Positions 1-64,000 of a DNA stretch of 64,000 nucleotides are shown piece by piece. Numbering within the stretch: the stretch's first letter is position 1; each line of letters begins with the position of its first letter. This stretch comes from a virus. The translations under genes were made by a program, and so were the position numbers. Below the pieces are notes generated by a model. It saw nothing but the letters and a program-made list of their open reading frames with translations. It was not told the origin of the DNA and did no database searches. The stretch is from positions 38,605 through 102,604 of the IMG/VR virus record IMGVR_UViG_3300031539_000008. The stretch is one strand, 5' to 3'.

Positions 1-32
1 CGAGATTCATCGCCGGCCCTGGACGATGCCGT

Positions 33-194
33 ATGAACGACAAGGATGACGACAAGTGCACCTCCGGCTTCCACTGTGGGAACCAGGCCACCGAGCCTCA
101 CCCGTGCCCATACCGTGAGGAGATCAACGATGACAGCGAAACGCTGTGCACCTGCTGCCAAGAATGCGCGCAAGAGTGCGCCAACGACATCTAG
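33..194 (+). CDS. Small Cys-rich phage protein (53 aa)
   Basis: Hand-translated: MNDKDDDKCTSGFHCGNQATEPHPCPYREEINDDSETLCTCCQECAQECANDI; below the ORF track length cutoff. Confidence 0.6.
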   Translation: MNDKDDDKCTSGFHCGNQATEPHPCPYREEINDDSETLCTCCQECAQECANDI

Positions 195-203
195 GAGCCA
201 GTG

Positions 204-371
204 ATGGAAGAGTGGTTCCAGAAGATGCAGGACTGGCACGAGAGCCTGTGCAAGAGCCCGAGGGTTCACCGAATCAACGGCAAGGACACGACCCTGCTCT
301 GCATGCGCGAGAAGGGGCACGACGGAGACTGCATGGAAGCGCTCGCGGAGCCGGAGGATACCGATGACTGA
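204..371 (+). CDS. Hypothetical protein (55 aa)
   Basis: Hand-translated ORF MEEWFQKMQDWHESLC...; AGGAG upstream; overlaps the next start. Confidence 0.5.
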   Translation: MEEWFQKMQDWHESLCKSPRVHRINGKDTTLLCMREKGHDGDCMEALAEPEDTDD

Positions 372-780
372 CGCCTACCGGACCCAATCTCCGCAGCACC
401 AAGAAGCGTGGGACTGGGACGTAATCGTGTACCCAGACGGCTCCATCCGCGTGCTGTGCATCGCGAGCGAGTGCGTGCACAAGTGCAGCTACTCGTGTGA
501 CTGCGCGTCCAAGCCTCGGATTTCGTCACCCATCGTGGACGAGTACGAGAGACCATTGGTCGAGACGCCCTACGCCAACGTGTCGACTGGCGATGCGCGC
601 CATCTGCTGACGACGAGATCCGGCTCGCTGATCTCGGTAATGTCTGGCAAGACCTACCGCCTGCATGGACCCCGGGTCGTTCACCAAGACTTCGCGAGCA
701 CGTCGATCTGGGCGATTTACAGAGATCCGGAGCCACACCCTACGTGGATCCAACGCGTCACGGGGTGGCTGCATGCGTGA
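364..780 (+). CDS. Hypothetical protein
   Basis: 138-aa ORF, GGAGG RBS, overlaps neighbours. Confidence 0.6.
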   Translation: MTDAYRTQSPQHQEAWDWDVIVYPDGSIRVLCIASECVHKCSYSCDCASKPRISSPIVDEYERPLVETPYANVSTGDARHLLTTRSGSLISVMSGKTYRLHGPRVVHQDFASTSIWAIYRDPEPHPTWIQRVTGWLHA

Positions 781-1081
781 GCTGCCCATCGGAGCGACCG
801 GGGGCGCCTGCTACCCCGCCGAGCGCTTTCAGATCCGAGAAGGCTGGCAACTGGAGGTGACTCCGCTCACCCTCGGCCGCGCGCGCATCATCCACACGGA
901 CGGCGTGTCCGTGGACGACTTCTGGTGAATGCCATCCATGGAGGCCGCGGTCGTGGCCTTGGCGGAGTTCATGCTGAACGCTACGATGCTGGAACCCGAG
1001 GGCTGGAACCGATCCAGCTACGGCGCGTGGACACGCAGGCGCCCGAACCTGCTGCGTGAAGAGGAGTACGTCGCACCATGA
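773..1081 (+). CDS. Candidate selenoprotein (in-frame TGA at 926-928)
   Basis: MRELPIG...VSVDDFW-TGA-MPSMEAAVVALAEF...EPEGWNR...RRRPNLLREEEYVAP is one continuous frame; a hairpin follows the TGA. Confidence 0.55.
931..963 (+). promoter_or_regulatory. Bacterial SECIS-like hairpin
   Basis: Stem AGGCCGC (942-948)/GTGGCCT (953-959), loop GGTC (949-952), 21-24 nt after the TGA. Confidence 0.5.
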
Positions 1082-1311
1082 AACAATTTCTCAGTAGTGG
1101 ATTCTCTGGAGCCATGGCCGGTTTTGCCGTCGTCATCTTCGCCGCATTCATCATGTTTCCAAGTGAGGCTCCAAGACGCCCAGATCCAGAGCGCGCTCGC
1201 TTCATGCTGGAGTGCGTCTCCGACCACCAGTACGCTCCGTCGACCTGTGCGGCGATCTGGGAGGGAGAGGACCCCCCTCAGATGGCGAACGGCGTCAAGC
1301 CTGGCTGCTGA
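1078..1311 (+). CDS. Small membrane protein
   Basis: N-terminal hydrophobic helix GAMAGFAVVIFAAFIMF; ATGA overlap with previous ORF. Confidence 0.65.
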   Translation: MKQFLSSGFSGAMAGFAVVIFAAFIMFPSEAPRRPDPERARFMLECVSDHQYAPSTCAAIWEGEDPPQMANGVKPGC

Positions 1312-1339
1312 GCTGTCACTGCGTCGGATCTGCCGCGAG

Positions 1340-3775
1340 CTACGCCCTCATCATCCGCGATAGCCGCCGCCGCTCACCGGCGCGTCGATCATCGCGACGG
1401 GCACTCTTGCTGCTCCGGCGTTTGCGCGACACGAACCCACCGCCGGTCGCCAGGGCCATGTTGACCCGAGCAAACAGCCTGGTCCCCCAGGCGGAGGGGT
1501 TCTTGAGCCACCCCTCTCGTCGCGCGATAGCCTCTCGCTCCGCCTCGCCCGCCAGCTCGATGCCGCCGAATCCCATGACCGGCGGGGGCTCCGTCGGCGA
1601 GCGCGGCGACTCCTGCCACCGCGGCTTTCCCTCCCACCGCGTCGCGATGGCTTTGATTTGGGCCGCAGAGATGGGGACCCCGATGGCGTCAGCCACCATG
1701 TCGACCACCTTCTTGGTGATTTTCGTGGCGCCAGTTGCGTCCAGCGCATCCAGAAGCGTCCACTCGAAAGACCTGAGCGCGCTCTCGGCTATCCGATCGC
1801 TCACTCCCTCCATGGAGGCCGCCTCGGAGAGCGTGTAGCCGCCCAGGACGGCTTCCACGATTCGGAAGTCACGATGCTCCCGTTTGGCTCGGGCGCGCTC
1901 AGAGAGCACGTCTCGCCCCTTGGGCTCAGGTGGGACTGGCGGCCTACGCGCCATAATCCGCATCATCTCCTGGAACTCGCCCTTGCCGAGAGGCGTGTGC
2001 TTCCTCGGCTTCTTCAGCTTGGGTCGCTTGGCGTACCCAAAGGCTGGAGGAGGAGGGGCGACCGGAGCAAAGGTAGATGGCGGAGCCATCGCAGGAAACT
2101 TTCCACGCGGAAGCAAGCGCCTCCCTGGCTTGACGAGTTTCTCCTTGGGCCCACGGATCGGCTCGGTGACCCCCATGAGCTTGAGGGTCTCAGCCATCAG
2201 CTCCTCAGTGGGCTCCATGCCCTCCGCCGTGGCCAAGGTGCGCACCATCTTGCGGGTCCGCCGGTATTCCGCCAGCTCCGGATCCATTGGACCGCCCTTG
2301 CGCGCCTCGATCGCGTACCGAATCTCCTGGGGCATCCCGCGGCGCTTACGCGTGTACTTGCGCGTTCTCAGGATCCTGGGCGGCTCCGTCTCCCCGGCAG
2401 CGATGGCGGTGAAGACGGCGTCGCGTTCCTTGTCTGTGCCGAGGGCGGCAAACACTGCGTCATTGAAGCGGGCCTGAGCGAGAGCCGCAGCGCGCCCTTG
2501 CCGCTTGTCGATCCTTTGCTGGCGGAAACGTAGCTCGGACCAGAAATCGTGCACGTCGTGGGCCAGGAGGTCGGCCAGGAGCGCTGAGTCCATGGCCTGA
2601 CGCGATGCCTCGGTCCCGAGCAGCTCCCACAGCGCAGTACGCAGGCGCTGCTCGGACCAACTGGTCATCTTCCCGGGTTCGCGCCCCTCCTTCCGCATCT
2701 CCTCACGCAGCTCCATCACCTTCGCCATGAAGGCATCTGGATCACTGCGGAGTAGGTTTTTCAGGTGCTCGACCAGTTTCAGCTCGGCCGTGACTGCGGC
2801 ATCCGAATGAGACTTGCTGCTCGCCCCCGCCGCGTCCTTCACTCGGGTGATCTCTTCGGCGAGCGCCGCCTCGGACACCGTGCGTGAGGTCCCCGTTGGC
2901 AGCGCCGCCTGCATGGTGGCCAGGGTCACGAAGTCGGCGATCTGCTCGGCCTCGATGGGCGCCTGGTCGGCAGCCACCTTCTCGCCGTACTTCATCATCG
3001 CCTTGACACCGCCCTTGCGATAGTGACCGATGTACTCCTTGGGCTCCGCCCCACGCATCATTTGCATGGCGAATGAGGCTACGTCGTTCAGCTCCTTGAC
3101 GAGGTTGCGCCCGTCCAGCACTGGTAGGCGCCTGGTCCTGGTGAGTTCTCGCTCTCCTCGTGTCAGCTCCTGATGCAGCCTCTTGACCCTCTGGTCGTAG
3201 GGAGCGTCCATCCCAGGCGTAAGCAGCATCTTGGTAGCGGCGATGGCCCAGGTGAACTCGGCAGAATCCTTTGCCGCCTCGACGACCACCTTCTTCACCT
3301 CTTCGACGGTCTCTGGCTGTATCTCCTGCTGCTCGATACGCCTGGTGATCCGCTCCTCCATCGGCACCTTGAGCGGACCAGCGCGCTTGATGATCTTTGC
3401 GACGCCAACATGGGTGATCCCCACGATGCGCGCGATCTCGCGGTTGCTCATTCCTTCCGCGCTGAGCGCCAGGATCTTCTCTTGAGTCTCCCTGGGAGTC
3501 TCTCGTCCTTTCGTCGTTCCGCGTCCCTTTTTGGTCAGGAGTTTGCGAATCGTGTCCGGCTTGAGCCCGGTCGCCTTTGAGATTTCTCCGTGCTTCCGAC
3601 CATCATCGTGCATCTTGAGGATCAGCGCGGTTGTCCTCTCGTCCGGGTTGGCCATGGCCATGCTGGCCACTGCCGTGCTCAGCCCTAGCAGTTCCCCACG
3701 CGTCGGCGACCGCGCGGCGGACCAGTAGGTGGTGCGCGCGACTCGGCACTTCGATGGTTTCTTGGCCTTTGCCAC
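1340..3775 (-). CDS. Large basic protein with three HTH-like motifs and C-terminal tag-like helix
   Basis: GRKHGEISKATGLKPDTIRKLL; GMSNREIARIVGITHVGVAKII; GYTLSEAASMEGVSDRIA; ends RRRLSRMMRA. Confidence 0.8.
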   Translation of the reverse strand: MAKAKKPSKCRVARTTYWSAARSPTRGELLGLSTAVASMAMANPDERTTALILKMHDDGRKHGEISKATGLKPDTIRKLLTKKGRGTTKGRETPRETQEKILALSAEGMSNREIARIVGITHVGVAKIIKRAGPLKVPMEERITRRIEQQEIQPETVEEVKKVVVEAAKDSAEFTWAIAATKMLLTPGMDAPYDQRVKRLHQELTRGERELTRTRRLPVLDGRNLVKELNDVASFAMQMMRGAEPKEYIGHYRKGGVKAMMKYGEKVAADQAPIEAEQIADFVTLATMQAALPTGTSRTVSEAALAEEITRVKDAAGASSKSHSDAAVTAELKLVEHLKNLLRSDPDAFMAKVMELREEMRKEGREPGKMTSWSEQRLRTALWELLGTEASRQAMDSALLADLLAHDVHDFWSELRFRQQRIDKRQGRAAALAQARFNDAVFAALGTDKERDAVFTAIAAGETEPPRILRTRKYTRKRRGMPQEIRYAIEARKGGPMDPELAEYRRTRKMVRTLATAEGMEPTEELMAETLKLMGVTEPIRGPKEKLVKPGRRLLPRGKFPAMAPPSTFAPVAPPPPAFGYAKRPKLKKPRKHTPLGKGEFQEMMRIMARRPPVPPEPKGRDVLSERARAKREHRDFRIVEAVLGGYTLSEAASMEGVSDRIAESALRSFEWTLLDALDATGATKITKKVVDMVADAIGVPISAAQIKAIATRWEGKPRWQESPRSPTEPPPVMGFGGIELAGEAEREAIARREGWLKNPSAWGTRLFARVNMALATGGGFVSRKRRSSKSARRDDRRAGERRRLSRMMRA

Positions 3776-3800
3776 GGTTCAGTGTCGCATGCTCAGGCGG

Positions 3801-5342
3801 CTAGGTCCCCCGCATGGCCTTGCGGAGAATGTCCCTGGCCACGGGGTTCTTCTTGGCCTTCTTCTTGGCGGTTTTGACGCCCAGATACCCACCAGCGATG
3901 GCGCCGACAGGGCCGAGCAGGAGGGCACCGGCACCGCCGCCAATCGCCGCACGCTCTGCGCGCGATGGATTCTTCTTGGTCCGCTTCTTGGCCTTCTTCG
4001 CCGGCTTCTTCTTGGCTACGCCAGAGCGCCCCTTCGCCTTGCGCAGTGAGGCGCGGATCAGATCGACGGACTTCTTGCTCACTCCGCCGATGTCCCATTT
4101 CTTGTTCTGTTTGAGGTAGCGCTCGATGTCCGCCTTGGTGAGCGTCTCCGCGGTCTTGCCCCATTCATCTGGCGCGTAGACGATCCCCTTGAAGTCGGAC
4201 ACGAAGGCCAAGGTTCCGTCTGGAAACTGGACCCACCACTCGACGGTCAGCTTCTCGCCCACATCCTCCGGGCCAAGGGCCAGCGTTGGCTTGCCAAACG
4301 TCTTGACCAAATCTCCGTAGCTGGCGGTGATTTTACCCTTTTGACTGGTCCCATCCAGCAGCTCAAAGTCCACTTCGGACTCGGCGAGGGTGCGGTGGGG
4401 TCCGATTGGCGCAGCGGCACGCACAGGCGCAGCTTCAGCGCCCTTCAGCGCGACATAGGCCGAGGATGCGCGCGACTTCACCGAGGCCGCACGCGACTTC
4501 ACGGTGTCCCAGAACGATGGGTTGTCCAACGCCTTGCGGAACTCGGGATTCGTCTTGACCTGGCAGGCCTCGCACCCGCAGATCTCTGGGACCAGCGTGA
4601 ACTTGTCCGGGTTGGCCTGCGGACCGAAGCTGCCCTCGCCGCCGTAGTCCTTGACCAGAAACTTGCGCAGCATCGCGAGCGTGCGTCCGTGGCCGGCTCG
4701 CACCGACGGGACCCGCTCCAGGATCATCACGCTGCCCAAGCAGGATCGGTAGCCGTAGTGGTCCACACACTTGCGCAGGATCTTCTTCTGCGTGTCGCGC
4801 GGCTTGGAGAGAAATCCCTTGCCGCCGAGCTTGCCGGGTCGGGTGATAGCCTTGGCCATCCACTTCGCCTTGGGAGGCGTACCCTTGTTCAGTCGTGGGT
4901 TCGTCTTCATTTCCTTGTTGGCCCACTCAGTGGCCCGACGCACCGCATCGCTGATGGATTTGGCCTGGTGGGTCAGCTCGCGCTGCCTGGTACGGCCTTC
5001 GTCCTGGACGACGGAGTAGTAGTTGCCCGGAACGAACGGATCAAGGCCGACCGTGAGAAATAGAGCACCCTTGGTGAGTGCGGCGGTCTCGTTGACGTGG
5101 TCGATGGCCTCCAGCATCCAGCCGTTGACGGGATTCTTCACGGCCCCTCGTCTCGCCTTGCTCCTGGCGCCCGGCGGGTAGTAGGTCACCGGACCGACCC
5201 CCATCATGTGTCCGCCGATGCCTGACGTGGGCACCAGCTCCCCAAGCAAGTAGCTCTCGGGCACCGGGCCCGGCGGCATCCTCTTGATCTTGTGCCCCTT
5301 GGGCACCGATGACTTCCGTTTGGGAGGATTTTTCTTGGCCAT
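3801..5342 (-). CDS. Modular basic protein, 8 xNP motifs, C-terminal ILRKAMRGT tag
   Basis: 513 aa; modules separated by KKNP/VKNP/KTNP/QANP/LDNP; ends KKNPVARDILRKAMRGT. Confidence 0.85.
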   Translation of the reverse strand: MAKKNPPKRKSSVPKGHKIKRMPPGPVPESYLLGELVPTSGIGGHMMGVGPVTYYPPGARSKARRGAVKNPVNGWMLEAIDHVNETAALTKGALFLTVGLDPFVPGNYYSVVQDEGRTRQRELTHQAKSISDAVRRATEWANKEMKTNPRLNKGTPPKAKWMAKAITRPGKLGGKGFLSKPRDTQKKILRKCVDHYGYRSCLGSVMILERVPSVRAGHGRTLAMLRKFLVKDYGGEGSFGPQANPDKFTLVPEICGCEACQVKTNPEFRKALDNPSFWDTVKSRAASVKSRASSAYVALKGAEAAPVRAAAPIGPHRTLAESEVDFELLDGTSQKGKITASYGDLVKTFGKPTLALGPEDVGEKLTVEWWVQFPDGTLAFVSDFKGIVYAPDEWGKTAETLTKADIERYLKQNKKWDIGGVSKKSVDLIRASLRKAKGRSGVAKKKPAKKAKKRTKKNPSRAERAAIGGGAGALLLGPVGAIAGGYLGVKTAKKKAKKNPVARDILRKAMRGT

Positions 5343-5345
5343 GAC

Positions 5346-5624
5346 TCAGCGTCTTCCGCGACCCTTGAGCGTGAGCCCGATGGCACCACGGCCCACGATG
5401 GCGTTGTTTTCTTGTGGCCAGCGGCCGGCGATCGGACCGATAATTCCTGCGCGCTCTGGGTTGCCCATGCCACGCGGAAGGACCTGCGCGCTCATGTGGC
5501 GCCCATCGCCCTGGAGCGGTCCGTAGCTCTTGTTGGGCTTGTAGGTGGAAACCAGGACGCTGCGTCCGTCCAGTCCGCCGATGCCAGCTCCCAGATCTGT
5601 GTCGCTCATTGATGGGTTGTGCAT
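5346..5624 (-). CDS. Small protein with MxNPSMSDTDLGAGIGGL leader
   Basis: Start re-placed at ATG 5624 by identity with the start of 6277..6720. Confidence 0.75.
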   Translation of the reverse strand: MHNPSMSDTDLGAGIGGLDGRSVLVSTYKPNKSYGPLQGDGRHMSAQVLPRGMGNPERAGIIGPIAGRWPQENNAIVGRGAIGLTLKGRGRR

Positions 5625-5656
5625 GCCCTTGGTCTCTTTCTCTCGTGCAGACTGTC

Positions 5657-5908
5657 CTAGAATTTCGAGCAAAAGGGCGGCAGGTAGTCTCCGAGGTAGT
5701 GATTGCAACATTCGCAATTGAACTGGTTGCCCTGGTCGTCGACAGCGCACCGCTTGTAGTCTCCCTCTCCCGAACACGAGCGTGTGCTACCTGGGCTAGA
5801 GGTGATACGACCGCGACCACGCCGACGCGCGGGCTTCTGGTAGGCGGCACGGGTGGAGGCCGCAGATCCGCGTTTGCTTCTACTGGATGCCATGGATGGG
5901 TTGTTCAT
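5657..5908 (-). CDS. Basic leader plus 6-Cys peptide
   Basis: MNNPSMASSRSKRGSAASTRAAYQKPARRRGR followed by a Cys-rich tail ending LGDYLPPFCSKF. Confidence 0.75.
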   Translation of the reverse strand: MNNPSMASSRSKRGSAASTRAAYQKPARRRGRGRITSSPGSTRSCSGEGDYKRCAVDDQGNQFNCECCNHYLGDYLPPFCSKF

Positions 5909-6270
5909 CTTCGTTTCCTTTCAGTCCCTGACTCGGTTGCTAAGTGAAAGCCGCGATGGAGGGCCATCACCTGGACGACCCTCTCCACCCACCTCACATA
6001 TTCACGCACCAAGGAGGCAGGTATCCGCCCAACACGCGAGTGCAACACTGACCCTTGCCAGAATGCCAGTAGTAATCACTCCCGTGACTCTTCTTGCAGT
6101 CTGCGTCCTTGCCCAGATTCGATCCTCCAGGGACGCCGAGTGTCGCTCGTCCGCGCCTGCGCGCGGGCTTCTGGTAGGCGGCACGGGTGGAGGCCGCAGA
6201 TCCTCGTTTGCTTCTACTGGATGCCATGGATGGGTTGTTCATCTTCGTTTCCTTTCAGTTCCTGACTCGG
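5826..6270. repeat. 111-bp direct repeat (5826-5936 and 6160-6270)
   Basis: 2 mismatches; covers RBS region and leader codons of two adjacent peptide genes. Confidence 0.92.
5994..6242 (-). CDS. Basic leader plus 4-Cys peptide
   Basis: Same 32-aa leader as 5657..5908, different core ending LGGYLPPWCVNM. Confidence 0.75.
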   Translation of the reverse strand: MNNPSMASSRSKRGSAASTRAAYQKPARRRGRATLGVPGGSNLGKDADCKKSHGSDYYWHSGKGQCCTRVLGGYLPPWCVNM

Positions 6271-6276
6271 GTTTGG

Positions 6277-6720
6277 TTATCGGAACACGTTTTTCACTTT
6301 ACACATGCCCTTGCAGACCTTGAGCTTGTACTCAGCTCCGCCACCATGCTTGGAGATGCAGTCCGCCTCGCAGCGGTTGGATCCGCCGCCACGGGGAGAC
6401 ATGCCACCGCGAGCGCTGACGGCCTTCAGTGTCCCTCGCGTGCGACGACGCCCCATGCCCAACGTCTTGGGTGCCTGGGTCGAGACCGCGCCACGGTAGT
6501 AGTCGTCACCACGCTCTCCGTCGACCTGGAAGTGGTTGCCGAACACGCGGTTGGCGTAGGAATTGCCATCCGTATTCACCGTGGCTCGAAAGTGACCTGG
6601 CTGAACCTGCTGGAGGTCCACCGAGAACTCGCTTCCGAACACGCGTTGGGCGTAGGAAGGTGCGCCCAGTCCGCCGATGCCAGCTCCCAGATCTGTGTCG
6701 CTCATTGATGGGTTGCGCAT
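6277..6720 (-). CDS. Leader-bearing protein with C-terminal twin CX3C motif
   Basis: MRNPSMSDTDLGAGIGGLGA...CEADC...CKGMC. Confidence 0.75.
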   Translation of the reverse strand: MRNPSMSDTDLGAGIGGLGAPSYAQRVFGSEFSVDLQQVQPGHFRATVNTDGNSYANRVFGNHFQVDGERGDDYYRGAVSTQAPKTLGMGRRRTRGTLKAVSARGGMSPRGGGSNRCEADCISKHGGGAEYKLKVCKGMCKVKNVFR

Positions 6721-6738
6721 GTCCTTGCTCTCCTTCTC

Positions 6739-7032
6739 TCAGCGATTCGTATGGTACGCGAGCCTACAGACTCCCTGGCAGCAGACCCACAGGCCCTTGT
6801 GGTCAACCCTTGCCTTACAGCCGCGCGGGATCCTGGGTCGACTCGCTCGCTTGGTCGCTCCCACGCCACGGCGACATCCAGAGGACACCGGGGTTCCGAC
6901 GGGTAGCATGGTCTGCGCGGCGCATCCACCGATGCCGGGAAACCACAGCCCCATCATCGCTGGCTGTATGGCCGCTAGGTTCTCCAGCGCCATGGTCTCG
7001 CTGTCAGCTTCGGCTCTGCACGGGTTGAACAT
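6739..7032 (-). CDS. Cys-rich basic protein with RGVGA motif
   Basis: MFNP start; RRGVGATKR; CKARVDHKGLWVCCQGVC. Confidence 0.65.
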   Translation of the reverse strand: MFNPCRAEADSETMALENLAAIQPAMMGLWFPGIGGCAAQTMLPVGTPVSSGCRRGVGATKRASRPRIPRGCKARVDHKGLWVCCQGVCRLAYHTNR

Positions 7033-7463
7033 CAGACGATCCGCACGATGGTTGCGCCGCGCACGGTCGGCACCTCGGTCGGGACAACTTGATTCTGGTC
7101 GGAGATGTCGACCTGGACCGCGCCAGGCGCAGCGGCCTCCAGGATGAAGCGATGGATGTACGGCGCGCCCGGCATGGCCTCCTCGGGCTCCTCGACCTCC
7201 TCGGTGACGATCAGCGTGGGGTCACCCTCGACGGCTTCCGTGAAGATCGTCCACTCGTAGGCCGTGCCGCTGGCATGAGGCAGCTCGATGGTCAGCACGT
7301 CTCCGAGGTTCAGCTCAACCTCGGTGGGCAGCTCGGACAGCTCGGTGATGAGTACCTGCTCCGGAGGCTGCCCGCCGTTTCCGTCCTTGACTTTGTCGCC
7401 CTTGCTCTTGGCGAGCAGAATGACGGCTCCGACGATGAGAACTGGTACAAGTGGAAATGGCAT
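7032..7463 (-). CDS. Membrane-anchored chagasin-like (I42) cysteine-protease inhibitor domain
   Basis: N-terminal TM; LNLGDVLTIELPHASGTAYEW and MPGAPYIHRFILEAAAPG resemble chagasin NPTTGYxW and GAGG-xF-A-PG loops (degenerate). Confidence 0.6.
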   Translation of the reverse strand: MPFPLVPVLIVGAVILLAKSKGDKVKDGNGGQPPEQVLITELSELPTEVELNLGDVLTIELPHASGTAYEWTIFTEAVEGDPTLIVTEEVEEPEEAMPGAPYIHRFILEAAAPGAVQVDISDQNQVVPTEVPTVRGATIVRIV

Positions 7464-7479
7464 CTGTGTCCTCGGTCTT

Positions 7480-7854
7480 TCACCCGCAGATCGGGTACCA
7501 GCTCGTGCCGCTTTGATGAGCGACGAGCGCGTAGTTTGCTTTGACTTCCAGGACCGTCCCTGGGTAGCTCAGTCCGCCGCAGAAGATCGTTCCGTTGGTG
7601 ATGTCGACGCAGCAGCTCGCGTAGGAGCCGTAGTGTCGGGGGTAGTAGCCGGCCCACCACGCCCACCAGTTGCCCCACCATCCGCTGCCCCCGCTGCCCC
7701 CGCTGCCACCTCGGCCGCGCCAAGGGTGGCCTGGGCGCCAACCTCCGCCGCCGCCGCCACCACCTCGACCTCGGCGGGCACGTCCTGCACGTCCTCCGCC
7801 GCGCTGTCCTACGCCGCGACGACTTCGATGAATGGTGAGTTTGACTTCTCCCAC
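7480..7854 (-). CDS. Gly/Arg/Trp-rich protein with Cys-containing C-terminal domain
   Basis: KLTIHRSRRGVGQ; GWWGNWWAWW; 4 Cys. Confidence 0.65.
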   Translation of the reverse strand: MGEVKLTIHRSRRGVGQRGGGRAGRARRGRGGGGGGGGWRPGHPWRGRGGSGGSGGSGWWGNWWAWWAGYYPRHYGSYASCCVDITNGTIFCGGLSYPGTVLEVKANYALVAHQSGTSWYPICG

Positions 7855-7859
7855 GTGAG

Positions 7860-8183
7860 CTACCTGTCGTAGATCGAGCGAAATTGGTCTCTGACCAACT
7901 GATTGACGAGCTGCTTCTTGGTCACGCGACCGTACCGCTTGAGCACAGGCTTTTTTTTTGCCTTCTTGCGGCGGCGCTTGGGGTTGTGTGACTCGATGGT
8001 GGCCAGCTTCTTGTAGTAGGCCTTGTCTTCGGTCAGGTGATCCATGGCGATCTCGACGGCCACCATGAAGTCGCTGGTGTGCTCCGTCTCAACCAGCGCT
8101 CCGCGAGCGAGTTCCACGGCGTTGAAGTCAGAGGGGGACTTCCCCACTGACAGACCGCCGGGTATGCGCTCGCGCCACGTCAC
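7860..8183 (-). CDS. DUF5661-like protein with basic tail
   Basis: ELARGALVETEHT...AVEIAMDHLTEDKAYYKKL then HNPKRRRKK; GTG start overlapping the upstream stop. Confidence 0.7.
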   Translation of the reverse strand: MTWRERIPGGLSVGKSPSDFNAVELARGALVETEHTSDFMVAVEIAMDHLTEDKAYYKKLATIESHNPKRRRKKAKKKPVLKRYGRVTKKQLVNQLVRDQFRSIYDR

Positions 8184-8863
8184 GGAATCCGTAGCTTTCG
8201 CTTCCTCTTCGGAGTCTTCTTCTTCGCCACCTTCTTCTTGGCCTTCTTCTTGGCCTTCTTCTTTTTTCCTCCGCGTGGAACCTGTGTCCACTCGCCGGAT
8301 GCACGCATCTCCACGTCCGATGGAGCGTACCGCTCGGTCCACTCGCCAGAGGAGATCATTTCGCGTGACTTCTTGTGCGCCGCCTTGTAGCCGGCGTCTG
8401 GATTGCTGGCCGTGCCAGAGAGCAGGACCGACTCGGTATGCGGGTCGATCAGGCCCCACTGGATCTGACTCTTGGCGCCGGGGTTGGGCACCCAGACATA
8501 TGCCAGCTCGGACGGGTTCTTGGTGAACCGCGTGAGACTGCCAGGCGTGCCCATCACGATCCCCTTCCAGTAACCGAGCAACGCATGCGAGCGCTTGTCT
8601 CCCATGCCCTTGGGCCCACAGCTCATGCGTGGGCTGGCCGCGTATCCGCGAGCCATCGCGGCGTTGGCCCCGGCCGAGCACGAGGTCAGATCGTACTTGC
8701 TGGCCCCCATTTTTCCCTTCGCGCTCCGGCTGCGAATCGGGACGTAGTAGGCACCGCGCGCCTCGCTCCAGCGGATGCGCGCCTGTCCTCCGGCGACGCC
8801 GCGGCCCTCCTTGCGAACTGCGGCAAGCGCCTTGGCGAAACTGACTTTCTGCTTTTTGGCCAT
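8180..8863 (-). CDS. Basic protein with xNP motifs and Lys-rich tail
   Basis: TKNP, VPNP, ASNP; KKKKAKKKAKKKVAKKK. Confidence 0.8.
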   Translation of the reverse strand: MAKKQKVSFAKALAAVRKEGRGVAGGQARIRWSEARGAYYVPIRSRSAKGKMGASKYDLTSCSAGANAAMARGYAASPRMSCGPKGMGDKRSHALLGYWKGIVMGTPGSLTRFTKNPSELAYVWVPNPGAKSQIQWGLIDPHTESVLLSGTASNPDAGYKAAHKKSREMISSGEWTERYAPSDVEMRASGEWTQVPRGGKKKKAKKKAKKKVAKKKTPKRKRKLRIP

Positions 8864-8871
8864 GACTGATC

Positions 8872-10236
8872 CTAGATCTTGCTGAACTTGCGCAGAATCG
8901 TCGCCTTCTCACGGGCACTCATCTGCTTGTTCGCCTTGGGTCCACTCGGCTTGACCGAGCGGGGGGTTTTGGCCGCGACAGCGCGAGCCTTGCGCGACTT
9001 CTTGCTCTTGAACTGCGCAAACAGCCCCTCGTGTCCCCGAATAGGCTCCAGGGGGTTGAGCTGTAGGTAACCACGCGAGGAGAGCTGCATGCGGCGACCC
9101 GAGGCCGTTGCGCCACGTCCCGCGCCGGAGCCTGGACCGTCGCCGGAGAACCGGCTCATGTTGCGACCGGCCACAGAGAGGCGATGAATCGCCTGCTCCA
9201 CCGTCATCTGCGGAGGCACGCCGGCGAACCCTGGGCGCGGCACGTTGCTCGGCCACGGCGCGACGCGCGTGGGCGCTCGCTTGGCCACCTTGCGCTTCGT
9301 GGCCTTGCGCTTGGCGACCTTCCGCTTTCCGGTCGTCTTCCGCTTTCCGGTCGTCTTCCGCTTGGCCACCTTCTTCTTGGCGGTCTTGCGCTTGGCGACC
9401 TTCTTCTTCGTGGCCTTCTTCTTCGTGGCCTTCTTCTTGGCTGGCTTGCGCTTGGCTGTGCTCAGCTTCTTGGAGCACAACTCCAGCCGCATGGAGCAGC
9501 CTTTCAGGGAGTCCTTGAGAGCCTCCTCCTGCTTCTTGGTCAGGTCTCCCCGATGCTTGGCCTTTTTCAGGCGCGTCTCCAGGGACTTGATGTGTGCCTT
9601 GAGCGAGGCGATTTCCTTGCTGTCCTTGCGCTTGGCGGCGGCGATGCGCTTGGTCTCCTGGCGTGCCGCATCGAATCCCTCCATCAGGTCGGACACCACG
9701 TCGGCTGAAACCATTTCTTCGGTCAACTTGGCCAGCGCAGCCTTGCCCTTGGTGATTTTGGCAATCTTGGCCTTGGACGGAATCGAACCCTGGGCCATTC
9801 CCCATTGTTTCTTCGTCAGACCGTGCTTGCGTACCTTGCTTGGCGTACCAGACGGGCTGGCGGGGCCGGCGGCAATCCCGACAGCTTTCTTCTTCTTCGA
9901 CCGCTTCTTCGTGGCCTTCTTCTTGGCCGGCTTGCTCTTGGTCGCTTTCTTCTTCGCAGTTTTCGCCACCTTTTTCTTGGCCACCTTTTTCTTGGCCTTT
10001 TTCTTGGCTGGCTTTTTCTTCGCCACCTTCTTCTTCTTGGTCGCCTTCTTCTTGGTCGCCTTCTTCTTGGTCGCCTTCTTCTTGGTCGCCTTCTTCTTGG
10101 TCGCCTTCTTCTTGGTCGCCTTCTTCTTCTTGGCGGCGTTGCGCTTTGGCGACTTGCGCTTCGCGGCACGCTTCTTCGCCTTCTTGGCGCGCTTCTTCTT
10201 TCGAGGATTGACGACGTTGACGGTGTAGGTGGCCAT
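8872..10236 (-). CDS. Histone H1/Hc2-like Lys-Ala-rich DNA-condensing protein
   Basis: (KKATK)n pentapeptide repeats (15-bp tandem near 10031-10125), central coiled coil, ends ATILRKFSKI. Confidence 0.85.
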   Translation of the reverse strand: MATYTVNVVNPRKKKRAKKAKKRAAKRKSPKRNAAKKKKATKKKATKKKATKKKATKKKATKKKATKKKKVAKKKPAKKKAKKKVAKKKVAKTAKKKATKSKPAKKKATKKRSKKKKAVGIAAGPASPSGTPSKVRKHGLTKKQWGMAQGSIPSKAKIAKITKGKAALAKLTEEMVSADVVSDLMEGFDAARQETKRIAAAKRKDSKEIASLKAHIKSLETRLKKAKHRGDLTKKQEEALKDSLKGCSMRLELCSKKLSTAKRKPAKKKATKKKATKKKVAKRKTAKKKVAKRKTTGKRKTTGKRKVAKRKATKRKVAKRAPTRVAPWPSNVPRPGFAGVPPQMTVEQAIHRLSVAGRNMSRFSGDGPGSGAGRGATASGRRMQLSSRGYLQLNPLEPIRGHEGLFAQFKSKKSRKARAVAAKTPRSVKPSGPKANKQMSAREKATILRKFSKI

Positions 10237-10287
10237 GGTGGTGTTCTCCTGAGTTTGGACGCCCTTCGCGGGCAGGCGAGGTGGGCG

Positions 10288-10407
10288 TCAGCGCCCTCGC
10301 GGAAGTTTCGTGATGCTGAGAGTACCTGCTAACAGGGAAAACGAAAAGAGAACCAACCCGACGTGCACGGCAGCGGTGGCAAGAGTGGGTTTCTTCGGTC
10401 CGTTCAT
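10288..10407 (-). CDS. Micro membrane protein (39 aa)
   Basis: Hand-translated MNGPKKPTLATAAVHVGLVLFSFSLLAGTLSITKLPRGR; ATGA overlap. Confidence 0.55.
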   Translation of the reverse strand: MNGPKKPTLATAAVHVGLVLFSFSLLAGTLSITKLPRGR

Positions 10408-10577
10408 CGCCCCTTGCCGAAGTAGAACGCGGTGCCGACGAGTGCAAGCATCGCGGCCCACAACGGGACCTTCCTGCCGTTCTCATCGTCGCCGGCACCC
10501 ACGCCACGGCGTCCGCGAGTACGGACGATACGACGAGGGAGACGCGGACGACGTGTCTTGTACTTGGGTCGTCTCAT
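10404..10577 (-). CDS. Basic leader, RGVGA, C-terminal TM (57 aa)
   Basis: MRRPKYKTRR...RGRRGVGAGDDENGRKVPLWAAMLALVGTAFYFGKGR. Confidence 0.7.
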   Translation of the reverse strand: MRRPKYKTRRPRLPRRIVRTRGRRGVGAGDDENGRKVPLWAAMLALVGTAFYFGKGR

Positions 10578-10741
10578 TTTACCGCCTTGATGATGCCGTA
10601 GGATGCGAGTCCTCCGAGGATCAGTGCGGCCCACACGGGTACGCACAGATCGGTGGTGTCACCGTTGGCCCCCATGCCGCGACGACCGCGAGACCTCGCC
10701 TTCTTCTTGCGCTTGTTGGTACGTGGACTGAACTTCGCCAT
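10574..10741 (-). CDS. Basic leader, RGMGA, C-terminal TM (55 aa); paralog of previous
   Basis: MAKFSPRTNKRKKKARSRGRRGMGANGDTTDLCVPVWAALILGGLASYGIIKAVK. Confidence 0.7.
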   Translation of the reverse strand: MAKFSPRTNKRKKKARSRGRRGMGANGDTTDLCVPVWAALILGGLASYGIIKAVK

Positions 10742-10752
10742 CTTCTTCTCCT

Positions 10753-11454
10753 TCAGATCCTCATCAGTCTGCGCAGCGTTTTCCGCTGCTCGGGTTTCAG
10801 CTTTTTCTTCGGCATGCGTATTCCGCCGCCGACCGATTCGCCCGCGCGTTGGGCGAGCCAGTTGCAAAGGCCGCCGGGGGATTCGACATCTGGACGTGCC
10901 TCCATGATGGCGAGACAGGCGCTCATACTGCCGCCTGGAATGTCGACAGGATTCCCCTCGTAGGGTCCGACGCCGTATCTGGCGGTAATCTTCTGAGCCA
11001 CACGAAGCAGGCTCCGAGCTTCCGTGACTCCGTTTTGTCCAAGTTTGCGGGCTGGCCCAGGGTCGTCTCCAGAGTGTTCCGCTTCGCCCACGGCCACCGC
11101 TGCGTATTTGATGGTGTCCAGGGCTCCGTTGAAAGCCACTGTGAAATCTTCCACCCGCTGAGCCTTCTCGAAAGCCTTGGCGGCGAGACGCATCGCCTTG
11201 CGGTACCGATCCGCGTGTTCACTGCGTCCTGGGTTGGCTAGCTGCGGATCGAACCCGTACCTCCGCATGATCGAGAGGTTGTTCTTCACCGCCCGCCAGT
11301 CGCTCGGCGTCTGCGACATGAACACCGAGCCCTTCCCGCCCGGGGACGATAGCTTCCAATGACCAGCCTTGCGCAGCGTGGCTGTCCATCCCTGCGCCTT
11401 GGCCTGCTCGATCACCTCGCGCATGCGCCTGGAAAGGTCTGACTTGCGGGACAT
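10753..11454 (-). CDS. Modular protein: HicA-like N-terminal domain, NP-delimited modules, C-terminal tag
   Basis: QGWTATLRKAGHWKLSSPGG...TPSDWRAVKN...RRYGF; LANP, EGNP; ends KTLRRLMRI. Confidence 0.75.
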   Translation of the reverse strand: MSRKSDLSRRMREVIEQAKAQGWTATLRKAGHWKLSSPGGKGSVFMSQTPSDWRAVKNNLSIMRRYGFDPQLANPGRSEHADRYRKAMRLAAKAFEKAQRVEDFTVAFNGALDTIKYAAVAVGEAEHSGDDPGPARKLGQNGVTEARSLLRVAQKITARYGVGPYEGNPVDIPGGSMSACLAIMEARPDVESPGGLCNWLAQRAGESVGGGIRMPKKKLKPEQRKTLRRLMRI

Positions 11455-11462
11455 GGATGGGG

Positions 11463-11798
11463 CTACCGAGCGAAGACCTCGGCGCGTGTGTGAAGTCGGC
11501 CTTCATCGAACTCGATGTGGTCGCGTTCAACCTGATCTACCAACTCGGCCGGGCAATACCTGCGGAACGGAAGCATCTCCCGTGCCGCGTGCTCTGCGAC
11601 GAGGTCTGGCGGAAAGCCAAGGTTCCGCAGCATCCGATGCTCACGGCGCAACTTGTGTTGTTGAGCGTTGGGCAGATACGGAAACAGCGAATCCTCCTCA
11701 AATGCGAAGTGGCATTCCAAACAGCACGCCACATCCATGCGGCAACTATTCATCTTGTCTTTGCAGGCTCCGCAACATGGTGGCTTGACTGGCATCAC
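11463..11798 (-). CDS. Hemerythrin/HHE-like small protein
   Basis: HFAFEEDSLFPYL, LRREH, HAARE pattern. Confidence 0.55.
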   Translation of the reverse strand: MMPVKPPCCGACKDKMNSCRMDVACCLECHFAFEEDSLFPYLPNAQQHKLRREHRMLRNLGFPPDLVAEHAAREMLPFRRYCPAELVDQVERDHIEFDEGRLHTRAEVFAR

Positions 11799-12523
11799 GT
11801 ACCTCTCATGGCCTTCTCCAGGATACCCCTGGTTTTCTTGCTACTCGTGCGATTCTTCCTGGATTTCGTCCTCTTCTTCGTCGGGTTCGGGATGAGACCC
11901 TCTGCCGCCAGTGAGGTAAAGTTACGTGGAGAGACCACCACGTGATCCAACACCGGGATTCCAGTCATCCTGCCGACCTTGACCATGCGTTGTGTCAGAT
12001 CGATGTCAGCCTCGCTTGGCGAGGAGTCGCCAGTGGGATGGTTGTGTGCGATGACCACGCTGTGAGCCTGCCGACGGATCGCCTCCCGAAACAACTCTCT
12101 GGGGTGCACCTCCACCGCCGACAGGCTGCCAATGGCGATTCCGAGCACGTCGATCACTTGCTGGCGTGCGTCGAGCAACACGACGACGAAATACTCCTGC
12201 GGCTTCTTGCCGATGACCCTACGCACGAGTTCTGCTACCTCGGATGGCTGCCTGACAGTCCCCGCGCGGTCCTGACAGGCCGCGTCACACAAGCCAGCAA
12301 CCGCAAATACAGCAATCACCTTCTTGGCCTGGGCAGTGGGAACCCCAAGATGGGTGAGCGCACTCATGCTCGCGTCGGAGAGTCCACGCCCGTCGGGGAA
12401 GTTCTCGGCCAGGATGGCTGCGCTTTTCTTGGTCAGCCCCAACTCACGCAGGCGGTCCACGAGCTTGCCTCGCTCCCGAATCTCCAGGAGTAGATCGTTG
12501 TGTATCGGTCGACCTCTCGGCAT
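11795..12523 (-). CDS. radC: RadC/JAB-domain protein with basic tail and C-terminal tag
   Basis: QEYFVVVLLD, VHPRELFREAI, AHNHPTGDSSPSEAD, LDHVVV; tail PNPTKKR...GILEKAMRGT. Confidence 0.9.
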   Translation of the reverse strand: MPRGRPIHNDLLLEIRERGKLVDRLRELGLTKKSAAILAENFPDGRGLSDASMSALTHLGVPTAQAKKVIAVFAVAGLCDAACQDRAGTVRQPSEVAELVRRVIGKKPQEYFVVVLLDARQQVIDVLGIAIGSLSAVEVHPRELFREAIRRQAHSVVIAHNHPTGDSSPSEADIDLTQRMVKVGRMTGIPVLDHVVVSPRNFTSLAAEGLIPNPTKKRTKSRKNRTSSKKTRGILEKAMRGT

Positions 12524-12936
12524 CAGGTTCCTCGCATCGCTTTACGCAGGATCGCGCGGGCGTCTGGATTATTCTTCGCATTTTTCTTGGCGGTCTTTTT
12601 GGCCTTACTGGGCTCTTGGGCGATACGCCCTTCCGCCAGCTCGATCATGCTATCCTTCTCACCGGCCCGCTCATCCAGACGATCCTGGTCGCGCGCGGCC
12701 GTGTACGCCTGGATGTAGAAGCTGTACTCGACCTTGTAGATGTGGCCGTTGACCTTCGTGTAGAGGCCGGGGATGACTCGGTCGTTCAGGCTGTCCCACA
12801 GCTCATGCCACTGGTAGTCGTCTGGGCCGTAGTCTGGCAGCGCCTGCTGTTGCTTGCGGGGGTCTGGGATTCTGGCGCTGCGTCGGTCGAACGACGACAT
12901 CTCCCGATACGGCGATGTGACAACCGGAGCCATCAC
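12523..12936 (-). CDS. Hypothetical protein with C-terminal tag
   Basis: Ends KKNAKNNPDARAILRKAMRGT. Confidence 0.8.
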   Translation of the reverse strand: MMAPVVTSPYREMSSFDRRSARIPDPRKQQQALPDYGPDDYQWHELWDSLNDRVIPGLYTKVNGHIYKVEYSFYIQAYTAARDQDRLDERAGEKDSMIELAEGRIAQEPSKAKKTAKKNAKNNPDARAILRKAMRGT

Positions 12937-13727
12937 GTCCCTCGCATCGCCTTGCGCAAGATCGTCTTGGCGTCGGGGTTCTTCTTGGCCACCTTCTTCT
13001 TCGCCTTCTTCTTCGCTTCTTTCCTCGCTGGCTTCCCCCAGTTGAGTTCATCCACCAGCGAGATGGCCTTGTCGAAAGCGTCGGCACCACGAAAAGTCTC
13101 GTAGATCTTCGTCTTGTCGCGCACCGCGTATACGCCATGCGGGAGCACGTCAATCCGTACCATCGGGGATGCAGCCTTGGCCCTGGGGTTCTTCACCCTC
13201 TTCTTGGCGCGCTTGCGCGAGGCTTTGCTCGCGGGGTTGCTGCGCAGTTTCAGCATGTCCTCCACCTCGGAGGATATGGAGCTGGCGCCGTCCATGATGG
13301 AGTAATCGTCGGCGTGGTGTCCCTCGTTCCAAGCGGCGTGCGCATCTTCCAGGGCTAGGATGGCCAGGACTTTGCGATGTGACCCGTCTGTGGTTTCACG
13401 GGCCTTTTCAAGCGTCTTTTCAGCTTGCTTGAGGTGAGCCTTCGCCAGCCTGGCATGGGTCTTCTTGGCGGGGTTCGATGTCTTTTTGCGCGGGTTCTCG
13501 TACCCCTCGCCCTCCACGCCCCCGGCCTCGCCCCACCCAGACTCGCCGCCCGGCCACTCGTCCGAGAGCTTGGCCCCGAGCCTGGATGCCTTGCGGTCGC
13601 CGCCCTTGGGCTCGAATCCTCCACCCCGTCGCCACTCCCAGTACGCCTCCAGGTGTTCGCCGGCGGCGTGGTAGTCCTTGCGCTTGAGGGCGCTGGTGGC
13701 CATGTCGAGTGCTGCCTGCGGGTCCAT
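12933..13727 (-). CDS. Modular basic protein, 5 xNP motifs, C-terminal tag
   Basis: Start MDPQAAL (TGATG overlap); ends KKNPDAKTILRKAMRGT. Confidence 0.8.
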   Translation of the reverse strand: MDPQAALDMATSALKRKDYHAAGEHLEAYWEWRRGGGFEPKGGDRKASRLGAKLSDEWPGGESGWGEAGGVEGEGYENPRKKTSNPAKKTHARLAKAHLKQAEKTLEKARETTDGSHRKVLAILALEDAHAAWNEGHHADDYSIMDGASSISSEVEDMLKLRSNPASKASRKRAKKRVKNPRAKAASPMVRIDVLPHGVYAVRDKTKIYETFRGADAFDKAISLVDELNWGKPARKEAKKKAKKKVAKKNPDAKTILRKAMRGT

Positions 13728-14287
13728 CAGTACACCAGTCCTCTCTCCGTCACGGTTAGCCGACCGCCGCTGATGGCGATGGCCTTGGGCGGGCTTCCAG
13801 GCGACATCGCGATGCGCACGTTCTTGCCCAGGGTGTGGATGTAGTCGTCCGTCATTCCGTCCGACTTCCATTTGGAGCTGCGGTACACGATGTGAACCGC
13901 GCGACCGTACGGCTTGAGCTGGTAGTCTTGGAGCTTGAGTTCGCCCATCTGCACGGGGTCACGCGCCGCCCATCGACGAAATAGCTTGGCCGACTTCTCC
14001 GCGCCGGCCGCCTTGAACAGCTCCTGGTCCGGACCGAGATGGCCGACCCATCGCACGTGCTTCCCAGGGAAGATCAGCAACGTCTTCAGCGTCGGGCTCC
14101 AATAGAGGTTGGGGCCCTCCCCCGTGAACTTGTGGACCTCTTCCTGCCCGTCGCTGTCGCGCTCGACCTTGATCTCCAGGGCAGTGCCAAGCAGTGCCAC
14201 GTCGCCTGGATTCGGCAGGCGTGACGGCTTAGGGCCGGGGTTCCCCGCAAGTAGCAGGCACGGTAGGCAGGGGTTTTGGCGTGGCAT
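13727..14287 (-). CDS. Putative virion protein with three N-terminal xNP motifs
   Basis: RQNP, AGNP, LPNP then a globular domain (YRSSKW...YIH...GGRLTVTERGL). Confidence 0.75.
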   Translation of the reverse strand: MPRQNPCLPCLLLAGNPGPKPSRLPNPGDVALLGTALEIKVERDSDGQEEVHKFTGEGPNLYWSPTLKTLLIFPGKHVRWVGHLGPDQELFKAAGAEKSAKLFRRWAARDPVQMGELKLQDYQLKPYGRAVHIVYRSSKWKSDGMTDDYIHTLGKNVRIAMSPGSPPKAIAISGGRLTVTERGLVY

Positions 14288-14496
14288 CTTCGTTTCTCAG
14301 CGTCGTCGGGATCCCTTTTTCGGCCGCGACCGCGGCCCACCGGAATACCGTCAGCCAATCCCCGGGCCGCATGACGCGTCCCCCACTCCCCTGAAGTCGT
14401 GGAAGGACTGTGGTGCGATTTGTGGTGCGATTTGTAGCGTGGAGACGGTCGCCGCGTTGGCGCGGTCCACATCGGCTTTGCTTGGTTGAGTAGCCA

Positions 14497-15060
14497 TCAG
14501 GGGCGGCTTGTATCCTCATATTGTACGGGGAGCTGCGGGTCGCCGGAGCCAGGACCTGGCCCGGTGTGCTTCGTGCACACCCAGATGCCTTTGACGTACG
14601 CGAACTGCTCGCAGTCACCTGCGTCTATAGGCGTTGATCTTCCGGCTGATAGGGAACGCGAACGAGAGCGCGAACGAGAGCGCCGACGCCCAACCCCGAT
14701 CCTTGGGCCCGGTGCTGTTGGTCCATGGGGGAACAGGCATCCGGTAATCATGGACCCTTGGCACTCAGCCAAATCGTGAGCACTCAGCTTGCTCGCCATC
14801 CACTGTTTCTTACACCAGGCTAGACCACTGGAGATGCACTTGCCGCGGGGGCGGCTAGGCGTGGATCCTCCGCGTGAGCCCGCCCTCCCCTTGCCCCGAG
14901 CGCCGACTCCACGGTGCAGAGTCATCTTGACCGGTGCCCCCATGCCTCGCGGCACGATCGGGATGCGGACGTGTCCATCTTGGATGTGAGAACGAGCCGC
15001 GTCGGTGTCCCATGCTCCGAGGCCGACTTGACGCTGATACAGAGTGGGGTTGTTGGCCAT
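14497..15060 (-). CDS. Basic Cys-containing protein with several G[LMV]GA motifs
   Basis: MANNP; GLGA, GMGA, GVGA; RS repeat; KGIWVC. Confidence 0.7.
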   Translation of the reverse strand: MANNPTLYQRQVGLGAWDTDAARSHIQDGHVRIPIVPRGMGAPVKMTLHRGVGARGKGRAGSRGGSTPSRPRGKCISSGLAWCKKQWMASKLSAHDLAECQGSMITGCLFPHGPTAPGPRIGVGRRRSRSRSRSRSLSAGRSTPIDAGDCEQFAYVKGIWVCTKHTGPGPGSGDPQLPVQYEDTSRP

Positions 15061-15061
15061 C

Positions 15062-15493
15062 TCAGTACCTCCCCGTCGCCCGGTACTGACGCTTGGCGGT
15101 CAGACTGATGGGCCGGCGGTTCTTCCCACCTAGCCGGCGGGTGCCGGCTCCCTTGAAGGTGAGAGACATGCCAGATGCAGGCTCGTACCACCCGCCCCGG
15201 CTCGCGCCCAGGCCCTCGGGTTCGTCCGTGTACTGGTTGTTGTTGGCGTCCACGCCGCCGTCGTCTGGATAGCCAACGGTGTCGTTGTAGTCATCCATGC
15301 CGCCAGATGGCTGGCCATCCGGAGCGCAGTCCACGTCTGGCTGATGCGGGTAGGGCGTCTTCCCGCAGTGGCAGTAGTGGTGGTGGTGGTGGTGAACATC
15401 CTGGTGTTCATGCTGCGGCGCACAGCCGGTGTGGCAGCCAGCCACCCCTTGCTGTTTCCCTCGCTGCTTTCGATAGCTTCGTCGTTGAGCCAT
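15062..15493 (-). CDS. His/Cys-rich protein
   Basis: HEHQDVHHHHHHYCHC; EGLGAS. Confidence 0.65.
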   Translation of the reverse strand: MAQRRSYRKQRGKQQGVAGCHTGCAPQHEHQDVHHHHHHYCHCGKTPYPHQPDVDCAPDGQPSGGMDDYNDTVGYPDDGGVDANNNQYTDEPEGLGASRGGWYEPASGMSLTFKGAGTRRLGGKNRRPISLTAKRQYRATGRY

Positions 15494-15498
15494 TTTTC

Positions 15499-16272
15499 TT
15501 ACCTCCGTTGTTTTCCGCGCAAAGTCAGGCCGCGCTTACCGATTCCGCCCTGGTCGCATCCCGCATCGATCCAGTAGGGCATGCTCCTGGTGGGGCATCC
15601 AGCAAATGGCTCGGCGTAGAACTGCGCGCTCTGCCCGATCCAGTACGGCTGTTGCCCGATAGGATAGGGCACCCGTCGCTGTCGCCTTTTTCGTCCTCGA
15701 CGAAATCCATAATACAGGCCGACCGGATTGGTGGTGGGTGCGCAGCCGATGTCCCCGGGATTTGGCCCGATGTACGGGTTGCATGCCGCGCCATACCCTG
15801 GTCCTGGAGGCACCGGTGGCCGAAGAGGCCGGCGACGCGCGGGAATGGGAGTGGCAGCGGGCGGTGCAGCGGAGGTCTGTCCGACGCCAGGGCTCGTGCA
15901 GTCGCCTGTGCAGTCGCCTCCGCACTCACACTCGTGTCCAGATGCGCAGGACTCACAGCAGTACCCTTCCCACCATGGCTGGTGATGGTCCACCGCAGGG
16001 GGGCAGTCTGAGTGACCGCCGCATGGCCGCTCAGGCAGACAGATGGGAAGCGCGCCGCGAATCGAGTAGGGCGTGTAGATTCCACTCTCCATCGCCAAAT
16101 AGCTGCGCTGGAGACCCGGATGCTGGACAGGCTGGCAACCGGGCCGATACGCCGGATAGGCGGGCATTTCGGTATCTCCGCTCCAGGTCCCGTGAGGCGC
16201 GCCCATTCCGCGGCGGTAGGTCAGGGGGATTCTGCGCATCGTCTTGTTCTTCCACTTGTCTCCACAGGGCAT
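15499..16272 (-). CDS. Cys/Pro-rich protein
   Basis: RRGMGAP; CCESCASGHECECGGDC; ends LTLRGKQRR. Confidence 0.7.
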   Translation of the reverse strand: MPCGDKWKNKTMRRIPLTYRRGMGAPHGTWSGDTEMPAYPAYRPGCQPVQHPGLQRSYLAMESGIYTPYSIRGALPICLPERPCGGHSDCPPAVDHHQPWWEGYCCESCASGHECECGGDCTGDCTSPGVGQTSAAPPAATPIPARRRPLRPPVPPGPGYGAACNPYIGPNPGDIGCAPTTNPVGLYYGFRRGRKRRQRRVPYPIGQQPYWIGQSAQFYAEPFAGCPTRSMPYWIDAGCDQGGIGKRGLTLRGKQRR

Positions 16273-16276
16273 TTTT

Positions 16277-16615
16277 CTACCTCTTCGGCTTCGCGAGCGG
16301 GCGATCGTTGTAACAAACCCACCGATAGCCGTTGAAGTGTGGCGTGAACCCGGGGAGGCAGGTCACCCCCCTGGTGGTAGCGGACGCGGCGATGCGGCGA
16401 CTGGGAGGCGCTGGCAGTCTGGCGCCCACGCCGTACTGCGTTGGGTGCATGAACACCTGCGGGCGGTAGGGGACTGCGTAGTCGATCACGGTATCGGTCC
16501 ACGGGTCGTAGCTCGCACCGACGCCGCGGGTGCTCCCTCCGCCGAGCAGACGCTTGGCAGACTCGACTTCGCGCAGCATGCGACCGCGCCCTTTGTCACC
16601 GCTTGGGTTGTTCAT
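16277..16615 (-). CDS. Small protein with MNNPS start and two GVGA motifs
   Basis: RGVGAS, YGVGAR, C...GYRWVC. Confidence 0.7.
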   Translation of the reverse strand: MNNPSGDKGRGRMLREVESAKRLLGGGSTRGVGASYDPWTDTVIDYAVPYRPQVFMHPTQYGVGARLPAPPSRRIAASATTRGVTCLPGFTPHFNGYRWVCYNDRPLAKPKR

Positions 16616-16657
16616 GGGAACTCCTGGTCCCGATGCTACCGCGGCGGAGCTGTACCC

Positions 16658-17614
16658 TCAAATGTTCATCATGCGACGCATGAACGAGCCACGCGTTGCC
16701 TTCTTCGGGGCGCTCGCAGCTCGTTCCTTCGCGGTCTTCTCTACGAGCGCACACGCGGATGCAAGCGCACGCCGGGCTCCCCACGCTGTGTAGCTCCCAA
16801 GAGCCGTCTCGTCTGGGCCGATCACCGTCGCCATCGCCATGCCGTCATGCTCTGCGATGTCTCCGCCTTCGTACGCGCCAAGCGGTTGCACGTCGATGGT
16901 GTAGCTGCGGCAGGCGAACAAGCCGCCGTTGCCCTTCACGGTACGCATGCGCACGCCAGCGGGAACTGGTGGCTGCGGTGGAACACGTTTGCGGCTGCGG
17001 TGTTTCGCCTGCTCGTGCATCAGGTCGATCACTGCCAGCGCCTCCAGGTGGGGGAACGGCTGGTCCGAGGACCATTCTGCCAACACGGCACCGGGTCCGT
17101 CTTTGATCTGGCGCGCAATCTGGACGTTTGGCCCCTGCACAAGTATATGACGGCCTCTGTACTTGTAGATGGTTCCGTTTTCGTCCTTCTGGACGGTGAG
17201 CGGAGTCTTGTTCTCGCGGAATCCTCCGTAGAGCAGGTCGTCTTCGGCGGCCTCCCCTGGATTCTTTTGGACCTTCTCCCAGAACCCCCACTCGATTGTT
17301 CCGTCGGGCATCTTTCGCCCGCTGAAGTAGTGATGTGCCGGAGCCGTCTTTTGCAGCCCGGAGGTGATGTGGTCGAAAAGGGTATCAGCCTGGCGCTGCC
17401 AATCGCGCGGAGCCTCCTCGTACCACTCATCCCCGTCTCCACGCGCATCGGCCTCGGTGATGTAGAGATAGACGCTGCCAAGCTGTCCGCGTAGGGCACG
17501 ATCTGCGTCCGGGTCAAGATGGCGCAGCGTCCCCATCAGCTCGACGATCGCCTCACCCCGAGGCCCGTCTGGCATCTGGATGAACACGGGTCCGGGCTTG
17601 GCTCGCTTACGCAT
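16658..17614 (-). CDS. Modular protein with tag-like C-terminus
   Basis: QKNP boundary; ends KKATRGSFMRRMMNI. Confidence 0.75.
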   Translation of the reverse strand: MRKRAKPGPVFIQMPDGPRGEAIVELMGTLRHLDPDADRALRGQLGSVYLYITEADARGDGDEWYEEAPRDWQRQADTLFDHITSGLQKTAPAHHYFSGRKMPDGTIEWGFWEKVQKNPGEAAEDDLLYGGFRENKTPLTVQKDENGTIYKYRGRHILVQGPNVQIARQIKDGPGAVLAEWSSDQPFPHLEALAVIDLMHEQAKHRSRKRVPPQPPVPAGVRMRTVKGNGGLFACRSYTIDVQPLGAYEGGDIAEHDGMAMATVIGPDETALGSYTAWGARRALASACALVEKTAKERAASAPKKATRGSFMRRMMNI

Positions 17615-17615
17615 T

Positions 17616-18317
17616 TCACATCCTGGTCAGAACACTGGGCAGGCGTCCACGGGATTTGGCGGCTTTCTTGCCGCCGTTGACCTGTGGCTTGGGAGCATAG
17701 TAGCGCTGTTCCCACTGCTTTGCAGCGCGCTTGGCCGCACTTATGGCGGTCTGCTCGCTGCGGTAGGGCTTGGAGGACGTGGCGGCGAGCTTGCTCTTTC
17801 GGTTGTCTTGCACCCAGAAGTGCCAGACGGTTCCGTCTCCGTCGACAGTGATGGAGAAGTCTTGCTCCGCCTCTGGATTGCGTCGTCTTCCAAGTCCACG
17901 CACAGACCAGTAGATCGGGTATCGGGCTCGTGAGTCGGCCCTGATGCGTCCACAGACTCGTGCAGCCCGGACAGAATCTCCGTGCCGCTTCGTTTGGTCG
18001 TCCACACACTGGTACCAGGGATAGGTGCCTGGCCCGCGTCGAGCCTTGTCTACCTTGCGACGTGCGGGGATGGTTTTCTGCTTCCTGGCCAGCTCGCCCG
18101 CAGCGCGCTGCAAGGTCTCTGACATGGCGAAGTCACCCGCGTTTTCCGCCTCGTAGATCAGGTCCGAAAGCCGGTCATGGTAGGCGACATAGCTCTCACC
18201 TTTCTTTCTGCGCGGGACGGCGGGACCACGTGGAATCAGCGCGGTTATTCGGCGCCTGGCAACCTTCTTGGTCGCCTTCTTTCTGCCCTTGCTAACCTTT
18301 TTCTTGGATCGGGCCAC
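17616..18317 (-). CDS. Modular basic protein
   Basis: GTG start MARSKKKV; YPWYQCVDDQ...AARVCGRI module; RRNP; ends LPSVLTRM. Confidence 0.7.
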   Translation of the reverse strand: MARSKKKVSKGRKKATKKVARRRITALIPRGPAVPRRKKGESYVAYHDRLSDLIYEAENAGDFAMSETLQRAAGELARKQKTIPARRKVDKARRGPGTYPWYQCVDDQTKRHGDSVRAARVCGRIRADSRARYPIYWSVRGLGRRRNPEAEQDFSITVDGDGTVWHFWVQDNRKSKLAATSSKPYRSEQTAISAAKRAAKQWEQRYYAPKPQVNGGKKAAKSRGRLPSVLTRM

Positions 18318-18318
18318 G

Positions 18319-18942
18319 CTACCCCTTCGGCCACTGTGATGGTGGAAGGGATAACTTCTCCTCCGCATCGAGAGACGCCCAGTTGGTACGATCGAACTCC
18401 TTGGCCATCTTGCTCAGCCAGGCGATGGCCGAACTCAGCGTCTTGGAGTCTCTTCGGGCCAGATATTCTCCCTCCGCCAAGATGATCGCCTCGTAGTGCT
18501 TGCTTCCCCACCGGTAGACGATCAGCTTGAACGGCCCCGTTGAGGCAGCGTAGTCCTGCTCGTAGACGTTCTCTGGGCTACCGTGGCGATCGGCCAAGCT
18601 ACGGTAGTAGTCGTACGCGGCCCCCTGAACCCCCTTGGACCCAGTGCCCCACATCAGGCGGTGGATGGATTCCTCGGTCTCCGTGCCTTCTGGATCGAGA
18701 TGCTCGTTGCCTTGCACAAGGTCGTCAGCCCACTCGGTGTTGCCGACGTACAGGTAGTACCTACGATCCCAGGGGAACAGATGCTCTCCGGGCCCGGAAG
18801 TTTGCGTCGGCTCTCCGCGCTCGATCTGGTACTTCCAGTCTGGGAAGCCAGGCACCCTGAATGAGCTGCGGTCCTTCTTCTGGCGAAGACCAATCGCCAT
18901 CGCACCAACGATGGCCATGCCCCAGATCAGTGGAAGTGGCAT
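18319..18942 (-). CDS. N-terminally anchored membrane protein
   Basis: MPLPLIWGMAIVGAMAIGLRQKK. Confidence 0.75.
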   Translation of the reverse strand: MPLPLIWGMAIVGAMAIGLRQKKDRSSFRVPGFPDWKYQIERGEPTQTSGPGEHLFPWDRRYYLYVGNTEWADDLVQGNEHLDPEGTETEESIHRLMWGTGSKGVQGAAYDYYRSLADRHGSPENVYEQDYAASTGPFKLIVYRWGSKHYEAIILAEGEYLARRDSKTLSSAIAWLSKMAKEFDRTNWASLDAEEKLSLPPSQWPKG

Positions 18943-19298
18943 CAGTCCTCCATGTCCTCGACCATCTCCTCGATGACCGTACGCTTGACAACGGGCGGCT
19001 TGGGTGCCAACGCCGGAACCGCTATCGTTCCGGCACCAGTCGTCGCGTTGAGCATGAGGCGCTGCGCAGCCTCCCCGGTCACAACGACCCCTTCGGCCTC
19101 GTTCTTCTTCTTGAACATGCGCTCCAGGACGCGGATGGCGAAGAATCCACCCGTCGCCGTGGCGGCGCCCATGAGGGCTCCGGCCCAGAAGGAGCTGCGG
19201 TCTCGCGATGTCTTGGCTGCGGTCTCACCTACACCGCGCGCCTGTCTCCGTTCTTCACGGCGCTTGCGCTGTTCTGGAGTGGAGTAGAGCGATGCCAT
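18942..19298 (-). CDS. Membrane protein
   Basis: FWAGALMGAATATGGFFAI TM segment; coupled to neighbour. Confidence 0.7.
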   Translation of the reverse strand: MASLYSTPEQRKRREERRQARGVGETAAKTSRDRSSFWAGALMGAATATGGFFAIRVLERMFKKKNEAEGVVVTGEAAQRLMLNATTGAGTIAVPALAPKPPVVKRTVIEEMVEDMED

Positions 19299-19307
19299 GG
19301 TCCTCGC

Positions 19308-19508
19308 CTATTCTGGGTCCCGCCCGAGTAGACCTCGGCCGATTTCTCGGCGCTCTTGGATGCGGTTGATCATGTCCCTGCCGACACCTGATGGGCTCGC
19401 CAGGCGCTTCTGGATCTCCTCAGTGGATAGCCCTTGGTCAACCCACTTGAGGATCTGGTTCACGAGTTCCAGTGCAGGATACACGATGGGGGCGAGTGGG
19501 GTGGTCAT
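19308..19508 (-). CDS. Hypothetical protein
   Basis: 66 aa, ATGA overlap. Confidence 0.55.
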   Translation of the reverse strand: MTTPLAPIVYPALELVNQILKWVDQGLSTEEIQKRLASPSGVGRDMINRIQERREIGRGLLGRDPE

Positions 19509-20611
19509 GCGGCTTCCTTTGCAGTCTTTGCGAGGCAGAACGCCAGGTTGGTCTCGATGCGCGGTCGCTGCAAGGCAGGGAGGCCATCGTTGGCCAGGAG
19601 TGCCTCGTTGGCCTGCCGTGCTTCCGCGTACCTACCGACCCAATATGCGGAAATCGCGTAGGCGTCCAACGCCATCCAGGTGTAGGCGGCATCCTCGACG
19701 TACAGGAGGTCTCGCTTCGGATAGGGGAGGTCGCGTGCAGCGCAGGCGTACACGTGTGCCATCGCGTATGCCTTGCTTTGTCGACACAGGGCAGAGAGTG
19801 CGACGAGCGGTTCTGACCGCTGCGGATTAGAGCGGTAAGCGGACAGGTATGAGGCGGCGACCACTTCATCCGTCGCTCCCGACCGGGCCTGGAGGACGCC
19901 GATCTGGTAGAGCGAGAACCACACCTCCTCGTACCATCCTACCATTTCGGCGCGCCTCCGATACCAGACGATGGCGCTTTCCAAGTCGCCGATGTCACGG
20001 TAGCTCTGCGCGAGATAGAACGTCGCCCGACTGTTTAGCGGATTTTCCTCAAGCTCGGCATGAAAATTGGAGATGTCGGCCTGATACTTCCTTTTTGGAT
20101 CCGCGCTCCGTCGGCGCGCTCCGTCGGACGGATGGCTGATTCTGATGCCGTCGATGTTTTCGCTACGAAATCCCTCGCGGCAGTTCAGCGCGCTGTGGCT
20201 TTTCGACCGGTAGAACCATGGCTTATCCGCTCGGATGAGGGTCGGCATCCTCCATGAACTTCCGCTCATGGTGATCCTGGCGAAGTACGCGTCCTCTGAG
20301 AGGTCAGGCAGCGCGAAGCCATCGTCGATCTCCCAGACGTAGGCGGCGTCTGAGAACAGCAGAAAGTCAGCGTGCGGTCTGGCCAGCTCCAGGGCCTCAG
20401 TACGGTTGGACCCGAAGTCGCGCCATGGGCGCTCGTGCAGCTCGCCGGGAATGTGCCCCAGGATGGCCTGGATCTTCTCCTTCGTGTCGTCCGTGGAGCC
20501 CGTGTCCACGATGCACCAGGAGTCGATGAGGTGCTTGATGGGCCCAAGGCAGCGCTCGATGACAGCGCCCTCGTCCTTCACGATCATGTTTAGGCAGATC
20601 GTCGTCCTCAT
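19505..20611 (-). CDS. GT2 glycosyltransferase with TPR-like C-terminus
   Basis: TICLNMIVKDEGAVIERCL, IVDTGSTDDT, DFGSNRTEAL; FYLAQSYRD TPR-like region. Confidence 0.88.
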   Translation of the reverse strand: MRTTICLNMIVKDEGAVIERCLGPIKHLIDSWCIVDTGSTDDTKEKIQAILGHIPGELHERPWRDFGSNRTEALELARPHADFLLFSDAAYVWEIDDGFALPDLSEDAYFARITMSGSSWRMPTLIRADKPWFYRSKSHSALNCREGFRSENIDGIRISHPSDGARRRSADPKRKYQADISNFHAELEENPLNSRATFYLAQSYRDIGDLESAIVWYRRRAEMVGWYEEVWFSLYQIGVLQARSGATDEVVAASYLSAYRSNPQRSEPLVALSALCRQSKAYAMAHVYACAARDLPYPKRDLLYVEDAAYTWMALDAYAISAYWVGRYAEARQANEALLANDGLPALQRPRIETNLAFCLAKTAKEAA

Positions 20612-21210
20612 GTCCTGCCCACTCCAATCCAGTATCCGTACTGGGTCTGCAACCGTCTCACCCAAATGACCGTGAGTTCCTGGAAGCATGGTTGGTACCA
20701 CCTGGCTGCGTCTGAATACCCAGAGAAATAGCGCACGTGTGCGGGGTCGTCAAAGTTGGGGACCGAGAAGATAACCAGCTTCCCACTTGGGATTCGACGG
20801 ATGAACCCTTGGTCGTCGTCGATGTGCTCAAATACCTCGGTGGCGATCACGGTATCGAAATCCCGGTCGAATACTTCACCGTCGCGCATGTCTGCGACGG
20901 CAAACGCCTCGGCTGGAATCTTTCCGGCATTCTTCCGACGTGCGATTTCGATTGCCTTCGGGGAAAAGTCGATTCCCGCGTAGGCGATCTTCGGCAAGTG
21001 TTGATTCAGGCAGCCCGCGAGCTGCCCAGGCCCGCATCCTATCTCGTAGATGGAGCTGGCGTTGTTAGCCGCCAACACATCCACAATTCGCATCCATACT
21101 GGGAGGTAGGGCGAGCCCTGCCACGGGTGCGAGTACCAGGAACTCTGTTCGTACATCCGGTCGTAGTACGAGTCGTCGAGCGCCTGGCTAGCCGTCCCTG
21201 CCTTCGGCAT
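20608..21210 (-). CDS. Class I SAM-dependent methyltransferase
   Basis: IYEIGCGPG, GIDFS, TEVFEHIDDD. Confidence 0.88.
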   Translation of the reverse strand: MPKAGTASQALDDSYYDRMYEQSSWYSHPWQGSPYLPVWMRIVDVLAANNASSIYEIGCGPGQLAGCLNQHLPKIAYAGIDFSPKAIEIARRKNAGKIPAEAFAVADMRDGEVFDRDFDTVIATEVFEHIDDDQGFIRRIPSGKLVIFSVPNFDDPAHVRYFSGYSDAARWYQPCFQELTVIWVRRLQTQYGYWIGVGRT

Positions 21211-21217
21211 CGGTGAG

Positions 21218-22177
21218 CTACAACTCCCAGAGACCGGTTGCGCGCCACTGAAGGGTTGACCCTGTGATTCCGGATCCGACGCCTGGACGAACCTGGAGGC
21301 CGAGCAGATCTCCAACCCCGAAAATCGCGGAGATAGGTGAGAATGCGAACAACACGGGCACGCCCTCAACCATGGGGAAGGGTCCGCTCGTGGAGATCAC
21401 CAGTAGCGGAGGAACGGCCACCGGCAAGTGCGCGAACGCACCTGGCTGCACAGGGGCCACGTTTGGTGGGACGAGATCGAGCAGGTCAATGCTGACTCCG
21501 CTGAAGCTCCCGGCACCAGGGAGATTTTGCGCGAAGGACATGATGACGGCAACAAGGCGTCCAGCGCGATCGGGGATCCACTCCCAGATCGGCCCTGGCG
21601 GCGCAGTGGGCAGCGCTCCTGGGACCCCCAAGTTCCAGTCCGTGCCGAAGGTGAGGCGGAACGGGTCGGGGATTCCTTCTCCGGCCGCGTCGTTGGAGTT
21701 GGTGTGATGCGTGCGGTGCTCTTGGATAATCGGCCCGGTTGGCCCTGTTGGTCCGACACCGCCAGTGCTGCCAGCAGGCCCTGTTGGTCCGACACCGCCA
21801 GTGCTGCCAGCAGGCCCTGTTGGTCCGACACCGCCAGTGCTGCCAGCAGGCCCTGTTGGGCCGACACCGCCAGTGCTGCCAGCAGGCCCTGTTGGGCCGG
21901 TGACCCCTGTTCCGGTTGGTCCCGTTGGTCCCGCGACGCCGGTGCTGCCAGCAGGCCCTGTTGGGCCGGTTGGTCCGACGGGACCAGGACCTGTTGGTCC
22001 GGTCGGACCAACGCTGCCTGTTCCGCCGGTTCCGCCGGTCGGGCCTGTTGGTCCTGTTCCGCCGGTGACGCCCATGGGTCCGGTTGGTCCCTCTGGTCCG
22101 GTTGGTCCGGTTCCGCCGGTATCAACCCACTGCTTCCACGGAGGGCCACCACCAAATCCTTTGACTCTTTGTACCAT
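21218..22177 (-). CDS. Collagen-like fibre/spike protein
   Basis: About 130 aa of G-X-Y (GPT-rich) repeats, then a beta-rich head. Confidence 0.85.
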
Positions 22178-22201
22178 CGTCCTTGCGCCTCTCGTGGCGA
22201 G

Positions 22202-22606
22202 CTAGGGAACACCCTTGACTCGCGCGAAATACTGCCCCGCTTCCGGCGGCAGGTCGTCGACTATTTTCTGAACCTCACGCATCAGCTCGGCGAAATCCGG
22301 GTCCTTCCCAGTGGCGCGTGCCAGCCAGTACGTCCGCAGCAAAGCCACCGCGGACTGGACCGCTTCGGCCACCTTCGCGTCCGCGTCGTAGGTTGAGCCA
22401 AAACACTCCTCCATTTCGGGGGTCTTAGGCTCGTATCGGCTCTCGCACCTTTCCGCTTCAGATCGGTAGTAGCCGTCCCACGTCGTTTCGGCCGCTCGCA
22501 AGCCCTCTTCCGTGTAGACCACGGCCTTGTTGGCGGAATGAGCGCATCCCATGGTCAGCAAGATGCTGACCATGGCGCACTGTAACCGTGTGGTGCACCA
22601 ACTCAT
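22202..22606 (-). CDS. Probable lipoprotein
   Basis: Hydrophobic stretch ending in a lipobox-like TMG-C; helical body. Confidence 0.6.
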   Translation of the reverse strand: MSWCTTRLQCAMVSILLTMGCAHSANKAVVYTEEGLRAAETTWDGYYRSEAERCESRYEPKTPEMEECFGSTYDADAKVAEAVQSAVALLRTYWLARATGKDPDFAELMREVQKIVDDLPPEAGQYFARVKGVP

Positions 22607-22622
22607 GGCAGCGCGGACCGGA

Positions 22623-22805
22623 TTAGGACGATGGACAGTTCAGCTTCCACTGCTGACCGCCGCCCCAACCTTGGAGCCGGCTTTCGCCCGACTGCGTGTG
22701 CATCTTCCACTGGCGACCCGCGCCCCATCCGGCGGTGGGCACCGTGGCGAGCGGCGTGCACAGCACCTTGTATGTGCTTGATCCGAAACCTTTTGCGATT
22801 GGCAT
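22623..22805 (-). CDS. Triple GWGxGxxWK-repeat mini-protein
   Basis: GFGSSTYK, GWGAGRQWK, GWGGGQQWK. Confidence 0.7.
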   Translation of the reverse strand: MPIAKGFGSSTYKVLCTPLATVPTAGWGAGRQWKMHTQSGESRLQGWGGGQQWKLNCPSS

Positions 22806-22856
22806 TTGGGAGTTCTCCTCGCTTGAGTCTACGCGGCCAGGCGCCGCGGGTACAGG

Positions 22857-23054
22857 CTAGTCCTGACCTCCGCAAAAGAGCTTCCACTGCGGTCCGCCGC
22901 CGATTCCCTGAAGTCGGTTACTTGGTCCGCCGCCGATGTGAAACATCTTCCATGGCCTACCCGCGCCCCACCCTCGGGCTCTCACGCCGAGGCTGTCGTC
23001 GCAGTACGTCTTCCAGGTTCCGGGTCCCCATCCTTGTACGATGATCAGCGCCAT
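22857..23054 (-). CDS. Triple GWGxGxxWK-repeat mini-protein (paralog)
   Basis: GWGPGTWK, GWGAGRPWK, GIGGGPQWK; GGAAG RBS before ATG 23054. Confidence 0.7.
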   Translation of the reverse strand: MALIIVQGWGPGTWKTYCDDSLGVRARGWGAGRPWKMFHIGGGPSNRLQGIGGGPQWKLFCGGQD

Positions 23055-23091
23055 GGTCCTTGCTTCCTTTTCTCGGGTTGGTGATTGAAGT

Positions 23092-23874
23092 CTACGCGGC
23101 CTCGCTGTTGTCGTACAGCCAGTCGAGCAAATGGGTTGCGCCGGGGTAGTCGCCCTCTTCTGCGCGTTCCCACATGAAGTCCGGGTCGGTGCCCGTCTCG
23201 GCGAGGGCGCGGTCGAACCGCTCACGTGTCCCTGGGGATCGCTCATGCTCCTCGTTGTAGTCGTCGATGAGCGAGGACGCGGCCATGCCACGACGCACTG
23301 CCAGCCAGTTCTGATGCACAGGCGGCATCGCCTTGAACACGGGATTGCGGATCACTCGCTTCACGAAGTCGGCCAGCATCACCACCGACTCCAGCGGCTC
23401 AAACACGAGATGAGGAGACTGATCGGCGAACGGTCCGTGCACCCCTCCCGCCGAGAGACCGGTAGCCGGAAGGAAGCCGAACCATCCACCTGATCCGAAA
23501 CACCAGTAGCGCCAGTCGTATGGGTTGTCGCCGTAATAGCCGCGACCGACGGCGCCCTTCCACAAGTTGCATGCCGCCTTGGCCTCGTTGTCAGCGCCCT
23601 TGGTCCCGGTGCGCAGCTTCACGTTGGGCGGCATCGCGCCGTAGTCGATTCCAAGTCCGACTAGATTCTTTCCTCCAGATTCCGTGTATGCCACGGCGGG
23701 CGCGAAGGCTGAAAAGCCGGGAAGGGCACCTGTGGCCTCGACCCATTCGGCCCAGGCCTGCGCATCTTTGAGCCCCCCGCTCAAAGATGCAGTAGACACC
23801 TTACTCTTGCTGCCGCGGCGGCGCCCTCCCCCTGCAAAGAGCAGGGCGGCGCCGCCGAGAAGCAGGAGTGGCAT
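23092..23874 (-). CDS. Membrane-anchored lysozyme-like/transglycosylase protein
   Basis: MPLLLLGGAALLFAGGGRRR anchor; AVAYTESGG catalytic Glu-like motif and SGGWFG. Confidence 0.55.
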   Translation of the reverse strand: MPLLLLGGAALLFAGGGRRRGSKSKVSTASLSGGLKDAQAWAEWVEATGALPGFSAFAPAVAYTESGGKNLVGLGIDYGAMPPNVKLRTGTKGADNEAKAACNLWKGAVGRGYYGDNPYDWRYWCFGSGGWFGFLPATGLSAGGVHGPFADQSPHLVFEPLESVVMLADFVKRVIRNPVFKAMPPVHQNWLAVRRGMAASSLIDDYNEEHERSPGTRERFDRALAETGTDPDFMWERAEEGDYPGATHLLDWLYDNSEAA

Positions 23875-23878
23875 GGCG

Positions 23879-24262
23879 CTAGCCACTGTCACCCTCGGAG
23901 GCGGGCGTTGTCTTGCGCTTGCGCTTCTTTCCCCGGAAGCTGGCGCGTTGCAGGCCGCCTAGCAGTCCCTGGACTGCGCGGCCGGCGAAGGCCGCCACGA
24001 GATCGTCGGGGTCCTCGTACTCATCGTCTCCGTCTCCGTCTCCGTCGTCATCCTCATCGGCCTCAGCGCGGCGAGATGTCTTCGTCTTCGTCTTCGTCTT
24101 CGGTCCCGGCTCGACTTCCATGGTCGGTATGTTCGGGTCGCTGGCGAGGCCCTTGACTGTCTCCCACAGCTCCTCCGCGGAGGAGCATATGTGGACATCC
24201 CCACCTGGGTCAGTCACGACCATGGTTTCGCCGTTTTTGGATTGGCGGATGTCGATCAGCAT
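23879..24262 (-). CDS. Acidic hypothetical protein
   Basis: 127 aa with KT and DG runs. Confidence 0.7.
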   Translation of the reverse strand: MLIDIRQSKNGETMVVTDPGGDVHICSSAEELWETVKGLASDPNIPTMEVEPGPKTKTKTKTSRRAEADEDDDGDGDGDDEYEDPDDLVAAFAGRAVQGLLGGLQRASFRGKKRKRKTTPASEGDSG

Positions 24263-24315
24263 CGGACACCCCCGATTCGATTGGCGTTGTCGAGTAGCAT
24301 GGCCGGGATTCTACC

Positions 24316-24981
24316 CTACCCGCCCGGCTGCTGCTGAAACTTCACCCAGGGGAATGGGCCGTCTGGCGAATAGAGGCCGTAGTAGGCCATCGAGGCGGCG
24401 ATGCTCGCGTCGCTGACGGTGGCAGACTCGAAAATTACCTCGCCGCTGTCCTCGTCGATCACGCGCGAGAAGTATCCGCCGAGGTCGTCGTCTGGCAGGA
24501 CGCACCAGCGGCGTCCGGGCTCCATGACCTCAAGCGGATCCAGCGTGTCGTCGATGGACTCCCACTGCTCAGTGGCCTCGTTGTAGGCCAGCCAGTCGAA
24601 GGGGCCCGGCTCCGCGTCATCGCACGCGCCCGCGGGCGGCTGGAACTGCGTCTGCGGATCCATGCTGTCCGCCATCTCCTCCAGAGCCGTCAGGACCTCC
24701 TCCATCGAGTTGGCCATCGGCCCGGATGTCCAGTTGCCGTCGAGAAGCAGCTCCCCCACGTACTTGGCGGTGCCGCTCGGTGTCGACCAGACTCGGTACT
24801 GGTAGGCCGTTCCGCCCTCGGACTCGATCTCACCCTCATCGACGATTTGGTCCTGATCCGCGGATCCGTTTCCTGATCCGGTCTGATCCGTGGATCCGTT
24901 TTGCGCACCGTAGCCGCGCTTCTTGCGTCCGAGGGCCATCAACACGATTGCGCCGATAGCGAGTGGGATGACAGCGTTCAT
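24316..24981 (-). CDS. N-anchored acidic membrane protein
   Basis: MNAVIPLAIGAIVLMALGRKKR. Confidence 0.75.
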   Translation of the reverse strand: MNAVIPLAIGAIVLMALGRKKRGYGAQNGSTDQTGSGNGSADQDQIVDEGEIESEGGTAYQYRVWSTPSGTAKYVGELLLDGNWTSGPMANSMEEVLTALEEMADSMDPQTQFQPPAGACDDAEPGPFDWLAYNEATEQWESIDDTLDPLEVMEPGRRWCVLPDDDLGGYFSRVIDEDSGEVIFESATVSDASIAASMAYYGLYSPDGPFPWVKFQQQPGG

Positions 24982-25508
24982 CGGATCATCCTCGCGAGCA
25001 GCCCCTCTGGGAGAGACCTGGGAAGTGTGGTTGACGCATATTGTACGCCCATGTCGTACCCATGCTGCATGGCCATCTGCATGGCCGTTTCTGAAAACGT
25101 CTGCTCGGAGAATATCATGGCGGCTGCCGGCCATGGGTCGCCCAGAGAACACCTGGGATCCGTCGCCAGCCTGGTTACTTCTTCGGCGTAAGCGCGTGCG
25201 AAGTCGATGTTGTCAGCCATGACCCCTGGGGCCGGGCCAAGTGCCTTGCGCAACACAACCAGCGTGGAATCTGGCGACGCCGCTTCCTCCGGGGTCATGG
25301 GGAACCCAAGATTGGTCATCCCCTTCGCCGCCAACTGGGCCACCCTGGCAAGCAAGCGGATGGCCTCCTGCTGTGTCTGCGGTGTGTACTGGATGGGGTT
25401 GCACTCAGCGTCAATGAAGTAGATGGACCCACCGCCTCCGCCCTTGGCCTTACCCTTGGCCACGGCTAGAAGCGCCGCGCCGCCAGCGATCAGGAGCCAG
25501 GGACTCAT
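24978..25508 (-). CDS. N-anchored membrane protein
   Basis: MSPWLLIAGGAALLAVAKGKAK. Confidence 0.75.
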   Translation of the reverse strand: MSPWLLIAGGAALLAVAKGKAKGGGGGSIYFIDAECNPIQYTPQTQQEAIRLLARVAQLAAKGMTNLGFPMTPEEAASPDSTLVVLRKALGPAPGVMADNIDFARAYAEEVTRLATDPRCSLGDPWPAAAMIFSEQTFSETAMQMAMQHGYDMGVQYASTTLPRSLPEGLLARMIR

Positions 25509-26029
25509 CCGAACGCCCCAGTCTCCGCGTCGTAGCGGATGTCCTTGATCCCACGCGCAGACAGCCCCGCGTTGACCATCTCCGCGATGCGGAGCAGCGC
25601 GTCGCGGTAGGGCAGGTACTCCTCCGGACAGGTGACCTCCAGGATGCAGGTCGGCGGCAACATGATCGGCGCCCCCGCGTTGTACGGGTAGGCGCCCCAG
25701 TAGCTCACCCGCGTCATCCATCCGCTGAGCCACTCCCCGCCCACCGGGGTCACGAAGCCGTCCTGGGTCATGCCCGGTACGCCCGCGTCGATCCCGTCCT
25801 GGCCGAGGAATGGCCCGACAGTGGGCAGATTCTCCAGGGCGATGTCGACGTATCCGGCCTCCCGGTCAGCCTGCTCGGCGGTGTCGGCATCCGGGGCTGG
25901 ACCTGGGCCGCCCTTCGGGAGCGTGCCGGTCACGTCGGTGACTCCACCCTTGCCGCCGTTTTTTGCGCGTCGACCGAGCATGACCATGGCACCGGCAACA
26001 GCGGCGAGATAGAAGATTGATTTGTTCAT
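25505..26029 (-). CDS. N-anchored membrane protein
   Basis: MNKSIFYLAAVAGAMVMLGRRAK. Confidence 0.75.
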   Translation of the reverse strand: MNKSIFYLAAVAGAMVMLGRRAKNGGKGGVTDVTGTLPKGGPGPAPDADTAEQADREAGYVDIALENLPTVGPFLGQDGIDAGVPGMTQDGFVTPVGGEWLSGWMTRVSYWGAYPYNAGAPIMLPPTCILEVTCPEEYLPYRDALLRIAEMVNAGLSARGIKDIRYDAETGAFG

Positions 26030-26973
26030 GGGAGATTGTCCTCTGGGGAAAATGGAGCGCCGCCTACAACGTCCTCTTGGATTCGGTCGCTAATCCACCG
26101 ATAGAACTCTTTGACGTTTCCGCTCGACCACTTCTTGTCGTCCAGCACGCACTCAGGACTCAGCTCATGGATGATGGACCGCGCAATTTGCATAGCCTTC
26201 TCCGTTGGGCCCCATCCTCCGTCTGGTCCGTAGTTGTAGAGGTAGTCGGCATACCCCATCGCGCTGTTTCCGGGGATGGCCAGCGCCTGTGCCAGTGTCG
26301 GAGCCTCCATGGCCATGTTGGACCAGAATCTGCGCCCGACGAGGGCGCCACACGCAGGGGTGAGCCACGCGCTGTTACCCTCCCAGTCGAATGAGCGAGC
26401 CTGGATGATCAGACTGATGGCGTTCTGAACGACGTAGGCGTATGCCTCGGTGCTATTTTTGAGGTCCGCGGGAAGTTTACCCAAGTCCAGGTCGATCTCA
26501 TTTTTGCTTCCCATCGTTCGGTCCCAGTAGAACGGGACATTCCTGATGTCCACCGCGTACTCTCCGACCTGCCCCGTGACCCCTCCGTCCATGTATGACA
26601 CTCCCGACGGCGGCAACTGCTGAAGCACGAACTCGATGTCGGGATTGGAGATGGCGGCCGGATTGATGACTTGGCCAAGGAGCCCCCAGTCCTCTGAGGC
26701 ATCCTCCCATCCTCCCACCAGCGGGATGCTGGTGAAGATGTAGATGGCGGCGGTGGCAGTGTCCATGGTGGCGATGGGCGCGTCGTACGACCCACTCATT
26801 TCCCCTACGGACTCCCTCTGGATCGACACATTGTCGGGCAGCCAATAACCGTCGAATTCCCTGGATCCTTTGTGGCCGAGCTTCTTTGCCGTGCGCGCCG
26901 CACTCTTGCCTGCCGACTTCGTCACGACGACAGCGGCAGCGCCGACCAGCATCAGTGCGACCAGCGGGTTCAT
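26026..26973 (-). CDS. N-anchored membrane protein
   Basis: MNPLVALMLVGAAAVVVTKS; WLTPACGALVGRRFW. Confidence 0.78.
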   Translation of the reverse strand: MNPLVALMLVGAAAVVVTKSAGKSAARTAKKLGHKGSREFDGYWLPDNVSIQRESVGEMSGSYDAPIATMDTATAAIYIFTSIPLVGGWEDASEDWGLLGQVINPAAISNPDIEFVLQQLPPSGVSYMDGGVTGQVGEYAVDIRNVPFYWDRTMGSKNEIDLDLGKLPADLKNSTEAYAYVVQNAISLIIQARSFDWEGNSAWLTPACGALVGRRFWSNMAMEAPTLAQALAIPGNSAMGYADYLYNYGPDGGWGPTEKAMQIARSIIHELSPECVLDDKKWSSGNVKEFYRWISDRIQEDVVGGAPFSPEDNLP

Positions 26974-26974
26974 T

Positions 26975-27844
26975 TCAGCTAAACTCCTTGATCATGTCGC
27001 GCAGACGAATCCACGCCTGAATGTAGTCCTGGTGCCCGGGGTCATTTGGATCCAAAACCTCTGGCCCATCGGCGTACGCATGATGGAATGCCCAGTCGGT
27101 GCGGTCCTCCAGGTTGAGATTCTGATCCAGGGCCTTGTAGGCCCACTCCCGCTCATGCCACATCTGGGCCTCCAGCGGAAAGCGCTCCCTCCACGCCGCA
27201 TCCATGACCTGCATGGCAGGCTGGTACAGGTGGCGATAGAACAGCCGGTAGAGCGCGGGCTCCTGGGCCGAGAAGTCGGCGAACGCCTGGAGATAGGCGT
27301 CCCAGGACGGATAGTCCTGGACGACGGGGAGCTTGGCCGCGCACATCTCGTACACGCCCCCGTCGAAGTCGAACAGGTACTGCATCGCCCATCGTTTGGT
27401 GGGTGACTCAAACGGGGTCTCGCCCGCATCGAAGAGGATTTCGTCCCAGTGGTCGGGCGGCGATGACGCCAGCTCGGCGTCATCCTCAGCCACGGTGTCC
27501 ACGACGGAGTTGTAGAACTCCACGATGTCGTCCGTGATCAAAGGACGGAACTGCTTGCCCACGGCGTACGCCTTGCAGTCCTCAGATACCCACATGGTCG
27601 CAGGCCACTCCTCGGTGGTTACATCCTGCGGAAACTCGTAGCCGTCTGGCATCACGTAGTCCTCCAGCACGGCAAGAACCTGCTGGTTCTCTGGTGTGGG
27701 TGCAGGCTCTCCGTCTCCTCCGTCTCCTCCGCCGTTGGGCTCAGGGAGCGGTTCGGGCGGCGGAATTGGCTTGTGCTTCTTCTTGCCACCGGCCAGCGCC
27801 AGGAGCAGGAGTGCTCCACCTCCGATTATGATTCCTGGATTCAT
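26975..27844 (-). CDS. N-anchored membrane protein
   Basis: MNPGIIIGGGALLLLALAGGKKK; WVSEDCKAYAVGKQF. Confidence 0.8.
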   Translation of the reverse strand: MNPGIIIGGGALLLLALAGGKKKHKPIPPPEPLPEPNGGGDGGDGEPAPTPENQQVLAVLEDYVMPDGYEFPQDVTTEEWPATMWVSEDCKAYAVGKQFRPLITDDIVEFYNSVVDTVAEDDAELASSPPDHWDEILFDAGETPFESPTKRWAMQYLFDFDGGVYEMCAAKLPVVQDYPSWDAYLQAFADFSAQEPALYRLFYRHLYQPAMQVMDAAWRERFPLEAQMWHEREWAYKALDQNLNLEDRTDWAFHHAYADGPEVLDPNDPGHQDYIQAWIRLRDMIKEFS

Positions 27845-28605
27845 TAGAACTCGATCCCTCCCTCGTACTCGTCGATGGCGGATTGGATGTCTGCAACGGA
27901 CGCCGAGGTGATGAAGCTGAGGAGGAAGTCGAGCGCGGGGTACTCCTTGCGCCAGGCTCGGAAGCTAGCCTGCCACTGCGCTGCATTGGCACCTCCGGCC
28001 CCTGGAAGCGTCTCCGCGCATGCTGCTGCCGAAGGCGACGAATCTGCCAGCGCCTGGATGGCGAACCGCACGCTCATCGGAAGGTCGCTTGGGTAGATTC
28101 CAACCTCGGCATAGCTGTTGTAATCGCCCCATGAAGATGGCAGAGATTTGCTCACGTATGCCCCCGGAACCCTGGCCCCAACCTGACCTGCGAAATCGAG
28201 GACGATCGCGTTTGGCATCGTGTGGATGGGATCGCTCCCATCTCCGATTTCGGCCAGCATGGTCTGGTTGATGACGTTCCACTTGAGCAGGTTTTCTTCC
28301 TGCGCCATCCACTGGTAGGGGCTGAGCGCTCCGACTGTCGGAAGCCAGTTTTGGCCCATCACGAACGCTTGGCAGTCATCGGAGACCCACAGATCGTTGG
28401 AGGTCATGCCGTCTGGAATCTGCTTCCCGTATCCGCCACCCTTGGGCAGCCAGCCAGACTTGCTTCCACCTGGGATCGGGTCCGTCTTGTTCGGATCGTC
28501 TGGATCGATCAGCGGCTTGAGGGGACCGCCGCCGTTCTTCTTCTTCCCTCCGAGGAGGGCGAGGAGCAAAAGACCTCCGCCGACGATGACTACTGGTTCT
28601 GGCAT
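27844..28605 (-). CDS. N-anchored membrane protein
   Basis: MPEPVVIVGGGLLLLALLGGKKK; WVSDDCQAFVMGQNW. Confidence 0.8.
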   Translation of the reverse strand: MPEPVVIVGGGLLLLALLGGKKKNGGGPLKPLIDPDDPNKTDPIPGGSKSGWLPKGGGYGKQIPDGMTSNDLWVSDDCQAFVMGQNWLPTVGALSPYQWMAQEENLLKWNVINQTMLAEIGDGSDPIHTMPNAIVLDFAGQVGARVPGAYVSKSLPSSWGDYNSYAEVGIYPSDLPMSVRFAIQALADSSPSAAACAETLPGAGGANAAQWQASFRAWRKEYPALDFLLSFITSASVADIQSAIDEYEGGIEF

Positions 28606-28625
28606 GACGTTCTCCTTGCGACACT

Positions 28626-29216
28626 CTAGCCGCTTATTTCTGGGAATTGAAGTTGACCACTCTGGTTGAAGTAGGCGATGGCCTGCTCGACGTAGCTCTG
28701 CACGTAGTCGGCAAGTTGGGTCATAGCCTCGGGGACGGATCCGCCCGGATCAGCATCCGGCCCGAGTTCCTCGCTCAGCGGCAGCTTGCACAGCGTGCCG
28801 ACAGACGAGATTTCGTTGGTGGCATAGGCGACGGGAGAGTTTGCCACGAGAAGGTGAGCGACGACTACCGCGGAGAGATTCTCCTCTGCTCCGTACAGTG
28901 CGGTCTGATCCTCAGCGTTGGGTTGCGGCTGTGCGCCGATGGCTTCGACGATCTCGACAAGTGCCGGAAGCGCGTACCCACCAAACCATGCACTCTCGTT
29001 CGGCAGGATAGTCCAGACCTCGCACATGCCGCCCACGGAGATCTGCGGGGGCCCATCCTCGGAGGGTGTGCAAGACCGCTCGTTTTCGTCCCAGTGGAAT
29101 CCGACCGGGCATTCAGACGGCTGCGGGGGAAGCGGGGGCGTTTTCTGCCCCTTCTTCTTGCCCTTGGCTAGAAGCATCGCACCGCCGTAAAGAAGGAGTA
29201 GCGTGACCGGTTCCAT
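28626..29216 (-). CDS. N-anchored membrane protein
   Basis: MEPVTLLLLYGGAMLLAKGKKK; CPVGFHWDENERSC module. Confidence 0.78.
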   Translation of the reverse strand: MEPVTLLLLYGGAMLLAKGKKKGQKTPPLPPQPSECPVGFHWDENERSCTPSEDGPPQISVGGMCEVWTILPNESAWFGGYALPALVEIVEAIGAQPQPNAEDQTALYGAEENLSAVVVAHLLVANSPVAYATNEISSVGTLCKLPLSEELGPDADPGGSVPEAMTQLADYVQSYVEQAIAYFNQSGQLQFPEISG

Positions 29217-29219
29217 GAC

Positions 29220-30083
29220 TCACTTCTTTCGGGATAGGATGAATACGCCAACGCCGAGGGCCAAAAGGACTACGCCTGGAGTCTTCCGCAGTGCACCTGT
29301 GATTCCTTTCAGAATTGCGAATATGTCAGCCAGGATCCCCGCGATGTCTTCGGCCGCCCTTTCGATTTTTGCGAAGACCTGATCTTGTTCTTCCAGTGCT
29401 CCGTCGAACAGGCCATCGTCGATAGCGGCGATGATCCAGAACTCGCGTCGCATCTCCAGCTCGTGCTCCAGGGCAACGATGACTTGGTTGATCAGCGAAA
29501 GCGCAAAGAGGTAGTCGGGGCCAGTGCAGCTCGGCGCATGGATGTCCGACCAGAAATCCTGGCAGGCGTTGTAGTCCCAGAAGAACAGCGGGCCTTCCAG
29601 GTTGTTCTCCACGTGCTCCCATGCCTGCTCGGTCATCTCGCGCGGATCAGGCATCTGGACGATGCCTCCGGCGAGAACGGGGAACATGGGTCGGTACACG
29701 TTCTCGTAGCGCAGGGTGATGTTCTCCAGGTCCGCATCGAGCTGCTTGAGGCCTTGCTCCCCAAGGCTAACCTGGGCCCGGTATCCGCGTACGCGAGCCA
29801 GGGTCGATCCCAGGCCGTTGACCGTATGCGCCAGTAGCTTGAGGCGGCTCTCCCTCGCCTGCATGAGCAGGCCGTCCACGGTCACCATCAGCTCAGTCGC
29901 CTCGGCGATCTTTGACAGATCTACCTCGCTCAGGTTTGGCGCGGTTTTGGCCTGCGAGATCATCGAGCGAGCGAGGCGGGCCTGGTCCTCAGACTTCTCC
30001 TCAACTGCGACGAGGTTTCGATACAGCTTCTTCGTCCGCGCAAACAGACCGCCAGCGTCGATGGTGTAGGCGCTACTCGCCAT
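29220..30083 (-). CDS. Helical protein with C-terminal TM anchor
   Basis: Ends PGVVLLALGVGVFILSRKK. Confidence 0.75.
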   Translation of the reverse strand: MASSAYTIDAGGLFARTKKLYRNLVAVEEKSEDQARLARSMISQAKTAPNLSEVDLSKIAEATELMVTVDGLLMQARESRLKLLAHTVNGLGSTLARVRGYRAQVSLGEQGLKQLDADLENITLRYENVYRPMFPVLAGGIVQMPDPREMTEQAWEHVENNLEGPLFFWDYNACQDFWSDIHAPSCTGPDYLFALSLINQVIVALEHELEMRREFWIIAAIDDGLFDGALEEQDQVFAKIERAAEDIAGILADIFAILKGITGALRKTPGVVLLALGVGVFILSRKK

Positions 30084-31128
30084 GACCCCTCGCCATCATC
30101 CCGGGAGGCGGGGTGATACCGTTGCTTCCGTCGGACCAGGAGACGCCAAGGGTAGTGACGACGCCAGCTCCCAGGCTTGCTTCGTTCAGCTTGGGGAGCC
30201 ACACGGTGGGCCGATCATCTCCCCACGGCGTGGGCTCGGCGCCAGGGAGTTCGTGGTCGTCGTCCCAGGTGGTCGGAAGGTCATTCGCCGGCGAGCAAAC
30301 GATCAGGGAGACGTACTGCGCCACATCCTGCTCAGAGGGCTGGCCAATAGCCGTTAGCGCCGCACGGGCGATTCCATGGATGGTCTCGTCGCCCTCAACC
30401 GTGTGGAAGACGCCGTGTGCGACCTTGTTGTCGGTCGGATGATAGGCGTAGGGATCCGGCCGCCGTCGCATCACCCGCTTGCGCCGGAGTGTCAGCGACC
30501 GCCGAGGTGCCTCTGCCTGCGGAGGCATGGGCGTTGCTCGACCAATACGCGGCGATGGCTCCTCACGCTCGGGCTCACTCTCCTCTTCCTCGTCAGCATG
30601 CCCGTCCGCATCGCCGTCGCCGTCGCCGTCGCCGTCCTCCTCGATTTCCTCGATTTCCCGCTCGCGAGCATGGGACGTGGCATCATCTGCGATGCGTTCT
30701 TCCTGGGCGGCCAGTAGGGTGTTCACGCGCAAGCGGATGCGCTTGTAGATCATGGTGGCGCCAACGTCCCGGTCGCCATCGCGCAACTCTGGCGGCCATG
30801 GGAACTCCATGCCGGTCACCGGATGGATGGGATAGATAGTTTTTGCCACGGCCAGCGTCAGCCGATCAGGATCGGGCTCGCCCTTGTCCAGCAGTTCCTG
30901 GGCGACCTCGCTCACACGATGCGGCTGCCAGGGGAAGGTGGTCCAGCTCTGCTTGATCCGTCCGTTTCCACCCTTGACGCGACTGTGAGTCCTACGCGCA
31001 GGTCGTCTCAGCGTTCGCCGTGAAGACGCATCCGCAGTCTTGCCGGCGACACCCCTACGCTTGCCTCTGCTGTGTCCCTTTTTTCCGGCGAGAAGAAGCG
31101 CGCTTCCGATGACGAGAAAATGGATCAC
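30073..31128 (-). CDS. N-anchored protein with LysM-like C-terminal segment
   Basis: GTG start MIHFLVIGSALLLAGKK; FHTVEGDETIHGIAR...VWLP. Confidence 0.65.
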   Translation of the reverse strand: MIHFLVIGSALLLAGKKGHSRGKRRGVAGKTADASSRRTLRRPARRTHSRVKGGNGRIKQSWTTFPWQPHRVSEVAQELLDKGEPDPDRLTLAVAKTIYPIHPVTGMEFPWPPELRDGDRDVGATMIYKRIRLRVNTLLAAQEERIADDATSHAREREIEEIEEDGDGDGDGDADGHADEEEESEPEREEPSPRIGRATPMPPQAEAPRRSLTLRRKRVMRRRPDPYAYHPTDNKVAHGVFHTVEGDETIHGIARAALTAIGQPSEQDVAQYVSLIVCSPANDLPTTWDDDHELPGAEPTPWGDDRPTVWLPKLNEASLGAGVVTTLGVSWSDGSNGITPPPGMMARGHGE

Positions 31129-31841
31129 GTAAAGCCTCCTGGTTGCGCCCACGGTGGTGGGGTGCCCGACAACTTCGCGAGCAGTGAACTTGGCGGATTG
31201 CGTCCCGATGGCGGGCAGACGATCTGGGCCGGGACTGCACCCATGCCGGGAGCACGTGCTGACGGCGCTTGCTGGATCGCCGGCAGCCACAGCAGTCCGA
31301 AGTTGGTGCGTTGAGATGGCGGGGTGAAAGTGGTGTCCTTCACGGGCCATCGCGCAGCGTGCAGGGACTTGAGCGCGTCTGGATTCTGCTTCTCGAAAGC
31401 CAGAGACGCACTGATGCCGCCGACTACGGTGTTACCGCTGTCGGGTACGCCGTAGTAGTAGCGATTCCAGTCGCTGCTGTTGATGCACCTTGCGTACGCG
31501 GTCACTTGCTGCGCCGTCATAGTGGGGACGCCGAAGATGGCCATGGCGGCCACCGCATCGACCAGCGCGCGATCAACCTCCAGGTCAGCAGCGGACACCG
31601 GATAGAACGTGCCGAAGACCGGCTGGCCAGGATTCGACAGGGGCACTTGAAGCTGAGTCCCTCCGTTTCCGTTTCCGTTTCCGTTTCCGTTTCCGTTTCC
31701 GTTTCCGTTTCCGTTTCCGCCGCCAGACGATCCACCGCCACCGCCACCGCCACCGCTACCTCCCGTCGTGGATGATCCTCCGCGTCGTCCGAGTGCGGCA
31801 GCGGCAAGGAGTCCGAGTCCGAGAATGACGATCGGTTTCAT
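31125..31841 (-). CDS. N-anchored protein, (GN)n linker, domain related to previous gene
   Basis: MKPIVILGLGLLAAAALGRR; GTFYPV...LLWLP. Confidence 0.7.
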   Translation of the reverse strand: MKPIVILGLGLLAAAALGRRGGSSTTGGSGGGGGGGGSSGGGNGNGNGNGNGNGNGNGNGGTQLQVPLSNPGQPVFGTFYPVSAADLEVDRALVDAVAAMAIFGVPTMTAQQVTAYARCINSSDWNRYYYGVPDSGNTVVGGISASLAFEKQNPDALKSLHAARWPVKDTTFTPPSQRTNFGLLWLPAIQQAPSARAPGMGAVPAQIVCPPSGRNPPSSLLAKLSGTPPPWAQPGGFT

Positions 31842-32281
31842 CTGGCACCTCTTGGGCAACGGCATACGCCGCGTTTCACGTCTTCGCTCGGGTCGTATCG
31901 CATGTTGTCGCTGACGACGTAGGCGTGGTACGCCTGGTCAATCGGGCGCCCGTAGTGATCGTACTGCTGCTCCAGCACGACGTAGGCTGGACGGTTGAGG
32001 TGGTAGCGAATCCAGGCGGCAAGGTACGCCGACATATCCGCGCACGTCCCAACTTTCTCCTCCAGCAGCTTGTCCGCCGCCAATATGACCTGGCAGAAGT
32101 CCTCGCTGCGACACATCATCGGGTCAACGTACTCAACCCCTGCGTGGAGCAGGCAGCAGGGCGTGTTGGGGTCGAGGCCGAAGAAGATCTGATTGTGCTG
32201 GACTAATCCCTCTAACATCGCCTCCAGCATCTGTACCGTGGACTGGCCGTTGAGCGACCGGAAGCGAAAGCGGAGTTGCAT
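31838..32281 (-). CDS. Transglutaminase-like cysteine protease (putative maturation protease)
   Basis: GTCADMSAYLAAW...HAYVV...YDPS gives a Cys-His-Asp triad in transglutaminase order. Confidence 0.7.
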   Translation of the reverse strand: MQLRFRFRSLNGQSTVQMLEAMLEGLVQHNQIFFGLDPNTPCCLLHAGVEYVDPMMCRSEDFCQVILAADKLLEEKVGTCADMSAYLAAWIRYHLNRPAYVVLEQQYDHYGRPIDQAYHAYVVSDNMRYDPSEDVKRGVCRCPRGAR

Positions 32282-32297
32282 ATCATCGCCGACCACA

Positions 32298-33188
32298 TCA
32301 AAACTCCAAGTGCCAGACGTACGTGTAGAATCGACCAACGCCGGTCGTATTGACGCTGGCAACGCCGGCGGCATTTCCAGGGCGGTCTGACAGACAGCTC
32401 ACGTTTGCACAATCCAAGGAGAAGGGGACGGGGGAGATCAGGCCTGTCGGTGGGGCGCTCCCGGTCGGGTCGCCGAACTCCACCCAGTTGGCTGCGTTCG
32501 GGATACCCGGCGCTGGTCCAGGTGTCGAGATGCGAACGCCCACGGCTCCTGGTGGGCACGGCACGAATACGGGCGTCGCATCGGGGAGGGAGAACGTCTG
32601 CGTGAGCAGGGCCTCTCCTCGGACCGGGGCGAAGCTCTCCTGCACGGATGCCCTGATGATGGTATCGAGAAATAGCCCGGGTCCGTCCATGGACTGCGGA
32701 AGAGTCCCTTGGGGTGTCGAGCCTCGGACGCTGATGCACTCCGGCGGAGTGATGATGTTCAGCTCAAGCGAACAGGAGTGCGCAGAGATGCGCATGCCCG
32801 CGCCAATGTCGAAAACCGCGCGTCGGCCGATCCCTGCTTGATGCCAGGATACGGCCGCCCAGAGCTTGGAGCATGGCAGTCCCGAGCCCTGGATGACCGC
32901 AGGCGGGAGAGGTGAGGCAGAGTTTCCAACGAGCACCTGCCGCATGACCTCCAGGGCATTGATCTCTGCGGTCCACCAACGAGGCTCGGCGCAGCTTCCA
33001 CTGGGCCCACTGACGTACGCATCCATGCTCACCCGCGGGTTGATGGGCGACTCCATGGGCGTTTGGTTCGTATCGACCGGATTCGTGCCCCACCGGCACA
33101 GAAACTGCCGAGTCATCGACTGAGTCGGCGGAGTGCACTGGCCAGCGTAGGCACCGGGTGCAGATGGCTGGCGTGAGTTGAATGGCAT
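32298..33188 (-). CDS. Putative beta-rich capsid/vertex protein
   Basis: 296 aa, alternating hydrophobic strands, directly downstream of the capsid candidate. Confidence 0.5.
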   Translation of the reverse strand: MPFNSRQPSAPGAYAGQCTPPTQSMTRQFLCRWGTNPVDTNQTPMESPINPRVSMDAYVSGPSGSCAEPRWWTAEINALEVMRQVLVGNSASPLPPAVIQGSGLPCSKLWAAVSWHQAGIGRRAVFDIGAGMRISAHSCSLELNIITPPECISVRGSTPQGTLPQSMDGPGLFLDTIIRASVQESFAPVRGEALLTQTFSLPDATPVFVPCPPGAVGVRISTPGPAPGIPNAANWVEFGDPTGSAPPTGLISPVPFSLDCANVSCLSDRPGNAAGVASVNTTGVGRFYTYVWHLEF

Positions 33189-33200
33189 CGGTTCGACCGG

Positions 33201-33242
33201 AAAAATGAGAGCCGACGCCCCCGGCTACCCGGGGACGGCGGC
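33201..33242 (-). terminator. Terminator/attenuator after capsid candidate
   Basis: GC hairpin ccccgg-ctac-ccgggg followed on minus strand by TCTCATTTTT. Confidence 0.55.
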
Positions 33243-33250
33243 GACCTGGA

Positions 33251-33949
33251 CTACGCCAGGACGTTGCACCACAGCACGACGAAGAAGTGGATGTTGCTGG
33301 TGACGACGATGTTGTCGAAGAAGATCTGAAGCTCCTGACCGTTCTGCGAACGGAAGGGGGCCCAGTCGACACACACCGGCTCACGAGTCGCTGCGAACGC
33401 AGCGCTGTTGAGCCCGTTGCCGATCCCGCGAGCACGGAGCTGCGAGTTTCCGCCGATGGTCACGTTCGTGACCACGGTGGGAAGCTCGATCACCGGGTTG
33501 GCGATCAGGTTGTTCGCATCCGGGGCGGGAGCCGCCTCGAAAGCCGTGAACCAGATGGCCACCGCCTGCAACGCCACGGCGTCGAAGTTGGTGATCAACA
33601 GGCTTGAGCCACCCGCCGTGCCAGGCACGACCGGAGCCGTTCCGAGCGTGGTCGCGCCGATCAGGTCGCAATCACACAGGAACTCCTCCGGACACGGACC
33701 GCCGACGGGAGCCCCGAGCGGCAGATCGTTCTGACCGGGGAACCGACAGGACGGATCCTGTGAGTTGTTCGCGCCCATGCCCTGAAGGCGACCGCTGCGA
33801 GGAATGGGGAACGCCCGTCCCCGCCCGGGTTGGCTGCTGCCGGCACCGCGACGAGCGCCGATCATCAGATCGGAGAAGGTCTCGGCTTCCTTGTTGAGCT
33901 TCTTGCTCTGCTTGAGAGCGTTCATGTAGCCATCCAAATGTGCGGACAT
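33251..33949 (-). CDS. Candidate single jelly-roll major capsid protein with N-terminal propeptide
   Basis: Basic N-terminus to LQGMGA, then about 140-aa beta-rich domain (VVTNVTIGGNSQL...LQIFFDN...FFVVLW); second gene of operon, followed by terminator. Confidence 0.55.
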   Translation of the reverse strand: MSAHLDGYMNALKQSKKLNKEAETFSDLMIGARRGAGSSQPGRGRAFPIPRSGRLQGMGANNSQDPSCRFPGQNDLPLGAPVGGPCPEEFLCDCDLIGATTLGTAPVVPGTAGGSSLLITNFDAVALQAVAIWFTAFEAAPAPDANNLIANPVIELPTVVTNVTIGGNSQLRARGIGNGLNSAAFAATREPVCVDWAPFRSQNGQELQIFFDNIVVTSNIHFFVVLWCNVLA

Positions 33950-34139
33950 AGCTGAATCATCCTTGCGTTTGCGCTTTGCAATCCTGCAAAGCCTTGGGTT
34001 TGCGCCTCTTGCTTCCACGACCGGGTGCCAGTGGGTGCTGATTTAGCCATCAGCGCTGACAGAGCCGGCTCTCGTCGAGAGGCTCGACCGAAACCTAGCG
34101 ATCACCGCAGGTTGAAACCTCGATCCGGGTCGATCCGGA

Positions 34140-34520
34140 TTAGGTCGCTTCCAGCGCCATCTGCTTGCCGTAGTTGCCAGCCCAGAGCGAGAGCGCTCCC
34201 ATGCCAGCAGCGCGGGCCGCACCGCTCATCTTCTTACCGGCCATGCCGGTAAGCCCGACGCCAGCGAGTGCAACGCCGACCAAAAGGTCGATGTCGACGC
34301 CGAACATCTTGAGGTCTTCCTCGGTTCCACCATCACGCTCGATGGTGCCCATGTAGTAGCCCACGCCGAAGGCGGTTCCGCCCGCCAGCGCGATCTCCAT
34401 GGTGTTTTCCGCGGCCTCTTTGGCCTTGTCCTTGTAGCGCCGGGCACGTGCAGCCATCCGCTGGAATCCGTCGACCAGCGTATCCTTGTCCAAGCGCTTG
34501 AGTTCGGTGGCGTCTGCCAT
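34140..34520 (-). CDS. Multi-TM protein, putative major internal-membrane protein
   Basis: Three Gly-rich hydrophobic segments; first gene of the structural operon; GAGGA RBS. Confidence 0.7.
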   Translation of the reverse strand: MADATELKRLDKDTLVDGFQRMAARARRYKDKAKEAAENTMEIALAGGTAFGVGYYMGTIERDGGTEEDLKMFGVDIDLLVGVALAGVGLTGMAGKKMSGAARAAGMGALSLWAGNYGKQMALEAT

Positions 34521-34642
34521 GTTGTTTCGTCCTCGTAAGTCCGCAGCGTTGCTGCCGGGGTTGGTTTTGGTGTCTGCGCCTGCGGCGCGGGTGAAACGAT
34601 GGACCAACGCTGCCGGAAACTTGCGGACGTTGCAAGTACCAA

Positions 34643-34658
34643 TGCAAAGCGCATGCCA
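34643..34658 (-). promoter_or_regulatory. Sigma54-type -24/-12 promoter
   Basis: Minus strand TGGCATGCGCTTTGCA, exact GG-N10-GC spacing, upstream of the structural operon. Confidence 0.65.
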
Positions 34659-34737
34659 TGCACTTTTGCAATCGGCGTATAACTATGCGGAAATACTTGT
34701 TGCGCAACTGATCACAACCCGATTTGATGCGCAACTG

Positions 34738-35961
34738 ATGGAACCGGACGAACTCTTCGACCCAGTGGACGTGGACCCGAGCATCCCTGACAAGCTCGTT
34801 GACCGCACTCTCAAGTACCTGCCCGCCCTCATCCGCGTCGATGTCGAGCGCAAGCGAGGCACGAACAGTTGGAAGAAGGTCAACGGCTTCAAGGTCGACA
34901 GCGATGCGAGTGGGGAGCCGGATGCAAGTGCTGAACGTGTCTGCGGAATGATCGTGATGATCGCCCAGAGCGACCACGAACAGGACGGTGGCACTCAGCA
35001 CTACCGCGCGAAGTACCACATCAAGGTCAAAAACGGCCAAATCCAGCGCAAGACGTTTGCGTTCAAGCTCTCGGACGATTCCGACGAGGCTGAGCCAACA
35101 ATGGACAGGCTGGAGGAGCAGGAGGTTTTGGCCGTGGCATTCGACCGCGCCATCGCACTGATTGAGATCCAAAACCGCCATATTGATAGCTGCTACTCAC
35201 AGATGCTGACGCAAGGGCAAACGCAGGCTGGCCAAACAGCGCCGCTATTGCAGACCATCGAGACGCTCGTGAGCAAATACCACGAGGGTCTGAACATGCA
35301 GGCGAATGCACTGCAAGCCGTATCGGAGATGGAACGCAGCAGCAAGGAGGCTGAAATCAAAGGTGAGCGCGATCGTGCCATTCTCGACATGCTCGCCGCC
35401 GCAGCGCCGGCCTTCGCAAGTCAGCTCGGCGCATACTTTGGCAAGCGCAAGGAGGACGCTCCAGGAGTGGATGCTCCGGTGGAAACGGCGACCGTCACCC
35501 AACAGCCTATCGAGCGCGTGAGGCCAACACGTCCGCCACACCGCGCACCGCAACCACGAGAAGAAGAAGTCGACCAACCAACCTACGATCCAGTACAGGA
35601 CAGCGAAGACATGGCCGCCAAGGAAGCAGAAGAAAACCCACTCACGCTGTTCGCGCACTCGTTCCGCGACAGCATTCTCTCGGAGCAGTGGCTCTCACTG
35701 GGCGAAGCGTTGACCAAACAGGAGATGAAACTCCTCAAGGACGCAACCACCGCGGAAAACGACGTGGACACGTCCGCGGGCATCATCGCCTTCAAGGACT
35801 CGCTGCGTCCGACCAAATACCTGCGGCTCAACCGCATCCTCGACCCTGAGCAGCGCGAGATGATTATGAAACTGCTGGAAGTAATCGACGAGTACACGCC
35901 TGATGACCCAGAGGATGACGAAGACGAGGAGGAAGAGGAGACGGAGGAAGAGACCGAGTAG
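34738..35961 (+). CDS. Helical hypothetical protein with acidic tail, divergent from structural operon
   Basis: About 407 aa from ATG 34738; no Walker motifs seen. Confidence 0.75.
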   Translation: MEPDELFDPVDVDPSIPDKLVDRTLKYLPALIRVDVERKRGTNSWKKVNGFKVDSDASGEPDASAERVCGMIVMIAQSDHEQDGGTQHYRAKYHIKVKNGQIQRKTFAFKLSDDSDEAEPTMDRLEEQEVLAVAFDRAIALIEIQNRHIDSCYSQMLTQGQTQAGQTAPLLQTIETLVSKYHEGLNMQANALQAVSEMERSSKEAEIKGERDRAILDMLAAAAPAFASQLGAYFGKRKEDAPGVDAPVETATVTQQPIERVRPTRPPHRAPQPREEEVDQPTYDPVQDSEDMAAKEAEENPLTLFAHSFRDSILSEQWLSLGEALTKQEMKLLKDATTAENDVDTSAGIIAFKDSLRPTKYLRLNRILDPEQREMIMKLLEVIDEYTPDDPEDDEDEEEEETEEETE

Positions 35962-35972
35962 GGCCAAAACGT

Positions 35973-36010
35973 AAAATCCCCGGCAGCACTGCGCTGCCGG
36001 GGCCCCTTTC
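35973..36010. terminator. Terminator between convergent genes
   Basis: ccccggcagc-actgc-gctgccgggg 10-bp stem. Confidence 0.7.
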
Positions 36011-36060
36011 CTTGTCACGCCGTCGAAACCAGAGACAGCACCATACCAGCGGTCGAGCCT

Positions 36061-37332
36061 TCAGTCGAGAATCAGGTCACGGTGCGGCTCAACCTTGAAC
36101 CGCAAGTTCTTGCAAGCGGCGTTCTTCCACTTCGCAATCTCCACGTCGATAAAGCGTCGGTCCAGCTCGCCCTCGTCGTCCCACACGCGATTGAGCAAGA
36201 GGACTCCGTAGGCAGATTGCGCGATGGCAGATCCGCCTCGCAGATCTCCAAGATTCAGCGGACGTTTTATGCGAGCTTGCTCACGTGTCGCGTGTTGAGT
36301 CGGCTGAACCGTTGCGACGATCGGTATATTGAGACGCTTCGCTGCGGCAGCCAGCGCATTGGAGACCTTGAACCAGTGCGAGGTCTCGTTCATGTCGTCC
36401 TTGTCGGGCTGGATGAGCTGCATGAAGTCCAGCGCGATGAAGTCCAGACCCTTGGCGACCTCTGCGCTCAGCAACGCCAGGACGCGCGACAGCCTGGGCA
36501 TCGCCTCGTCGATGTAGCGCAGCTTCTTCGCAGCATCGCTGTCCAGATGTTTAGCAAGTCCCTGGAGCATCGCGGAGAAGTCGGCTTCGGTGACATCAGG
36601 TCGCTGGTAGGTGGTGAACGTACGCGTGCTGACCTGGCGAATCTCGGCGGCGAAGGTACGCGCTGCCATCTCCTTGTCAGTGTCCTCCATCGGCCACAGC
36701 AACGCCTCGTGCCCGTTCTGCGCAGCGTGCCAACACGCCATGCGCCCGAACGTCGTCTTGTGTCCCGAGGTCACCGCGCCGACGAGGTAGAACTTGCCGC
36801 GCTGCCATCCCGTCAGTGCAGTCGCCAGCTTCTCCATGGGCATCGGAATCAAGTCTGTGATTCCGGATTTGAGCGCCTGCGTCCATTCTCGGAACAGCTC
36901 GATTCCGACATCGCGGTGCGTTCGCGCTTCGGCCACGCCACCGGATTCAGCCTCGGCCAAAAATTGCCGCACAGTGTTTAGTGCTTCTTCTGGTTGCTCG
37001 ATCTCGCCCTTTCCGATCGCCTCCGTCAAATCCATCGCCGCTTTGGACAGGTAGCGGACCTGCCACCGTCGGACGATGCGCTTTTCAGCCAGGTTTACAT
37101 CCTTCGCGCTTGGTCTCATGCCGGCTAAAAGCGCGTAGCTGTCGGGGTCTATCCCCAGGTCGCCGGGTCTCCATCCCTTCGCTGCTCCCTGTGCACCCAT
37201 CCACCAGCTACCCAGTTTTCCGTTGCTGAACATCGCAGCGTTCACTCTCGCATCGCGTTGATCCGCAGCGCGATGCACAAGGTAGTGTGCGATCACCAGC
37301 TTCTCCGCTTCTTCATCGCCCTGCTTGTTCAT
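36061..37332 (-). CDS. dnaB: DnaB-like replicative helicase
   Basis: GAVTSGHKTT Walker A variant, LDFMQLI, DLRGGSAIAQSA, IAKWKN. Confidence 0.85.
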   Translation of the reverse strand: MNKQGDEEAEKLVIAHYLVHRAADQRDARVNAAMFSNGKLGSWWMGAQGAAKGWRPGDLGIDPDSYALLAGMRPSAKDVNLAEKRIVRRWQVRYLSKAAMDLTEAIGKGEIEQPEEALNTVRQFLAEAESGGVAEARTHRDVGIELFREWTQALKSGITDLIPMPMEKLATALTGWQRGKFYLVGAVTSGHKTTFGRMACWHAAQNGHEALLWPMEDTDKEMAARTFAAEIRQVSTRTFTTYQRPDVTEADFSAMLQGLAKHLDSDAAKKLRYIDEAMPRLSRVLALLSAEVAKGLDFIALDFMQLIQPDKDDMNETSHWFKVSNALAAAAKRLNIPIVATVQPTQHATREQARIKRPLNLGDLRGGSAIAQSAYGVLLLNRVWDDEGELDRRFIDVEIAKWKNAACKNLRFKVEPHRDLILD

Positions 37333-37612
37333 TCAACTCCCTTGCCATCGCGTCGATCTCCGCGAAGTCGCGGTAGTGCTCGGCCCACTCCGGTTTGCTC
37401 ACTGAGAGCCCTGATTCGTAGGCGCAGCGCGCACGATACCTAGTCACCCAGTAACGCTCGTACCTGTTGCACCACCTGTCCGCCTCGTCTTTGGACTCAC
37501 ACGCCTGGTACATCACCGCACCTGGCACCATCGACCACGGTGATGCGCGAGGGTCCCACACGTACGCCCACCAGGCATCGGAGCCCATGAGCTGCCCCAC
37601 CCAACGTGACAT
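37313..37612 (-). CDS. Hypothetical protein
   Basis: Trp-rich 99-aa ORF coupled to neighbours. Confidence 0.55.
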   Translation of the reverse strand: MSRWVGQLMGSDAWWAYVWDPRASPWSMVPGAVMYQACESKDEADRWCNRYERYWVTRYRARCAYESGLSVSKPEWAEHYRDFAEIDAMARELNEQAGR

Positions 37613-37902
37613 CAGCGCTGATAGCTCTCGTGGCCGTGTTGTGCGGCCAGCGACTCCAGCGCGTCGGCGATGCGCTCCAGCGCCTCGACCTCCCGTTTCC
37701 GCCAATCAGCCTCCGTTTCCGGTGAATCCGATCCGAGAGCGCGCCTCATCCTGCCACGTGTCACGCGTTCATCCATGGACAATCACCTGTTTCCAGCGTG
37801 GCGCGGTAACGCCGGTTGAAATCATCCGCGGAGACCTCCTGCGTCACGGCCATTTCTGCCAAGCGCTTGCGTTTCAGCCATAACAGCCAATTTGTTTTCT
37901 TC

Positions 37903-38934
37903 TCAGCCATGTACAATCACCTGCCCATCCTCGTCGCATTCGTAGCGCACGTTGTTTTTCAGGAAGTAGAATTCGCCGGTGGATTCGTCCTGCCGAATCT
38001 TGGGCTTGCCGTTGTGGCCGTTTACTCGCGGAGTTCTCTCCAGCCATTCCAAGTATTTGGACGATTTCGACAAATTGGCCAAAGTTACAATGGCATCCGC
38101 CGTAGGGCGGCCATCTGGGAACTGCGGCGACTGGCGGCAGTGTTCCGCAGCGTTCCGGATAACGACGAGCCACTCGTCGATTTGCCCCGGGGTTAGCTTG
38201 CGGCCTCCGTGCGGTCTTCGGACCGAGGTTGCGAACGCGGCCTTGTATCGGCGGCGTGCGGCGATCCCGAGGGACAGACGGGCATCATGCAGTGCGTTGA
38301 GCACTGCTTCCACGTCCTCCGGCTCGGAAGTGGCACCGGGGCCTTGCCCCTCGGTGCCGGTGTCGGGGGTATCCCCGACGCTGCGGCTAGAGCGCCTCTT
38401 GGGCACACGTCGCGCAGCCACGCGCTTTTCGCGTGGCGGTTTGGCAGCGCTAGCTGCCACTGTGTTCTTGGCTTGGCTCGGCTCGGCTCGGCTAGGCTCG
38501 GCTAGGTGTGACAATTCGTGACCATCGGTCACGCTTTGTGACACGATGTCACGCTGCGTGACCAAATTGATCACGTCACCACCTCTCGCATCCAGAGACT
38601 GCCTCTCTCTGGACAGCTTCTTGCGAAGCGCGTCTGACGCCTTCGCCTCCTGTGCCATGCGGTAGTTCGGCATTGAAAGCGCCGACTCCTCCACTACGAC
38701 TGTCTTGCAACGGATGAGATCGCTGAGTCCTGCCTCGACAATCTCCCGAGGCCATTTGGGCAAAAATACGCAGACGACATCCACCGGGTCGTGTCCACCG
38801 AGATCCATGCGTCCACGTAGATTCATCTTACGCAGAAGTTGTGGAAACAGCGCCTGGGCTTGCCAGCTCCACGAGAGCGACGTGAAGGTGTCGCTCCGAT
38901 AGAACCTCACGTAGCGCTCATTCTCCCAGTCCAC
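37903..38934 (-). CDS. Phage replication initiator-like protein
   Basis: N-terminal wHTH-like domain (DWENERYVRFY...), low-complexity linker carrying iterons, upstream of dnaB. Confidence 0.65.
   Translation of the reverse strand: MDWENERYVRFYRSDTFTSLSWSWQAQALFPQLLRKMNLRGRMDLGGHDPVDVVCVFLPKWPREIVEAGLSDLIRCKTVVVEESALSMPNYRMAQEAKASDALRKKLSRERQSLDARGGDVINLVTQRDIVSQSVTDGHELSHLAEPSRAEPSQAKNTVAASAAKPPREKRVAARRVPKRRSSRSVGDTPDTGTEGQGPGATSEPEDVEAVLNALHDARLSLGIAARRRYKAAFATSVRRPHGGRKLTPGQIDEWLVVIRNAAEHCRQSPQFPDGRPTADAIVTLANLSKSSKYLEWLERTPRVNGHNGKPKIRQDESTGEFYFLKNNVRYECDEDGQVIVHG
38508..38579. repeat. 10-bp-phased GT[GC]AC iterons, putative intragenic origin
   Basis: Copies at 38508, 38518, 38528, 38538, 38548, 38558, plus 38575. 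Confidence 0.65.
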
Positions 38935-39349
38935 TACGAGCGCTCCTTGATACATCCCTACATTCAAGGATGAAATTAGAGAAGCTGTCGGAACACATGA
39001 AGCGACGACACACCCTAATGCAACTCTGCGCATCGTCAGCTAGGAGGGAGATGTATCTGCGTTCACCTCGTGCAGAGGCGCGCGACAAATCCTCGACGGT
39101 TTTCATGGCTGCGATGCGCAGCGATTCGATGAAATCATCGGCCCCTAAGTCGAGATCCAGATCAGACTTCCCACGGTTGCACGCGAAGCATGATGTGGTC
39201 AGATTCTCCTCCATGTCGGTCCCACCGTTCGCCAGCGCGATGATGTGGTCCACCTCCAGCGGAGATGATTCAGCCGTCATGCCGCAGTAGCGGCAGCGGA
39301 ATCCATCCCTCCAGAAGATCTTGAAGCGCAGGCGCTTGCTTATCGCCAT
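38918..39349 (-). CDS. HNH endonuclease
   Basis: RDGFRCRYCG...LEVDHII...GG...NL...CFACNRGK. Confidence 0.9.
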   Translation of the reverse strand: MAISKRLRFKIFWRDGFRCRYCGMTAESSPLEVDHIIALANGGTDMEENLTTSCFACNRGKSDLDLDLGADDFIESLRIAAMKTVEDLSRASARGERRYISLLADDAQSCIRVCRRFMCSDSFSNFILECRDVSRSARSGLGE

Positions 39350-39513
39350 GGCACGCCCCGCCCGCCCGCCCATGTGGCAAGCTCACCCCTGTATCCAGCG
39401 CTCATCATCCCATCATCGCTCTCTCTTGTACGGCGCCTGCCGTGTCGATGGTCCGTCTCGTTCCGACATCGGTGATACACCGATCACGCGCGATCGATCA
39501 AGGGTCGCGCAAG

Positions 39514-39548
39514 AAAAAACCGGGAGGGCCTCCGTGGGCCACTCCCGG
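39514..39548 (-). terminator. Intrinsic terminator
   Basis: ccgggag/ctcccgg stem with A6 on plus strand. Confidence 0.65.
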
Positions 39549-39639
39549 CTGGAACGAAACGTCATCTCCCAAGAGAGGTTGACGGTTCTATGTTGGGCCC
39601 TTTATGGAGGCCCTTTGTGATTCGACAATCGCACGGATC

Positions 39640-40713
39640 TCAACCCATGTCCAGATAGGCTTCGATCTTCTCTTCGATCTCGCGCACTTGAGCCATTTCA
39701 TGCGGGATCTGCGTGCCCAACCATTCGATGGGGACCTTCTGGTAGGGGTCGAGTCCCACCCTGGTTGCTCGCTGATGAAATGACCCGGGATCGGTAGAGA
39801 TCTGCTCCGGTCGACCATGTTTTCCGCCACTTGCGCAGTGGTGAAGATCCCACCAGTCCGGATCTCCCCCGCGGAGAGACCGCAGCTTGCCGTGACATGC
39901 GCGCAGTGTCTCCAAGTAGGTCTCGGTCGCGATGACGCGGTTGCATAGCACCTCGGGCGGCGCGGTTCGATCCCACCGCCACAAGTGCACGGCTGGATTC
40001 GTCCCGTACGCCCCGCGACTGCGCCAGCGGTTGGCCGACCAGTAGTGCGGGTTTACGTCTTGGTACAAATCACGCTTACGCTTCCACGACCCCCTCGCGG
40101 CCACCTTGTCGGGGTTGAGCAGGTGAGTGCGCTTCTTGTCGTGCTTGGCTTCGCGCCAGGAAACTACGGCTAAAAGCAGAGACAAAGGCTTTGGGCTGCA
40201 CTTTCCAGCGTCAACCTCCTGGCCTTTTCCCCACCGCCACCATTTCTGCGGCTGACAGATCCCCTCGTGCTTCCCATCTACGCGTCTGTAGACGTACGCC
40301 TCCAGCTCCGCGCGCGCCCGTGTGCGCTCGCGCGAATCGAGAGGTCGCGGGACGCAGACTCGGCCGTGCCCTGACACCCACCATGGATCCACGCAGATCC
40401 GAGTCCGTCCGGTTCGCGGATCTGGCGAGCATTCGGTCGGCAGTTCCTCGCTGGCACCGTCCCCTTCGCGCCGGCATGGCGGGAGGTCGTCGACCTCGTA
40501 GCACCAGTTCTCGGCTCCTTCGTACGCTTCCATGGCGAGCGTTGGTTCTGGCTTGGGTACCTGCATCGCAGATAGGTGCGCTGACTCGGGCACTGTTTCC
40601 TCCTGTCTCGGCGTTGGCTGCTGTGGCTCAGCGGATGGCTCAGCGGGTTGGTAGGGCTCGGACGAACAGACCGAGAGGGTGAACAGCGTCATCAGCGTGA
40701 TGGAGTGGCGCAT
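39640..40713 (-). CDS. Secreted Cys-rich protein, possibly lysozyme-like
   Basis: Signal-like MRHSITLMTLFTLSVC; VVSWREA...RGAYG resembles transglycosylase motifs weakly. Confidence 0.5.
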   Translation of the reverse strand: MRHSITLMTLFTLSVCSSEPYQPAEPSAEPQQPTPRQEETVPESAHLSAMQVPKPEPTLAMEAYEGAENWCYEVDDLPPCRREGDGASEELPTECSPDPRTGRTRICVDPWWVSGHGRVCVPRPLDSRERTRARAELEAYVYRRVDGKHEGICQPQKWWRWGKGQEVDAGKCSPKPLSLLLAVVSWREAKHDKKRTHLLNPDKVAARGSWKRKRDLYQDVNPHYWSANRWRSRGAYGTNPAVHLWRWDRTAPPEVLCNRVIATETYLETLRACHGKLRSLRGGDPDWWDLHHCASGGKHGRPEQISTDPGSFHQRATRVGLDPYQKVPIEWLGTQIPHEMAQVREIEEKIEAYLDMG

Positions 40714-40723
40714 CGGCGGGAGT

Positions 40724-43700
40724 CTACCGTTTCTTCTTTGCCTCGCGCGCGCGGGCACGCGTGAGCGCGTGATGAAGGCGGTCGACCGCCTCTTGCGCGT
40801 GTGCATTCGCACCGACCATCGCTTGATGGCCGATTTTGTAGATCCCGACGGGCGGCTCTCCCTCATCGAGATCGCGTGCGATCGAGTCAGCAAGTTTGAC
40901 CACGTCTGGCCAACGGCTATGGAAAACCGCGTCGCTGAGATGCTGACGTGCCATGAAAGTGTCCTGCTTCATGGCACCGCAAGCTCCGCAGCGACGGCTC
41001 GGCCGAGGTCGGTGATGATGACGACGGATTGCCCGAGGGCTATCCGTCCCGTGTCCGCGACGATTCCTAGGGCGACGAGGTGATTGCGGTACTGCGTTCT
41101 GAACGGCTTGTTGTGCCGGGCGCTGCGGGTCAGGGCGTTGACTTCGCCCTGGTTCATGCGGCCGGCGATTTCGGCGGGGCTAGGCATCGTCAGCCTCCAG
41201 CGTCGCGGTCATGGAATCTGGCAGATACTTGATCGTGAATCCGTCCAGGTCGTTGCCTTCGACGGTCGCCTTGCCTTCGCATACTGCTAGCACGGTCTTG
41301 CAGTTCATGTTGGGCAAGATGCCGAGTGCGCGGGTAACGTCCCCCTTCTCAAAGCAGGAACGCAGCTCCATCGCGATGGCGTTGCCGTAGAGCATGGGAA
41401 ACGGACGATTCTCATGTTTCGTCTTAGCCGACTCGTCCTGCTTCGCACGTGTTCCAACGCGGTTCTCGCTGCTGAGGAAGTAGTCGATTCGGTCAGGCGA
41501 GGTCTGGGCGGCGAGATACATCTTCTCGTCCACAGACGAGAAGGAACCGGCACCACACTGTGGGCAAACTGGATCCTTGCTGGTCCCGCCAACCGCGTCA
41601 TCGCGGCCTGACCACCCGCACTCGCAACCCCAGAAGATGGGCAGGGACTGAGGCGGTGCGGGTGGATCTGGCAGCCGACTGCTCGGGATGTCATAGCACT
41701 CCGCAGACTTCCTACACAGCTCGCATGGACCGTATGACTTTGAGAACGAAGTGGGCCACTTGCTCTTGACTCGGCATGGTTCGCAGAAAAACATTATTCG
41801 TACACTTCATTTCCAACGGTCACTTTGGTGAACCAGAGCGACATGAGGTAGGCGACCGCAGCCTCCTTGTGCTCGTGCTTGGGCTCGTAGCTGCCCAAGA
41901 TAGCCATTAGGTGTCGAAGTGCAGCGTCTTTGTCCACGCCCTCCTTGGCGCAGAACTCGTGTCCCTTGAGCCCATCGTAGAACCACCTGGCCATCAGCTC
42001 GTTCCATCGCGTCCCACGATGGCGTTTGAACTCCGGCGGGATCTCATCCCACTCTGGCATCCTGTTCAGCACGTGTGCCGGGAAGGCGATCTCCACGTCT
42101 GAGATTTCTTGTGGCGTCGTCCAATCGTCGTTGCTCATGCTGCTTCCTCGTGGTTGGGCAGGTAGGGAGACCAGCCCGTGATGGATTTGATTACGCCGAT
42201 GGAGCTGGAGGTGAAGACCGTCACCAGGCGCCACCGGCCGTCGGAGCGTCTCTGTCTAAAGCTGTACTGGTCTGGGCCAGTAGGGCGCGGCGCCCCACTC
42301 AGAAGGATGCCGTCGCGTAGCTCACGCCCATAACGCCCGCCGCGATGGAACAGGCGCGGGAGCGCGTCGTATAGCGTGGGCGTGTGCCCCTCGGAACGCA
42401 CCGCTGGAAGGTTGAGTTGGCGTATTGGAGTAGGCGGCTGCTCGCAGGCAATCGCACGACGTGGAGGATCAGCAACGCGCTCCAGTGACGGCGTCGCCCC
42501 GAAAAGTGAGGACTGCTCCAACTTGCTCATGTCCAGAACGACCTCCCCTCACAGGTACCGCGGCACTGATACTCGACAAGCTCCGCCTTCACTGTCTCGT
42601 CTTCGCCAGACTGTGCAGCCCATGGCTCGCAGATAGAGATGCAGTTTCCACCGCAGAATGGGCACAAGCTCGGCGGCTTGGGCACTGCCTTGTATTTCAC
42701 CGCGCTACCCCATCTGAGCAGGTGCGACACCACGTGCCGCACATCTTCAAGCAGCGTGACGAGTTCAGCTCCATCGCGTAACGCCGCAGACCAGTTGGCG
42801 GCGAGCTGACGAGCCGCGAGTGCGGCTGCGATTTCGTGTAGCTCCAAAGGTTCGGACATTTGCTCGTCGCAGGCGAGCAGGTCTTGTTCGGTTAGCCTGG
42901 TCAATGGTCGTCCTCCATCATCTGAGCATGGCGAGCCTCTGCTCGCGTCCAGTAGCACTCGTGCTCCATCCACTTGCTCTCGGGCATCGTCGCCCCACAC
43001 TCGCACTCATACGTCGATGGTTGCGACGTGCGCAGAGCGTGTCCCCCTTCATCTGCAAACGCTTTGATTCTGTCGAACACCTCGACGGCATCTCCGTCGA
43101 GAATGCCCATGTCCGCAAGCCAACGGCACACACCCTTCACGACTGAATCGCCGTACGGTTCCTCTCTGGGGATGAGCGAGGAAAGCAGCTTATTCACATT
43201 CCGGATGATCTCACGCTCACTCATGGCGCCACCCCCAACAGATCAAGCAGGGGACGCAGGGTCCACCCGTACTCGATCTTGCTGCGGTCGACCCACCCGT
43301 GATCCACGAGCCACGAAAGCTCGCTGAGCGTGACTCCACAATGAACGCTCTCATCGCGCCCCTCGTAGAAGACCGGAACCCTCGCATAGATTCTGCCTGA
43401 CTCAGCAGATCCCACTGTTACGTCGCGCTTGGCGTCCAGGCGAAGAGGCCCGTCGACTGTCTCGTCTGGGTTTTCTCCAGAGTTGTCACAGATCCAAATG
43501 CTCTTGCGATCGTCATCGGTGAAGAACCTCTTTCCTTGCCCGGCTGGCTCGATGCAAGCGAGCATCGTCCACTCCCGAGCCTTGTCCGTGGACGGCAGCG
43601 TTTCATCCATCTTCGCGCCCTCAACGATGCCTTCGCCTACCGCCTTCTTCTCGGAGGCCGTAAGCGGGCGGCCGTTGAACGTGGTGATGTTATATTCTCC

Positions 43701-44834
43701 CGCCATCGGGTCGTGTTCTTGGTAGGCGCTATTTTGCAGCTCCTTCGCAAACTGGCGGAGAAGTGCAGCCGGTGGTGGGGGATGGCCAAGTGACCTCACG
43801 ACCTCCTGGTCGTCTGAGTAAGACCGAGCGAAAGTCACAGAGATGTAATAGGTGTCGATGTCGTTCATGCTGCCCTCGCTTCCGCGTTCTTGACCCAATC
43901 CAAGCGCTGGTAGGCCGCCGGGATGCCCTCGATCTCAACGCCAAAGACTTCCCGCATGAAGCACAGCAGGGCGACGCAATCACACTCGTTCTTGATGCGC
44001 GTCTTTTCCATGAAGTAACCCAGGTGCATCGGAATATCCGTCTTGAGGGTCATGCCGCTTCCACCCGTGTCTCCCTCGCGGAGCCAGAACACCGCGAGTG
44101 AATCATCCCCGTCGAAGTCGAGCGTTCGACGGGCGTAGATGTAGTAGCGGGTCATGTTGCCCGGCTGATAGTCGTAGAAGTCGCCTCGTTGGTCCCTGAC
44201 TCCACTCATGGCTTTCGTCCTTGCTTTGGCGGGGTGTAGGTGAGGCCGTATTGCTCGGCCAGGTCAGCGAATGCCCGCTCCCACCGCTCGGGGGTCTCGC
44301 CATCGTGAATCGACTGAAGCTCCTCCAGGAACTCCAGGTCGGCATTTGTGAGATCGGAGAAGAGGCGACCGCTCTCATGCAGCATTTGCACGGTCGAGCC
44401 CTCGATCTCCGGGGAGTAGTCCTTGTCGCTGATGGCCAGCCCGATAAAGCATCGGACGCCATCAGGGGCTCGGTACATGCACGCCTCGGTGTTGCCCTCG
44501 GCTCGCACGTACCCCTGCCTGCGCACCGCTCGCACGATGCGTGTAAACAAGGACTGCGCGTGTAGGAGCCCAATCTCGTCGGGCTCGGGCTCCAGTAGGA
44601 TGATCTGCTTTTTGGCCAGCTTGGCCAGATTTTTCACCAGTCCTCCGGTTCAATCGGTTCGTCCACGTCGGCTTGCGTGTACCCGGTCAGGATCTCGGGT
44701 CGGTATCGCCGCAGCTTGGAAGCGCGGCACTCGCAGCACACCACGCAGAGCGGAATGCCCTGCGCGTCGTTCTCCCACCAGGAGTCGTTGTTCGATGGGA
44801 TGCCATCGAGGCATTCATGGCCGCGTCGTCTCAT
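40724..44834 (-). other. Run of about 11 coupled small accessory ORFs
   Basis: 40724-40972, 40969-41187, 41180-41794, 41794-42138, 42135-42530, 42901-43224, 43221-43868, 43865-44209, 44206-44637, 44634-44834; stop/start overlaps; several CxxC motifs. Confidence 0.65.
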
Positions 44835-45607
44835 CCTCCACCTCCGATCGCCTTCTTTCCGCTGCCCACGCTCTTGCCGCCACCGTCCAGATTGATGCTC
44901 TTGCCATCTCGCTGCCCGGCCTCGTAAGCTCCCCAGTCCCGCCTGGAACTGTTGGCGCGTCCCTTGCCCAACTTCATGTTGGACTTCAGCCAGGCATCCA
45001 CCTCGGCGCCACGTTCGTCGATGAGGGCGATGGCCTTGTCCACCCTCACCAGTGCGGCCGTCTGCCCCTCCAGGCGCTTCCGGGCTTCCTGGCGTGCCTC
45101 CTTCGTCCCATCGCGTAAACGCCTCTTGATGGCGTCCACGGCTCCCAGGCGGTAGCTGCTGGCCCAGGTGCGTCCCAGGCCAAGGGCATTGACGCGCACC
45201 AGACGCTCGATCTCCTTGGATAAGTACCCAAACAGGTAGGAGATCGTGGCCACGTCCGACTGCCTCCCCACCAGACAGAGCGTCCGCTTAGCCTTGCGCG
45301 TATCGTACTCGTACTTGTGGCCGATGTAGCACCGGCAAGCGTTGGCGGTCGCAAGCGCCACGGCGAGCGAGGTCTTCCACTGTGGCAGCCGGCCGGAGAC
45401 CGTCAGCGGCCGGCTACTGTGATCCGCGATCTCCTCGTCGTCGCCATCGGGCTCCTCGCCATCCATGTCGAGTACCGTCTGGTCGATCCTGTGTTGCTCC
45501 ATCAGGCGTTGCGCCTGGCCCGCGGCGTTCGCGGCCTCGTTGGCGTTTGAGGATTCAGCCAAGCGCATGAGCTTCTTGATTCGGTCGATGATTTTTTCTT
45601 GTTCCAT
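44831..45607 (-). CDS. DUF2786-domain protein
   Basis: IIDRIKKLMRLAESSNANEAANAAGQAQRLMEQHRI. Confidence 0.8.
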   Translation of the reverse strand: MEQEKIIDRIKKLMRLAESSNANEAANAAGQAQRLMEQHRIDQTVLDMDGEEPDGDDEEIADHSSRPLTVSGRLPQWKTSLAVALATANACRCYIGHKYEYDTRKAKRTLCLVGRQSDVATISYLFGYLSKEIERLVRVNALGLGRTWASSYRLGAVDAIKRRLRDGTKEARQEARKRLEGQTAALVRVDKAIALIDERGAEVDAWLKSNMKLGKGRANSSRRDWGAYEAGQRDGKSINLDGGGKSVGSGKKAIGGGG

Positions 45608-45626
45608 GGGGTTCCGTTCCGCGGTC

Positions 45627-45656
45627 AGTATGGCTGAATGATTCAGCCACGGTCAA
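45627..45656 (-). promoter_or_regulatory. Sigma70-like promoter with palindromic operator
   Basis: TTGACC-18 bp-CATACT; TGGCTGAAT-G-ATTCAGCCA at 45631-45649. Confidence 0.6.
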
Positions 45657-45657
45657 G

Positions 45658-45689
45658 AAAAAACCGGGCGCCCACCATTGGGCGCCCGG
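45658..45689 (-). terminator. Intrinsic terminator
   Basis: 11-bp stem ccgggcgccca/tgggcgcccgg plus U6. Confidence 0.8.
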
Positions 45690-45717
45690 CGCAAGGACGA
45701 CGCACCTTTCGGTACGC

Positions 45718-47384
45718 CTATGGGCTGCCGCCCATGTCTACCATGTCGCGGAACGGACTCTGCGGGTCACGGTTGATTCGTTTGACTATCAGGGCGTCGC
45801 GCTCGTCCGTATTGTCGGGCGGCGGTTCCTCCTGCATGGCCTCGCACCACGCAGCCTGAATGGTCTGCATGGCGCTCTTGAAGTCGCGCATTTCCTCGGC
45901 GGTGAGCCTATCCCGCTCTACGCCGGTGATCAGCGCGTCCATCTCGGCGGTGGTCAGTTTGATGTAGTGTCGGCGTTCTTGCATAGCTCCACCTTTTTGA
46001 TCCTTTCACCCTCCATGGCGATGTAGGCGTCGAGAGAGTCGATCAGCCCTGGCAGCACCTCCCTGATTGCGGTGCTGGAACTGACTTCATCTGGAAGAGA
46101 TGCCACGCACATGATGATCGCGGACTTCGCGGCCATCATGTGCGATAGGTCGTTGTATCCGTTGATCAGACGCGCTGCCTTGGCAGACATCTCCACGAAC
46201 GTCCAGGCGGCCTCCTCCATTGTGACGCCCTCCTCCTCCTCGTATTTATCGAACACCTGCTTGAGCAGTTGGTCCATGAGCAGCTTGACCAGAATGCTGG
46301 TCGCGGCGATGAACTCGGTGTTGTCCTCCCAGGTGCTCGCCACCTTGGCGGATACTTCCCTGCGCAGTTGGATGGGGATGATCATTTGAGCCTCGACTCA
46401 TCCGCATTGACCACCGAGAGAACGTGGGTGTCCTCATCTTCCACGAGGAAGTATATGTCACCGTGTGGCGTCACACACGCCACGATAATCGTTCCCTCGA
46501 ATTCTTCGTCGTCGTCGTCCTCGCTGTCCCAGGCCACGGTGCGGCCGATCAGGGCTGCGATCCCTACTTCGTTGGTTGTCATGCGTCCTTGCTTTCTTGC
46601 CACGGTGTCCCGTGGCGACCGGCGACCTGCGCCACCCAAAACAGGTCGAACTTGCTGAGTCTTCCACTGGCGACCGCCGCCTGGATGGCAGCTCCGACGG
46701 CGTCAGTCCAACCGGGTGCGCCCCGGAGGTCTGTGCCGTCTACGAAATCCTGGTGTCGCCCGATGGCTGCGGCGACCTTTTCCTCCATGCCCTTGAACTT
46801 GTTTGCAATCTGGCACTCTTCGCACGTAGGCATGTGGCTGACGAGCCACGATAGTCGCATGAGGCGCCCGGCATCCCCACGGGCCGTGTTCTTGGCGTGG
46901 GAGACGGTGGCATCGCAGTACCCGGCCCACCAGAGCTGGTTGAGTTTGTTCTGATCGAGCATCAGCGCTTCGCTCCGTTCACGACCTCATTCAGTAGCAG
47001 GATCATCTCCGTAACCCCGTAGACCGATCTGAGGTATTCGACCTGCTCCTCGACACCACCGTTGTTGACCTTAGTTGCCTCCTCGGATTTCGCATCATGG
47101 ACGGCTTCATCCAGGTCCTCATCTTGGAGCTGGCCGACCAGCGCCTGGAGTCGTTCCTGAAGGCTCTCGCTGTTCTGTGCGCTCATGTCCTACTCCTTGT
47201 CATAGCCATCGAACCAGTCACCCACGCGCTCAGTGAGAGCCCGCAGGTCAGGCCGGGTGCAAGTGCTGCTGCTGGTCTCAGGGTGCCCGCAGTGCTTTCG
47301 AGCCTGGGCCAGCGTGAGGCCCGTGAGGGTCACGACATGGGGGCGATCATCGCTGGCGAAGAAACGGATGATTTTGTAGCTCAT
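45718..47384 (-). other. Run of six small accessory ORFs
   Basis: 45718-45984, 45954-46385, 46382-46582, 46579-46962, 46962-47186, 47190-47384; overlapping starts and stops. Confidence 0.6.
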
Positions 47385-47386
47385 GG

Positions 47387-47767
47387 CTACCACCACGCCC
47401 TGTAGAACACAGTGCGTCCCGCAAGCAGCGCGGACTTTGCCTTCTCGATGAATGCCAGATCATCCTGTTTCTCCTCCTCGGTGCCCCGCGACTGCCCGAA
47501 GAAGAACCCTTGCGTGTCGGGTAGACCTCCACTGCGTATATCGGTCTCCAGTGACGCCAGGTCGCCGTACGTCAGCCGTACGTTGACACAGTTGAAGTCC
47601 TGGTCCTTTCCGCCGCGTGCTCGATAGAGTTCCTCCATCCAGCCATGTAGGTTTGGGTGCTTGCGCCAGTAGTGCACCTCCAGCTCATCCTCTCGCTCGG
47701 GCACGTCGAAGTCGACCCACTCCTTGATCTCCAGCGTAGTGCTGCGAGCGTACATATCCAGTCCCAT
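47387..47767 (-). CDS. Conserved phage protein (MGLDMY...YWRKHPNLHGWM family)
   Basis: Recognisable motif; function unknown. Confidence 0.75.
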   Translation of the reverse strand: MGLDMYARSTTLEIKEWVDFDVPEREDELEVHYWRKHPNLHGWMEELYRARGGKDQDFNCVNVRLTYGDLASLETDIRSGGLPDTQGFFFGQSRGTEEEKQDDLAFIEKAKSALLAGRTVFYRAWW

Positions 47768-47939
47768 CGTTTTGTCCTTTGCGTTTGTGTTGCCCCCGGC
47801 AGGGGGATGAAAAAAAAACGAGCGCAGGGGGTATGCTTTTTTTACTCGAAAGCCGGCCATGCCTTATCCCTGATTTGCGGCGGTCGGCCACTCCCGCCTT
47901 TCTACACGCTCGCCTACCAACGGGCAGCGCCCGCCGATT

Positions 47940-48410
47940 TCAGTTGCAGCAGCAGCGAGCCCAATCCCCAAAACCGGGGTAGATCGCGGAGTTCGGGCAC
48001 GCGTCCAACCAGTATGCGGTGAACACGTTGAACGCCTGGCAATCTGCCAGGTTGTCCCACTTGACGCTGCCGATGCCGCTGCCAGCCTGCTCAGGTGCGT
48101 CACACTGATCCTCGACGCACCAAAGTAGCTGGATCTTGCAGTATTCTTCGCACGAGTCGTCGGTGGTGCCAGTTGGCTGAAAACAGTCGGTCCACTGGAC
48201 CGGATCACCATCGCCATCGCCATCGCCATCGCCATCGCCATCGCCATCGCCATCGCCATCGCCATCGCCCGTCTCGCTCGTGTCACCATCCCCGTCTCCA
48301 AGATCTGGAAAAGATGTGGTGTCGTCGGTCCCCGATGAATCGTCCTCCGCCCCGTTGTAGTCGTCACGGCAGGCCGAGAGAAGTACGCAGCACAGGATTG
48401 TCACTCGCAT
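47940..48410 (-). CDS. Lipoprotein with (GD)n linker and Cys-rich domain
   Basis: MRVTILCCVLLSA-C lipobox; GDGDGD run; ends RCCCN. Confidence 0.75.
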   Translation of the reverse strand: MRVTILCCVLLSACRDDYNGAEDDSSGTDDTTSFPDLGDGDGDTSETGDGDGDGDGDGDGDGDGDGDGDPVQWTDCFQPTGTTDDSCEEYCKIQLLWCVEDQCDAPEQAGSGIGSVKWDNLADCQAFNVFTAYWLDACPNSAIYPGFGDWARCCCN

Positions 48411-48412
48411 AT

Positions 48413-50426
48413 TTACCTGCATCCAGCCTGGTTGAGCACGTGCTCGACCGCATAGGCCAAGTAGTCCGCGTTGTTTTCCTGTCCGAGCTTGCGGTCTATC
48501 TCGACCATGTTGGGGGCGATCACGTCGTCCCTGATGGCGCCGTGCAGCCACCCGCTCCCGAATCGCCCCTTCAGTCCGTACAGCCGAGTGCACTCGTGGA
48601 TCTGCGCCTCGGTGAGAAAGTCTCCGATGGACACGCTCTTGGTCTGGCTCATCGCATCCTCCCCGCCAGCATCTCCAGTTGCTCGTCCCGTGTCATCTCA
48701 GCCCCGCGCTTGATCTGCTCCTTGCGCACGCTCCAGGTAACCTTCTCCAATAGGCCATGCTCCACGTCCAGCCAGATCTCGGCCATCCACATACCTGGCC
48801 CCATTTCCTGAGCGTGCGGCGTTCCCTCCTTCACCCGGGCCATCCAGCAAGTGCGGTCCTCGTAGGTGTTGTGCACCATGAGGAACGTGCACAAGTGAGC
48901 CGCGCCCAGTGTGTGCTCAGGATGCACGCCGCAGTGCATACAGGTGCCGCACTCGTCACAGACCCCAAACTCGCCGTACCCCTCATCACCGCAGGCGGGA
49001 CAGGCTTTTTGCTGCTCCAATTCCTTACCCTTGGCAGCGCAGCAGTCGTCGGGCGTCCACAGAACGCGGCGGACCTTGTTGCAGTGGACCGCGCGGTTGC
49101 GTGGCTTGCCGAGCGGCCCCTTCTCTGCCGATTTCATCAGGACGATCAGTCCCGCGTTGTCAGTCACACACTTGGCTCCGAACATGGCTAACCTCCATTC
49201 GTTGCGGTCGGTGACCGCGGTTCAGAATTGCTCCGTCGATACCATAGGAATCCCTGGCCATCGCACTCGGCCACACACAGTGTGCCGCCCTCGTGCGCTC
49301 CGAGCTGTAGTTCCCGGGTGCGATGCTGCCCACATGGGCAAGTGATCTCCCGGTGGCCAGTTACGGCGAGTCGACACCCGCCAAGATCCTCGGGCACATA
49401 CACCCACTCGGGCACCGGGTTGCCCAGGACGTACATATCGGGGTCTTCGACGCTTTGTCCGTAGACGGCGCCGGCCTCACGGGTGAATCGTTCAATCTGG
49501 CTCATCGGTCAGCTCCTGGGTAGGGGTGAGCAGGGCGGCTAGCCAACTCATCAGTTCACCTCCCCTGGGACCTCGCGCAACCAGTCGCACATGCGGCCGG
49601 TTACCTCGACTCCATCAAAGTCCTTGGACTTGGCCACGTCCTCACCGAACCCGGTTATCTTACCATCCGCGTCGCGGAGGATCTCGTACCCGTGTATCGT
49701 GGTCCGCATCCGTGTTTGCGTGTGCACTGTCAGCATCTCCACGCATCTCGGGTGCCCCTCCAGTGAGCCATGCTCGTCGCGCCACCGCATGACCTCATCC
49801 ATCTTCTCAGGCCCCACCTCGCCCACAGTCCAGCTCTCAGAGACCATGACGACGGCGCAGGCGTCAACCTGCTTGCAGAGCTTTGGCATCATCCAGCTCA
49901 AGATCTCCTTGCGCTCATCGTTCTGCATGAACTCGGCCAGATTGACGAGATAGGCGCACTGGACCGCGTTGCAGTCTGGGTCGAGGTTGCGTCCGATGAT
50001 ATGAGCGACCGGCGCTGCAAAGCCGTCAGTCATCAGAAAGTGCTTCGCTAGGCGAATCACGTTAGCCTCAACGTCCTTCAGCGGAAGGTCCCCGAGCGGC
50101 AGTCCCGTCATGGGGATGGAAAATGGTTTCTGTGGCATGGCATGGGCTCCTAGTGTGGCTCAGTTGGGTAGATCATCATCATCGTCGGCCACGCTGACGA
50201 TGCGATCGGGGAACATACGGCCGGTGAGATCGAGCGCCGCGTTGATAGCGAGGCCACGTGTCTGGAAGGCGAAGGGCGTGGCCATTCCATTACCGCGCTC
50301 GTCCTCCAGGAAGACATGCCAGTGCCCGTGTGGGCAGCGGTAGGTCTGAACCATGAGGTCGCCCACCATGTGTGCGCCTGGGTCTTCGCTTTCGATCTCG
50401 TGGACGAAACTGATCTCGTAGCTCAT
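48413..50426 (-). other. Run of small accessory ORFs
   Basis: 48413-48652, 48649-49185, 49188-49505, 49551-50138, 50160-50426. Confidence 0.6.
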
Positions 50427-50908
50427 GTCTGTGCCCCTTCCCGCGCTGCCGTGTACTCGATCCCGAGGTCGTCGGGGTTACAGCCGGTCTCAACGTACTC
50501 GCCCTCATCGTCCACGGGCTCAAACCCGATTACCAGGACCACCGGCCCGACCACCGGGCACCACGTGGTGCCGCGAGCGGCCATGAACTCTTCGTGCGAC
50601 GTGTAGACCTTGAACATGGGCTGATCGCCCATGTGTCCGGTGTAGGCATCCCACCCCTCCGGCGGCGGCGGCCAGCCAATGGTTTTCATCGCGAGCACGT
50701 TTGCCGGCATGTTGATCAGGCGCCCCTCCTCGTTCCCGAACGCAAGCACGTGCTCCTGTTCATCGTCGAGCAGTAGCTCAATCCAGCCCTTCTCCTGGTC
50801 TGGGCCGGCGACCGCACGTTGCAGCCAATTCAGGTTAGGGCGAAGCCCGGGTTCCCACTCGCGCCGCACGATGCGTCCATCCGGGTGGACGATGTTGGTG
50901 ACTGGCAT
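50423..50908 (-). CDS. DUF3846-like protein
   Basis: LQRAV...GWIE...NEEGRLINMPANVLA...VVGPVVL. Confidence 0.7.
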   Translation of the reverse strand: MPVTNIVHPDGRIVRREWEPGLRPNLNWLQRAVAGPDQEKGWIELLLDDEQEHVLAFGNEEGRLINMPANVLAMKTIGWPPPPEGWDAYTGHMGDQPMFKVYTSHEEFMAARGTTWCPVVGPVVLVIGFEPVDDEGEYVETGCNPDDLGIEYTAAREGAQT

Positions 50909-50940
50909 GGTCTCTATCTCCGTTGGTTGGTGGTTGAAGG

Positions 50941-50982
50941 AAAAAAGGCGCGGCGACCGGGAGCACGGTTGCCCCGGCCGCC
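50941..50982 (-). terminator. Intrinsic terminator
   Basis: GC hairpin next to A6 on plus strand. Confidence 0.55.
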
Positions 50983-51320
50983 ACTTCCGCTTGTCTTACG
51001 TCAACGGGGCGGCATTACTGCCGAGCAGCCCCCCGTCGCTTGCTCCACGTCGCTATGGGGCAGCGCACCCCCGTGGCCTGACACTTGGGAAAAGTTGCGA
51101 GATCGGCCCAATTCAATAGAGATCGCGGCAGCGCCACTCCCCAGAGCCTTAGCGTATCGTGCTTCCGAACTTGATCGTGAGTTGCAATATCGTGAGAAGA
51201 GGACGGATACCGAAGTAGAGCCTTATCTTCGTGCATAGGCGTTCGTGATGCTTGGGCCCGCGTGCAGAGGCGGCCGTAGGGAAAAACTCACATTGGTAGC
51301 CAGCGGCAACCGATCTCGCA

Positions 51321-51375
51321 GGGGGTGCGGCGGGAATCGAACCCGTGTAGGCGCATCCACTAGCGCCCCGCACCC
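51321..51375 (-). ncRNA. tRNA-like element lacking the anticodon arm
   Basis: GGGTGCGG GGCGC-TAGTGGAT-GCGCC TACA CGGG-TTCGATT-CCCG CCGCACCC. Confidence 0.55.
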
Positions 51376-51387
51376 TACGTTTAGTCT

Positions 51388-51606
51388 CTAAGTACCGGCG
51401 AACCTGGACAGTGCGATCGCGGCTAGTCCGTCGACCCAATCCAGTTTCACCGACGCCGGGATGCTCCCGCCGTCTGCGATCTTGGCGCGAGCCAGTGTGA
51501 TCGCATCGGAGAAGTGGCCCGACTCAGCAAGCAACTTGAGCGCTTGCCAGAATAGCTCATCGTACACCTCGTCTTGCATGGGCATGCGTTGCTGTTCTCT
51601 TGGCAT
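51388..51606 (-). CDS. Hypothetical protein
   Basis: Short ORF after terminator. Confidence 0.45.
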   Translation of the reverse strand: MPREQQRMPMQDEVYDELFWQALKLLAESGHFSDAITLARAKIADGGSIPASVKLDWVDGLAAIALSRFAGT

Positions 51607-51658
51607 AAAAAAACCAGCTACCCGGCCCGGGGCACGTCACCCCGAGCCGGATAGCCGG
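51607..51658 (-). terminator. Intrinsic terminator after AAA ATPase
   Basis: Long imperfect hairpin plus U7. Confidence 0.7.
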
Positions 51659-51676
51659 CGCCCATGCCAGTGGGAC

Positions 51677-53116
51677 CTAGACAAGACCAGCGTGGCTGAT
51701 CTTGCCGTTCTTGGGGTACGTGGGCTCGGGCTGTGCCGACGGTGCCTTGCCTTGGGACAACGCGCTGCCGACGATCGCGGCGGCCTTCTCCAGGTCGCTA
51801 CGATCATCGGGCTCTTGCGGCTGGAGCAACCGCATCTGCTGCTTCATGCCTTCAGCGGCCACGAGCAGGTCGGCCGGGTAAATCTCCGTGGCGTCCCCGG
51901 TGCGGGCGATGGCCGTGAGCTTGCTACGCTCACAGACCTCGCGGATCACCGCGGGAATCTGACCCGCAAGGCGCTCGCCCACTGCCTCCAGATCTTCCAG
52001 ATCGTGCATCCGGAGCAGGTCTCCGGTGTACTTCTCCACGAGGCGGATGGCAGCCCTAGCGTCGGGCGGCTCCACCGGGATCACCGCATCGAGACGGCCG
52101 GGGCGCAGCATGGCAGCGTTGATACGCTCCACGTGGTTGGTGGTGAGCACCACCATGATCTCGGTGTCCTTGCTTTCGATGCCGTCGATCACGTTGAGGA
52201 TCTCGTTGACCTTGGAATCCCGCCGCGAGCCGGTGAGCGCCTGGTCAATGTCCTCGCTGAAGATCACACATGGCTGGTAGCGCCGCGCGAACTCGACCGC
52301 CTGGGCAAGCTGATCGACGTTGGGGATGAGCAGGAACGTCCACCCGTTGCGAGCGCACTTCTTGGCCAACACCTTGGCGGTGAGTGTCTTGCCACACCCA
52401 TAGGGGCCAGCGAGCAGATTGCCGCGCTTGAGCGGGATCCCGTTGCGGCGGCACGCTTCGGTATTCTCGATCGGGCCGAATACCGAAGCGTTGATCATGG
52501 CCTCCACGTGCTCGGGGAAAACGAGCTGGTCCTCGTCCACGGTGGACAGGTCCATGAACTCCGGTTGGAAGTCCTCCACGCTGGTCGCGTCGCTCGGGTT
52601 GATGAACTGCATCCTGAGCGCGTTGCCCCGGTAGATCGACGACGTGGCCAACAAGCGTTCCGCTTCGTGGATGATCGCCCGGAATTCCGGCTCGTTCTTC
52701 CGTTGGACTTCACCAGTGATCCTGAGCACCGGAGTGCCCTGTCGCTGCCCGATCTGCGTCTCCAGGTATCCGTTGACACCCGGAATGACCATCAGGCCCC
52801 ACGGTACGCCCACCGACTCACCGACTCCGGTGCGTAGGGACACAACGCGTGGTGGATCGTCGCCCCACCACGACTTCTTGGGGGTGAGACTCGTCCACCC
52901 GTAGCGGTTGGACAGAGCGGTGGCGAGGGCGTGCGCCCCCTCCATGGGCATGCAGTCGATCGTGTGATCGATGACCACCTTCTGGTTCTCGTCCACGATC
53001 CGGCGCGTGACCCAATCGAGTAGGGCCGTCAGGTCCATATCCACGGGGATGGTGATCTCTTGGGTGTCGGAGCGGAGCAGCTCCACGTCACAGTGCTTCA
53101 ATGCTTGGGTAGTCAC
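51677..53116 (-). CDS. Classic AAA-clade ATPase
   Basis: GPYGCGKT, IFSEDID, LTTNH, AMLRPGRLD second region of homology. Confidence 0.9.
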   Translation of the reverse strand: MTTQALKHCDVELLRSDTQEITIPVDMDLTALLDWVTRRIVDENQKVVIDHTIDCMPMEGAHALATALSNRYGWTSLTPKKSWWGDDPPRVVSLRTGVGESVGVPWGLMVIPGVNGYLETQIGQRQGTPVLRITGEVQRKNEPEFRAIIHEAERLLATSSIYRGNALRMQFINPSDATSVEDFQPEFMDLSTVDEDQLVFPEHVEAMINASVFGPIENTEACRRNGIPLKRGNLLAGPYGCGKTLTAKVLAKKCARNGWTFLLIPNVDQLAQAVEFARRYQPCVIFSEDIDQALTGSRRDSKVNEILNVIDGIESKDTEIMVVLTTNHVERINAAMLRPGRLDAVIPVEPPDARAAIRLVEKYTGDLLRMHDLEDLEAVGERLAGQIPAVIREVCERSKLTAIARTGDATEIYPADLLVAAEGMKQQMRLLQPQEPDDRSDLEKAAAIVGSALSQGKAPSAQPEPTYPKNGKISHAGLV

Positions 53117-53311
53117 TTGATGCCTCACTGGCTTGGTTTGGGTTGAGCTGAACGGACAGAATGACCATTCAGCCACGCCCCGACACAGTGTCGAGACGTG
53201 GCTGTATTCTCATTCAACGTGGCAGCCGGCGTCGGCTGGTCGCGCCGCTTGGACGCGGCGCCGACCACGCGCCGGTAACGGCGGCACGGCCGGCGCTTAC
53301 TTGGCTAACCG

Positions 53312-54007
53312 CTACGTGTGGATTGACCAGCCATCGACTGGACTGAGGGATACCGAGAACGTAGGTGCTCCACCATCTCCACCGTTGTCGTGCTTCCCGT
53401 GGAAGATCACGCCTCCGTTCAGTACGCAACGACCATCGGACACAATCGAGAACTCAAAGCTGTACGGGGCCCAGTCCGCGAACAGTGACACTTTCCCCTT
53501 GTAGTTGCCCGCGATAGCTTGGAGACGGTCCAGGCACTCGACGAGAGACCCCATCTTTTCCACTTTCACTGCGAAGGTGAGCACGCTCTCAAAGTGCTCG
53601 CGGTTGACGATCTCCCAACCATGAGTGCAGTCAGGGGTGCGGGGGTCGCCTGCACTTGCCCGATCGCTCATGTGATCCTCGGCGCGCAGTGTCTCACTGG
53701 AAATCTCACTTGATGGTACGTTGCGCGTTTTCATGTCTTCGTCGTCCTTCGACCAGTGTTCCGCTGCGCGGTATGCTTCAGAGAATTGAGCGCTCAGCTC
53801 GCAGCCAGTGAGCGATGCGACCTTACTCGCGAACAACACGTTGATCGGATGCGTGTTCACGTCGGCCGTGCCTAACTTGTTCTCCCGTGCTTCAGCCCAG
53901 ATCTTGTCGATCAGCTTGGCCCAGGTGTGTAGGACACCGGAAAGGTTACAGGCATCCTGAACATCGAGCGCGGCCTTGAAATCTCGCGCGGTGAGTACCT
54001 CTGTCAC
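53312..54007 (-). CDS. Two-domain hypothetical protein
   Basis: ALDVQDACNLSGV domain followed by DWAPYSFEF...NGGVIFHG...WSIHT domain. Confidence 0.7.
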   Translation of the reverse strand: MTEVLTARDFKAALDVQDACNLSGVLHTWAKLIDKIWAEARENKLGTADVNTHPINVLFASKVASLTGCELSAQFSEAYRAAEHWSKDDEDMKTRNVPSSEISSETLRAEDHMSDRASAGDPRTPDCTHGWEIVNREHFESVLTFAVKVEKMGSLVECLDRLQAIAGNYKGKVSLFADWAPYSFEFSIVSDGRCVLNGGVIFHGKHDNGGDGGAPTFSVSLSPVDGWSIHT

Positions 54008-54045
54008 GGTGTTCCCTCCTTGGTTGGCTACGTTGCGCGCTTCCA

Positions 54046-54267
54046 TCAGATGATCCCCATGTAGAGAAACCATGACGGATGACCGTGTTCACAGATGCCG
54101 TCAGGTTCCACACGGCACCCGTCGGTAGCTTCGACTACGCCATCGTTGCCCCACTCCTCAAGCTGATCGATCTCCGGTGGTTCATCCAGTGGCTCGGGCC
54201 ACTTTGCAGTGTGCCCCGGTGATAGGAAGTCGAGGACCTCCCGTAGCTTCTCTAATTGCGCTGGCAT
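54046..54267 (-). CDS. Small conserved phage protein
   Basis: EATDGCRVEPDGICEHGHPSW. Confidence 0.7.
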   Translation of the reverse strand: MPAQLEKLREVLDFLSPGHTAKWPEPLDEPPEIDQLEEWGNDGVVEATDGCRVEPDGICEHGHPSWFLYMGII

Positions 54268-54317
54268 GGCGTTCTCTCCTTGGTTTGTGTTTTAGTTGTC
54301 CGCTGGAGTGCGGACAC

Positions 54318-54350
54318 AAAAAAACCCCGTGACAAGGCCACGGGGTCTTT
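54318..54350. terminator. Intrinsic terminator
   Basis: A7-ccccgtg-acaaggc-cacgggg-tcttt. Confidence 0.75.
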
Positions 54351-54351
54351 G

Positions 54352-54747
54352 CTACTTCTGCTGGCGGACATCCTGGGGGAACAGCGTGTAGCTATCCGCC
54401 TTGGACATTACGCGGTGATCTCCACCGCGACCCTTGGGGCCGGGCGGATCTGCGATCCCGTCGATCTGATGATCCTTGATGTAGTCGCGGATTTGCTCGG
54501 ATTGCTCCAAGATCTGCAACCACTCGCAAGCGTAGAAGGACGGGGGCCTGGTACGGATACCGTTCATTTGTAGGGCACCATACTTGGTTGTCGAAAGCGA
54601 GATCCCCGATTCTTTCTCCGCTTGGAATTTGCGCAATTTGGTAGCATCAGCCTCCAATTGATCTTGAAGCTGCTGTACCTTCAACGCGAGAGCGGCGTAG
54701 TTTTCGGGAGTGATCTCTTCGACCTGTTTAGCGGTGTTCTTTGACAT
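54352..54747 (-). CDS. Coiled-coil plus small domain protein next to the repeat array
   Basis: MSKNTAKQ start with GGAG RBS; KYGALQMNGIRTRPPSFYACEWLQIL. Confidence 0.65.
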   Translation of the reverse strand: MSKNTAKQVEEITPENYAALALKVQQLQDQLEADATKLRKFQAEKESGISLSTTKYGALQMNGIRTRPPSFYACEWLQILEQSEQIRDYIKDHQIDGIADPPGPKGRGGDHRVMSKADSYTLFPQDVRQQK

Positions 54748-55085
54748 AGGCTTTTTTCTCCGGGGCGTCTGCCCGCCCCTTGGACGCGCGGCCAAGCCGG
54801 CGCCGGTAACAGCGGCACAAGCCCCGGCCGTCGCCGTTTCAGCCGTCCCCCGGGGGGCTGAAACATGCCCCCCACGGGCCCCACAATCGACCACGCGGGG
54901 CTTTGCACCATTCGGCCGTCCCACGCCCCGCGGGCATAGGGCCAAGCCCGCCACGGGCCGCACAATCGGCTGCTAGGGCCAAAACAGCCGGCCCCCCATG
55001 TATAGGGGAATTGGCAGAATAGGGACAAATTGGCCGAATTCGGCCGCGGGCCCTATCCCCTACTTAGATGCCGCGCAAAAAGCGC

Positions 55086-55308
55086 GCCGGTAACAGTGGC
55101 ACGTCCAAGGATCCCCCCAATTCAGCCAAATTTGACCAGATACCCAAGGGATCGACTGCCGGTAACAGTGGCACGATATATCCACGGCCGGATCGGTTGC
55201 CGGTAACAGTGGCACGTCAGGGATCCACTAGGATCGACTAGATCTGTTTGCCGGTAACAGTGGCACGTCAGGGATCCACTCGGATCCGCTTGCCGGTAAC
55301 AGTGGCAC
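55086..55308. repeat. Array of five identical 17-bp repeats GCCGGTAACAGTGGCAC
   Basis: Starts 55086, 55158, 55199, 55250, 55292; near-copies at 54802, 53271 and (inverted) 59286. Confidence 0.92.
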
Positions 55309-55380
55309 CAGCCGGATCGATCGGGATCGGGTTGGCGGCTCCGCTGATGGTCCGCATCAGACCCGGAGGCTAGATTATCG

Positions 55381-55410
55381 TTGACGGCATGATACCAGCC
55401 GTGCTAGTAA
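55381..55410 (+). promoter_or_regulatory. Sigma70-like promoter of the recombination operon
   Basis: TTGACG-18 bp-TAGTAA with extended TG. Confidence 0.45.
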
Positions 55411-55528
55411 CCGAATCGGAACGGAACGTGGCGGAAAACCCCCGCAAAGACGACATGCTGGCGCTCGTGGCCGTGGTCTCGCTGCTCGCAGCGCTAACGC
55501 TTCAGGCCCTCGTGGTCCGGGGGTGCGC

Positions 55529-56422
55529 ATGAGCTTGCAGGACACAGACCGCCAGCGCTGGCTTGAGATGCGCAAGGACGGGCTCGGGGGCAGTGACGCT
55601 GCGACCATCATGGGCGCAAACCCATGGTCCACTCCCTACGCGCTGTTCCTGGAGAAGGTTGGTCTCGTGGACACCTCCGACCAGGACAACGAGCGCATGC
55701 TCTGGGGGCGAAAGCTGGAGGGGGTGATTGCCGCGCACTACGAGGAGGTCACCGGGCGAGCGCTAGCGCCGGGGGTCGAAATGGTGTTCTCGCGCGAGCG
55801 CAAGCATCTATTCGCCAACACCGACCGGATGATACTCCCGATCGAAGGCAGAACGAAACCGGGCGTCTACGAGGGTAAGACGACCAGCGCCTACAACCTC
55901 GATGACTGGCGTGGCGGAAAGATTCCGCTTTACTACCAAGTGCAGACGCAGCACTACATCTACGTGACCGAAACCGACTGGGGCAGCGTAGCCTGCCTGG
56001 TTGGCGGCCAGCAGTTTGAGTGGAGCGACATCGAGCGCAACGATGCCTTCCTCAAGGCGTACGTGAAGAAGGCCGACGAGTTTTGGGACCGTGTGCTCAA
56101 CAACGACCCGCCGGAGATGGAGGGCCACCCCTCCGAGCGCCGGGCGCTGAACCTTCTATACGGCGAGGACACCGGCGAGGTCATCGAGCTTCCCGAGCAG
56201 GTCCAGGAGTGGGCTGACCGCATGGCCGAGGCCAAGGAGCGCGAGAAGGCGGCGAAGGACGAGCGCCAGAGCTGCGAGACGCTCATCGTCGGCGCTATGA
56301 AGGATGCCTCGTTCGGCCGGCTGCCCGACGGGACAGCGTTCAAGTACGTCGTGGAGCGCAAGAAGGCCCACACCAGGGCAGCCTGGGAGGGCCGCGTGCT
56401 CAGGAAGGTGAAGCGGTTTTGA
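55529..56422 (+). CDS. YqaJ-like viral recombinase exonuclease
   Basis: WLEMRKDGLGGSDAATIMGANPW, ANTDR, YEGKT, YYQVQTQHY. Confidence 0.92.
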   Translation: MSLQDTDRQRWLEMRKDGLGGSDAATIMGANPWSTPYALFLEKVGLVDTSDQDNERMLWGRKLEGVIAAHYEEVTGRALAPGVEMVFSRERKHLFANTDRMILPIEGRTKPGVYEGKTTSAYNLDDWRGGKIPLYYQVQTQHYIYVTETDWGSVACLVGGQQFEWSDIERNDAFLKAYVKKADEFWDRVLNNDPPEMEGHPSERRALNLLYGEDTGEVIELPEQVQEWADRMAEAKEREKAAKDERQSCETLIVGAMKDASFGRLPDGTAFKYVVERKKAHTRAAWEGRVLRKVKRF

Positions 56423-58454
56423 TCGTCTACACGCTGGAGATCGGCGTCGCCTACGAGGGTGGCGCGCTGGAGACCATCGCGTTGAGCAGGGAGGAGATTC
56501 TCAAGCACCACGCTTACGCGCAGTTTGAGGAAAGAGAGGGTGGTTGCGTCTACCGCAAGGTACGCAAATGGGACCTCGACGACGGGTCTTGCCAGGTTGT
56601 CGAGATGGATTGGGGACGATAGCTGTGGCTCTTTGGACCGACACGCTGCCCAAGAGTTGTCCATTCTGCCGCGCTCCTCTTCACTGGAACCGAGGATCCC
56701 CGATCCTTATTCTGATGTTCGGCTGGCGGCCGTGCTGCACGGACTGCATGAAGAACCTCAACACCCGTTGCTCCTCACTGGAAGTGAATCCATGGTAGGC
56801 CGAACCGTCCCCAATCAGACCTGTCCAGGGTGCAGCGCAAAATTGGAAGCTGCCACCCACGCGGGCCCAGGAAGCCCCTCCCCGAATCCAGGCGACATCA
56901 GCGTCTGCCTCTACTGTCAGATGCCGCTGAGATTCAACGATGAGCTGCGCCTGGAACCTTTGGATCTGGAGAAGCTGGCGCTGGAGAACCCCGAGTCGGA
57001 CGAGGAAGTGAAACGGGTTGTGCTGACGATGAAGATGATGGAGTCGACGGGGCGCATGAGAGTGCCGAAGGGAAAGTGAGACCATGGTAGATGAAACAGA
57101 ATGTCCGCCCACGCCTACGCCCGACATGACCGTGCGCGGGGCGATCAACCTGCGCTCTCATTGGGAGGCGAAGAACGACCTGCGCAGCATCATCGCGTTT
57201 TGGAGGGAAGGAAAAACGCTTACAGCATTCAGCGCCACACTGTCCTCTTGGGCGATGGAGTTGGGGGTGACGCCCGAGCCGCCTCCGTGGCTGGACTCCG
57301 TGGAGGCCGCGCTCAGCGGTCAGTCCGATCTGGACAACAAACTGATAGAGGGCGCACTCACGTCCGTCACTGCTGCCCATCGAGATCAAGTGAACAAGTT
57401 GGAGGATGCCCTCGCCTGGGCGCTGAATCGCATCCTCTATGCCAGCGTGGAGCAGGCCCGAAGCGGCGACGTGGTGACCTTCGACGGCCAGTCAGGGGAC
57501 GAGGTAGTCGAAAAAATCGAGGGCATCGTAGGAGACGTACGTGCGCGTGCGCGTACGCGCGAAGGAGGGGCCGGCGGGGGTTTCAAGCGCGGCGTTGCCC
57601 CGATGGTAGGTGGCGATGCTGAAGGCTGAGACCGAGACAGAACGGCGCCTGGTCGGCCTGGTCGGCGCACTGATGGCCATGGCGCCAGATTTACTCAAGG
57701 TGGCCCTCAAGGCTGCGGAGCTTGACGGCGAAGAGTTGGATGCCCTGGTCAAGCGCTCCGCTGGCGAGGACCCAGGCAGGTCCTTCTCCTGCACGATGTG
57801 GAACGTGATGAACAACACGATCGGGGCCGAGATGCTCAGCCATGAGGAGATCCTGCTCAAGATGGAAAGGAAGCCTGATGCCAGCGACTTGCCGTAGCTG
57901 CCACGCGCCTATTCTGTGGGTGACGACTCCGAGCGGGAAAAAGATGCCGCTCGATCCTGACCCAGTTGACCACGCTGATGGCAGCGCTCTGTTCGTGTAC
58001 TGCGGGGACAACGAGGTTCGGCCCTCCACCAAGGGTGATCGCCTCAGCGACGCCGTTGAATACGCCAGTCACTTCTCCACGTGCCCAGACGCTGGCCAGT
58101 GGCGGGAAGACAAGAGCCCTGTGGTCGAGTGTCCCAAGTGCAAGCACCGCTTCGTAGGAAAACCGTTACCAAGGAAAAAGAAGGGATAGACGCATGACTG
58201 GATGGAAGAAGCCACGATGGCAGGGAGCTGCCAGCCTCACAGGTCCAAGCTCGAAACCGTTACCGCCCACCGAGGCCGAGGTGGTCGCCACTCCGGAACC
58301 GTTACCTCCCGCAGAAGCCGAGGCGACTCCCACACCGGAACCGTTACCGCCCGCAGAAGGACTCGCCCAGAGTTCGGATCCAGGGCCAGCGCCCGATGCA
58401 CCGTCGGAGAACGCATCACCCAATGATCCAGCCCAGACCACGGAGACCGAGTAG
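56419..58454 (+). other. Run of small ORFs including Zn-finger proteins
   Basis: 56792-57079 (CPGC...CLYC), 57084-57629, 57616-57897, 57878-58189 (CRSC...HFSTC), 58194-58454 (TPEPLPPAE repeats). Confidence 0.65.
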
Positions 58455-58463
58455 GAAGGAAAC

Positions 58464-59285
58464 ATGACCAAGAGCACGCAAACCAATGGCGGCGCTGTCG
58501 CGCGCCGGAATCCCACCCAAGAAAAGGTTGCCCACGTCCGCGATCTTCTCAACCGAGCCAAGGGTCAAATCGAAATGGCCCTACCGCGTTGGATGGATGC
58601 GGACCGATTCGCCCGCATCACCATGACCAGCGTGCAGCTCAACCCAAAGTTGTTGGATTGTGATGCGGTGAGCCTGGTCAGCGCGGTAATGCAGTGCGCG
58701 CAGCTCGGACTTGAGCCCGACAACGTGCTCGGCCACGCCTACCTCGTGCCATTCAAGAACAAGGTGCAGATCATCGTGGGATACCGCGGAATCATGCGCC
58801 TAGCTCGCAACAGCGACCAGATCGAGAGCATCGAAGCCAGGGCCGTCTACGAGGAGGACGCATTCGACTTCGCGTATGGCGACAACAAGGTTCGGAACCT
58901 GCGTCACAAGCCAGCGGAGAACGCAAACGTCGGAAAGCTGCGAGCCGCGTACGCCATCGCACGCTTCAAGGGTGGCGGCGAGGTCTGGGAGGTGATCTTG
59001 CCGCGCGATGTGGCCAAGGCCAAGCGCGCTTCTCGCTCGTCCTCTCGCAGTGACAGCCCATGGAAGCTGTATGAGGAGCAGATGTGGCGCAAGACTGCGG
59101 TGCGACGGCTGGAGCCGTTCCTTCCGCTGGACGCCAATGCCCGCCGTGCCTTCGCCATCGACGAGGCTGGCGAACGAGGAGAGCTTCAGTACCTGGAGAT
59201 GTCGCTCCCAGAGTCGTCGGTCGACGGCGATGACGAGGACGATCTGACAAGGCTCGCTCGGGAGGCAGAGGAAAGTGCGCACTGA
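58464..59285 (+). CDS. recT: RecT-family single-strand annealing protein
   Basis: CAQLGLEPDNVLGHAYLVPF, IVGYRGIMRLARNS, EQMWRKTAVRRL. Confidence 0.93.
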   Translation: MTKSTQTNGGAVARRNPTQEKVAHVRDLLNRAKGQIEMALPRWMDADRFARITMTSVQLNPKLLDCDAVSLVSAVMQCAQLGLEPDNVLGHAYLVPFKNKVQIIVGYRGIMRLARNSDQIESIEARAVYEEDAFDFAYGDNKVRNLRHKPAENANVGKLRAAYAIARFKGGGEVWEVILPRDVAKAKRASRSSSRSDSPWKLYEEQMWRKTAVRRLEPFLPLDANARRAFAIDEAGERGELQYLEMSLPESSVDGDDEDDLTRLAREAEESAH

Positions 59286-59375
59286 TGCCGCTGTTACCGG
59301 CACCGTCACTCATGGGCGTCTAAGTGGCAGGATAGAGCGAATGGCAAAGACGAAGAAGCAAAGGACACGGAACGC

Positions 59376-60614
59376 ATGAGGGGTATCGACACTGCCAAAG
59401 TAATCGCCATCACGTGCCCGTACTGCAAGGCGCCGCCGGGCGTGCTCTGCACGACCAAGAACGGTGGGCGTTACACGGGAGACTTCCACACTCATCGCAA
59501 GGGCGTGATACATCCGCGCTTCATGCTCGACCATCGCGGGCGACCAAAGCGTGGGGTGCGCCGCCTGGTCGGAGAGGGCGGCGTCCGAGAGCTACAGGAG
59601 GACGCAAATGACGCGACCAACCTGCCCTGAGTGCGGCGCCGTAGACCCCGAGGACCAGGAGCACGATGTGTGTAGGTCTACGATGGCGCTCCGTGAGCGC
59701 GCCAACATCCTCCAGATCCAGGCGCAGGAGGCCGTAAGCGAGCGCAACCATCAGGCCTACGCCATCGAGCGGCAGACCGAGCTGCGCCGCCAGGCAGAAT
59801 CCAAGTGCGATCAGCTCCGTAGGCAGCTCCAGGAGGAGCATGAGAAGAACCTCGCGCTCATGGACAACATGGCCGATATGATGGTCGTGGCGCGCGCGGG
59901 CGAAATGGCCATCGGGCAGACGGTCATGGAGGCCGTGGGGGACGGCCAACGCCGCTCGATTATCGGCTGCGCTAAAATCTGTGCGGAACTGGCAGAGGAG
60001 CCACACCGCACGGGCGCCATCGCGCAGGCTCTAAAAGCAGCCGAGCGAGAAATACTGGCCCTGCTCACAGTTCGGAAGGAAGAATGAACAAATGGACAAA
60101 CTGACCAAGGCATCCGCAGCGATCTCGCTGCTTGTTGCGCTGCTCGGACTTGCAGCGTTTTTTCTCTTCATAGGCGATGCCAAGGGCGCGCCACAGGAAG
60201 CCTCGCTTGCCGCGATGATCCTGTGCGCCGTGATTCCTCCTTACATCGTCACCCGCTGCCTTGCGCTGATTGCCGGTGGTCCAGGTGCCGCAGACTGACT
60301 GCCTAGACTGCCTAGACTGCCTAGAGATCACGCGCTCACAGCGTGAGTGCATCAACTGCGGTGGTCCCGTGCGTGAGGCCATCGTCCGTCTCCCTGGCGC
60401 TCCTGGTGGCGAGGGGAACGCGGGCGAAGGGCCTCACCACGGGTGGAGCTGCGATCGGTGCCATGCGCTCTGGGATGGCGGTCGCCGCTACGGCTATGCC
60501 TGCCCCGAGCACGGTGGCCACGAGCCCTACGGCAAGCCTACCAGGGCCACCATCGAGCCTGGCACGCCAATGGGCGAGTACGAAGGATGCAACGCAGGCG
60601 GTGACAGCGAATGA
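59376..60614 (+). other. Small ORFs (Zn finger, coiled coil, 2-TM protein)
   Basis: 59376-59630, 59608-60087, 60092-60298, 60285-60614. Confidence 0.6.
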
Positions 60615-61117
60615 CTGGACGCGGATCAGTGAACAAAGGCAAGAAGGCGGAGCGCGCGGTCGCTCGCGCCTTCCGTGGCGCGGGCTTTGACGCCCAACGC
60701 AACATCCAGACGCGCGGACCAGACGCTCCCGATGTCATCTCGTCCTGTTTCTGGAACGAGGTCAAGGACCGCAAGTCAGTCTCGTGCCGATCCGCGTGGG
60801 AGCAGGCGCAACGCGAAGCGCCAGATTCACTGATTCCCGTCGCCATCACGCACATGCCACGGCGCGACTGGCTCGTTACGATTCGGTTGGAAGATTGGCT
60901 GGCTATTTTGTCAGGCATGCAGCAGAATGTCGTAGCGCTGGATTCAGCCAGGGCACACGTGTGGAGGCAGGGCCATGTCGGCACCCACACGCAGGACCGT
61001 TGGGATGCCTACGTCTGGTGGCAGACGTGGGGAGACGGCGGAGAGATTCATCCAACGCCCAAAAACCCGGACGAGGAGAAGGAAGATGCAAGCAAACGAA
61101 GACCGCGGAATCCCTGA
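60611..61117 (+). CDS. PD-(D/E)XK Holliday junction resolvase-like nuclease
   Basis: KGKKAERAVA...PDV...EVK. Confidence 0.78.
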   Translation: MTGRGSVNKGKKAERAVARAFRGAGFDAQRNIQTRGPDAPDVISSCFWNEVKDRKSVSCRSAWEQAQREAPDSLIPVAITHMPRRDWLVTIRLEDWLAILSGMQQNVVALDSARAHVWRQGHVGTHTQDRWDAYVWWQTWGDGGEIHPTPKNPDEEKEDASKRRPRNP

Positions 61118-61380
61118 GCAGGTGCGCATGTTCGGCTACGCCATGCTGCTCGTCCACAAGGAGAAGCTGGAGTACCTGCTGAACAGGTTTCGCTCGGACG
61201 GCATGAACACGCGCCTGATCGACAACGCCTACAAGTACCTGGAGATGCTGTGCGAGGACGGACCCGACGACGCTGCCTTCGCAGACTGGTGCCGAGAGGC
61301 GATGGAACTGGGCAGCTCCATGCTGGACGAGAAGGCTTCCGCGAAACCGTCCCTGCGCGTCATCGACGGAGGGAGGGGCG

Positions 61381-61695
61381 ATGGCTAAGCCAGGCTACGG
61401 TCTGTCAGGCTACCGCTACACCGACAAGGACAAGGAGCGCTGGAAGAAATGGTTTGAGCAAGATGGCCTGACGATCACCGAGATCTGCAACCGCACGGGC
61501 GCGAGTCGTCACACGGTGATGCGCTGGCTCAAGAAAGCGGGGGCGAAGTTCCGCGGAAATCCACGGACATTCGACCGCAAGGTAATCCTGCGTGACATCC
61601 AGGAGGGAAAGCTGACCCAATCAGCCATAGCGAAGAAGCACGGGTGCAGTCAGCGACTCGTGAGTGACATCGCCAACGGAAAGGCACTTCCATGA
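61381..61695 (+). CDS. Double-HTH DNA-binding protein
   Basis: LTITEICNRTGASRHTVMRWL; LTQSAIAKKHGCSQRLVSDI. Confidence 0.82.
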   Translation: MAKPGYGLSGYRYTDKDKERWKKWFEQDGLTITEICNRTGASRHTVMRWLKKAGAKFRGNPRTFDRKVILRDIQEGKLTQSAIAKKHGCSQRLVSDIANGKALP

Positions 61696-63829
61696 ACAGC
61701 TTTGAGGAATGGTGGGTTGATACCGCAGGCAAGCCGCCATCGACCGATGACGAGAGGGCAGCATTCCGCCTCACGTACTTGGCATGGCGAGCGGCGTTGA
61801 CCTTCGGCGCGTGGGACATTCCGGCGCCAGTTGTCGATTCAGCTCTCAAGCGCGTAGGCACAGGGACATCGACGTACGATGACGAGCTGCTTCTGCGCAG
61901 ACGCATCATCGTCGGGGACGAGGTGGCGTCCATGCTCACGCTGGAGCTAGACTCCTTCCAAGACGTGCGTGACCGCCTCGCTACTCAGGCGGAGCAAGAA
62001 TCCTCCTACATGCCCGAAGGCGCCACTCCGATGGGTGGCAGTCGCTGGCGCTGCTCACGTTGCAACTTCATCGGCGGCCTCAAACGCGTGGAGACCATCT
62101 GCCGAGGCTGCGGCTACCCCGGAGACGACACACGGACCTGGCTCAACGATGGCCAAGAAGAACAGTGAGTCCCGCATCGCCCTCCCAAACGGAGAGGTGC
62201 TTGAGATCCACGACGAACTCATCACGCAGGCCCTGGTTGGCCTGGCCGGAGAGCGTGACGATGCCGTTCAAGTCGTCTACGATCTGATGAACAACAACAA
62301 CGAGAAATCTCGCGCAACAGCGCGGGCGTTCCTCAAATTCCACGGGAGAAGATGATGGGAGACTTCAGCGAATACGTGAAAAAATCCGCCGCGAAGGGAA
62401 ATGGACAGCCCAAGGCCATCCAGATCGGCTCCACGCACTACAACCTGGCAGAAATCTCGTTCTACATGAACCAGACGCCGAAGGAGATCTTGACGGCGGT
62501 GTGCCAGAACATCGTCCAGGTACTCCAGCAGCAGGGCGATTACGCCGGCGCGCAGGCTATGATCAAGAACCCGCAGCCGTTCGCCGGGAGCCCACAGGCG
62601 ATGGCCGTATTCATGGCGGCCAGCCTGGAGATCGAGAAGGCCAACGATCGCATCGAGACGCTGACCAGCATTGTGCGAGAGCTGGCCGGCGCGGCCAATC
62701 TTTCCACGATCGCGCGCCTGAAGCTCGACGCACTGGGCGTGGAGGAGTCCGATGCCGAGTAACAAGATTCTGCACGGCCCCTACGGCGACGCCTGGGCCT
62801 ACTTCGTGGAGATGCCCAACTTCCAATTCTCTGGTGGCTGGCACCGCGCGGAGAACGAGGCGGAGGCCCTGGAGAAGGGCAAGCTGGAGCTGGCGCGTTG
62901 GAACCAGGATCTGGATGCGCCAGTAGACCGGGTGGAGGTTCCGGTGCGCGCGCCACGAATCGGGTCCACCAGCGGACGCGACGCGTCAGGCCACCTGACC
63001 GACGGCGAGTACGTCGAGCGCCTGTACTACGGCGGAGACGAATGCGCCCGCATTGAGTTCTCCGGCGCGTGCCCTGTCCAGGGAGTTGGGACGGTTGACG
63101 GGAGGCAGGTGTACTACCGTGCGCGCGGTAGTGGCTGGAGCCTGTCCGTGGAGCTGAGTGATGAGGAGGAGTGGACGTACACCGAGGCGCCGTATGCCTG
63201 GCCAGATGGCGGATGGCTGCATCGAGACGAATCCATGGCCAACATCAAGAAGGCGGTCGCCGCCTTTCGCACGAGAATGGGAGCGAAGTAGATGGCTGAC
63301 TACGACGCGCAGTGCAACTGCGACCAGGCACTCGCGCTATGTGGACTTTTGGCCGAGGCGCGCGAGCTGATCGCGGAGCACATCTCAATTAACGATGGAA
63401 TCGAGTGGATGGAGCGACTCCATCGTTCACGGGACTTCGTGGATCCGGAGCCGCCACGCTAACGAGGGCTGATATGGATCTGATTATTTTCTGCCTCCTC
63501 TTCCCGCTCATGGCGTGGGATGCCATCAACGACGTGAACTACACGTGGTGGCGCAAGTGGCTCGGAGAGGAACCGGAGAGAAGCTGATGCGTGACGCCTT
63601 GATGATCCTGTTTGGCATCCTCGGCATGACGTTGCTCGTGGTCGGCATCCTCGGCATGACGTGCGCGGCAGAGGCATCTCCGAGGTGCTGTGACTACGAT
63701 GCGCAGGGCGTACGCGACCGCCTCACGATCGCATGGTCCCGCGCGTTTGCTGGAGAGCCACTCGGGGACCAGGATCTCCAGGCGTTTTCCGACGCCGACT
63801 CCATCCTCAAGTGCGTGGCTGGAAAATGA
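61692..63829 (+). other. Run of coupled hypothetical ORFs
   Basis: 61692-62168, 62149-62355, 62352-62762, 62752-63291 and shorter ORFs; ATGA-type overlaps. Confidence 0.6.
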
Positions 63830-64000
63830 GATCTGCACAGGAAATTCACAGCCTGTGGAGAACTCTCACGTTGACACGTGGCGGAAAGTAGCCAGGCTCG
63901 GCTCTATGGATCCAGTAGTCGGCGGACGCGTGAGGGCGTGGCACGAGGTCTACAAGGAGGCCGTGCGCCGCGACAACGCCGAGGTCCAGCGGCTCGATGC

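Follow-up and report, generated by a model that had tools for sequence, protein, structure and literature searches.

The window analyzed here covers the rightmost 64 kb of an IMG/VR virus record of 102.6 kb, which has a G+C content of 62% and a CheckV completeness of 71%, and in which ARAGORN found no tRNA genes. At the left end of the window, small plus-strand genes with translational coupling form a run. Within this run, positions 773 to 1081 (+) hold the gene that is the subject of this study, whose extent as a single unit of ~102 codons is drawn from family alignments and from a one-domain AlphaFold model. It overlaps its neighbours at both ends, by its start codon (ATG at 773) with the stop of the upstream ORF (364-780) and by its stop codon with the start of the downstream ORF (1078-1311). 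The N-terminal coding part (773-925, +; residues 1 to 51) ends in DDFW and corresponds to three beta strands of the predicted domain. It is followed by an in-frame UGA (926-928, +) at residue 52, the proposed selenocysteine codon, where TGA and Cys codons alternate among relatives, and then by the C-terminal coding part (929-1078, +; residues 53 to 102), which carries EPEGW.R and RRRP, the most conserved motifs of the family. The terminal TGA (1079-1081, +) is an ordinary stop here. Two further ORFs frame this region. A Cys-rich 53-aa ORF at 33-194 (+), with CxxC-like spacings and high third-position G+C, heads the run of coupled genes and possibly encodes a zinc-binding protein, and an 811-aa ORF on the minus strand (1340-3775), with N-terminal HTH_29 and HTH_23/Sigma70_r4_2 matches and a long unannotated remainder, converges on it.

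The first-pass annotation had described two short ORFs that are in frame and parted only by the TGA at 926-928, and reading of the window sequence confirmed this arrangement. Third-codon-position G+C amounts to 0.85 before the TGA and 0.80 after it in the same frame, and the parts on both sides look coding in one frame. An ATG (929) directly adjoins the TGA, from where the frame runs for 50 codons to the TGA at 1079-1081, and a second ATG follows three codons later at 938. Both ATG codons are peculiar to the subclade of the window, and in the window residues 53-54 are M-P in place of the usual Y53-D54. Direct reading revealed no Shine-Dalgarno-like sequence before either of them. Gene callers give the C-terminal part as a separate protein (P0002). 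A reassigned genetic code was also considered and rejected: this gene itself terminates at TGA, and no other stop is as frequent among the long ORFs of this genome (25/49); with TGA serving as an ordinary stop, reassignment does not explain the UGA at 926-928.

An exhaustive HMMER search with the read-through protein returned 39 representative clusters, about 20 of which are full-length across the site, while 16 are short and three start at M56. The 16 short ones, of 35-53 aa, are N-halves: they match residues 1-51, and W51 is the last residue of each. The three C-half clusters are P0002, which is the window's own annotated C-half, and P0004 and P0033, known here as proteins, which keep the A-V-A-A-L peptide that encodes the hairpin described below. 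As the closest relatives of the window, the 16 N-half and two C-half clusters were compared at the protein level, and they stand outside the TGA counts given below. Full-length members read D.W-C-Y ... EP.GW.R ... RRRP, so that the motif given in the first-pass annotation (DDxW-C-Y...EPxGWxR...RRRP) turned out to be correct. A profile search extended the family to 666 database proteins at E <= 1e-5, all of them unnamed or "hypothetical". The expectation that homologues would have Cys at the codon in question was likewise borne out: position 52 is Cys in 132 of 141 full-length homologues, the others having Asp (5), Gln (2), Trp (1), or Gly (1). This Asp, Gln, Trp, and Gly minority of 9/141 (P0003, P0038, P0022, P0027, P0034, P0039, L010, P0007, and P0018) indicates that the residue is not indispensable for the fold, and in some of these members its role may have been lost or changed.

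Family genes are also carried by cultured jumbo phages of Caulobacter, Brevundimonas, and Sinorhizobium. The tblastn matches to proteins of the Caulobacter (Bertelyvirus), Brevundimonas, and Sinorhizobium phages cover up to 95% of the query and share the motifs W-C-Y and EP.GW.RHP...RRR, but differ from the window gene in having Cys instead of UGA at position 52 in all three genes that were translated (Caulobacter BL47, Brevundimonas Kabachok, and Sinorhizobium Phosso). All of these proteins are annotated as "hypothetical". When the window's own protein (P0001) was used alone, tblastn against cultured phages and a word-indexed protein search gave no match, and three viral scans with P0001 and the alignments A3 and A8 found no relative. 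Pfam gave no match for the read-through protein, its halves, its neighbours, or any of the 64 aligned family members. A link to phrog_24748, itself of unknown function, holds through the family only: 23 of the 64 aligned members match it (best E 1.1e-11), whereas P0001 alone has no match at E <= 1. The DnaB-like helicase of the window's phage has 23-28% identity to the matches listed, and this phage is distant from all cultured phages.

To read codon 52 at the DNA level, 72 loci were collected from viral, metagenome, and genome collections with GEPEGW[HM]R or slight variants of it as the peptide pattern. Since this pattern lies 20-30 codons downstream of codon 52, the collection is blind to the codon itself. 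Codon 52 was readable at 70 places, the window included, and it is TGA in 45, TGC or TGT in 24, and GAC in one. The 45 TGA loci represent 36 distinct sequences, with the window counted. Neither TAA nor TAG occurs at codon 52 among the 70 readable loci, which means that all stop-bearing loci (45/45) have TGA, while the terminal stops of the same TGA-form genes comprise 28 TGA, six TAA, and one TAG. The comparison of homologues that had been suggested as a check on the selenocysteine reading thus came out in its favour, with TGA in every stop-bearing relative and a Cys codon in 24 of the 70 loci. Beyond the TGA, the motifs GEPEGW.R and RRRP are intact and in the same frame in the TGA-form loci, and the sequence that typically follows the internal TGA is Y-D-x-P-x-A-A-V-(V/A)-A-L, which contains no Met. 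A maximum-likelihood tree, built by a quick method from few columns, had too little resolution for a count of Sec/Cys switches; parsimony places 8-9 on it, of which only one is forced by well-supported branches.

Two deviations among the TGA forms may be recorded here. In one relative (L026:1584-1640, Ga0126370_10093124) the TGA is followed by a TAA that replaces the conserved Tyr codon, with the rest of the gene and its GGUC hairpin intact; the copy is probably broken or misassembled, and it is the only case of a frameshift or further stop among the other 35 distinct TGA-form sequences. In four loci (L037, L040, L041, and L043), Tyr replaces the otherwise invariant Trp51 just before the UGA.

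A SECIS-like hairpin lies downstream of the UGA at 941-960 (+), and is supported by its fold, by covariation, and by a covariance-model match. Its stem (941-948/953-960) has 8 bp including two G-U pairs and begins 12 nt after the UGA, and its GGUC loop (949-952) occupies +24 to +27 with the U of UGA as +1. This is the hairpin that had been proposed from the sequence, with its GGUC loop 21-24 nt past the A of the TGA, and it falls within the range of about +20 to +30 at which a small apical loop containing G-U is looked for in such elements. In a scan of the whole 102.6-kb record, TGA 926-928 was the only TGA codon that is flanked on either side by 35 or more open codons and also followed, at +18 to +33, by the NGUN loop of a hairpin with 6 bp or more. 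The folding energy of the window hairpin is unremarkable (z -1.35 to -1.64). In the same test the authentic E. coli fdhF element scored z +0.10, so this statistic does not discriminate.

We then asked how the hairpin behaves among relatives, for which purpose the 36 distinct TGA-form sequences could be aligned gap-free from -6 to +51. When the stem of the window is mapped onto this alignment, paired cells make up 78.5%, and covariation scores 0.356, as compared to 0.156 +/- 0.019 for shuffled partners, with none of 500 shuffles reaching the observed value, and to at most 0.136 when the partners are slid. Two pairs that join third codon positions illustrate the pattern: pair 27-36 occurs as GC (14), UA (7), CG (5), and AU (2), and pair 24-39 as GC (10), CG (9), AU (4), and UA (3). 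At a position where G-C predominates, the window itself has a compensated C-G pair. Sequences that do not fit the register mostly still form a hairpin in the same place, with G-U in a loop of 5 or 6 nt, and across the 36 TGA forms the conservation of the G and U at +25/+26 is 90% or higher. RNAalifold gave no consensus structure on the same 36-sequence alignment, and the case for the hairpin relies on the pair counts.

The hairpin features also distinguish the TGA forms from the Cys/Asp forms. A GGUC loop is present in 28/36 of the former and in 0/22 of the latter, and Val60, whose codon supplies the G-U of the loop, in 34/36 versus 2/22. On average, 5.1 of 6 core pairs can form in the TGA forms as compared to 3.4 of 6 in the Cys/Asp forms, with mean folding energies of -14.3 and -10.6 kcal/mol, respectively. 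The hairpin is thus conserved and covarying among TGA-bearing homologues, and because its features go with the UGA forms, we conclude that the RNA element accompanies the UGA and places constraints on synonymous sites as well as on the peptide encoded there. A covariance model that was built without the window found its best match in the 64-kb window at 941-968 (21.6 bits), although the same model also matches Cys-form genes through coding homology and therefore does not separate the two classes. Rfam returned nothing relevant for window positions 700-1200.

The likeness to E. coli fdhF that had been pointed out earlier, namely a GGUC apical loop at a similar distance, holds on the fdhF sequence itself. 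When folded, fdhF from the K-12 record presents the same GGUC loop at +22 to +25, so that the loop of the phage element is 2 nt further from the UGA, and the upper stem of the phage element is without the bulged U of the fdhF prototype. More generally, the phage gene has in common with bacterial selenoprotein genes read by SelB that the in-frame UGA is at a Cys position and that the hairpin is inside the coding sequence, where it constrains the encoded peptide as it does in other bacterial genes with a SECIS within the ORF. It differs from them in being phage-borne, in having no known family function, and in that the decoding machinery would come entirely from the host. An ordinary host selenoprotein gene with the loop motif of the phage element was also encountered: a formate-dehydrogenase-like gene of a Planctomycetota MAG (L078; G003:C59:943-4707, minus strand) contains a single in-frame TGA (...CAAT-U-HAPT...), and a stem of 7 bp downstream of it carries a GGUCU loop at +22 to +26. 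This MAG is SelB-positive and also holds one TGA-form phage contig.

AlphaFold2, run with the 64-sequence alignment, predicted one compact domain (pLDDT 84, pTM 0.74) with three strands, a helix, and three strands in this order. Residue 52 is located inside strand 47-53, which crosses the UGA position, and a 51-residue termination product would consequently be only half a domain. No fold match stands out for this model: the best hits were E 0.32 for PDB by sequence profile, E 0.41 for Foldseek against PDB, E 0.077 for Foldseek against BFVD (an uncharacterised protein), and Z 4.8 for VIA-align against PDB representatives, and the ESM Atlas contained only unnamed, mostly viral clusters. Clustering of gene neighbourhoods identified no gene that is conserved beside the family gene. 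Since position 52 is normally Cys in the family, the Sec/Cys residue is probably the functional centre of the protein, redox-active or otherwise nucleophilic. By analogy with other families that have Sec/Cys pairs, the single conserved Cys/Sec beside W51 and Y53 could be a reactive thiol or selenol, and the protein may have a new fold and a selenol-based activity.

Altogether, we assign a probability of roughly 0.8 to the view that positions 773-1081 are one gene for a ~102-residue single-domain phage protein in which the UGA of codon 52 is decoded as selenocysteine. As judged from comparative sequence data, its product is most likely a selenoprotein of a bacterial virus. The selenoprotein reading of the first-pass annotation is supported by these data, in particular by the Cys/TGA pairs, the exclusive use of TGA, and the covariation of the hairpin, alongside the conserved frame and the one-domain model. 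In the proposed mechanism, the hairpin at 941-960 would act as a bacterial SECIS that presents its GGUC tetraloop at +24 to +27. The host SelB-GTP-Sec-tRNA(Sec) complex would bind this hairpin and deliver Sec when the UGA at 926-928 occupies the ribosomal A site. In a cell that is not Sec-competent or is short of selenium, translation would stop after the 51-residue fragment. It would follow from this mechanism that the protein is tied to the selenium status of the host, as had been suggested earlier.

The same data that show the UGA being read through could also be accommodated by read-through that does not involve selenium, in which the UGA is decoded by a near-cognate tRNA (Trp), or by a tRNA-Cys that reads UGA and is brought in by a SelB-like factor, and the hairpin stimulates this event. 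A precedent is protein A1 of the RNA phage Q-beta, for which a UGA is read through at low frequency with insertion of a standard residue (Trp), and for which the short and the long product are both functional. The phage gene studied here resembles A1 in that a UGA would be read through into a longer product, but its homologues have Cys, its hairpin is of the SECIS type, and its short product is half a domain, which also argues against a scheme with two useful products. In line with selenium-free read-through, position 52 is Trp in one homologue and Gly in another, and minor tRNA species for Cys and Sec whose structures are unusual have been described from bacteria (Mukai et al., PMC5389517). 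However, the aligned residue is Cys, and not Trp, in 94% of the full-length homologues, and in loop sequence and spacing the hairpin matches a SelB-binding element, so that we regard this explanation as improbable.

A split into two small genes, with the TGA as a true stop and the second half re-initiating at ATG 929 or 938, at least in the subclade of the window, is the one rival that has specific support in the window itself. There, the TGA and an ATG are adjacent, a detail to which the first-pass annotation gave no weight and which by itself would suit two coupled genes as well, M-P replaces Y-D after the TGA, the neighbouring operon genes are likewise coupled by overlapping stop and start codons, and N-halves (16 clusters) as well as C-halves from M56 (P0002, P0004, and P0033) have been called separately. 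Against this stand the missing ribosome-binding site before 929 and 938, the single domain that is predicted to be made by both halves, and the fact that TGA, GGUC loop, and one compensated stem pair are all retained in the window, just as the C-halves of the subclade keep the hairpin-encoding A-V-A-A-L peptide. Elsewhere in the family, only one of the other 35 distinct TGA forms has a start codon that adjoins the TGA on its downstream side. In 21 of 35 distinct TGA forms, one has to go 24 codons or more downstream, past the conserved helix, to meet an in-frame ATG, GTG, or TTG, and three forms lack ATG altogether, which implies that the C-terminal part cannot be made alone. Moreover, a neutral split would not hold TGA in 45/45 loci while the terminal stops vary. 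We therefore consider two separate genes very improbable. An artefact or decay, meaning a sequencing error in the contig or a pseudogene, is hardly credible: a broken relative such as L026 might hint at it, but the same TGA is found in 44 other loci from independent samples, and apart from L026 the frame is intact in the other distinct sequences and the downstream peptide is strongly conserved.

Decoding of the UGA as selenocysteine requires a source of the machinery. None of the five viral records that were searched, this one included, contains a tRNA-Sec above the Rfam threshold, and a phage-encoded tRNA-Sec was rejected for these records. The phage must thus rely on its host, and with no Sec machinery of its own it would depend on a Sec-competent host and on selenium. 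TGA-form contigs are held by three MAG bins, and in two of these, assigned to Gemmatimonadota and Planctomycetota, SelB and tRNA-Sec were detected above the NCBIfam cut-off and the Rfam gathering score, respectively. The third bin (3.2 Mb), which holds the same contig as the Gemmatimonadota bin, is without SelB and tRNA-Sec. Indeed, two accessions from one study (L068, CADEFQ010000013.1, and L069, CADEFN010000011.1) are essentially the same ~83-kb TGA-form contig placed in two MAGs that are labelled as different phyla, Proteobacteria and Gemmatimonadetes, with SelB and tRNA-Sec only in the Gemmatimonadetes bin. The contig in the Planctomycetota bin is an 81-kb, complete-looking phage genome with terminase and tape-measure genes and with no housekeeping families in the ten ORFs scanned, and it looks like a complete free phage genome and not an integrated prophage. 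Host assignment via these bins is weak and only suggestive, since one contig is a complete-looking phage genome and the ~83-kb contig was binned into two phyla.

Virus-encoded selenoproteins appear in reviews only as the captured glutathione peroxidases of poxviruses, namely molluscum contagiosum virus and fowlpox virus (PMC8310308). As proposed for the phage protein, these are encoded by the virus with a UGA for Sec that is decoded by host machinery, and the fowlpox SECIS is in the coding region (PMC8310308). They differ in belonging to animal viruses, in deriving from captured cellular GPx genes, and in using the eukaryotic SECIS/SBP2 system (PMC8310308), whereas the family described here belongs to bacterial viruses, has an element of the SelB type, and is seemingly phage-borne with no cellular counterpart identified. 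In the searchable literature we found no report of a selenoprotein of a bacteriophage. The mechanism would be the known bacterial one, and the family and its location in phages appear to be new as far as can be searched.

Considering the family as a whole, we think it likely that this is a widespread family of small phage proteins that has repeatedly swapped Cys and Sec at its single key residue, with a SelB-type SECIS of its own and with decoding machinery borrowed from the host. In annotation, the gene is broken up by gene callers, and its halves appear as two "hypothetical proteins", each some 50 residues long. The large size of the family (666 proteins) and the presence of Cys forms in cultured phages of Caulobacter, Brevundimonas, and Sinorhizobium make its function open to genetics. 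If our reading is true, some phages of soil and sediment bacteria make a selenoprotein with host machinery, and production of this protein would be tied to the selenium supply of the host and to hosts that can decode Sec. Such phages would thereby exploit the Sec-decoding of their hosts, which would bear on host range and on how selenium affects infection.

What the first reader, a model, noticed from the sequence alone, without database searches (positions are those of the whole stretch)
1340..18317. Shared C-terminal ILRKAMRGT-type tag on unrelated proteins: candidate virion cargo-loading signal
Seen: four proteins with unrelated bodies end in DILRKAMRGT (3801), GILEKAMRGT (RadC, 11795), AILRKAMRGT (12523) and TILRKAMRGT (12933). 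Codons differ synonymously (att ctc cgc aag gcc atg cgg ggg acc vs atc ctg cgt aaa gcg atg cga gga acc), implying selection on the peptide. Variants end 1340 (RLSRMMRA), 8872 (TILRKFSKI), 10753 (TLRRLMRI), 16658 (FMRRMMNI) and 17616 (LPSVLTRM), nearly always after a Lys/Arg-rich linker. Known analogues: T4 capsid-targeting sequence, encapsulin cargo-loading peptides. Inference: a portable amphipathic tag that loads RadC, HicA-like, HTH and histone-like proteins into the particle for delivery with the DNA.
Basis: partly seen in the sequence, partly recalled or inferred. Interest (0 to 1): 0.92.

Follow-up and report, generated by a model that had tools for sequence, protein, structure and literature searches.

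The report
Shared C-terminal address peptide, uncultured phage
At least 35 unrelated protein families of an uncultured soil and sediment phage lineage end in the same 9-15 residue basic helix, a new portable docking label that may load regulators and toxins into the virus particle, though its destination is untested.

Summary
Exactly four ORFs in the 102.6-kb virus contig end in IL[RE]KAMRGT. Seven more end in a looser [hydrophobic]-x-R-R-[hydrophobic]-M-R-[I/L] form. This motif ends 11 of 141 proteins, against one internal match and 0.0025 expected by chance.

A degenerate DNA pattern for the tag found 15 true metagenome contigs and none in 596 Gb of prokaryote genomes. Some contigs carry 5-11 consecutive tagged genes. 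A profile of the tail found 26 proteins among 1.84 billion, each matching at its very last residue. In total, 77 tagged sequences fall into 35 unrelated clusters: RadC, HTH, HicA, ClpX zinc finger, L5 gp82, DUF4240, mostly unknown.

Codons vary synonymously at every degenerate site. Residues outside the search pattern (N-P-D-A-R-A) are conserved too, and the tag persists where no gene follows. So selection acts on the peptide; only the Arg-Gly codons also serve as the next gene's ribosome-binding site.

I read the tag as a capped amphipathic helix on a Lys/Arg-rich linker that docks to one common receptor. Loading into the virion is the best guess (about 0.4) but untested. The contig is about 71% complete and lacks recognisable head genes. 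Rivals are a ClpX-type degron or tether, a membrane anchor, and DNA binding. The scan has noted comparable shared tags in other phages.

The parts
3801..5342 (-). Tagged ORF, 513 aa, multi-module. It has a Gly-zipper transmembrane-like segment, then a K-rich linker, and ends in NPVARDILRKAMRGT (tag codons 3804-3848).
   Evidence: Its central region is homologous to the tagged protein P0071. No Pfam family.
11795..12523 (-). Tagged RadC/JAB protein, 242 aa, ending in ...KKTRGILEKAMRGT (tag codons 11798-11824). This copy has no NP cap.
   Evidence: Pfam RadC 4.9e-38; phrog_10276 3.1e-29; sequence.
12523..12933 (-). Tagged protein, 136 aa, of unknown family, ending in KNNPDARAILRKAMRGT (tag codons 12526-12570).
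   Evidence: identical to P0051.
12933..13727 (-). Tagged protein, 264 aa, ending in KKNPDAKTILRKAMRGT (tag codons 12936-12980). Only its N-terminal ~77-aa module is shared with relatives, which carry other middle modules and the same tag.
   Evidence: P0001-P0004; P0003 ends in ILRRAMRGT.
10753..11454 (-). Loose-tag protein, 233 aa, with a HicA-like N-terminus, ending in KTLRRLMRI. Its orthologs end in TLRRAMRGT, LLRKAMRI, LLSRAMRGT or LLRKAMRL.
   Evidence: phrog_2089 2.9e-15; HicA_toxin hit on one tagged member of the metagenome set A1, member not identified.
8872..10236 (-). Loose-tag protein, 454 aa, with histone-H1-like (ATKKK)n repeats, ending in TILRKFSKI. Its orthologs end in ILRRALRGT or IMRRLARIG.
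16658..17614 (-). Loose-tag protein, 318 aa, ending in SFMRRMMNI. This tail is conserved in three orthologs.
1340..3775 (-). Loose-tag protein, 811 aa, with HTH / sigma-70 region 4-like domains, ending in RRLSRMMRA.
   Evidence: Pfam HTH_29, HTH_23 and Sigma70_r4_2.
17616..18368 (-). Doubtful member, 250 aa, ending in RLPSVLTRM. The tail is conserved in orthologs (RLPSILTRI, RLPSVLNRI) but contains Pro.
8180..8863 (-). Ortholog of tagged proteins (L013 ends in ILRNAMRGT, L010 in AMRAAMRGT). Here it ends in ...KRKLRIP: the last tag codons appear deleted.
13727..14287 (-). Untagged, highly conserved 186-aa beta-barrel protein that heads the run of tagged genes in every relative. Its role is unknown.
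11463..11798 (-). Untagged, conserved 111-aa Cys/His-rich protein lying among the tagged genes. Its hemerythrin-like hit is weak.
   Evidence: PF01814, E 0.0024, below the curated cut-off.
18942..19298 (-). Untagged, conserved single-pass membrane protein with an invariant acidic amphipathic C-terminus, KRTVIEEMVED. It was considered as a charge-complementary receptor; this is not supported.
   Evidence: The complex job gave no verdict (listed under Tried and rejected only).

Best explanation
The tag is a portable, self-contained docking peptide. Its full form is N-P-[D/S]-A-R-A-I-L-R-[R/K]-A-M-R-G-T-COOH. I read it as a three-turn amphipathic alpha-helix with its own caps: Asn as N-cap, Pro at N1, Asp/Ser at N2, and Gly as C-cap. 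One face carries Ile, Leu, Ala and Met, and the other carries three Arg/Lys. It hangs on a disordered Lys/Arg-rich linker at the extreme C-terminus of otherwise unrelated proteins. All copies are recognised by one common receptor. The most likely receptor is a component of the assembling virion (capsid interior, scaffold or core). In that case the tagged proteins would be packed with the DNA and delivered into the next host cell. These proteins include a RadC/JAB protein, HTH and sigma-like regulators, HicA-like proteins, a ClpX-zinc-finger protein and many unknowns, and all are strongly basic. What is shown: the existence of the tag, its strict terminal position, peptide-level selection, portability across at least 35 families, and restriction to this phage lineage. 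What is inferred: the helix with caps, a single receptor, and the virion destination.
For: 1. Occurrence. There are four strict and seven loose tags in 141 proteins, one internal match, and a shuffle expectation of 0.0025.
2. Distribution. The degenerate DNA pattern gives 15 true loci in metagenomes and 0 in 596 Gb of prokaryote genomes. L008 has 11 tagged genes within a run of 13 consecutive called genes, and L005 has 5 consecutive tagged genes; 40 of 100 predicted proteins in these loci are tagged.
3. Terminal position. A profile of the tail finds 26 proteins at E <= 1e-3 among 1.84e9 representatives, every one ending at the last residue.
4. Portability. 77 tagged sequences form 35 BLASTP clusters. 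Homologs of the 12933 protein keep the N-terminal module and the tag but swap the middle.
5. Peptide-level selection. All degenerate sites vary (Ile ATC/ATT/ATA; Leu CTG/TTG/CTC/CTA; Arg with five codons; Gly and Thr with all four). Positions outside the search pattern are conserved: N 16/23, P 19/23, D 14/23, R 17/23, A 16/23.
6. One receptor. Orthologs in different genomes carry different flavours of the tail, while unrelated proteins in one genome share a flavour. Lys at -6 occurs in all four strict tags here and in none of the 19 distinct metagenomic tails tabulated. In L008 the GT-ending form also sits on the orthologs of the proteins that end in LMRI and FSKI here.
7. Virion destination. 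Tagged genes lie on the same strand as, and next to, genes for membrane and jelly-roll proteins and a protein matching virion-structural PHROGs (phrog_2647, 2.8e-29). The cargo is very basic, like packaged internal proteins of known phages. The recognisable domains are host-takeover types.
8. Precedent. From the literature and my own knowledge: the T4 capsid-targeting sequence and the P1 Dar proteins (reviews listed), the HK97 protease and herpesvirus scaffold C-terminal tails, and MuF-fused toxins.
Against: No virion data exist. No capsid, portal, scaffold, maturation protease or terminase was recognised on the contig, so no receptor can be named. None of the tagged proteins matches a PHROG structural category. 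The recognisable cargo domains would also work in the cell that makes them, without any packaging. Later checks of comparable 'shared tag means head cargo' readings elsewhere in this scan gave low odds for the bold reading or overturned it. The helix and its caps are inferred from sequence rules, not modelled.
Confidence: 0.4

Rival explanations
1. The tag is a host-protease or chaperone signal, either a ClpX-type C-terminal degron or a tether. It would make the phage's regulators and toxins short-lived, or dock them to ClpX. This resembles the portable MuA C-motif-2 degron (...ILEQNRRKKAI-COOH) or the SspB C-terminal XB peptide (...ALRVVK-COOH) that binds the ClpX zinc-finger domain.
For: The tag is strictly C-terminal, basic with hydrophobic residues, and preceded by a disordered linker that would suit unfoldase engagement. 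The MuA degron CILEQNRRKKAI is portable onto Arc and recognised by ClpXP (PMC12723719). The cargo includes regulators, a HicA-like toxin and a sigma-like protein, classes often controlled by proteolysis. One tagged protein is itself a ClpX-type zinc finger (P0073).
Against: Conservation spans 13-15 residues with helix-capping residues, far more than known ClpX degrons need. The last residues vary (GT, I, L, M, A, IG) while the inner L-R-R-x-M-R is the most constant part. That is the reverse of a signal read from the free carboxyl end. No match to the strict-tag DNA pattern in 596 Gb of cellular genomes; the looser forms were not searched. A signal read by a universal host machine might be expected on some host proteins. 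The similarity to MuA and SspB is by eye only.
Confidence: 0.2
2. The tag is a membrane-targeting amphipathic helix like those of MinD or FtsA. It would park basic proteins on the host membrane or on an internal viral membrane.
For: The pattern is two hydrophobic, two basic, two hydrophobic, one basic residue, then Gly. Its hydrophobic moment is high, 0.66-1.03. It is similar in length and layout to the E. coli MinD tail KGFLKRLFGG (own knowledge). The neighbouring module encodes many single-pass membrane proteins.
Against: Membrane-targeting helices conserve amphipathicity, not sequence. Here Ile, Leu, Ala, Met, Arg, Gly and Thr are near-invariant across unrelated proteins and diverged genomes. 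The hydrophobic face is small, with only three large residues and no aromatic residue in the strict form. One tagged protein type already has a transmembrane segment next to the tag (3801 product, P0069).
Confidence: 0.12
3. The tag acts on nucleic acid or on itself. Together with the NP-K/R-rich linkers (comparable to histone SPKK units), the Arg-rich helix would bind DNA or act as a 'sticker' that condenses the tagged proteins and DNA into one body.
For: Tagged proteins have a median net charge of +18 and linkers with 30% K/R. The NP dipeptide is about 6-fold over expectation in tagged proteins: 7.0 per 1000 aa against 1.2 expected and 2.4 in untagged proteins. One member is an H1-like (ATKKK)n protein.
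Against: General DNA binding would not require an exact terminal nonapeptide, and the linkers already supply the charge. No internal copies of the helix occur.
Confidence: 0.13
4. The tag is a by-product of nucleotide-level constraints. These could be a Shine-Dalgarno site and stop/start overlap for the next gene, or a conserved DNA linker used for module shuffling.
For: 36 of 51 tagged genes have an ATG within 22 nt after the stop, often as TGATG. The Arg codon at -3 is AGA, AGG or CGA in 20 of 23 tails, giving GAGG or AGGGG. Arg at -7 and -6 uses mostly CGC or CGG.
Against: Synonymous variation occurs at every degenerate site over 9-15 codons. 15 tagged genes lack an ATG within 22 nt after the stop. 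The two tails that use CGC-GGG (L007, L009) lack such an ATG, and the next called gene downstream lies on the opposite strand, yet they keep the peptide. The ribosome-binding site therefore explains codon choice at two codons, not the peptide.
Confidence: 0.03

Closest known systems
Capsid-targeting sequence (CTS) of phage T4 internal proteins IPI-III and Alt; N-terminal targeting of P1 DarB
   Same: It is a short portable peptide shared by unrelated, basic, host-directed proteins of one phage. In T4 and P1 it is sufficient to load them into the head for injection (reviews listed; own knowledge).
   Different: The CTS is N-terminal, has no sequence likeness to this tag, and is cut off by the prohead protease at L/I-x-E. 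Here the tag is C-terminal, no protease or cut site is established, and packaging is not shown.
C-terminal capsid-docking tails of the HK97 maturation protease, the herpesvirus scaffold and protease, and the P22/80alpha scaffolding proteins
   Same: A C-terminal, often amphipathic and basic helical tail docks a protein to the inside of the procapsid (own knowledge).
   Different: Those tails sit on one or two dedicated assembly proteins per virus. They are not found on dozens of unrelated accessory proteins, and there is no sequence similarity.
Encapsulin cargo-loading peptides and bacterial-microcompartment encapsulation peptides
   Same: A terminal peptide after a flexible linker is transplanted among unrelated cargo and binds the shell interior. 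Microcompartment peptides are amphipathic helices.
   Different: The encapsulin peptide is a Gly-rich hydrophobic extended motif, not an Arg-rich helix. No encapsulin (PF04454) or BMC shell (PF00936) gene is present on the contig.
MuF-domain polymorphic toxins of prophages
   Same: Variable toxin or anti-defence modules are joined to a constant head-associated module. This gives a shuffled repertoire of phage-delivered cargo (own knowledge; also named).
   Different: The constant part there is a large N-terminal MuF head-morphogenesis domain, not a 15-residue C-terminal peptide.
ClpX C-motif-2 degron (MuA ...RRKKAI) and the SspB XB tail
   Same: A C-terminal, basic and hydrophobic, portable peptide of a mobile element (PMC12723719).
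   Different: It is much shorter, is not a capped helix, and occurs on single proteins. See the rival explanation.
MinD/FtsA membrane-targeting sequence
   Same: A C-terminal 8-12 residue basic amphipathic helix after a linker.
   Different: There is no sequence-specific conservation in those families, and they have a larger aromatic hydrophobic face.

Membership tests
T4-type capsid-targeting sequence | N-terminal position on the cargo | tested here: not met
   The tag lies at the extreme C-terminus in all 77 tagged sequences.
T4-type capsid-targeting sequence | Removal by a prohead protease (S77/S78 family) at a consensus site | tested here: inconclusive
   PF03420 and PF04586 are absent from the contig, but the record is only about 71% complete. 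NP lies 14-15 residues before the end, and I read it as a helix cap rather than a cut site.
T4-type capsid-targeting sequence | Cargo present in virions | not testable with these tools
   The lineage is uncultured and no proteome is available.
Encapsulin cargo-loading peptide | C-terminal peptide after a flexible linker | tested here: met
Encapsulin cargo-loading peptide | Gly-rich hydrophobic consensus (for example, LTVGSLRR or GSLxIGSLK) | tested here: not met
   The consensus here is NPDARAILRRAMRGT. The encapsulin consensus is quoted from my own knowledge.
Encapsulin cargo-loading peptide | Encapsulin shell gene in the locus | tested here: inconclusive
   PF04454 and the HK97 capsid family PF05065 gave no match, but the contig is incomplete.
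Microcompartment encapsulation peptide | BMC shell proteins encoded nearby | tested here: inconclusive
   PF00936 gave no match on the contig; the record is about 71% complete.
MinD/FtsA membrane-targeting sequence | Amphipathic helix at the C-terminus | tested here: met
   Hydrophobic moment 0.66-1.03. The helix is inferred, not modelled.
MinD/FtsA membrane-targeting sequence | Binding to lipid bilayers | not testable with these tools
   This needs liposome or localisation assays.
ClpX C-motif-2 degron / SspB XB tail | Recognition by ClpX leading to degradation or tethering | not testable with these tools
   Only a by-eye likeness to CILEQNRRKKAI is available.
RadC/JAB (one cargo only) | RadC-like JAB domain | tested here: met
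   PF04002, 4.9e-38, residues 91-210.

The most novel reading that the evidence does not exclude
This phage lineage would use a C-terminal, capped amphipathic helix as a universal loading ticket. At least 8% of its predicted genes would be packed into the particle and injected with the DNA. These include HTH and sigma-70-like transcription proteins, RadC, HicA-like toxins and a shuffled island of unknown effectors. That would make it a programmable protein-delivery system with a receptor unlike any known capsid-targeting system, and possibly the first virion-delivered sigma-type factors.
Probability: 0.3. Interest if true: 0.85.

Novelty: new variant of a known kind. Interest (0 to 1): 0.68.

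Why it matters
Portable address peptides are rare, and they are useful as tools. The T4 capsid-targeting sequence, the encapsulin loading peptide and the microcompartment encapsulation peptides have all become handles for packing foreign proteins into particles. This is a 15-residue C-terminal label that evolution has transplanted onto at least 35 protein families in one uncultured phage lineage. It resembles no known signal, and its receptor is unknown. If the receptor is the capsid, the lineage carries an unusually large and fast-shuffling injected proteome, including transcription factors and toxins. That would bear on how phages of soil and sediment bacteria take over their hosts and evade defence, and it would supply a new cargo tag. 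If the receptor is host ClpX, a membrane or DNA, the tag is still a new example of a virus-wide sorting or timing signal. Either way it gives a simple sequence rule for picking out a functional class among the 'dark matter' genes of these phages.

Tried and rejected
- **Complex prediction.** I folded the 36-aa tail alignment (A4) against the conserved acidic C-terminal region of the membrane protein 18942-19298 (A5, residues 63-118). I chose that partner because KRTVIEEMVED looks charge-complementary to AILRRAMRGT. The score was 0.00 and the tool gave no verdict, which is evidence neither for nor against.
- **Is the 13727-14287 protein a prohead protease?** I suspected this from invariant His, Ser and Lys residues. 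The AF2 model is good (pLDDT 81, pTM 0.77). However, Foldseek found nothing below E 1e-3, and the best VIA match is a PilZ barrel at Z 5.1. A PDB profile search found nothing. I dropped the idea.
- **Is the 33251-34018 protein the major capsid protein?** Its C-terminal domain is a jelly-roll or C1q-like sandwich. The best matches are phage cement proteins, BclA, plant-virus coats and collagen-fibre heads, all weak. The result is undecided.
- **ESM Atlas on the 32298 product.** Uninformative.
- **Head genes.** Pfam and PHROG scans of about 70 proteins, six six-frame family searches, and a Walker-A scan found no capsid, portal, terminase or protease.
- **Relatives in other collections.** IMG/VR held no hit for the tag pattern. 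The jelly-roll protein had no relatives in IMG/VR or GTDB genomes. GenBank phages had no match to the 12933 protein.
- **The listing of cluster members.** It gave no names.
- **Literature.** Searches for the peptide string found nothing.
- **Metatranscriptomes.** Two sediment RNA libraries hold short contigs identical to parts of the region. This does not show transcription, because DNA carry-over is possible.


Full report
**Context.** The window is bases 38,605-102,604 of a single 102,604-bp virus record with 62% G+C. The database classes it as linear and about 71% complete. It encodes a DnaB-type helicase, an AAA ATPase shared with N4-like and other phages, an integrase, methyltransferases and a glycosyltransferase. 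It also encodes a protein matching virion-structural PHROGs (phrog_2647, head decoration, 2.8e-29). No capsid, portal, terminase or maturation protease is recognisable. With about 29% of the genome missing, this says little. Near-identical DNA occurs in runs labelled soil metagenome, and parts or relatives occur in runs labelled sediment and marine sediment.

**The observation.** Exactly four ORFs in all six frames of the genome contain KAMRG, and all four have it at the very end. They are 3801-5342, 11795-12523 (RadC), 12523-12933 and 12933-13727. The bodies share no BLASTP similarity.

A rough gene call based on third-position G+C gave 141 genes. It showed that the looser tail is more widespread than reported. 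This tail reads [hydrophobic]-x-R-[R/K]-[hydrophobic]-M-[R/K]-[I/L]. Besides 1340, 8872, 10753 and 16658 in the window, it ends genes at genome 10073-10468 (ALRRIMRL), 11257-12753 (AFHRLMRI) and 13911-14981 (VFRRMMKL). More divergent tails end 8651-9910 and the sigma-70 region-2 protein at 12822-14051.

A regular expression written after seeing these tails matches 11 of 141 C-termini. It matches one internal site in 28,121 residues, and composition shuffles give 0.0025 matches per genome. Even allowing for the post hoc pattern, chance is excluded.

**Relatives.** I back-translated I-L-R-x-A-M-R-G-T-stop into a degenerate DNA pattern.
- It has no match in 596 Gb of bacterial and archaeal genomes and none in IMG/VR, where the source record may be masked.
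- It has 16 matches among metagenome contigs. One is a chance hit outside any ORF. The other 15, at 64-67% G+C, are true C-termini, with up to three exact matches per contig.
- The longer contigs are syntenic with window 8.1-24.2 kb.
- In them, 40 of 100 predicted proteins carry the tail. L008 has 11 tagged genes within a run of 13 consecutive called genes, and L005 has five in a row.

Orthologs tie the loose forms to the strict form. The 10753 protein ends in TLRRLMRI here, but in TLRRAMRGT, LLRKAMRI, LLSRAMRGT or LLRKAMRL in relatives. The 8872 protein ends in ILRKFSKI here, and in ILRRALRGT or IMRRLARIG elsewhere.

A profile of the last 36 residues was searched against 1.84 billion representative proteins. 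It returned 26 hits at E <= 1e-3, and in all 26 the match ends on the protein's last residue.

Pooling everything gives 77 tagged sequences in 35 single-linkage BLASTP clusters. Recognisable domains are few and varied: RadC/JAB, HTH / sigma-70 region 4, sigma-70 region 2 (with a divergent tail), HicA toxin, ClpX-type zinc finger, mycobacteriophage L5 gp82 and DUF4240. Homologs of the 12933 protein share only its first ~77 residues up to 'GYENP' and then carry different modules. One of them (P0003) ends in ILRRAMRGT. The tag is therefore portable in evolution.

**Peptide or DNA?** Among 23 distinct tails, every degenerate codon position varies: Ile has three codons, Leu four, Ala three, Arg five, and Gly and Thr all four. 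The invariance of the nine tag residues in the metagenomic set is partly by construction. But the six residues before them were not in the pattern and are conserved: N 16/23, P 19/23, D 14/23, A 12/23, R 17/23, A 16/23.

Arg at -3 uses AGA, AGG or CGA in 20 of 23 tails, giving GAGG or AGGGG 7-10 nt before the next start. Arg at -7 and -6 uses mainly CGC or CGG. In addition, 36 of 51 tagged genes have an ATG within 22 nt after the stop, often as TGATG. However, 15 tagged genes lack an ATG within 22 nt after the stop. The two tails with CGC-GGG (L007, L009) lack such an ATG, and the next called gene downstream lies on the opposite strand, yet the peptide is unchanged. So nucleotide-level selection shapes two codons, and the peptide is selected for itself.

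**Anatomy and inference.** N-P-[D/S]-A-R-A-I-L-R-R-A-M-R-G-T fits textbook helix-capping rules: Asn/Ser/Thr/Asp at the N-cap, Pro at N1, an acidic residue at N2-N3, and Gly at C' (own knowledge: Richardson and Richardson 1988; Aurora and Rose 1998). I therefore read it as an autonomous three-turn helix. One face carries Ile, Leu, Ala and Met, and the other carries the arginines. Its hydrophobic moment is 0.66-1.03.

This gives a simpler reading of the NP found 14-15 residues from the end than a protease cut site, although cleavage is not excluded.

The helix hangs on a linker that is 30% Lys/Arg. Tagged proteins have a median net charge of +18 against -4 for the rest. The NP dipeptide is about six-fold over expectation in them, usually followed by K/R runs, which recalls histone SPKK units.

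The near-invariance of small residues (Ala -5, Gly -2, Thr -1) across unrelated proteins argues for a specific protein groove rather than generic membrane or DNA binding. Lys at -6 is shared by all four strict tags of this genome and by none of the 19 distinct metagenomic tails tabulated. In L008 the GT-ending form has spread to the orthologs of proteins that end in LMRI and FSKI here. Unrelated proteins within one genome thus drift together, as expected if they all serve one receptor.

**Where does the tag send its proteins?** This is not settled.

Points for the virion:
- The tagged genes form long co-directional runs next to the membrane-protein, jelly-roll and spike-like genes.
- The cargo is strongly basic.
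- The known domains are of the host-takeover or anti-defence type.
- There is precedent from the T4 CTS, P1 Dar, MuF toxins and C-terminal docking tails of capsid proteases and scaffolds.

Points against certainty:
- No head genes are on the contig.
- No tagged protein matches a structural PHROG.
- Similar bold readings elsewhere in this scan fared poorly on later checks.

The conserved untagged proteins in the block gave no answer. The 186-aa protein heading the tagged operon is a confident beta-barrel with no clear relative. The 33251 product has a jelly-roll or C1q-like domain compatible with a fibre, a decoration protein or a coat protein.

**Rivals.** The rival explanations are listed in their own section with odds and tests:
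- a ClpX-type degron or tether (compare the portable MuA degron CILEQNRRKKAI; PMC12723719);
- a MinD-like membrane anchor;
- a DNA-binding or self-associating sticker.

A pure nucleotide-level artefact is contradicted.

**Comparison and novelty.** The tag works like a cargo or address peptide, a known kind. It fails the defining features of each known family that could be tested. It is C-terminal rather than N-terminal (T4 CTS). It is an Arg-rich helix rather than a Gly-rich hydrophobic motif (encapsulin). No BMC or encapsulin shell gene is present on this incomplete contig. Its sequence is conserved in a way membrane-targeting helices are not. The peptide string is absent from the searched literature. 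The strict-tag pattern has no match in the 596 Gb of cellular genomes. I class it as a new variant of a known kind. The scan has noted comparable shared tags, mostly N-terminal and one C-terminal, in other phage genomes, but none in this lineage.

**Verdict.** Interest is 0.68.

Noticed in passing
window 8180-8863 (-), tail at about 8180-8200: This ortholog of tagged proteins (L013 ends in ILRNAMRGT, L010 in AMRAAMRGT) ends here in ...KRKLRIP. About 20 nt covering the xAMRGT-stop codons appear deleted, so it is a natural tag-truncated allele.
   Followed up: partly
tagged proteins throughout window 1340-18368 and loci L003-L018: The dipeptide Asn-Pro marks module boundaries, typically as a folded domain, then NP, then a K/R run. 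It occurs at 7.0 per 1000 aa in tagged proteins against 2.4 in untagged ones. Many genes also start with M-x-x-N-P. It could be a helix or turn cap, an SPKK-like DNA-binding unit, or a processing site.
   Followed up: partly
window 18942-19298 (-): A single-pass membrane protein whose acidic amphipathic C-terminus, KRTVIEEMVED, is invariant in three relatives that are otherwise 43-50% identical. In layout it is the mirror image of the basic tag.
   Followed up: partly
window 13727-14287 (-): A 186-aa protein heading the tagged operon. It is far better conserved than its neighbours, 47-84% identical in 17 of its 18 homologs (one at 32%), with invariant H52, W63, S64, S137, K139 and H151. It is a confident beta-barrel with no clear structural relative.
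   Followed up: yes
window 7032-7463 (-): A membrane-anchored protein with a chagasin-family (I42) cysteine-peptidase inhibitor domain (PF09394, 4.2e-08), lying in the same operon as the tagged genes.
   Followed up: no
window 5346-6720 and 16277-16615 (-): Several small paralogous ORFs begin with M-[N/R]-N-P-S-M.. and contain G-[MVL]-G motifs. The jelly-roll protein family (33251) has a variable Gly-rich segment with G[MV]GQ before the conserved domain.
   Followed up: no
genome 12822-14051 (L001, -), outside the window: A sigma-70 region-2 protein (PF04542, 1e-13) ends in ...QNPHKRARSALRRRLGLS, a divergent version of the tail. If it counts as tagged, the phage would label its own sigma factor.
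   Followed up: partly
whole record: The record is listed as linear and about 71% complete. The absence of terminase, portal and capsid genes should therefore not be read as a tailless virus that lacks a packaging ATPase.
   Followed up: partly
window 9300-10450: The (ATKKK)n repeat region of the 8872-10236 gene shows many length variants, joints and much higher summed contig depth in the metagenome runs. It is a hypervariable or cross-mapping low-complexity region.
   Followed up: no

Follow-up and report, generated by a model that had tools for sequence, protein, structure and literature searches.

The 64,000-nucleotide window analyzed here, from an uncultured large bacterial virus, contains a block of 25 minus-strand genes (1340-18368) in whose proteins the dipeptide Asn-Pro (NP) recurs. 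A first-pass annotation had read NP as a mark of protease cuts, or as a docking motif, that releases small domains from basic tagged carriers. Whether NP is truly over-represented, where it lies and what it might mark are the questions raised by this locus. Proteins are named below by the first coordinate of their gene.

Asn-Pro is enriched in a restricted set of proteins

The block contains 41 NP where within-protein shuffling predicts 8.2 (about 5-fold). This count was reached in 0 of 2000 shuffles of the 1.3-18.4 kb region, and NP ranks first as an outlier among all 400 dipeptides (z 11.4). The earlier counts per gene were all reproduced, from eight in the 3801 protein and five in the 12933 protein, through three each in the 8180 and 13727 proteins and two each in the 8872 and 10753 proteins, to the single NP of the 12523 (KNNP), 16658 and 17616 proteins (Table 1). 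The proposed enrichment of the 1.3-18 kb genes over those at 36-64 kb survived correction for composition (5-fold, z 11). The latter contain 11 NP versus 9.8 expected (p 0.39); genes at 18.3-36 kb contain 11 versus 8.8. Within the block, the reversed dipeptide PN (0.97-fold) and QP (1.1-fold) were at expectation, and SP, TP and DP were at expectation or depleted. Sorted by protein type, NP was found 35 times versus 5.7 expected in tagged proteins (6.1-fold), 18 versus 4.4 in the small Cys-rich proteins of the block (4-fold) and 37 versus 32.6 in the remaining 124 genes (1.1-fold); the excess is confined to the first two groups. A second block of tagged genes lies upstream on the contig and has 14 NP versus 2.2 expected.

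An excess of this kind could be an artefact of composition, of a DNA-level motif, of wrong gene calls or of a few recent duplications. Some sites do lie in paralogous copies (three C-terminal tails and the pairs 5657/5994 and 5346/6277), and the calling of several small open reading frames is uncertain in this region of 62% GC. However, about 35 sites were left once the obvious paralogues (the three tails and two pairs of small proteins) had been collapsed, the shuffles never attained the observed count, and PN remained at expectation. The sequence AAYCC occurs 40 times in frame 0 compared to 7 and 6 times in the other two frames, and both Asn codons and all four Pro codons are used. This frame-specific excess with mixed codons indicates that the enrichment acts at the protein level. 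Along with a like excess in 153 relatives that represent clusters at 50% identity (see below), these findings effectively refute an artefact, which we consider next to impossible.

The spacing between NP sites is bimodal, with distances below 30 residues (linkers) and of 60-150 residues (domains). NP is also frequent near N-termini, occurring among the first 10 residues of 15 of 153 proteins versus 2.2 expected. Seven small proteins had been described as starting with M-x(1-2)-NP, and all seven do (start motifs in Table 1); Shine-Dalgarno-like GGAG or AGGA sequences are located 6-13 nucleotides upstream of five of these starts. The five small proteins encoded in 5346-7032 have C-termini rich in Cys and contain RG[VM]G motifs (repeat families D7 and D11).

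Table 1. Genes carrying Asn-Pro (NP), selected sites and a candidate enzyme, in window coordinates.
Positions	Strand	Feature	NP sites and remarks
1340-3775	-	811-aa tagged protein, N-terminal HTH/sigma region-4-like domains	Residues 43, 759
3801-5342	-	513-aa tagged modular protein	8 NP: residues 5, 70, 148, 244, 265, 274, 458, 499
5130-5135, 4608-4613, 3843-3848	-	Example NP of the 3801 protein	
5346-5624	-	Small protein	MHNPS start (M-x-NP)
5657-5908	-	Small protein	MNNPS start (M-x-NP)
5994-6242	-	Small protein	MNNPS start (M-x-NP)
6277-6720	-	Small protein	MRNPS start (M-x-NP)
6739-7032	-	Small protein	MFNPC start (M-x-NP)
7860-8171	-	DUF5661 protein	Residues 63-64 (7980-7985), end of Pfam match
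8180-8863	-	227-aa protein, K-rich C-terminus	3 NP: residues 116, 127, 154
8872-10236	-	454-aa histone-H1-like protein, (KKKAT)n repeats	Residues 10, 394
10753-11454	-	233-aa tagged protein	Residues 74, 168
11795-12523	-	RadC-like JAB protein	Residues 213-214 (11882-11887)
12523-12936	-	137-aa tagged protein	Residue 123 (12565-12570); repeat family D8
12933-13727	-	264-aa tagged protein (P0154)	5 NP: residues 78, 85, 164, 180, 250
13727-14287	-	186-aa protein	3 NP in first 27 residues (MPRQNP..AGNPGP..LPNPG)
14497-15060	-	Small protein	MANNP start
15499-16272	-	Small protein	3 NP at residues 165-182
16277-16615	-	Small protein	MNNPS start
16658-17614	-	Tagged protein	Residue 118, between N- and C-terminal halves
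17616-18368	-	Tagged protein	Residue 164, between N- and C-terminal halves
31838-32374	-	Candidate maturation enzyme	Transglutaminase-like Cys/His/Asp core: ..GTCADMSAY.., ..AYHAYV.., ..YDPS..

Asn-Pro lies at predicted module boundaries

In AF2 models of the 3801 and 12933 proteins, one of which is of low confidence, none of the 13 NP sites falls within a folded unit; all are in linkers or at helix starts. The single NP of the RadC-like protein (IPNP, residue 213) and of the DUF5661 protein (SHNP, residue 63) had been placed at domain/tail junctions, in agreement with Pfam matches that end at residue 210 and at about residues 61-62, respectively. In the former, NP is located three residues past the domain end and is followed by a basic stretch and ...GILEKAMRGT; in the latter it is followed by KRRRKKAKKK and the tail. 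NP123 of the 12523 protein directly precedes DARAILRKAMRGT. The 12933 protein is predicted to consist of three folded units and a terminal helix, separated by NP-bounded basic linkers (AF2, pLDDT 69), and in an alignment of its family (A2) conservation stops exactly at an invariant EGYE-NP, after which the sequences diverge. The 3801 protein has a conserved core at residues ~160-240 without NP, a hydrophobic glycine-zipper module between NP458 and NP499, and the tail KKNPVARDILRKAMRGT. In the 1340 protein, NP43 shortly precedes the first HTH and is retained in 3/3 homologues, and NP759 lies ahead of a basic tail (...LSRMMRA).

The helical module noticed earlier in the 10753 and 12933 proteins is genuine (BLASTP E 6e-4), and the alignment starts one residue before NP in both. 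In the 10753 protein it begins at NP74 (NPGRSEHADR...). A third copy was found in a tagged sigma-70 protein encoded upstream on the contig, which is built from an N-terminal region, NP, the helical module, NP, sigma regions, NP and a tail. The modular picture of NP-bracketed domains on basic tagged carriers holds for this protein, RadC, the DUF5661 protein and the 12933 family. The ILRKAMRGT-type tail itself is bordered N-terminally by NP in 8 of the 13 local tagged proteins. Three of these tails are 73% identical at the nucleotide level, NP included, so that part of the excess reflects common descent.

Asn-Pro is conserved in metagenomic relatives

The relatives comprised 153 cluster representatives (50% identity) that have the core domain of the 3801 protein. 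Together they contain 388 NP versus 69.3 expected, with a 3.8- to 6.5-fold excess in every composition quartile, and SP and TP were not raised. Their conserved core is free of NP, and NP peaks directly after it; like the two models, this argues against NP being buried in folded domains. Metagenomic loci gave the same result, with 38 NP versus 8.3 expected (L034), 20 versus 2.7 (L040) and 18 versus 3.3 (L045). The excess is lineage-wide, present in the virus and in its metagenomic relatives.

Among homologues of the 3801 protein (alignment A1), several NP columns are invariant (9/9, 12/12 and 7/7) while their flanks diverge. Two of the three NP of the 8180 protein and both NP of the H1-like 8872 protein are conserved in homologues at locus L012, and the NP of the 17616 protein is conserved in 3/5 homologues. 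In variable columns the Pro is retained and the Asn is changed to Lys, Arg, Gly or Met, not to Ser, Thr or Asp; the tail NP alternates with NA, which is present in 4/12 homologues. This pattern of substitution fits a structural role at least as well as cleavage. Enrichment, specificity at the protein level and for residue order, restriction to a gene set, conservation and a position outside predicted folded units are thus observed properties of NP. They are best explained by a lineage-specific boundary mark between folding modules, basic linkers and the C-terminal basic tag that is kept by selection.

Possible structural, binding and cross-linking roles

Such a mark might be structural punctuation that is never cut, the chief alternative to processing, although we rate it as rather unlikely. 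NP would then form an Asx-Pro turn, or an Asn N-cap with Pro as the first helical residue, and stop the preceding helix. Small folded modules and the amphipathic helix of the terminal tag would thereby be insulated from DNA-binding linkers rich in lysine, and the mark would have spread by shuffling of modules and tags with their boundary residues. The models agree with this proposal. At 4/13 sites (NP265, NP274 and NP499 in the 3801 protein, NP85 in the 12933 protein) the Pro is the first residue of a helix; for NP250 of the 12933 protein the helix begins two residues later, and NP148 of the 3801 protein comes directly after a helix end. The Ser/Asp/Glu-rich residues after NP resemble helix N-termini, the Pro is kept more often than the Asn, common descent of the three tails covers part of the excess, and TM-anchored structural proteins begin with M-x-P with varied residues ahead of the Pro. 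However, in the NP-bearing proteins as in the 153 relatives, the other N-cap pairs (SP, TP and DP) show no enrichment or are depleted, and capping alone therefore leaves the exclusive use of Asn unexplained. NP is also found 3-10 residues from many N-termini and before non-helical basic stretches, where there is nothing to insulate. Linkers are normally compositionally biased and not sequence-defined, and one exact dipeptide that is invariant amid diverging flanks is unusual for them. In the NANP repeats of the Plasmodium circumsporozoite protein, an Asx-Pro turn or N-cap motif likewise defines local structure, but here NP is non-tandem and lies at junctions across many unrelated modules, and the interchange with Ser, Thr or Asp before Pro was not seen. 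If NP is structural only, it would still provide a rare example of domain borders marked by one exact dipeptide in unrelated modules, a natural minimal domain insulator that helps to parse otherwise unannotatable proteins into domains.

The flanking residues show weak preferences only, for Lys at positions -1 and -2 and for Ser or Asp at +1. Nevertheless, Lys or Arg is present within two residues before NP at 43% of 398 sites of the relatives, about 8 of the 41 local NP are followed by at least two basic residues (NPRKKK, NPKRRR, NPTKKR), and NP density correlates with the C-terminal tag and Lys-rich segments. These features would suit a short linear binding motif, which a packaging or assembly factor might read as a multivalent docking mark or which might form an SPKK-like minor-groove DNA-binding turn (N-P-basic-basic) in proteins coating the packaged genome. 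We consider such a motif improbable, given that most NP lack basic residues after them, that the flanking consensus is very weak for docking and that no partner was identified.

Less probable still, and speculative, is a role of the Asn as acyl donor for isopeptide cross-links to lysine-rich segments, formed spontaneously or by a transglutaminase-like enzyme, with the Pro shielding the Asn from deamidation until then. A transglutaminase-like protein is encoded in the structural block, NP and lysine-rich tracts co-occur, and the specificity for Asn holds against Gln and Asp. Transglutaminases use Gln rather than Asn, however, and the spontaneous Asn-Lys cross-links of HK97 capsids and Gram-positive pilins need a buried catalytic Glu or Asp environment and not a linker.

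Asn-Pro as a possible processing site

The chain may instead be cut at or beside NP, freeing domains and basic peptides. This is the reading that we favor, although we put the likelihood of such a processing site just short of even. The NP-bearing proteins, among them RadC, a sigma-70 factor, an HTH protein, an H1-like protein and many small domains, are a late-expressed set that is probably loaded into virions, and their virion location, the cleavage and its agent are all features that we infer. Cutting would set functional domains free, detach short basic peptides from the tagged carriers and trim the M-x-N leaders off the small proteins. Pro at P1' is unfavorable for most endopeptidases, which counts against cleavage. 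The cutter could be a virus-encoded enzyme, and the sole candidate seen on the contig (~71% complete) was the transglutaminase-like 31838 protein. It had no Pfam match at E<=1, and its ESM Atlas neighbors carry Transglut_core/Peptidase_C93 (score 0.93-0.95). A separate motif, G[MV]GA, could be an equally good or better substrate for this candidate than NP. Alternatively, assembly could trigger cyclization, in which the side chain of the Asn attacks the carbonyl of the same residue; with Pro following, no other such reaction is available to Asn.

It is more doubtful that an entire lineage of large bacterial viruses uses NP as a dipeptide processing code. Under such a code, tagged precursors of several modules would be loaded into the particle and then cut between Asn and Pro, by a dedicated enzyme or by assembly-triggered Asn cyclization, to yield effector domains (sigma factor, RadC and small helical bundles), glycine-zipper peptides active on membranes and short basic peptides that condense DNA. 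Should NP prove to be a cut site, it would define a new protease or asparagine-lyase specificity and, in a virus group without a cultured member, a 'cargo polyprotein' system built of modules; the mature forms of hundreds of metagenomic proteins would also become predictable.

Comparison with known motifs

Several known NP-containing motifs were compared with the sites found here. Like NP, the NPGP skipping peptides of the picornavirus 2A type place Asn-Pro at a polyprotein junction, but their consensus is D(V/I)ExNPGP, and D.E.NPGP gave 0 matches and NPGP was found at 1/41 local sites and 3/399 sites of the relatives. Skipping of the 2A kind belongs to eukaryotic ribosomes, whereas the genes here have Shine-Dalgarno sites. 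The PPEP-1 motif is xNP-P(V/I)P, and the sortase B type is NP(Q/K)T(N/G) followed by a membrane anchor. NPP occurred at 1/41 and 20/399 sites and NP[QK]T[NG] at 0, which fits neither type.

Autocleavage at Asn-Pro occurs in reovirus mu1 and aquareovirus VP5 (Asn42-Pro43), anti-sigma RsgI and FlhB/EscU (NPTH). These proteins share with the present sites the dipeptide and, if NP is cleaved, the Asn-specific chemistry. Each has one site in a folded catalytic domain with conserved neighbors, whereas up to 8 sites per protein are found here in predicted linkers. Published precedents for Asn-Pro self-cleavage include virus capsid proteins and RsgI, two of them being virus particle proteins (PMC10328401). 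A folded autoproteolytic domain does not describe the sites in this window, given their weak flanking consensus, their location in predicted linkers and the near absence of NPTH (0/41 local sites and 1/399 in the relatives).

Viral maturation proteases offer another parallel: T4 gp21 cuts after L/I-x-E, the phiKZ/SPN3US prohead protease after S/A/G-x-E, and the adenovirus protease at (M/I/L)XGX-G in the core proteins pVII, pMu and pVI. As in these systems, NP is a very short motif that occurs several times per protein in many unrelated late proteins, where targeting or propeptide segments meet functional parts. Its excess falls in late or virion-type genes as opposed to other genes (41 versus 8.2 and 14 versus 2.2), and its sites fall outside predicted folded units (13/13 in the two models, with the core of the 153 relatives NP-free). 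Unlike in these systems, NP has Pro on the prime side, and the protease is only a candidate known from its sequence. Cutting at NP would release small basic peptides comparable to adenovirus Mu, and a processing code, if real, would give bacterial viruses an equivalent of the maturation of adenovirus core proteins, with a site specificity not known before.

The C-terminal, basic position and character of the tag differ from the N-terminal capsid targeting sequence of T4, and its sequence and basic nature also set it apart from encapsulin cargo-loading peptides; its role in loading is putative. Like both of these signals, it is a short terminal peptide common to unrelated proteins.

Asn-Pro is enriched in one block of genes

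Across the 25 curated minus-strand genes of the block that forms the downstream end of an extended minus-strand gene array, which lies beyond a set of membrane-anchored structural-looking proteins, we counted 41 Asn-Pro (NP) dipeptides versus 8.2 expected from the composition of each protein itself; none of 2000 shuffles reached this number. All NP counts of the first-pass annotation were reproduced. NP was the strongest outlier among all 400 dipeptides (z 11.4), followed by KK, which ranks second because of lysine tracts, and one third of the Asn residues of the block are followed by Pro. The reverse dipeptide PN is found at expectation (8 vs 8.2), as are QP, SP, TP and DP. AAYCC occurs 40 times in frame 0 and 7 and 6 times in the other two frames, and every codon for Asn (two) and Pro (four) is represented at the NP sites. 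The frame bias, the mixed codons and the expected frequencies of the related dipeptides therefore place the signal at the protein level, where it is directional and Asn-specific. The Asn and Pro codons at NP sites deviate only marginally from those used for these residues elsewhere (p 0.07 and 0.09), so neither a DNA motif nor a rare-codon pause is supported. The NP pattern itself is solid, and it is scarcely credible that the excess is an artefact.

The 13 proteins that carry a basic C-terminal tail (the tagged proteins, with ILRKAMRGT/LRRLMRI-type endings) account for 35 NP versus 5.7 expected, and the remaining, mostly small Cys-rich proteins of the block for 18 versus 4.4; the contig's other 124 genes contain 37 versus 32.6. 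Another cluster of tagged genes, farther upstream on the contig, has 14 versus 2.2. NP borders the tag, 11-30 residues before the C-terminus, in 8/13 tagged proteins. NP is also found inside the first ten residues of 15 of 153 proteins (about 2 expected), including the seven small proteins reported to start with M-x(1-2)-NP, all of which were confirmed.

The tails themselves ([IL]LRKAMRGT, LRRLMRI or MRRMMNI after a basic stretch) are amphipathic and end about 13 otherwise unrelated proteins. Metagenomic relatives share these tails and also have another type, ending in LKNKLLR (25/153 representatives). In genes 12523 and 12933 (genes and their proteins are named by window start coordinate), the last tail codons (ATG CGA GGA ACC TGA) include a GAGGA Shine-Dalgarno site and the tail stop codon overlaps the next start (12523 into 11795, 12933 into 12523), and the RGT ending may therefore be partly constrained by translational coupling.

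Coordinates of the features discussed (L049, upstream part of the same contig; L034, metagenome locus of a relative)
Feature	Sequence	Coordinates
NP-rich block	window	1340-18368
Basic amphipathic tails	window	3801-3845, 12523-12567, 12933-12977; also 11795-11830, 10753, 16658, 1340
Second tagged gene group, with tails	L049	8651-14051
Last tail codons with GAGGA	window	12523-12540, 12933-12950
Core of the 3801 protein	window	4600-4900
Small core-domain proteins	L005/L007/L021	around 9944-10354
Tandem 40-residue units	L034	1-1252
Histone-H1-like protein	window	8872-10236
Transglutaminase-like candidate	window	31838-32374
Chagasin-type or Ig-like domain protein	window	7032-7463
Small Cys-rich proteins with RG[VM]GA / GMGA	window	5346-7854, 10404-10577, 14497-16615
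Beta-rich capsid-like protein with GMGA	window	33251-34018
M-x-P anchored proteins	window	run at 18319-29216 (18319, 25505, 26026, 26975, 27844, 28626), plus 7032
Tagged sigma-70 family protein with NP-bounded modules	L049; L050	12822-14051; 4528-5859

NP is conserved in relatives

Protein searches yielded a family for the 3801 protein. Wherever the alignment of 12 members has coverage, its NP columns do not vary (9/9, 12/12 and 7/7), and a fourth column retains Asn in 12/12, while the sequence around the invariant NP, and even the module content, varies; modules inserted in relatives carry NPs of their own. An exhaustive profile search resulted in 240 cluster representatives, and the best 150 of these 240 together with the earlier matches contain 388 NP versus 69 expected. 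The excess is 3.8-6.5 fold in each of four amino-acid-composition quartiles, with SP and TP at or under expectation. NP is practically missing inside the GKLGG..YGYRSCLGS core (one case), is maximal right after it, and is scattered ahead of it. Neighbouring genes on metagenome contigs are also enriched (L034, 38 vs 8.3; L040, 20 vs 2.7; L045, 18 vs 3.3; L018, 20 vs 4.8). Homologues of the 8180, 8872, 10753, 1340 and 17616 proteins at 30-55% identity retain most NP positions with some turnover. Low-GC giant-virus-like contigs that share just the core domain, the sole matches of the alignment scan of IMG/VR viral contigs, have no NP excess (14 vs 12.3). Comparing NP positions with the edges of alignment gaps gave no useful signal (56 against 49 for controls).

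The core of the 3801 protein (GKLGGKGF..YGYRSCLGSVMILER), present in the 240 cluster representatives, is without a Pfam family. Among these representatives are small core-domain proteins with Arg/Ser-rich tails, encoded on low-GC giant-virus-binned contigs. Locus L034 encodes three tandem 40-residue units, each with NPSPEN at its start and LRLG at its end, followed by a Cys/Gly/His-rich C-terminus.

NP sites border predicted domains

AlphaFold modelled the 3801 protein poorly overall (pLDDT 52), and the confident parts of the model put none of the eight NP inside a folded segment: NP70 begins the first beta/alpha unit, NP148 comes right behind the last helix of that unit, NP244 follows the core, and NP458 and NP499 flank a glycine-zipper segment. 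For the 12933 protein (pLDDT 69), the model comprises three confident units and a terminal helix, with low-confidence basic linkers in between, and 5/5 NP are in linkers or at helix starts, with NP250 two residues ahead of the tail helix. Fold searches with both models returned generic helical matches only (Z<=7; Foldseek E>=0.02). The three members of the 12933 family are nearly identical over their first 77 residues, up to an invariant EGYE-NP, with unrelated sequence beyond. The tagged sigma-70 protein is ordered as N-terminal region, NP39, helical module, NP124, sigma regions, NP393 and tail. Two further proposals of the first-pass annotation held up. NP at the domain/tail junction of RadC and the DUF5661 protein lies within 2-3 residues of the end of the Pfam match, and the helical module that follows NP in both the 10753 and 12933 proteins recurs in the tagged sigma protein, with each alignment beginning at NP; an iterated HMM of this NPxxxxH module remained at 4 members. 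The spacing of consecutive NPs is bimodal (under 30 and 60-150 residues), which fits an order of domain, NP, linker, NP, domain.

These models also bear on the possibility that NP is structural punctuation only, forming an Asx-Pro turn or capping a helix. Several predicted helices begin precisely at Pro (P266, P275 and P500 in the 3801 protein, P86 in the 12933 protein), variable columns keep Pro more than Asn, and NA and NP alternate before the tail. Shuffled cassettes have carried along part of the excess, as three tails share 73% nucleotide identity. However, only Asn is used and not Ser, Thr or Asp, which would be equally good caps, nor Gln, and insulation would be pointless at the many NPs that are a few residues from an N-terminus. 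This purely structural explanation agrees with the observed anatomy, as does a recognition or processing mark, and we consider it the main rival, though somewhat less probable.

NP as a possible recognition or processing mark

Our preferred, though tentative, reading is that NP could be a processing mark. Besides the exclusive use of Asn and the proximity to N-termini, recognition or processing is favoured because NP is directional, is invariant amid drifting flanks, borders the tag and functional domains, and is limited to one virus lineage and one functional gene class. Asn before Pro is also chemically special, as it cannot deamidate via the backbone nitrogen and its sole option is attack on its own carbonyl. 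The surrounding residues are weakly biased, with Lys about 2.5x enriched at -1/-2 and Ser/Asp about 3x at +1. Docking had been raised as an alternative to cleavage; a binding motif appears improbable to us.

Several points count against cleavage. Proteases disfavour Pro at P1', known Asn-Pro autocleavage requires a folded context, and the candidate enzyme, the 31838 protein, looks transglutaminase-like but has no Pfam match. This 178-aa protein has a Cys/His/Asp pattern as in transglutaminase-like or papain-fold enzymes, and among its ESM Atlas neighbours are proteins with Transglut_core and Peptidase_C93. Involvement of NP in cross-linking seems very improbable.

Recurrent short cleavage motifs are known in virion-internal proteins of T4, phiKZ-like phages and adenovirus. 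Self-cleavage at Asn-Pro occurs in reovirus capsid proteins and the anti-sigma factor RsgI (PMC10328401). We know of no prior description of a virus lineage in which bare Asn-Pro recurs within single proteins to mark boundaries.

Genome setting and additional features

The window covers the final 64 kb of a linear IMG/VR virus record of 102.6 kb (estimated completeness 71%, CheckV), has a GC content of ~62%, and holds nearly all genes from 1.3 to 54 kb on the minus strand. A DnaB-like helicase, AAA ATPase, YqaJ, RecT and RadC were recognised. GGAG/AGGA at the usual spacing precedes many gene starts, and the host is therefore a bacterium that uses Shine-Dalgarno sites. No GenBank phage matched the region by megablast and a single-protein scan of IMG/VR viral contigs found no relative, leaving close phage relatives absent from both collections, and a scan of genome contigs gave a single, uninformative MAG match. 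Pfam and PHROGs had almost no matches for the NP-rich proteins. Terminase, portal and HK97-type capsid were not recognised among ~50 proteins scanned on this incomplete contig. The upstream part of the contig encodes the sigma-70 factor and a tyrosine integrase; the presence of the integrase on this contig suggests a temperate life style.

The 7032 protein (143 aa, membrane-anchored) exceeds the Pfam cut-off for family I42, the chagasin-type cysteine-peptidase inhibitors (33.8 bits), and its domain is equally similar to Ig-like repeats found in tail proteins of phages. Because of this second similarity, the idea that NP had been purged from its chagasin-type NPTTG loop (which reads HASGTAYEW) was dropped. 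RG[VM]GA / GMGA recurs in small Cys-rich proteins and is a candidate second processing signal, separate from NP; GMGA is also present close to the N-terminus of a capsid-like protein rich in beta structure (RLQGMGANN). A run of proteins with an N-terminal M-x-P hydrophobic anchor followed by KKK suggests a particle containing a membrane. The 8872 protein is histone-H1-like, with long (KKKAT)n / (AKKKV)n tracts at either end of a coiled-coil-like centre, and similar proteins are encoded in L045 and L034.

Follow-up and report, generated by a model that had tools for sequence, protein, structure and literature searches.

The core precursors of adenovirus (pVII, pX/mu), ASFV (pp220/pp62) and poxviruses are cut by clan CE cysteine proteases at Gly-Gly-X or Ala-Gly-X. 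Twin C-x3-C helical hairpins, in which two C-x3-C pairs 11–16 residues apart form a helix-loop-helix held by two disulfides, are known from the small Tim proteins and from the plant alpha-hairpinin peptides, the latter being released from multi-modular precursors. Class II lanthipeptides of the prochlorosin/Nif11-leader type are encoded by many precursor genes, in which a near-identical leader ending in Gly-Gly is followed by hypervariable Cys-rich cores. One conserved leader serves many cores in prochlorosin-type systems (PMC10783134). The internal proteins of T-even phages are a diverse set with only a capsid-targeting sequence in common; in T4 this shared N-terminal sequence directs the proteins into one route, and it is removed by the maturation protease (PMC3012670). 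The T4 internal proteins (IPI, IPII, IPIII and the polymorphic IP-locus ORFs) offer the closest analogy to the locus described here: in both, small neighbouring genes with otherwise unrelated, fast-evolving and often basic bodies have a short N-terminal sequence in common.

The locus lies in the window, the 64,000-nucleotide stretch of DNA that was analysed, itself taken from a 102.6-kb IMG/VR virus record. The element, an uncultured virus, has a bacterial-type gene organisation, phage-type replication genes and a high GC content. The proteins on record come from three contigs (JGI/IMG, ENA), which may be one assembly. The minus-strand genes A2-B2-B1-A1 follow the A-B-B-A order that had been read from the sequence, and are flanked by gene C, just upstream, and a 513-aa gene:

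6739..7032, minus strand: gene C, 97 aa; its ATG overlaps the stop codon of a chagasin-like gene
6277..6720, minus strand: gene A2, 147 aa, with the 19-aa A leader ending in G-I-G-G-L
6520..6658, minus strand: duplication within A2, a 43-nt repeat (79%) that yields both S-Y-A-x-R-V-F-G modules
5994..6242, minus strand: gene B2, 82 aa, with an M-N-N-P-S-M start and an Arg/Ser-rich 32-aa leader
5657..5908, minus strand: gene B1, 83 aa, with the leader as in B2 and a 6-Cys core
5346..5624, minus strand: gene A1, 92 aa, with its ATG at 5624, the A leader and then a short unique stretch
3801..5342, minus strand: 513-aa gene, downstream of the array; conserved syntenic anchor used for finding related loci

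Gene C starts with M-F-N-P-C and encodes two modules, which end in G-I-G-G and G-V-G-A and are followed by an Arg-rich linker and a Cys-rich end. In A2 the leader is followed by two S-Y-A-x-R-V-F-G beta-hairpin modules, a G-M-G motif, an Arg-rich linker and the C-terminal end C-x3-C-x13-C-x3-C. Since the homologues conserve both copies, the internal duplication of A2 is ancient. The B2 core has four Cys and ends in C-C-x3-L-G-x-Y-L-P-P-x-C. The cores comprise residues 34–83 in B1, 34–82 in B2 and 116–147 in A2. In A1 the unique stretch is followed by G-M-G-N-P and a conserved tail module (G-P-I-A-G-R-W-P type). The 513-aa gene begins 3 nt after the A1 stop codon; its product has a TM segment, Asn-Pro where domains join, tracts rich in Lys and a C-terminal L-R-x-A-M-R-G-T tag.

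The five small genes are tightly packed, with spacers of 3–85 nt, and no internal promoter or terminator was found on the coding strand of the array. A Shine-Dalgarno sequence of the AGGA/GGAG type stands 7–9 nt upstream of each of A2, B2, B1 and A1. GC3 of these four ORFs is 0.64–0.72, versus 0.48–0.61 in most overlapping frames; the values of B1 and B2 (0.64–0.67) are below the 0.75–0.85 that is usual in this genome.

A repeat search detected two direct repeats, D1 (B-type) and D2 (A-type). The sequence-only reading had described them as 111 and 75 bp long; both are present and slightly longer:

6660..6740, minus strand: A-type repeat, copy 2 (81 nt, 93% identity to copy 1), comprising 20 nt including the RBS and A2 codons 1–19
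5564..5644, minus strand: A-type repeat, copy 1, heading A1
6148..6270, minus strand: B-type repeat, copy 2 (123 nt, 95% identity to copy 1), comprising 28 nt including the RBS and about 28–31 B2 codons
5814..5936, minus strand: B-type repeat, copy 1, heading B1

All copies are direct, and each consists of the RBS and first codons of a minus-strand gene. Repeats this long and this similar cannot arise by chance in 4.5 kb. The D1 copies differ at six positions, four of which fall within the last 12 nt; the inner 100 nt contain a single, synonymous difference. The D2 copies also have six mismatches, and their inner 50 nt are identical. The metagenomic source, and the possibility that the three recorded contigs go back to a single assembly, would be compatible with the repeats being assembly artefacts, but we regard this as very improbable: the few mismatches in each pair (six) and the unique flanks argue against trivial assembly duplication, a usual read pair exceeds the repeats in length, and the repeated leader was seen independently in the homologous protein P0030 and in other samples.

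B1 and B2 had been described as two genes with the same 32-aa leader and different Cys-rich cores that share only CC...LGxYLPPxC. The 32 N-terminal residues are indeed common to the two proteins, and so is the C-terminal motif given above for B2. Where B1 and B2 have the same residue, a different codon is used at 2/26 positions in the leader versus 11/18 downstream of it (Fisher p 2e-4), and just past the repeat all five codons of R-R-R-G-R differ synonymously. The synonymous sites are saturated, so the B cores are old. Aligned with each other, the two cores reached a Smith-Waterman score of 63, against a shuffle mean of 24, and none of 2000 shuffles reached 63. Since the cores are homologous and old, the pattern in the B pair is that of 5′ gene conversion between old paralogues; on the codon evidence, B1 and B2 are old full-length paralogues with recently homogenised 5′ ends. 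Of the proposal that a recently duplicated leader had recruited new mini-domains, the recent part stands, the 5′ cassettes having a history separate from, and much younger than, that of the remaining parts of the genes, but the B cores, homologous and old, are not new recruits.

Outside this contig the B cores have no significant relatives. The sole homologue of B2 among 5.8 billion proteins was B1, and a word-indexed protein search with B1 and A2 returned self-matches only. A likeness of the B cores to P0024 and L013:24-485 (L-P-[PS]-W-C, Y-W...C-C) was not significant (p 0.08–0.2), and a match of the B leader to the basic linkers of P0021 (E 0.05–0.1) is not claimed.

Related metagenomic viruses carry, at the same syntenic position, single proteins of 285–500 aa with an M-x-N-P-S start. 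In three of these loci (L014/L015/L016) the order is a g8180-like gene, a DUF5661-like gene, a 159-aa gene, then the single long gene (M-H-N-P-S start; L016:857-1714 in L016), a 513-like gene and a g1340-like gene. Modules 1 and 2 of the long gene are homologues of gene C (profile E 5e-7), which is also homologous to P0027 and P0030, and module 3 corresponds to the A2 body. HMMER found 19 homologues of A2, 10 of them with E<=1e-10. Leader included, A2 can be aligned with residues 1–128 of P0022 (E 4e-28), and the Cys module of A2 with P0023 (E 2e-6). P0021 is 77% identical to the A2 body, and P0007 is 56% identical to the 513-aa protein. For the A1 tail, the identity to residues 255–287 of P0022 is 67% (E 3e-14), and there are further matches to the C-termini of P0025, P0027 and P0028. 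P0022 is a single chain in which a leader, the body of A2, Cys modules and the tail of A1 follow one another in the order of A2-B2-B1-A1.

The leader common to A1 and A2 was borne out, with 18 of the first 19 residues the same. Their bodies had been called unrelated; they are instead distinct parts of a single ancestral protein made of several modules, that of A2 being the S-Y-A-x-R-x-F-G repeat module and that of A1 the conserved C-terminal tail module. The locus, which would have been expected to vary among relatives, is highly plastic, with differing module content, and the leader turned out to be a real element of the whole family, standing at the N-terminus of bodies that differ from relative to relative. 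P0030 contains it twice, at the N-terminus and internally after a G-I-G motif. Relatives also carry tandem 20-aa units, each with a G-V-G-G end. The putative link of the B genes to the family rests on their position, M-N-N-P-S start and architecture. An alignment of the A2 family found nothing in IMG/VR or GTDB genomes, and pattern scans of IMG/VR revealed no relatives of B1, A2, the 513-aa neighbour or the chagasin-like gene. This family of modular pro-proteins is previously undescribed; it lacks any Pfam or PHROG annotation, and up to now its members come from metagenomes only.

The single ORF of the relatives, the low GC3 of the B genes and the orphan B cores could also be accounted for by decay, i.e. 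by a polyprotein broken by stops or insertions, with non-functional small ORFs whose similar starts are frozen duplicates. We consider this improbable. Each piece has a Shine-Dalgarno sequence, an ATG and the family-typical M-x-N-P-S start, there are no frameshifts, and the five genes are closely packed. Although synonymous sites are saturated, the B Cys residues and L-G-x-Y-L-P-P-x-C have been conserved, which points to purifying selection, and the A1 tail has kept its 67% identity to distant relatives. We also give little probability to a role at the DNA level, in which the 5′ cassettes would be recombination linkers for swapping, duplicating or deleting Cys-rich cassettes, in the manner of phage mosaicism, with no shared protein function. 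The direct repeats, being 334 and 1096 nt apart, lend themselves naturally to unequal recombination, their identity extends into untranslated RBS sequence, their boundaries are sharp, and module content varies across relatives. However, the leader is kept as protein in distant relatives with different codons and lengths, always ending at G-[IVM]-G, and the two roles can coexist.

The leader of the family consists of M-x-N-P-[S/T/C] and, 8–35 residues further on, G-[I/V/M]-G-[A/G]. The M-x-N-P-S start is common to at least 10 genes, and the glycine motif stands 12–38 residues from the N-terminus in at least 7 genes of the window. The A repeat stops one codon past G-I-G-G. The B leader is without a clean G-[IVM]-G and has only R-G-R-G/A. 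G-[IVML]-G was observed 91 times versus 25 expected from composition (3.6-fold); it sits at module borders, in most cases with R/K in front and A/G behind. Written out as G-[IVML]-G-[A/G/R/Q/K], it is a possible counterpart of the clan-CE Gly-Gly-X or Ala-Gly-X consensus. Asn-Pro junctions are 5-fold enriched. Neither the A nor the B leader has the hydrophobic run of Sec, Tat or lipoprotein signal peptides, and comparison with Pfam leader families gave no match at E<=0.1. In the A leader a hydrophobic residue stands at -3 and a Leu at -7 only, whereas double-glycine leaders have hydrophobic residues at -4, -7 and -12.

AF2 modelled A2 with a disordered leader and linkers, the repeat module alone being folded (residues 20–88, pLDDT 77–89); for the Cys module C-x3-C-x13-C-x3-C the pLDDT was below 50. 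B1 (with B2) gave only a moderate-confidence hairpin, residues 50–69, and a disordered leader. Foldseek with the A2 model found nothing at E<=0.001 in PDB or BFVD. There were no usable matches in the ESM Atlas, where the pLDDT of the own model was 0.30 for B1 and 0.60 for A2. Pfam and PHROGs searches with the four genes and six neighbours identified only the chagasin-like domain and HTH domains. The leader was also considered as an RNA element, but it had no Rfam match and its structure was no better than that of shuffles (z +1.7, 0.0).

Pfam and PHROG sweeps were run over the whole 102-kb contig (CheckV, ~71% complete). They recognised neither a prohead, clan-CE or C39 protease nor any other obvious protease of maturation, and the Pfam sweep contained no Peptidase_C5/C57/C63/C48. 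The only peptidase-like matches were M15 (endolysin) and RadC-JAB (11795–12523). Two neighbours were rejected as proteases: the H-E-x-x-H of the relatives is lost in the window copy of the DUF5661-like protein, and the conserved domain of the 513-aa protein has no invariant His and no PDB relative, which excludes it as a Cys protease candidate. No PDB relative was found for g17616 either. Sweeps for LanM, radical SAM, YcaO, C39 and ABC exporters, and for capsid, portal and terminase genes, recognised none on the contig; 'tail protein' PHROG matches all came from a collagen-repeat protein and were discarded as evidence of a tail.

These searches bear on the resemblance to precursor peptides or toxins that the sequence-only reading had drawn, which was not supported: no maturase, peptidase-exporter or known leader family was found on the 102-kb contig. 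If the genes were bacteriocin- or RiPP-like precursors, a double-glycine leader would be cut by a C39/ABC exporter, possibly that of the host, and the cores would be secreted as antimicrobials or signals. The A leader, with 17–19 aa and a G-G end, fits such a scheme, as do the cationic, Cys-rich, fast-evolving cores, the sharp break in conservation between leader and core, the tandem 20-aa G-V-G-G units of the relatives, which resemble multi-core precursors, and the prochlorosin precedent (PMC10783134). It is nevertheless unlikely. The sweeps of the contig, incomplete as it is, gave no LanM, radical SAM, YcaO, C39 or ABC exporter match; the leaders matched no Pfam leader family, and that of A has its hydrophobic residue at -3; the motif recurs inside proteins of 300–500 aa and in many other module proteins; and the B leader is without G-G.

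We give about an even chance to the explanation that A2-B2-B1-A1 and C are the fragmented and expanded, lineage-specific form of a modular pro-protein, with the leader possibly serving as a targeting or pro-sequence. In related uncultured viruses it is one 285–500-aa protein, encoded just upstream of the 513-aa homologue, and family members consist of short modules with G-[I/V/M]-G between them: beta-hairpin repeats, linkers rich in Arg, Cys-rich mini-domains of varied kinds and a conserved tail. Here the modules would be separate co-transcribed cistrons, each with its own Shine-Dalgarno sequence and a family-type leader copy that it has kept or regained. The B pair is put down to a recent event between two old paralogues, either gene conversion or unequal recombination; in the A pair a leader copy would have been placed before the tail module, either by tandem duplication with complementary module loss or by direct transplantation of the leader. 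The direction of change may have been fission or fusion.

According to this modular pro-protein explanation the leader would act as a pro-sequence or as a tag for targeting, and a protease specified by the virus would remove it at G-[I/V/M]-G. The shared leader probably routes the small basic Cys-rich products into one processing pathway. All pieces would then take one route and yield small cationic peptides stapled by disulfides or metal. As with the T4 internal proteins and the adenovirus core precursors, the products would most likely be virion-internal and DNA-associated; the virion destination is a guess, because no capsid, portal or terminase was recognised. A wider and more doubtful proposal is that a clade of uncultured, high-GC viruses of prokaryotic type uses a maturation scheme novel for phages, in which M-x-N-P-S-tagged pro-proteins would be cut at G-[I/V/M]-G, perhaps also at Asn-Pro, setting free a diversifying arsenal of mini-proteins, cationic and stapled by Cys, in the particle or in the host.

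If the modular pro-protein explanation is right, the virus diversifies its small cargo proteins by splitting a pro-protein into separate cistrons whose leaders are kept identical by recombination; in the wider proposal, gene fission with re-use of the leader would be one way in which the arsenal evolves. Even without processing, the locus is a clean natural case of 5′ gene conversion in old paralogues combined with gene fission or fusion. G-[IVM]-G, Asn-Pro and the M-x-N-P-S start give a concrete, testable way into a 100-kb virus that is otherwise unreadable.

Compared with the known systems, the locus is alike and different in specific points. The twin C-x3-C hairpins are matched, at the level of pattern only, by the C-x3-C...C-x3-C spacing of the A2 C-terminal module and of modules in P0022, P0023, P0025, P0026 and P0030, and, as in the alpha-hairpinin precursors, C-x3-C modules are repeated as cassettes in longer precursors; the B cores have another Cys pattern. 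With the prochlorosin precursors the locus shares the near-identical leaders, the Gly-Gly end (in the A leader), the sharp conservation break at the leader–core border and the hypervariable Cys-rich cores. It differs in having no Nif11/NHLP leader match, ProcM/LanM or C39-ABC exporter on the contig, in the occurrence of the motif as punctuation of long multi-domain proteins, and in the viral nature of the element.

The precursors of adenovirus, ASFV and poxviruses resemble the locus in their glycine-motif punctuation, N-terminal propeptides and small, very basic core peptides associated with DNA, which here would be analogous. Those are eukaryotic viruses, however, with the hydrophobic residue at P4, whereas here it stands between two glycines, and no Peptidase_C5/C57/C63 was found on the contig. 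If the proposed cleavage is real, it would be the bacterial-virus counterpart of their Gly-Gly-X core processing. The T4 tag differs from the M-x-N-P-S...G-[IVM]-G leader in its length of ~10 aa and in its L/I-x-E site, where gp21 cuts; the contig sweeps recognised neither a gp21-like protease nor a gene for scaffold or capsid, and in relatives the cargo modules are also fused in one long protein. The principle is known from T4 internal proteins and RiPP precursor families; what differs here is the leader and the motif that serves as punctuation.

The window covers bases 38605-102604 of a linear IMG/VR virus record of 102,604 nt (GC 62%, about 71% complete by CheckV). A repeat search revealed two pairs of direct repeats, D1 and D2, placed on the 5′ ends of four small minus-strand ORFs. 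The ORFs are paired by their shared leaders as A1/A2 and B1/B2.

Direct repeats and small genes of the array
5814-5936 and 6148-6270, direct repeat D1 (B-type), 123 nt, 95% identity
5564-5644 and 6660-6740, direct repeat D2 (A-type), 81 nt, 93% identity
6277-6720, minus strand, A2, 147 aa
5994-6242, minus strand, B2, 82 aa
5657-5908, minus strand, B1, 83 aa
5346-5624, minus strand, A1, 92 aa

Four of the six D1 mismatches fall in the last 12 nt, and the inner 100 nt contain one synonymous difference; D2 has no mismatch across its inner 50 nt. It is unlikely that these repeats were created during assembly. Each copy consists of an untranslated stretch of 20-28 nt, which contains a Shine-Dalgarno element of the AGGA/GGAG type, and of the opening codons of the gene (19 in A, about 31 in B). 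This bears out the sequence-only reading of the repeats as duplicated cassettes of RBS and leader. The intergenic spacers in the array are 34, 85 and 32 nt, with a further 3 nt between A1 and the gene that follows it. On its coding strand the array contains no promoter-like or terminator-like site, Rfam yielded no family match, and the structure of the leader RNA was not out of the ordinary. The array therefore represents separate cistrons of a single operon, and the repeats are protein-coding 5′ cassettes.

The age of cassettes and bodies was compared by counting codon differences at aligned positions occupied by the same residue. In the B pair near-identity ends at about codon 28; the following five codons encode R-R-R-G-R in both genes, and all five differ synonymously. 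Of 26 such codons in the leader 2 differed, versus 11 of the 18 that lie downstream of it (Fisher p 2e-4). B1 and B2 have the C-terminal pattern C-C-x3-L-G-x-Y-L-P-P-x-C in common, encoded by different codons, and their cores aligned with a Smith-Waterman score of 63 (shuffle mean 24; 0 of 2000 shuffles scored as high). The cores are thus homologous, and B1 and B2 are old paralogues. Their Cys framework is probably under purifying selection, and gene conversion or unequal recombination has very probably made their 5′ ends uniform only recently. For this pair, old homologous cores behind recently homogenised 5′ ends exclude a recent whole-gene duplication with fast core divergence as well as recruitment of a new core. 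Thus, of the proposal that a duplicated leader recruits new mini-domains, the re-use of the leader is real, but the new mini-domains are unsupported as stated. Were the small genes pseudogene remnants, one would not expect what is found: their starts are intact, the Cys framework has been retained through saturated synonymous change, and the A1 tail is strongly conserved. Both B proteins carry a Cys at position -4 (C-S-K-F in B1, 5657-5668; C-V-N-M in B2, 5994-6005), formally a CaaX-like end; this residue is probably just the final conserved Cys in the core.

In the A pair identity stops one codon past G-I-G-G, with no alignable sequence beyond; codon differences were 1 of 16 in the leader and 13 of 20 downstream. 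The 5′ cassettes share a recent common origin, whereas the bodies are old and are different modules of one ancestral architecture.

Pfam and PHROG contain no family for A1, A2, B1 or B2, and when 5.8 billion proteins were searched by word index, only the array proteins themselves came back. Homologues were found for the downstream neighbour, a 513-aa gene, and scans with their alignment picked out 4 IMG/VR loci and 40 metagenomic ones. The gene order of the window recurs in three loci (L014, L015 and L016), where g8180-like, DUF5661-like and 159-aa genes are followed by the 513-like and g1340-like genes. Between the 159-aa and the 513-like gene these loci have a single continuous ORF of 285-311 aa, in the slot that in the window is filled by C (the gene just upstream of A2), A2, B2, B1 and A1.

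Long ORFs syntenic to C-A2-B2-B1-A1
L014:3859-4737, long ORF
L015:1285-2220, long ORF
L016:857-1714, long ORF

The long ORF starts with M-H-N-[P/L]-S and consists of short modules, each terminated by G-I-G-G, G-V-G-G or G-V-G-A. A profile of the three ORFs matched gene C (6739-7032) through modules 1-2 (E 5e-7) and both internal repeats of A2 through module 3 (E 1e-4). Invariance of the locus, which the sequence-only reading had wanted checked across relatives, was not observed, as modules vary in number and content: a 20-aa unit ending in G-V-G-G has two copies in L014 and L016 but a single one in L015, which has an additional 49-aa Cys-rich insert. The repeated unit of L014 and L016 resembles a multi-copy peptide precursor.

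An exhaustive HMMER search with A2 returned 19 proteins of 80-1292 aa, ten of them at E<=1e-10; against Pfam these homologues gave no family except chance or FN3-like matches. The 310-aa homologue P0022 starts with a leader of this kind, continues with the A2 repeat module, an Arg-rich linker and Cys-rich modules, and closes with a tail 67% identical to the A1 body (E 3e-14). Tails of this type also terminate P0025, P0027 and P0028. The window array, in its order A2-B2-B1-A1, thus repeats the arrangement seen in the fused proteins, where the leader is followed by the repeat module, the Cys-rich modules and the tail. All genes of the window array except A1 end alike, with an Arg-rich linker and a Cys-rich core followed by the stop; the A2 core, spaced C-x3-C-x13-C-x3-C, has a counterpart among the modules of P0023 (E 2e-6). 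In P0021, the closest relative (77% identical across the A2 body), an unrelated 250-aa region separates the leader from the A2-type module. P0030 has two leaders, one N-terminal and one internal, the latter right after G-I-G and before an A2-type module. AlphaFold2, run with a 15-sequence alignment, folded only residues 20-88 of A2, as two helix-plus-hairpin units (pLDDT 77-89), and left leader, linker and Cys end disordered; a fold search with the model gave no match. For B1 it predicted only a moderate hairpin. A search of 185,579 GTDB species genomes did not find the A2 family, which, in IMG/VR, was not seen outside its own record; the sole genome match of the 513-aa neighbour's domain was a Bacteroidota MAG contig. 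The A2 repeat module (6277-6720) also showed weak similarity (E 3e-6) in four stretches to the 423-aa P0035. In P0035 these stretches form the final strands of FN3-like domains arranged in tandem, each domain containing N-P-S-M; the likeness may point to where the module came from, or it may be convergence.

The N-terminus of the family reads M-x-N-P-[S/T/C], then, after 8-35 residues, G-[I/V/M]-G-[A/G]; this leader is conserved throughout the family. Counted over 27 proteins, drawn from the family and the window module, G-[IVML]-G occurred 91 times versus 25 expected from composition. It is located at module borders, usually with Arg/Lys before and Ala/Gly after it, and at least seven window genes (C, A1, A2, 7480, 14497, 15499, 16277) have the motif 12-38 residues from the start. 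Sec, Tat and lipoprotein signals were excluded because both leaders lack a hydrophobic core. The sharp leader-core break, the G-G at the leader end and the tandem 20-aa units of the relatives would suit RiPP or bacteriocin precursors. Such a precursor-peptide or toxin role is, however, not supported as stated: whole-contig sweeps found no maturase, C39 peptidase or exporter, the leaders matched no leader family, and the same motif punctuates long proteins. That the cassettes are purely DNA-level recombination linkers, a role that may coexist with one in the protein, is opposed by distant relatives, which conserve the leader as protein.

Twelve window genes start with M-x(0-3)-N-P (3661, 5342, 5624, 5908, 6242, 6720, 7032, 14287, 15060, 16615, 26973 and 27844; ten within 1340-16615), where chance would give about one among some 150 genes. 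In the 20 genes of the minus-strand module 1340-18368 Asn-Pro occurs 37 times (7.2 expected), one third of Asn preceding Pro, and when the relatives of the 513-aa protein are aligned, Asn-Pro occupies several invariant columns at junctions between domains. The 513-aa protein ends in a Lys-rich tract and the tag L-R-x-A-M-R-G-T (3801-3830). Homologues from other samples keep this tag although their middle parts differ, which makes it a signal of the clade rather than a quirk of one contig. A group of low-GC contigs (L008, IMGVR_UViG_GVMAG-M-3300017991-11_000001; L009; L010; L023) encodes the conserved core domain of the 513-aa protein, 58% identical over 74 aa; the group includes one contig with a giant-virus MAG label and one with a length of 140 kb. 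The DUF5661 protein (7860-8174) has V-E-T-E-H in place of the H-E-L-E-H of its relatives (L014:3056-3370), which makes a metalloprotease role doubtful. Further Cys-rich proteins of the module are encoded at 11454-11795 (8 Cys in 114 aa) and 15499-16272 (16 Cys in 257 aa, R-G-M-G-A 22 residues from the start); a small ORF at 14297-14497 has an in-frame TGA, translated as stop.

Phage-type genes on the contig include tyrosine integrase, Dam, DnaB, RecE/RecT-like, RNase H, RadC-JAB, M15 peptidase and superoxide dismutase. No capsid, portal, terminase or maturation protease gene was recognised in its 102 kb, nor any tail gene apart from the PHROG 'tail protein' and 'tail fiber' matches, all from one collagen-repeat protein (21218-22177).

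A split modular family with 5′ conversion is, in our judgement, very probably the correct description. For the A pair the simplest history would be that a leader-to-tail gene was duplicated in tandem and the two copies then lost complementary modules; alternatively, RBS and leader could have been transplanted before a tail module. The comparison is unrooted and accommodates fission in the window as well as fusion in the other loci. The fused state prevails among the relatives, and P0030 holds an internal leader-like sequence. In L014 and L015 an in-frame internal ATG follows a GGAGG made by the G-I-G-G codons; the last seven bases of these codons coincide with the B-gene RBS context, a short match that is only suggestive.

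More tentatively, we propose a processing-and-packaging step, which we rate as less likely than not; taken as a whole, description and step together have about even chances. The leader would be a pro-sequence or sorting tag, and a virus-specified protease would cut at G-[IVM]-G, trimming leaders and separating modules. The products would be small, positively charged peptides held in shape by disulfide bonds or metal. Our preferred guess is that they end up DNA-associated inside the virion, because very basic proteins dominate the surrounding module (Lys-rich tails; a 454-aa H1-like protein at 8872-10236) and because of the analogy with the internal proteins of T-even phages. The latter have diverse bodies and only a capsid-targeting sequence in common (PMC3012670), and are the nearest documented analogy: bodies vary in both systems, behind a shared targeting sequence there and a shared leader here. 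The principle of a shared leader with variable cargo is known; what is new is that it occurs in an uncultured lineage of viruses, in a protein family that lacks annotation.
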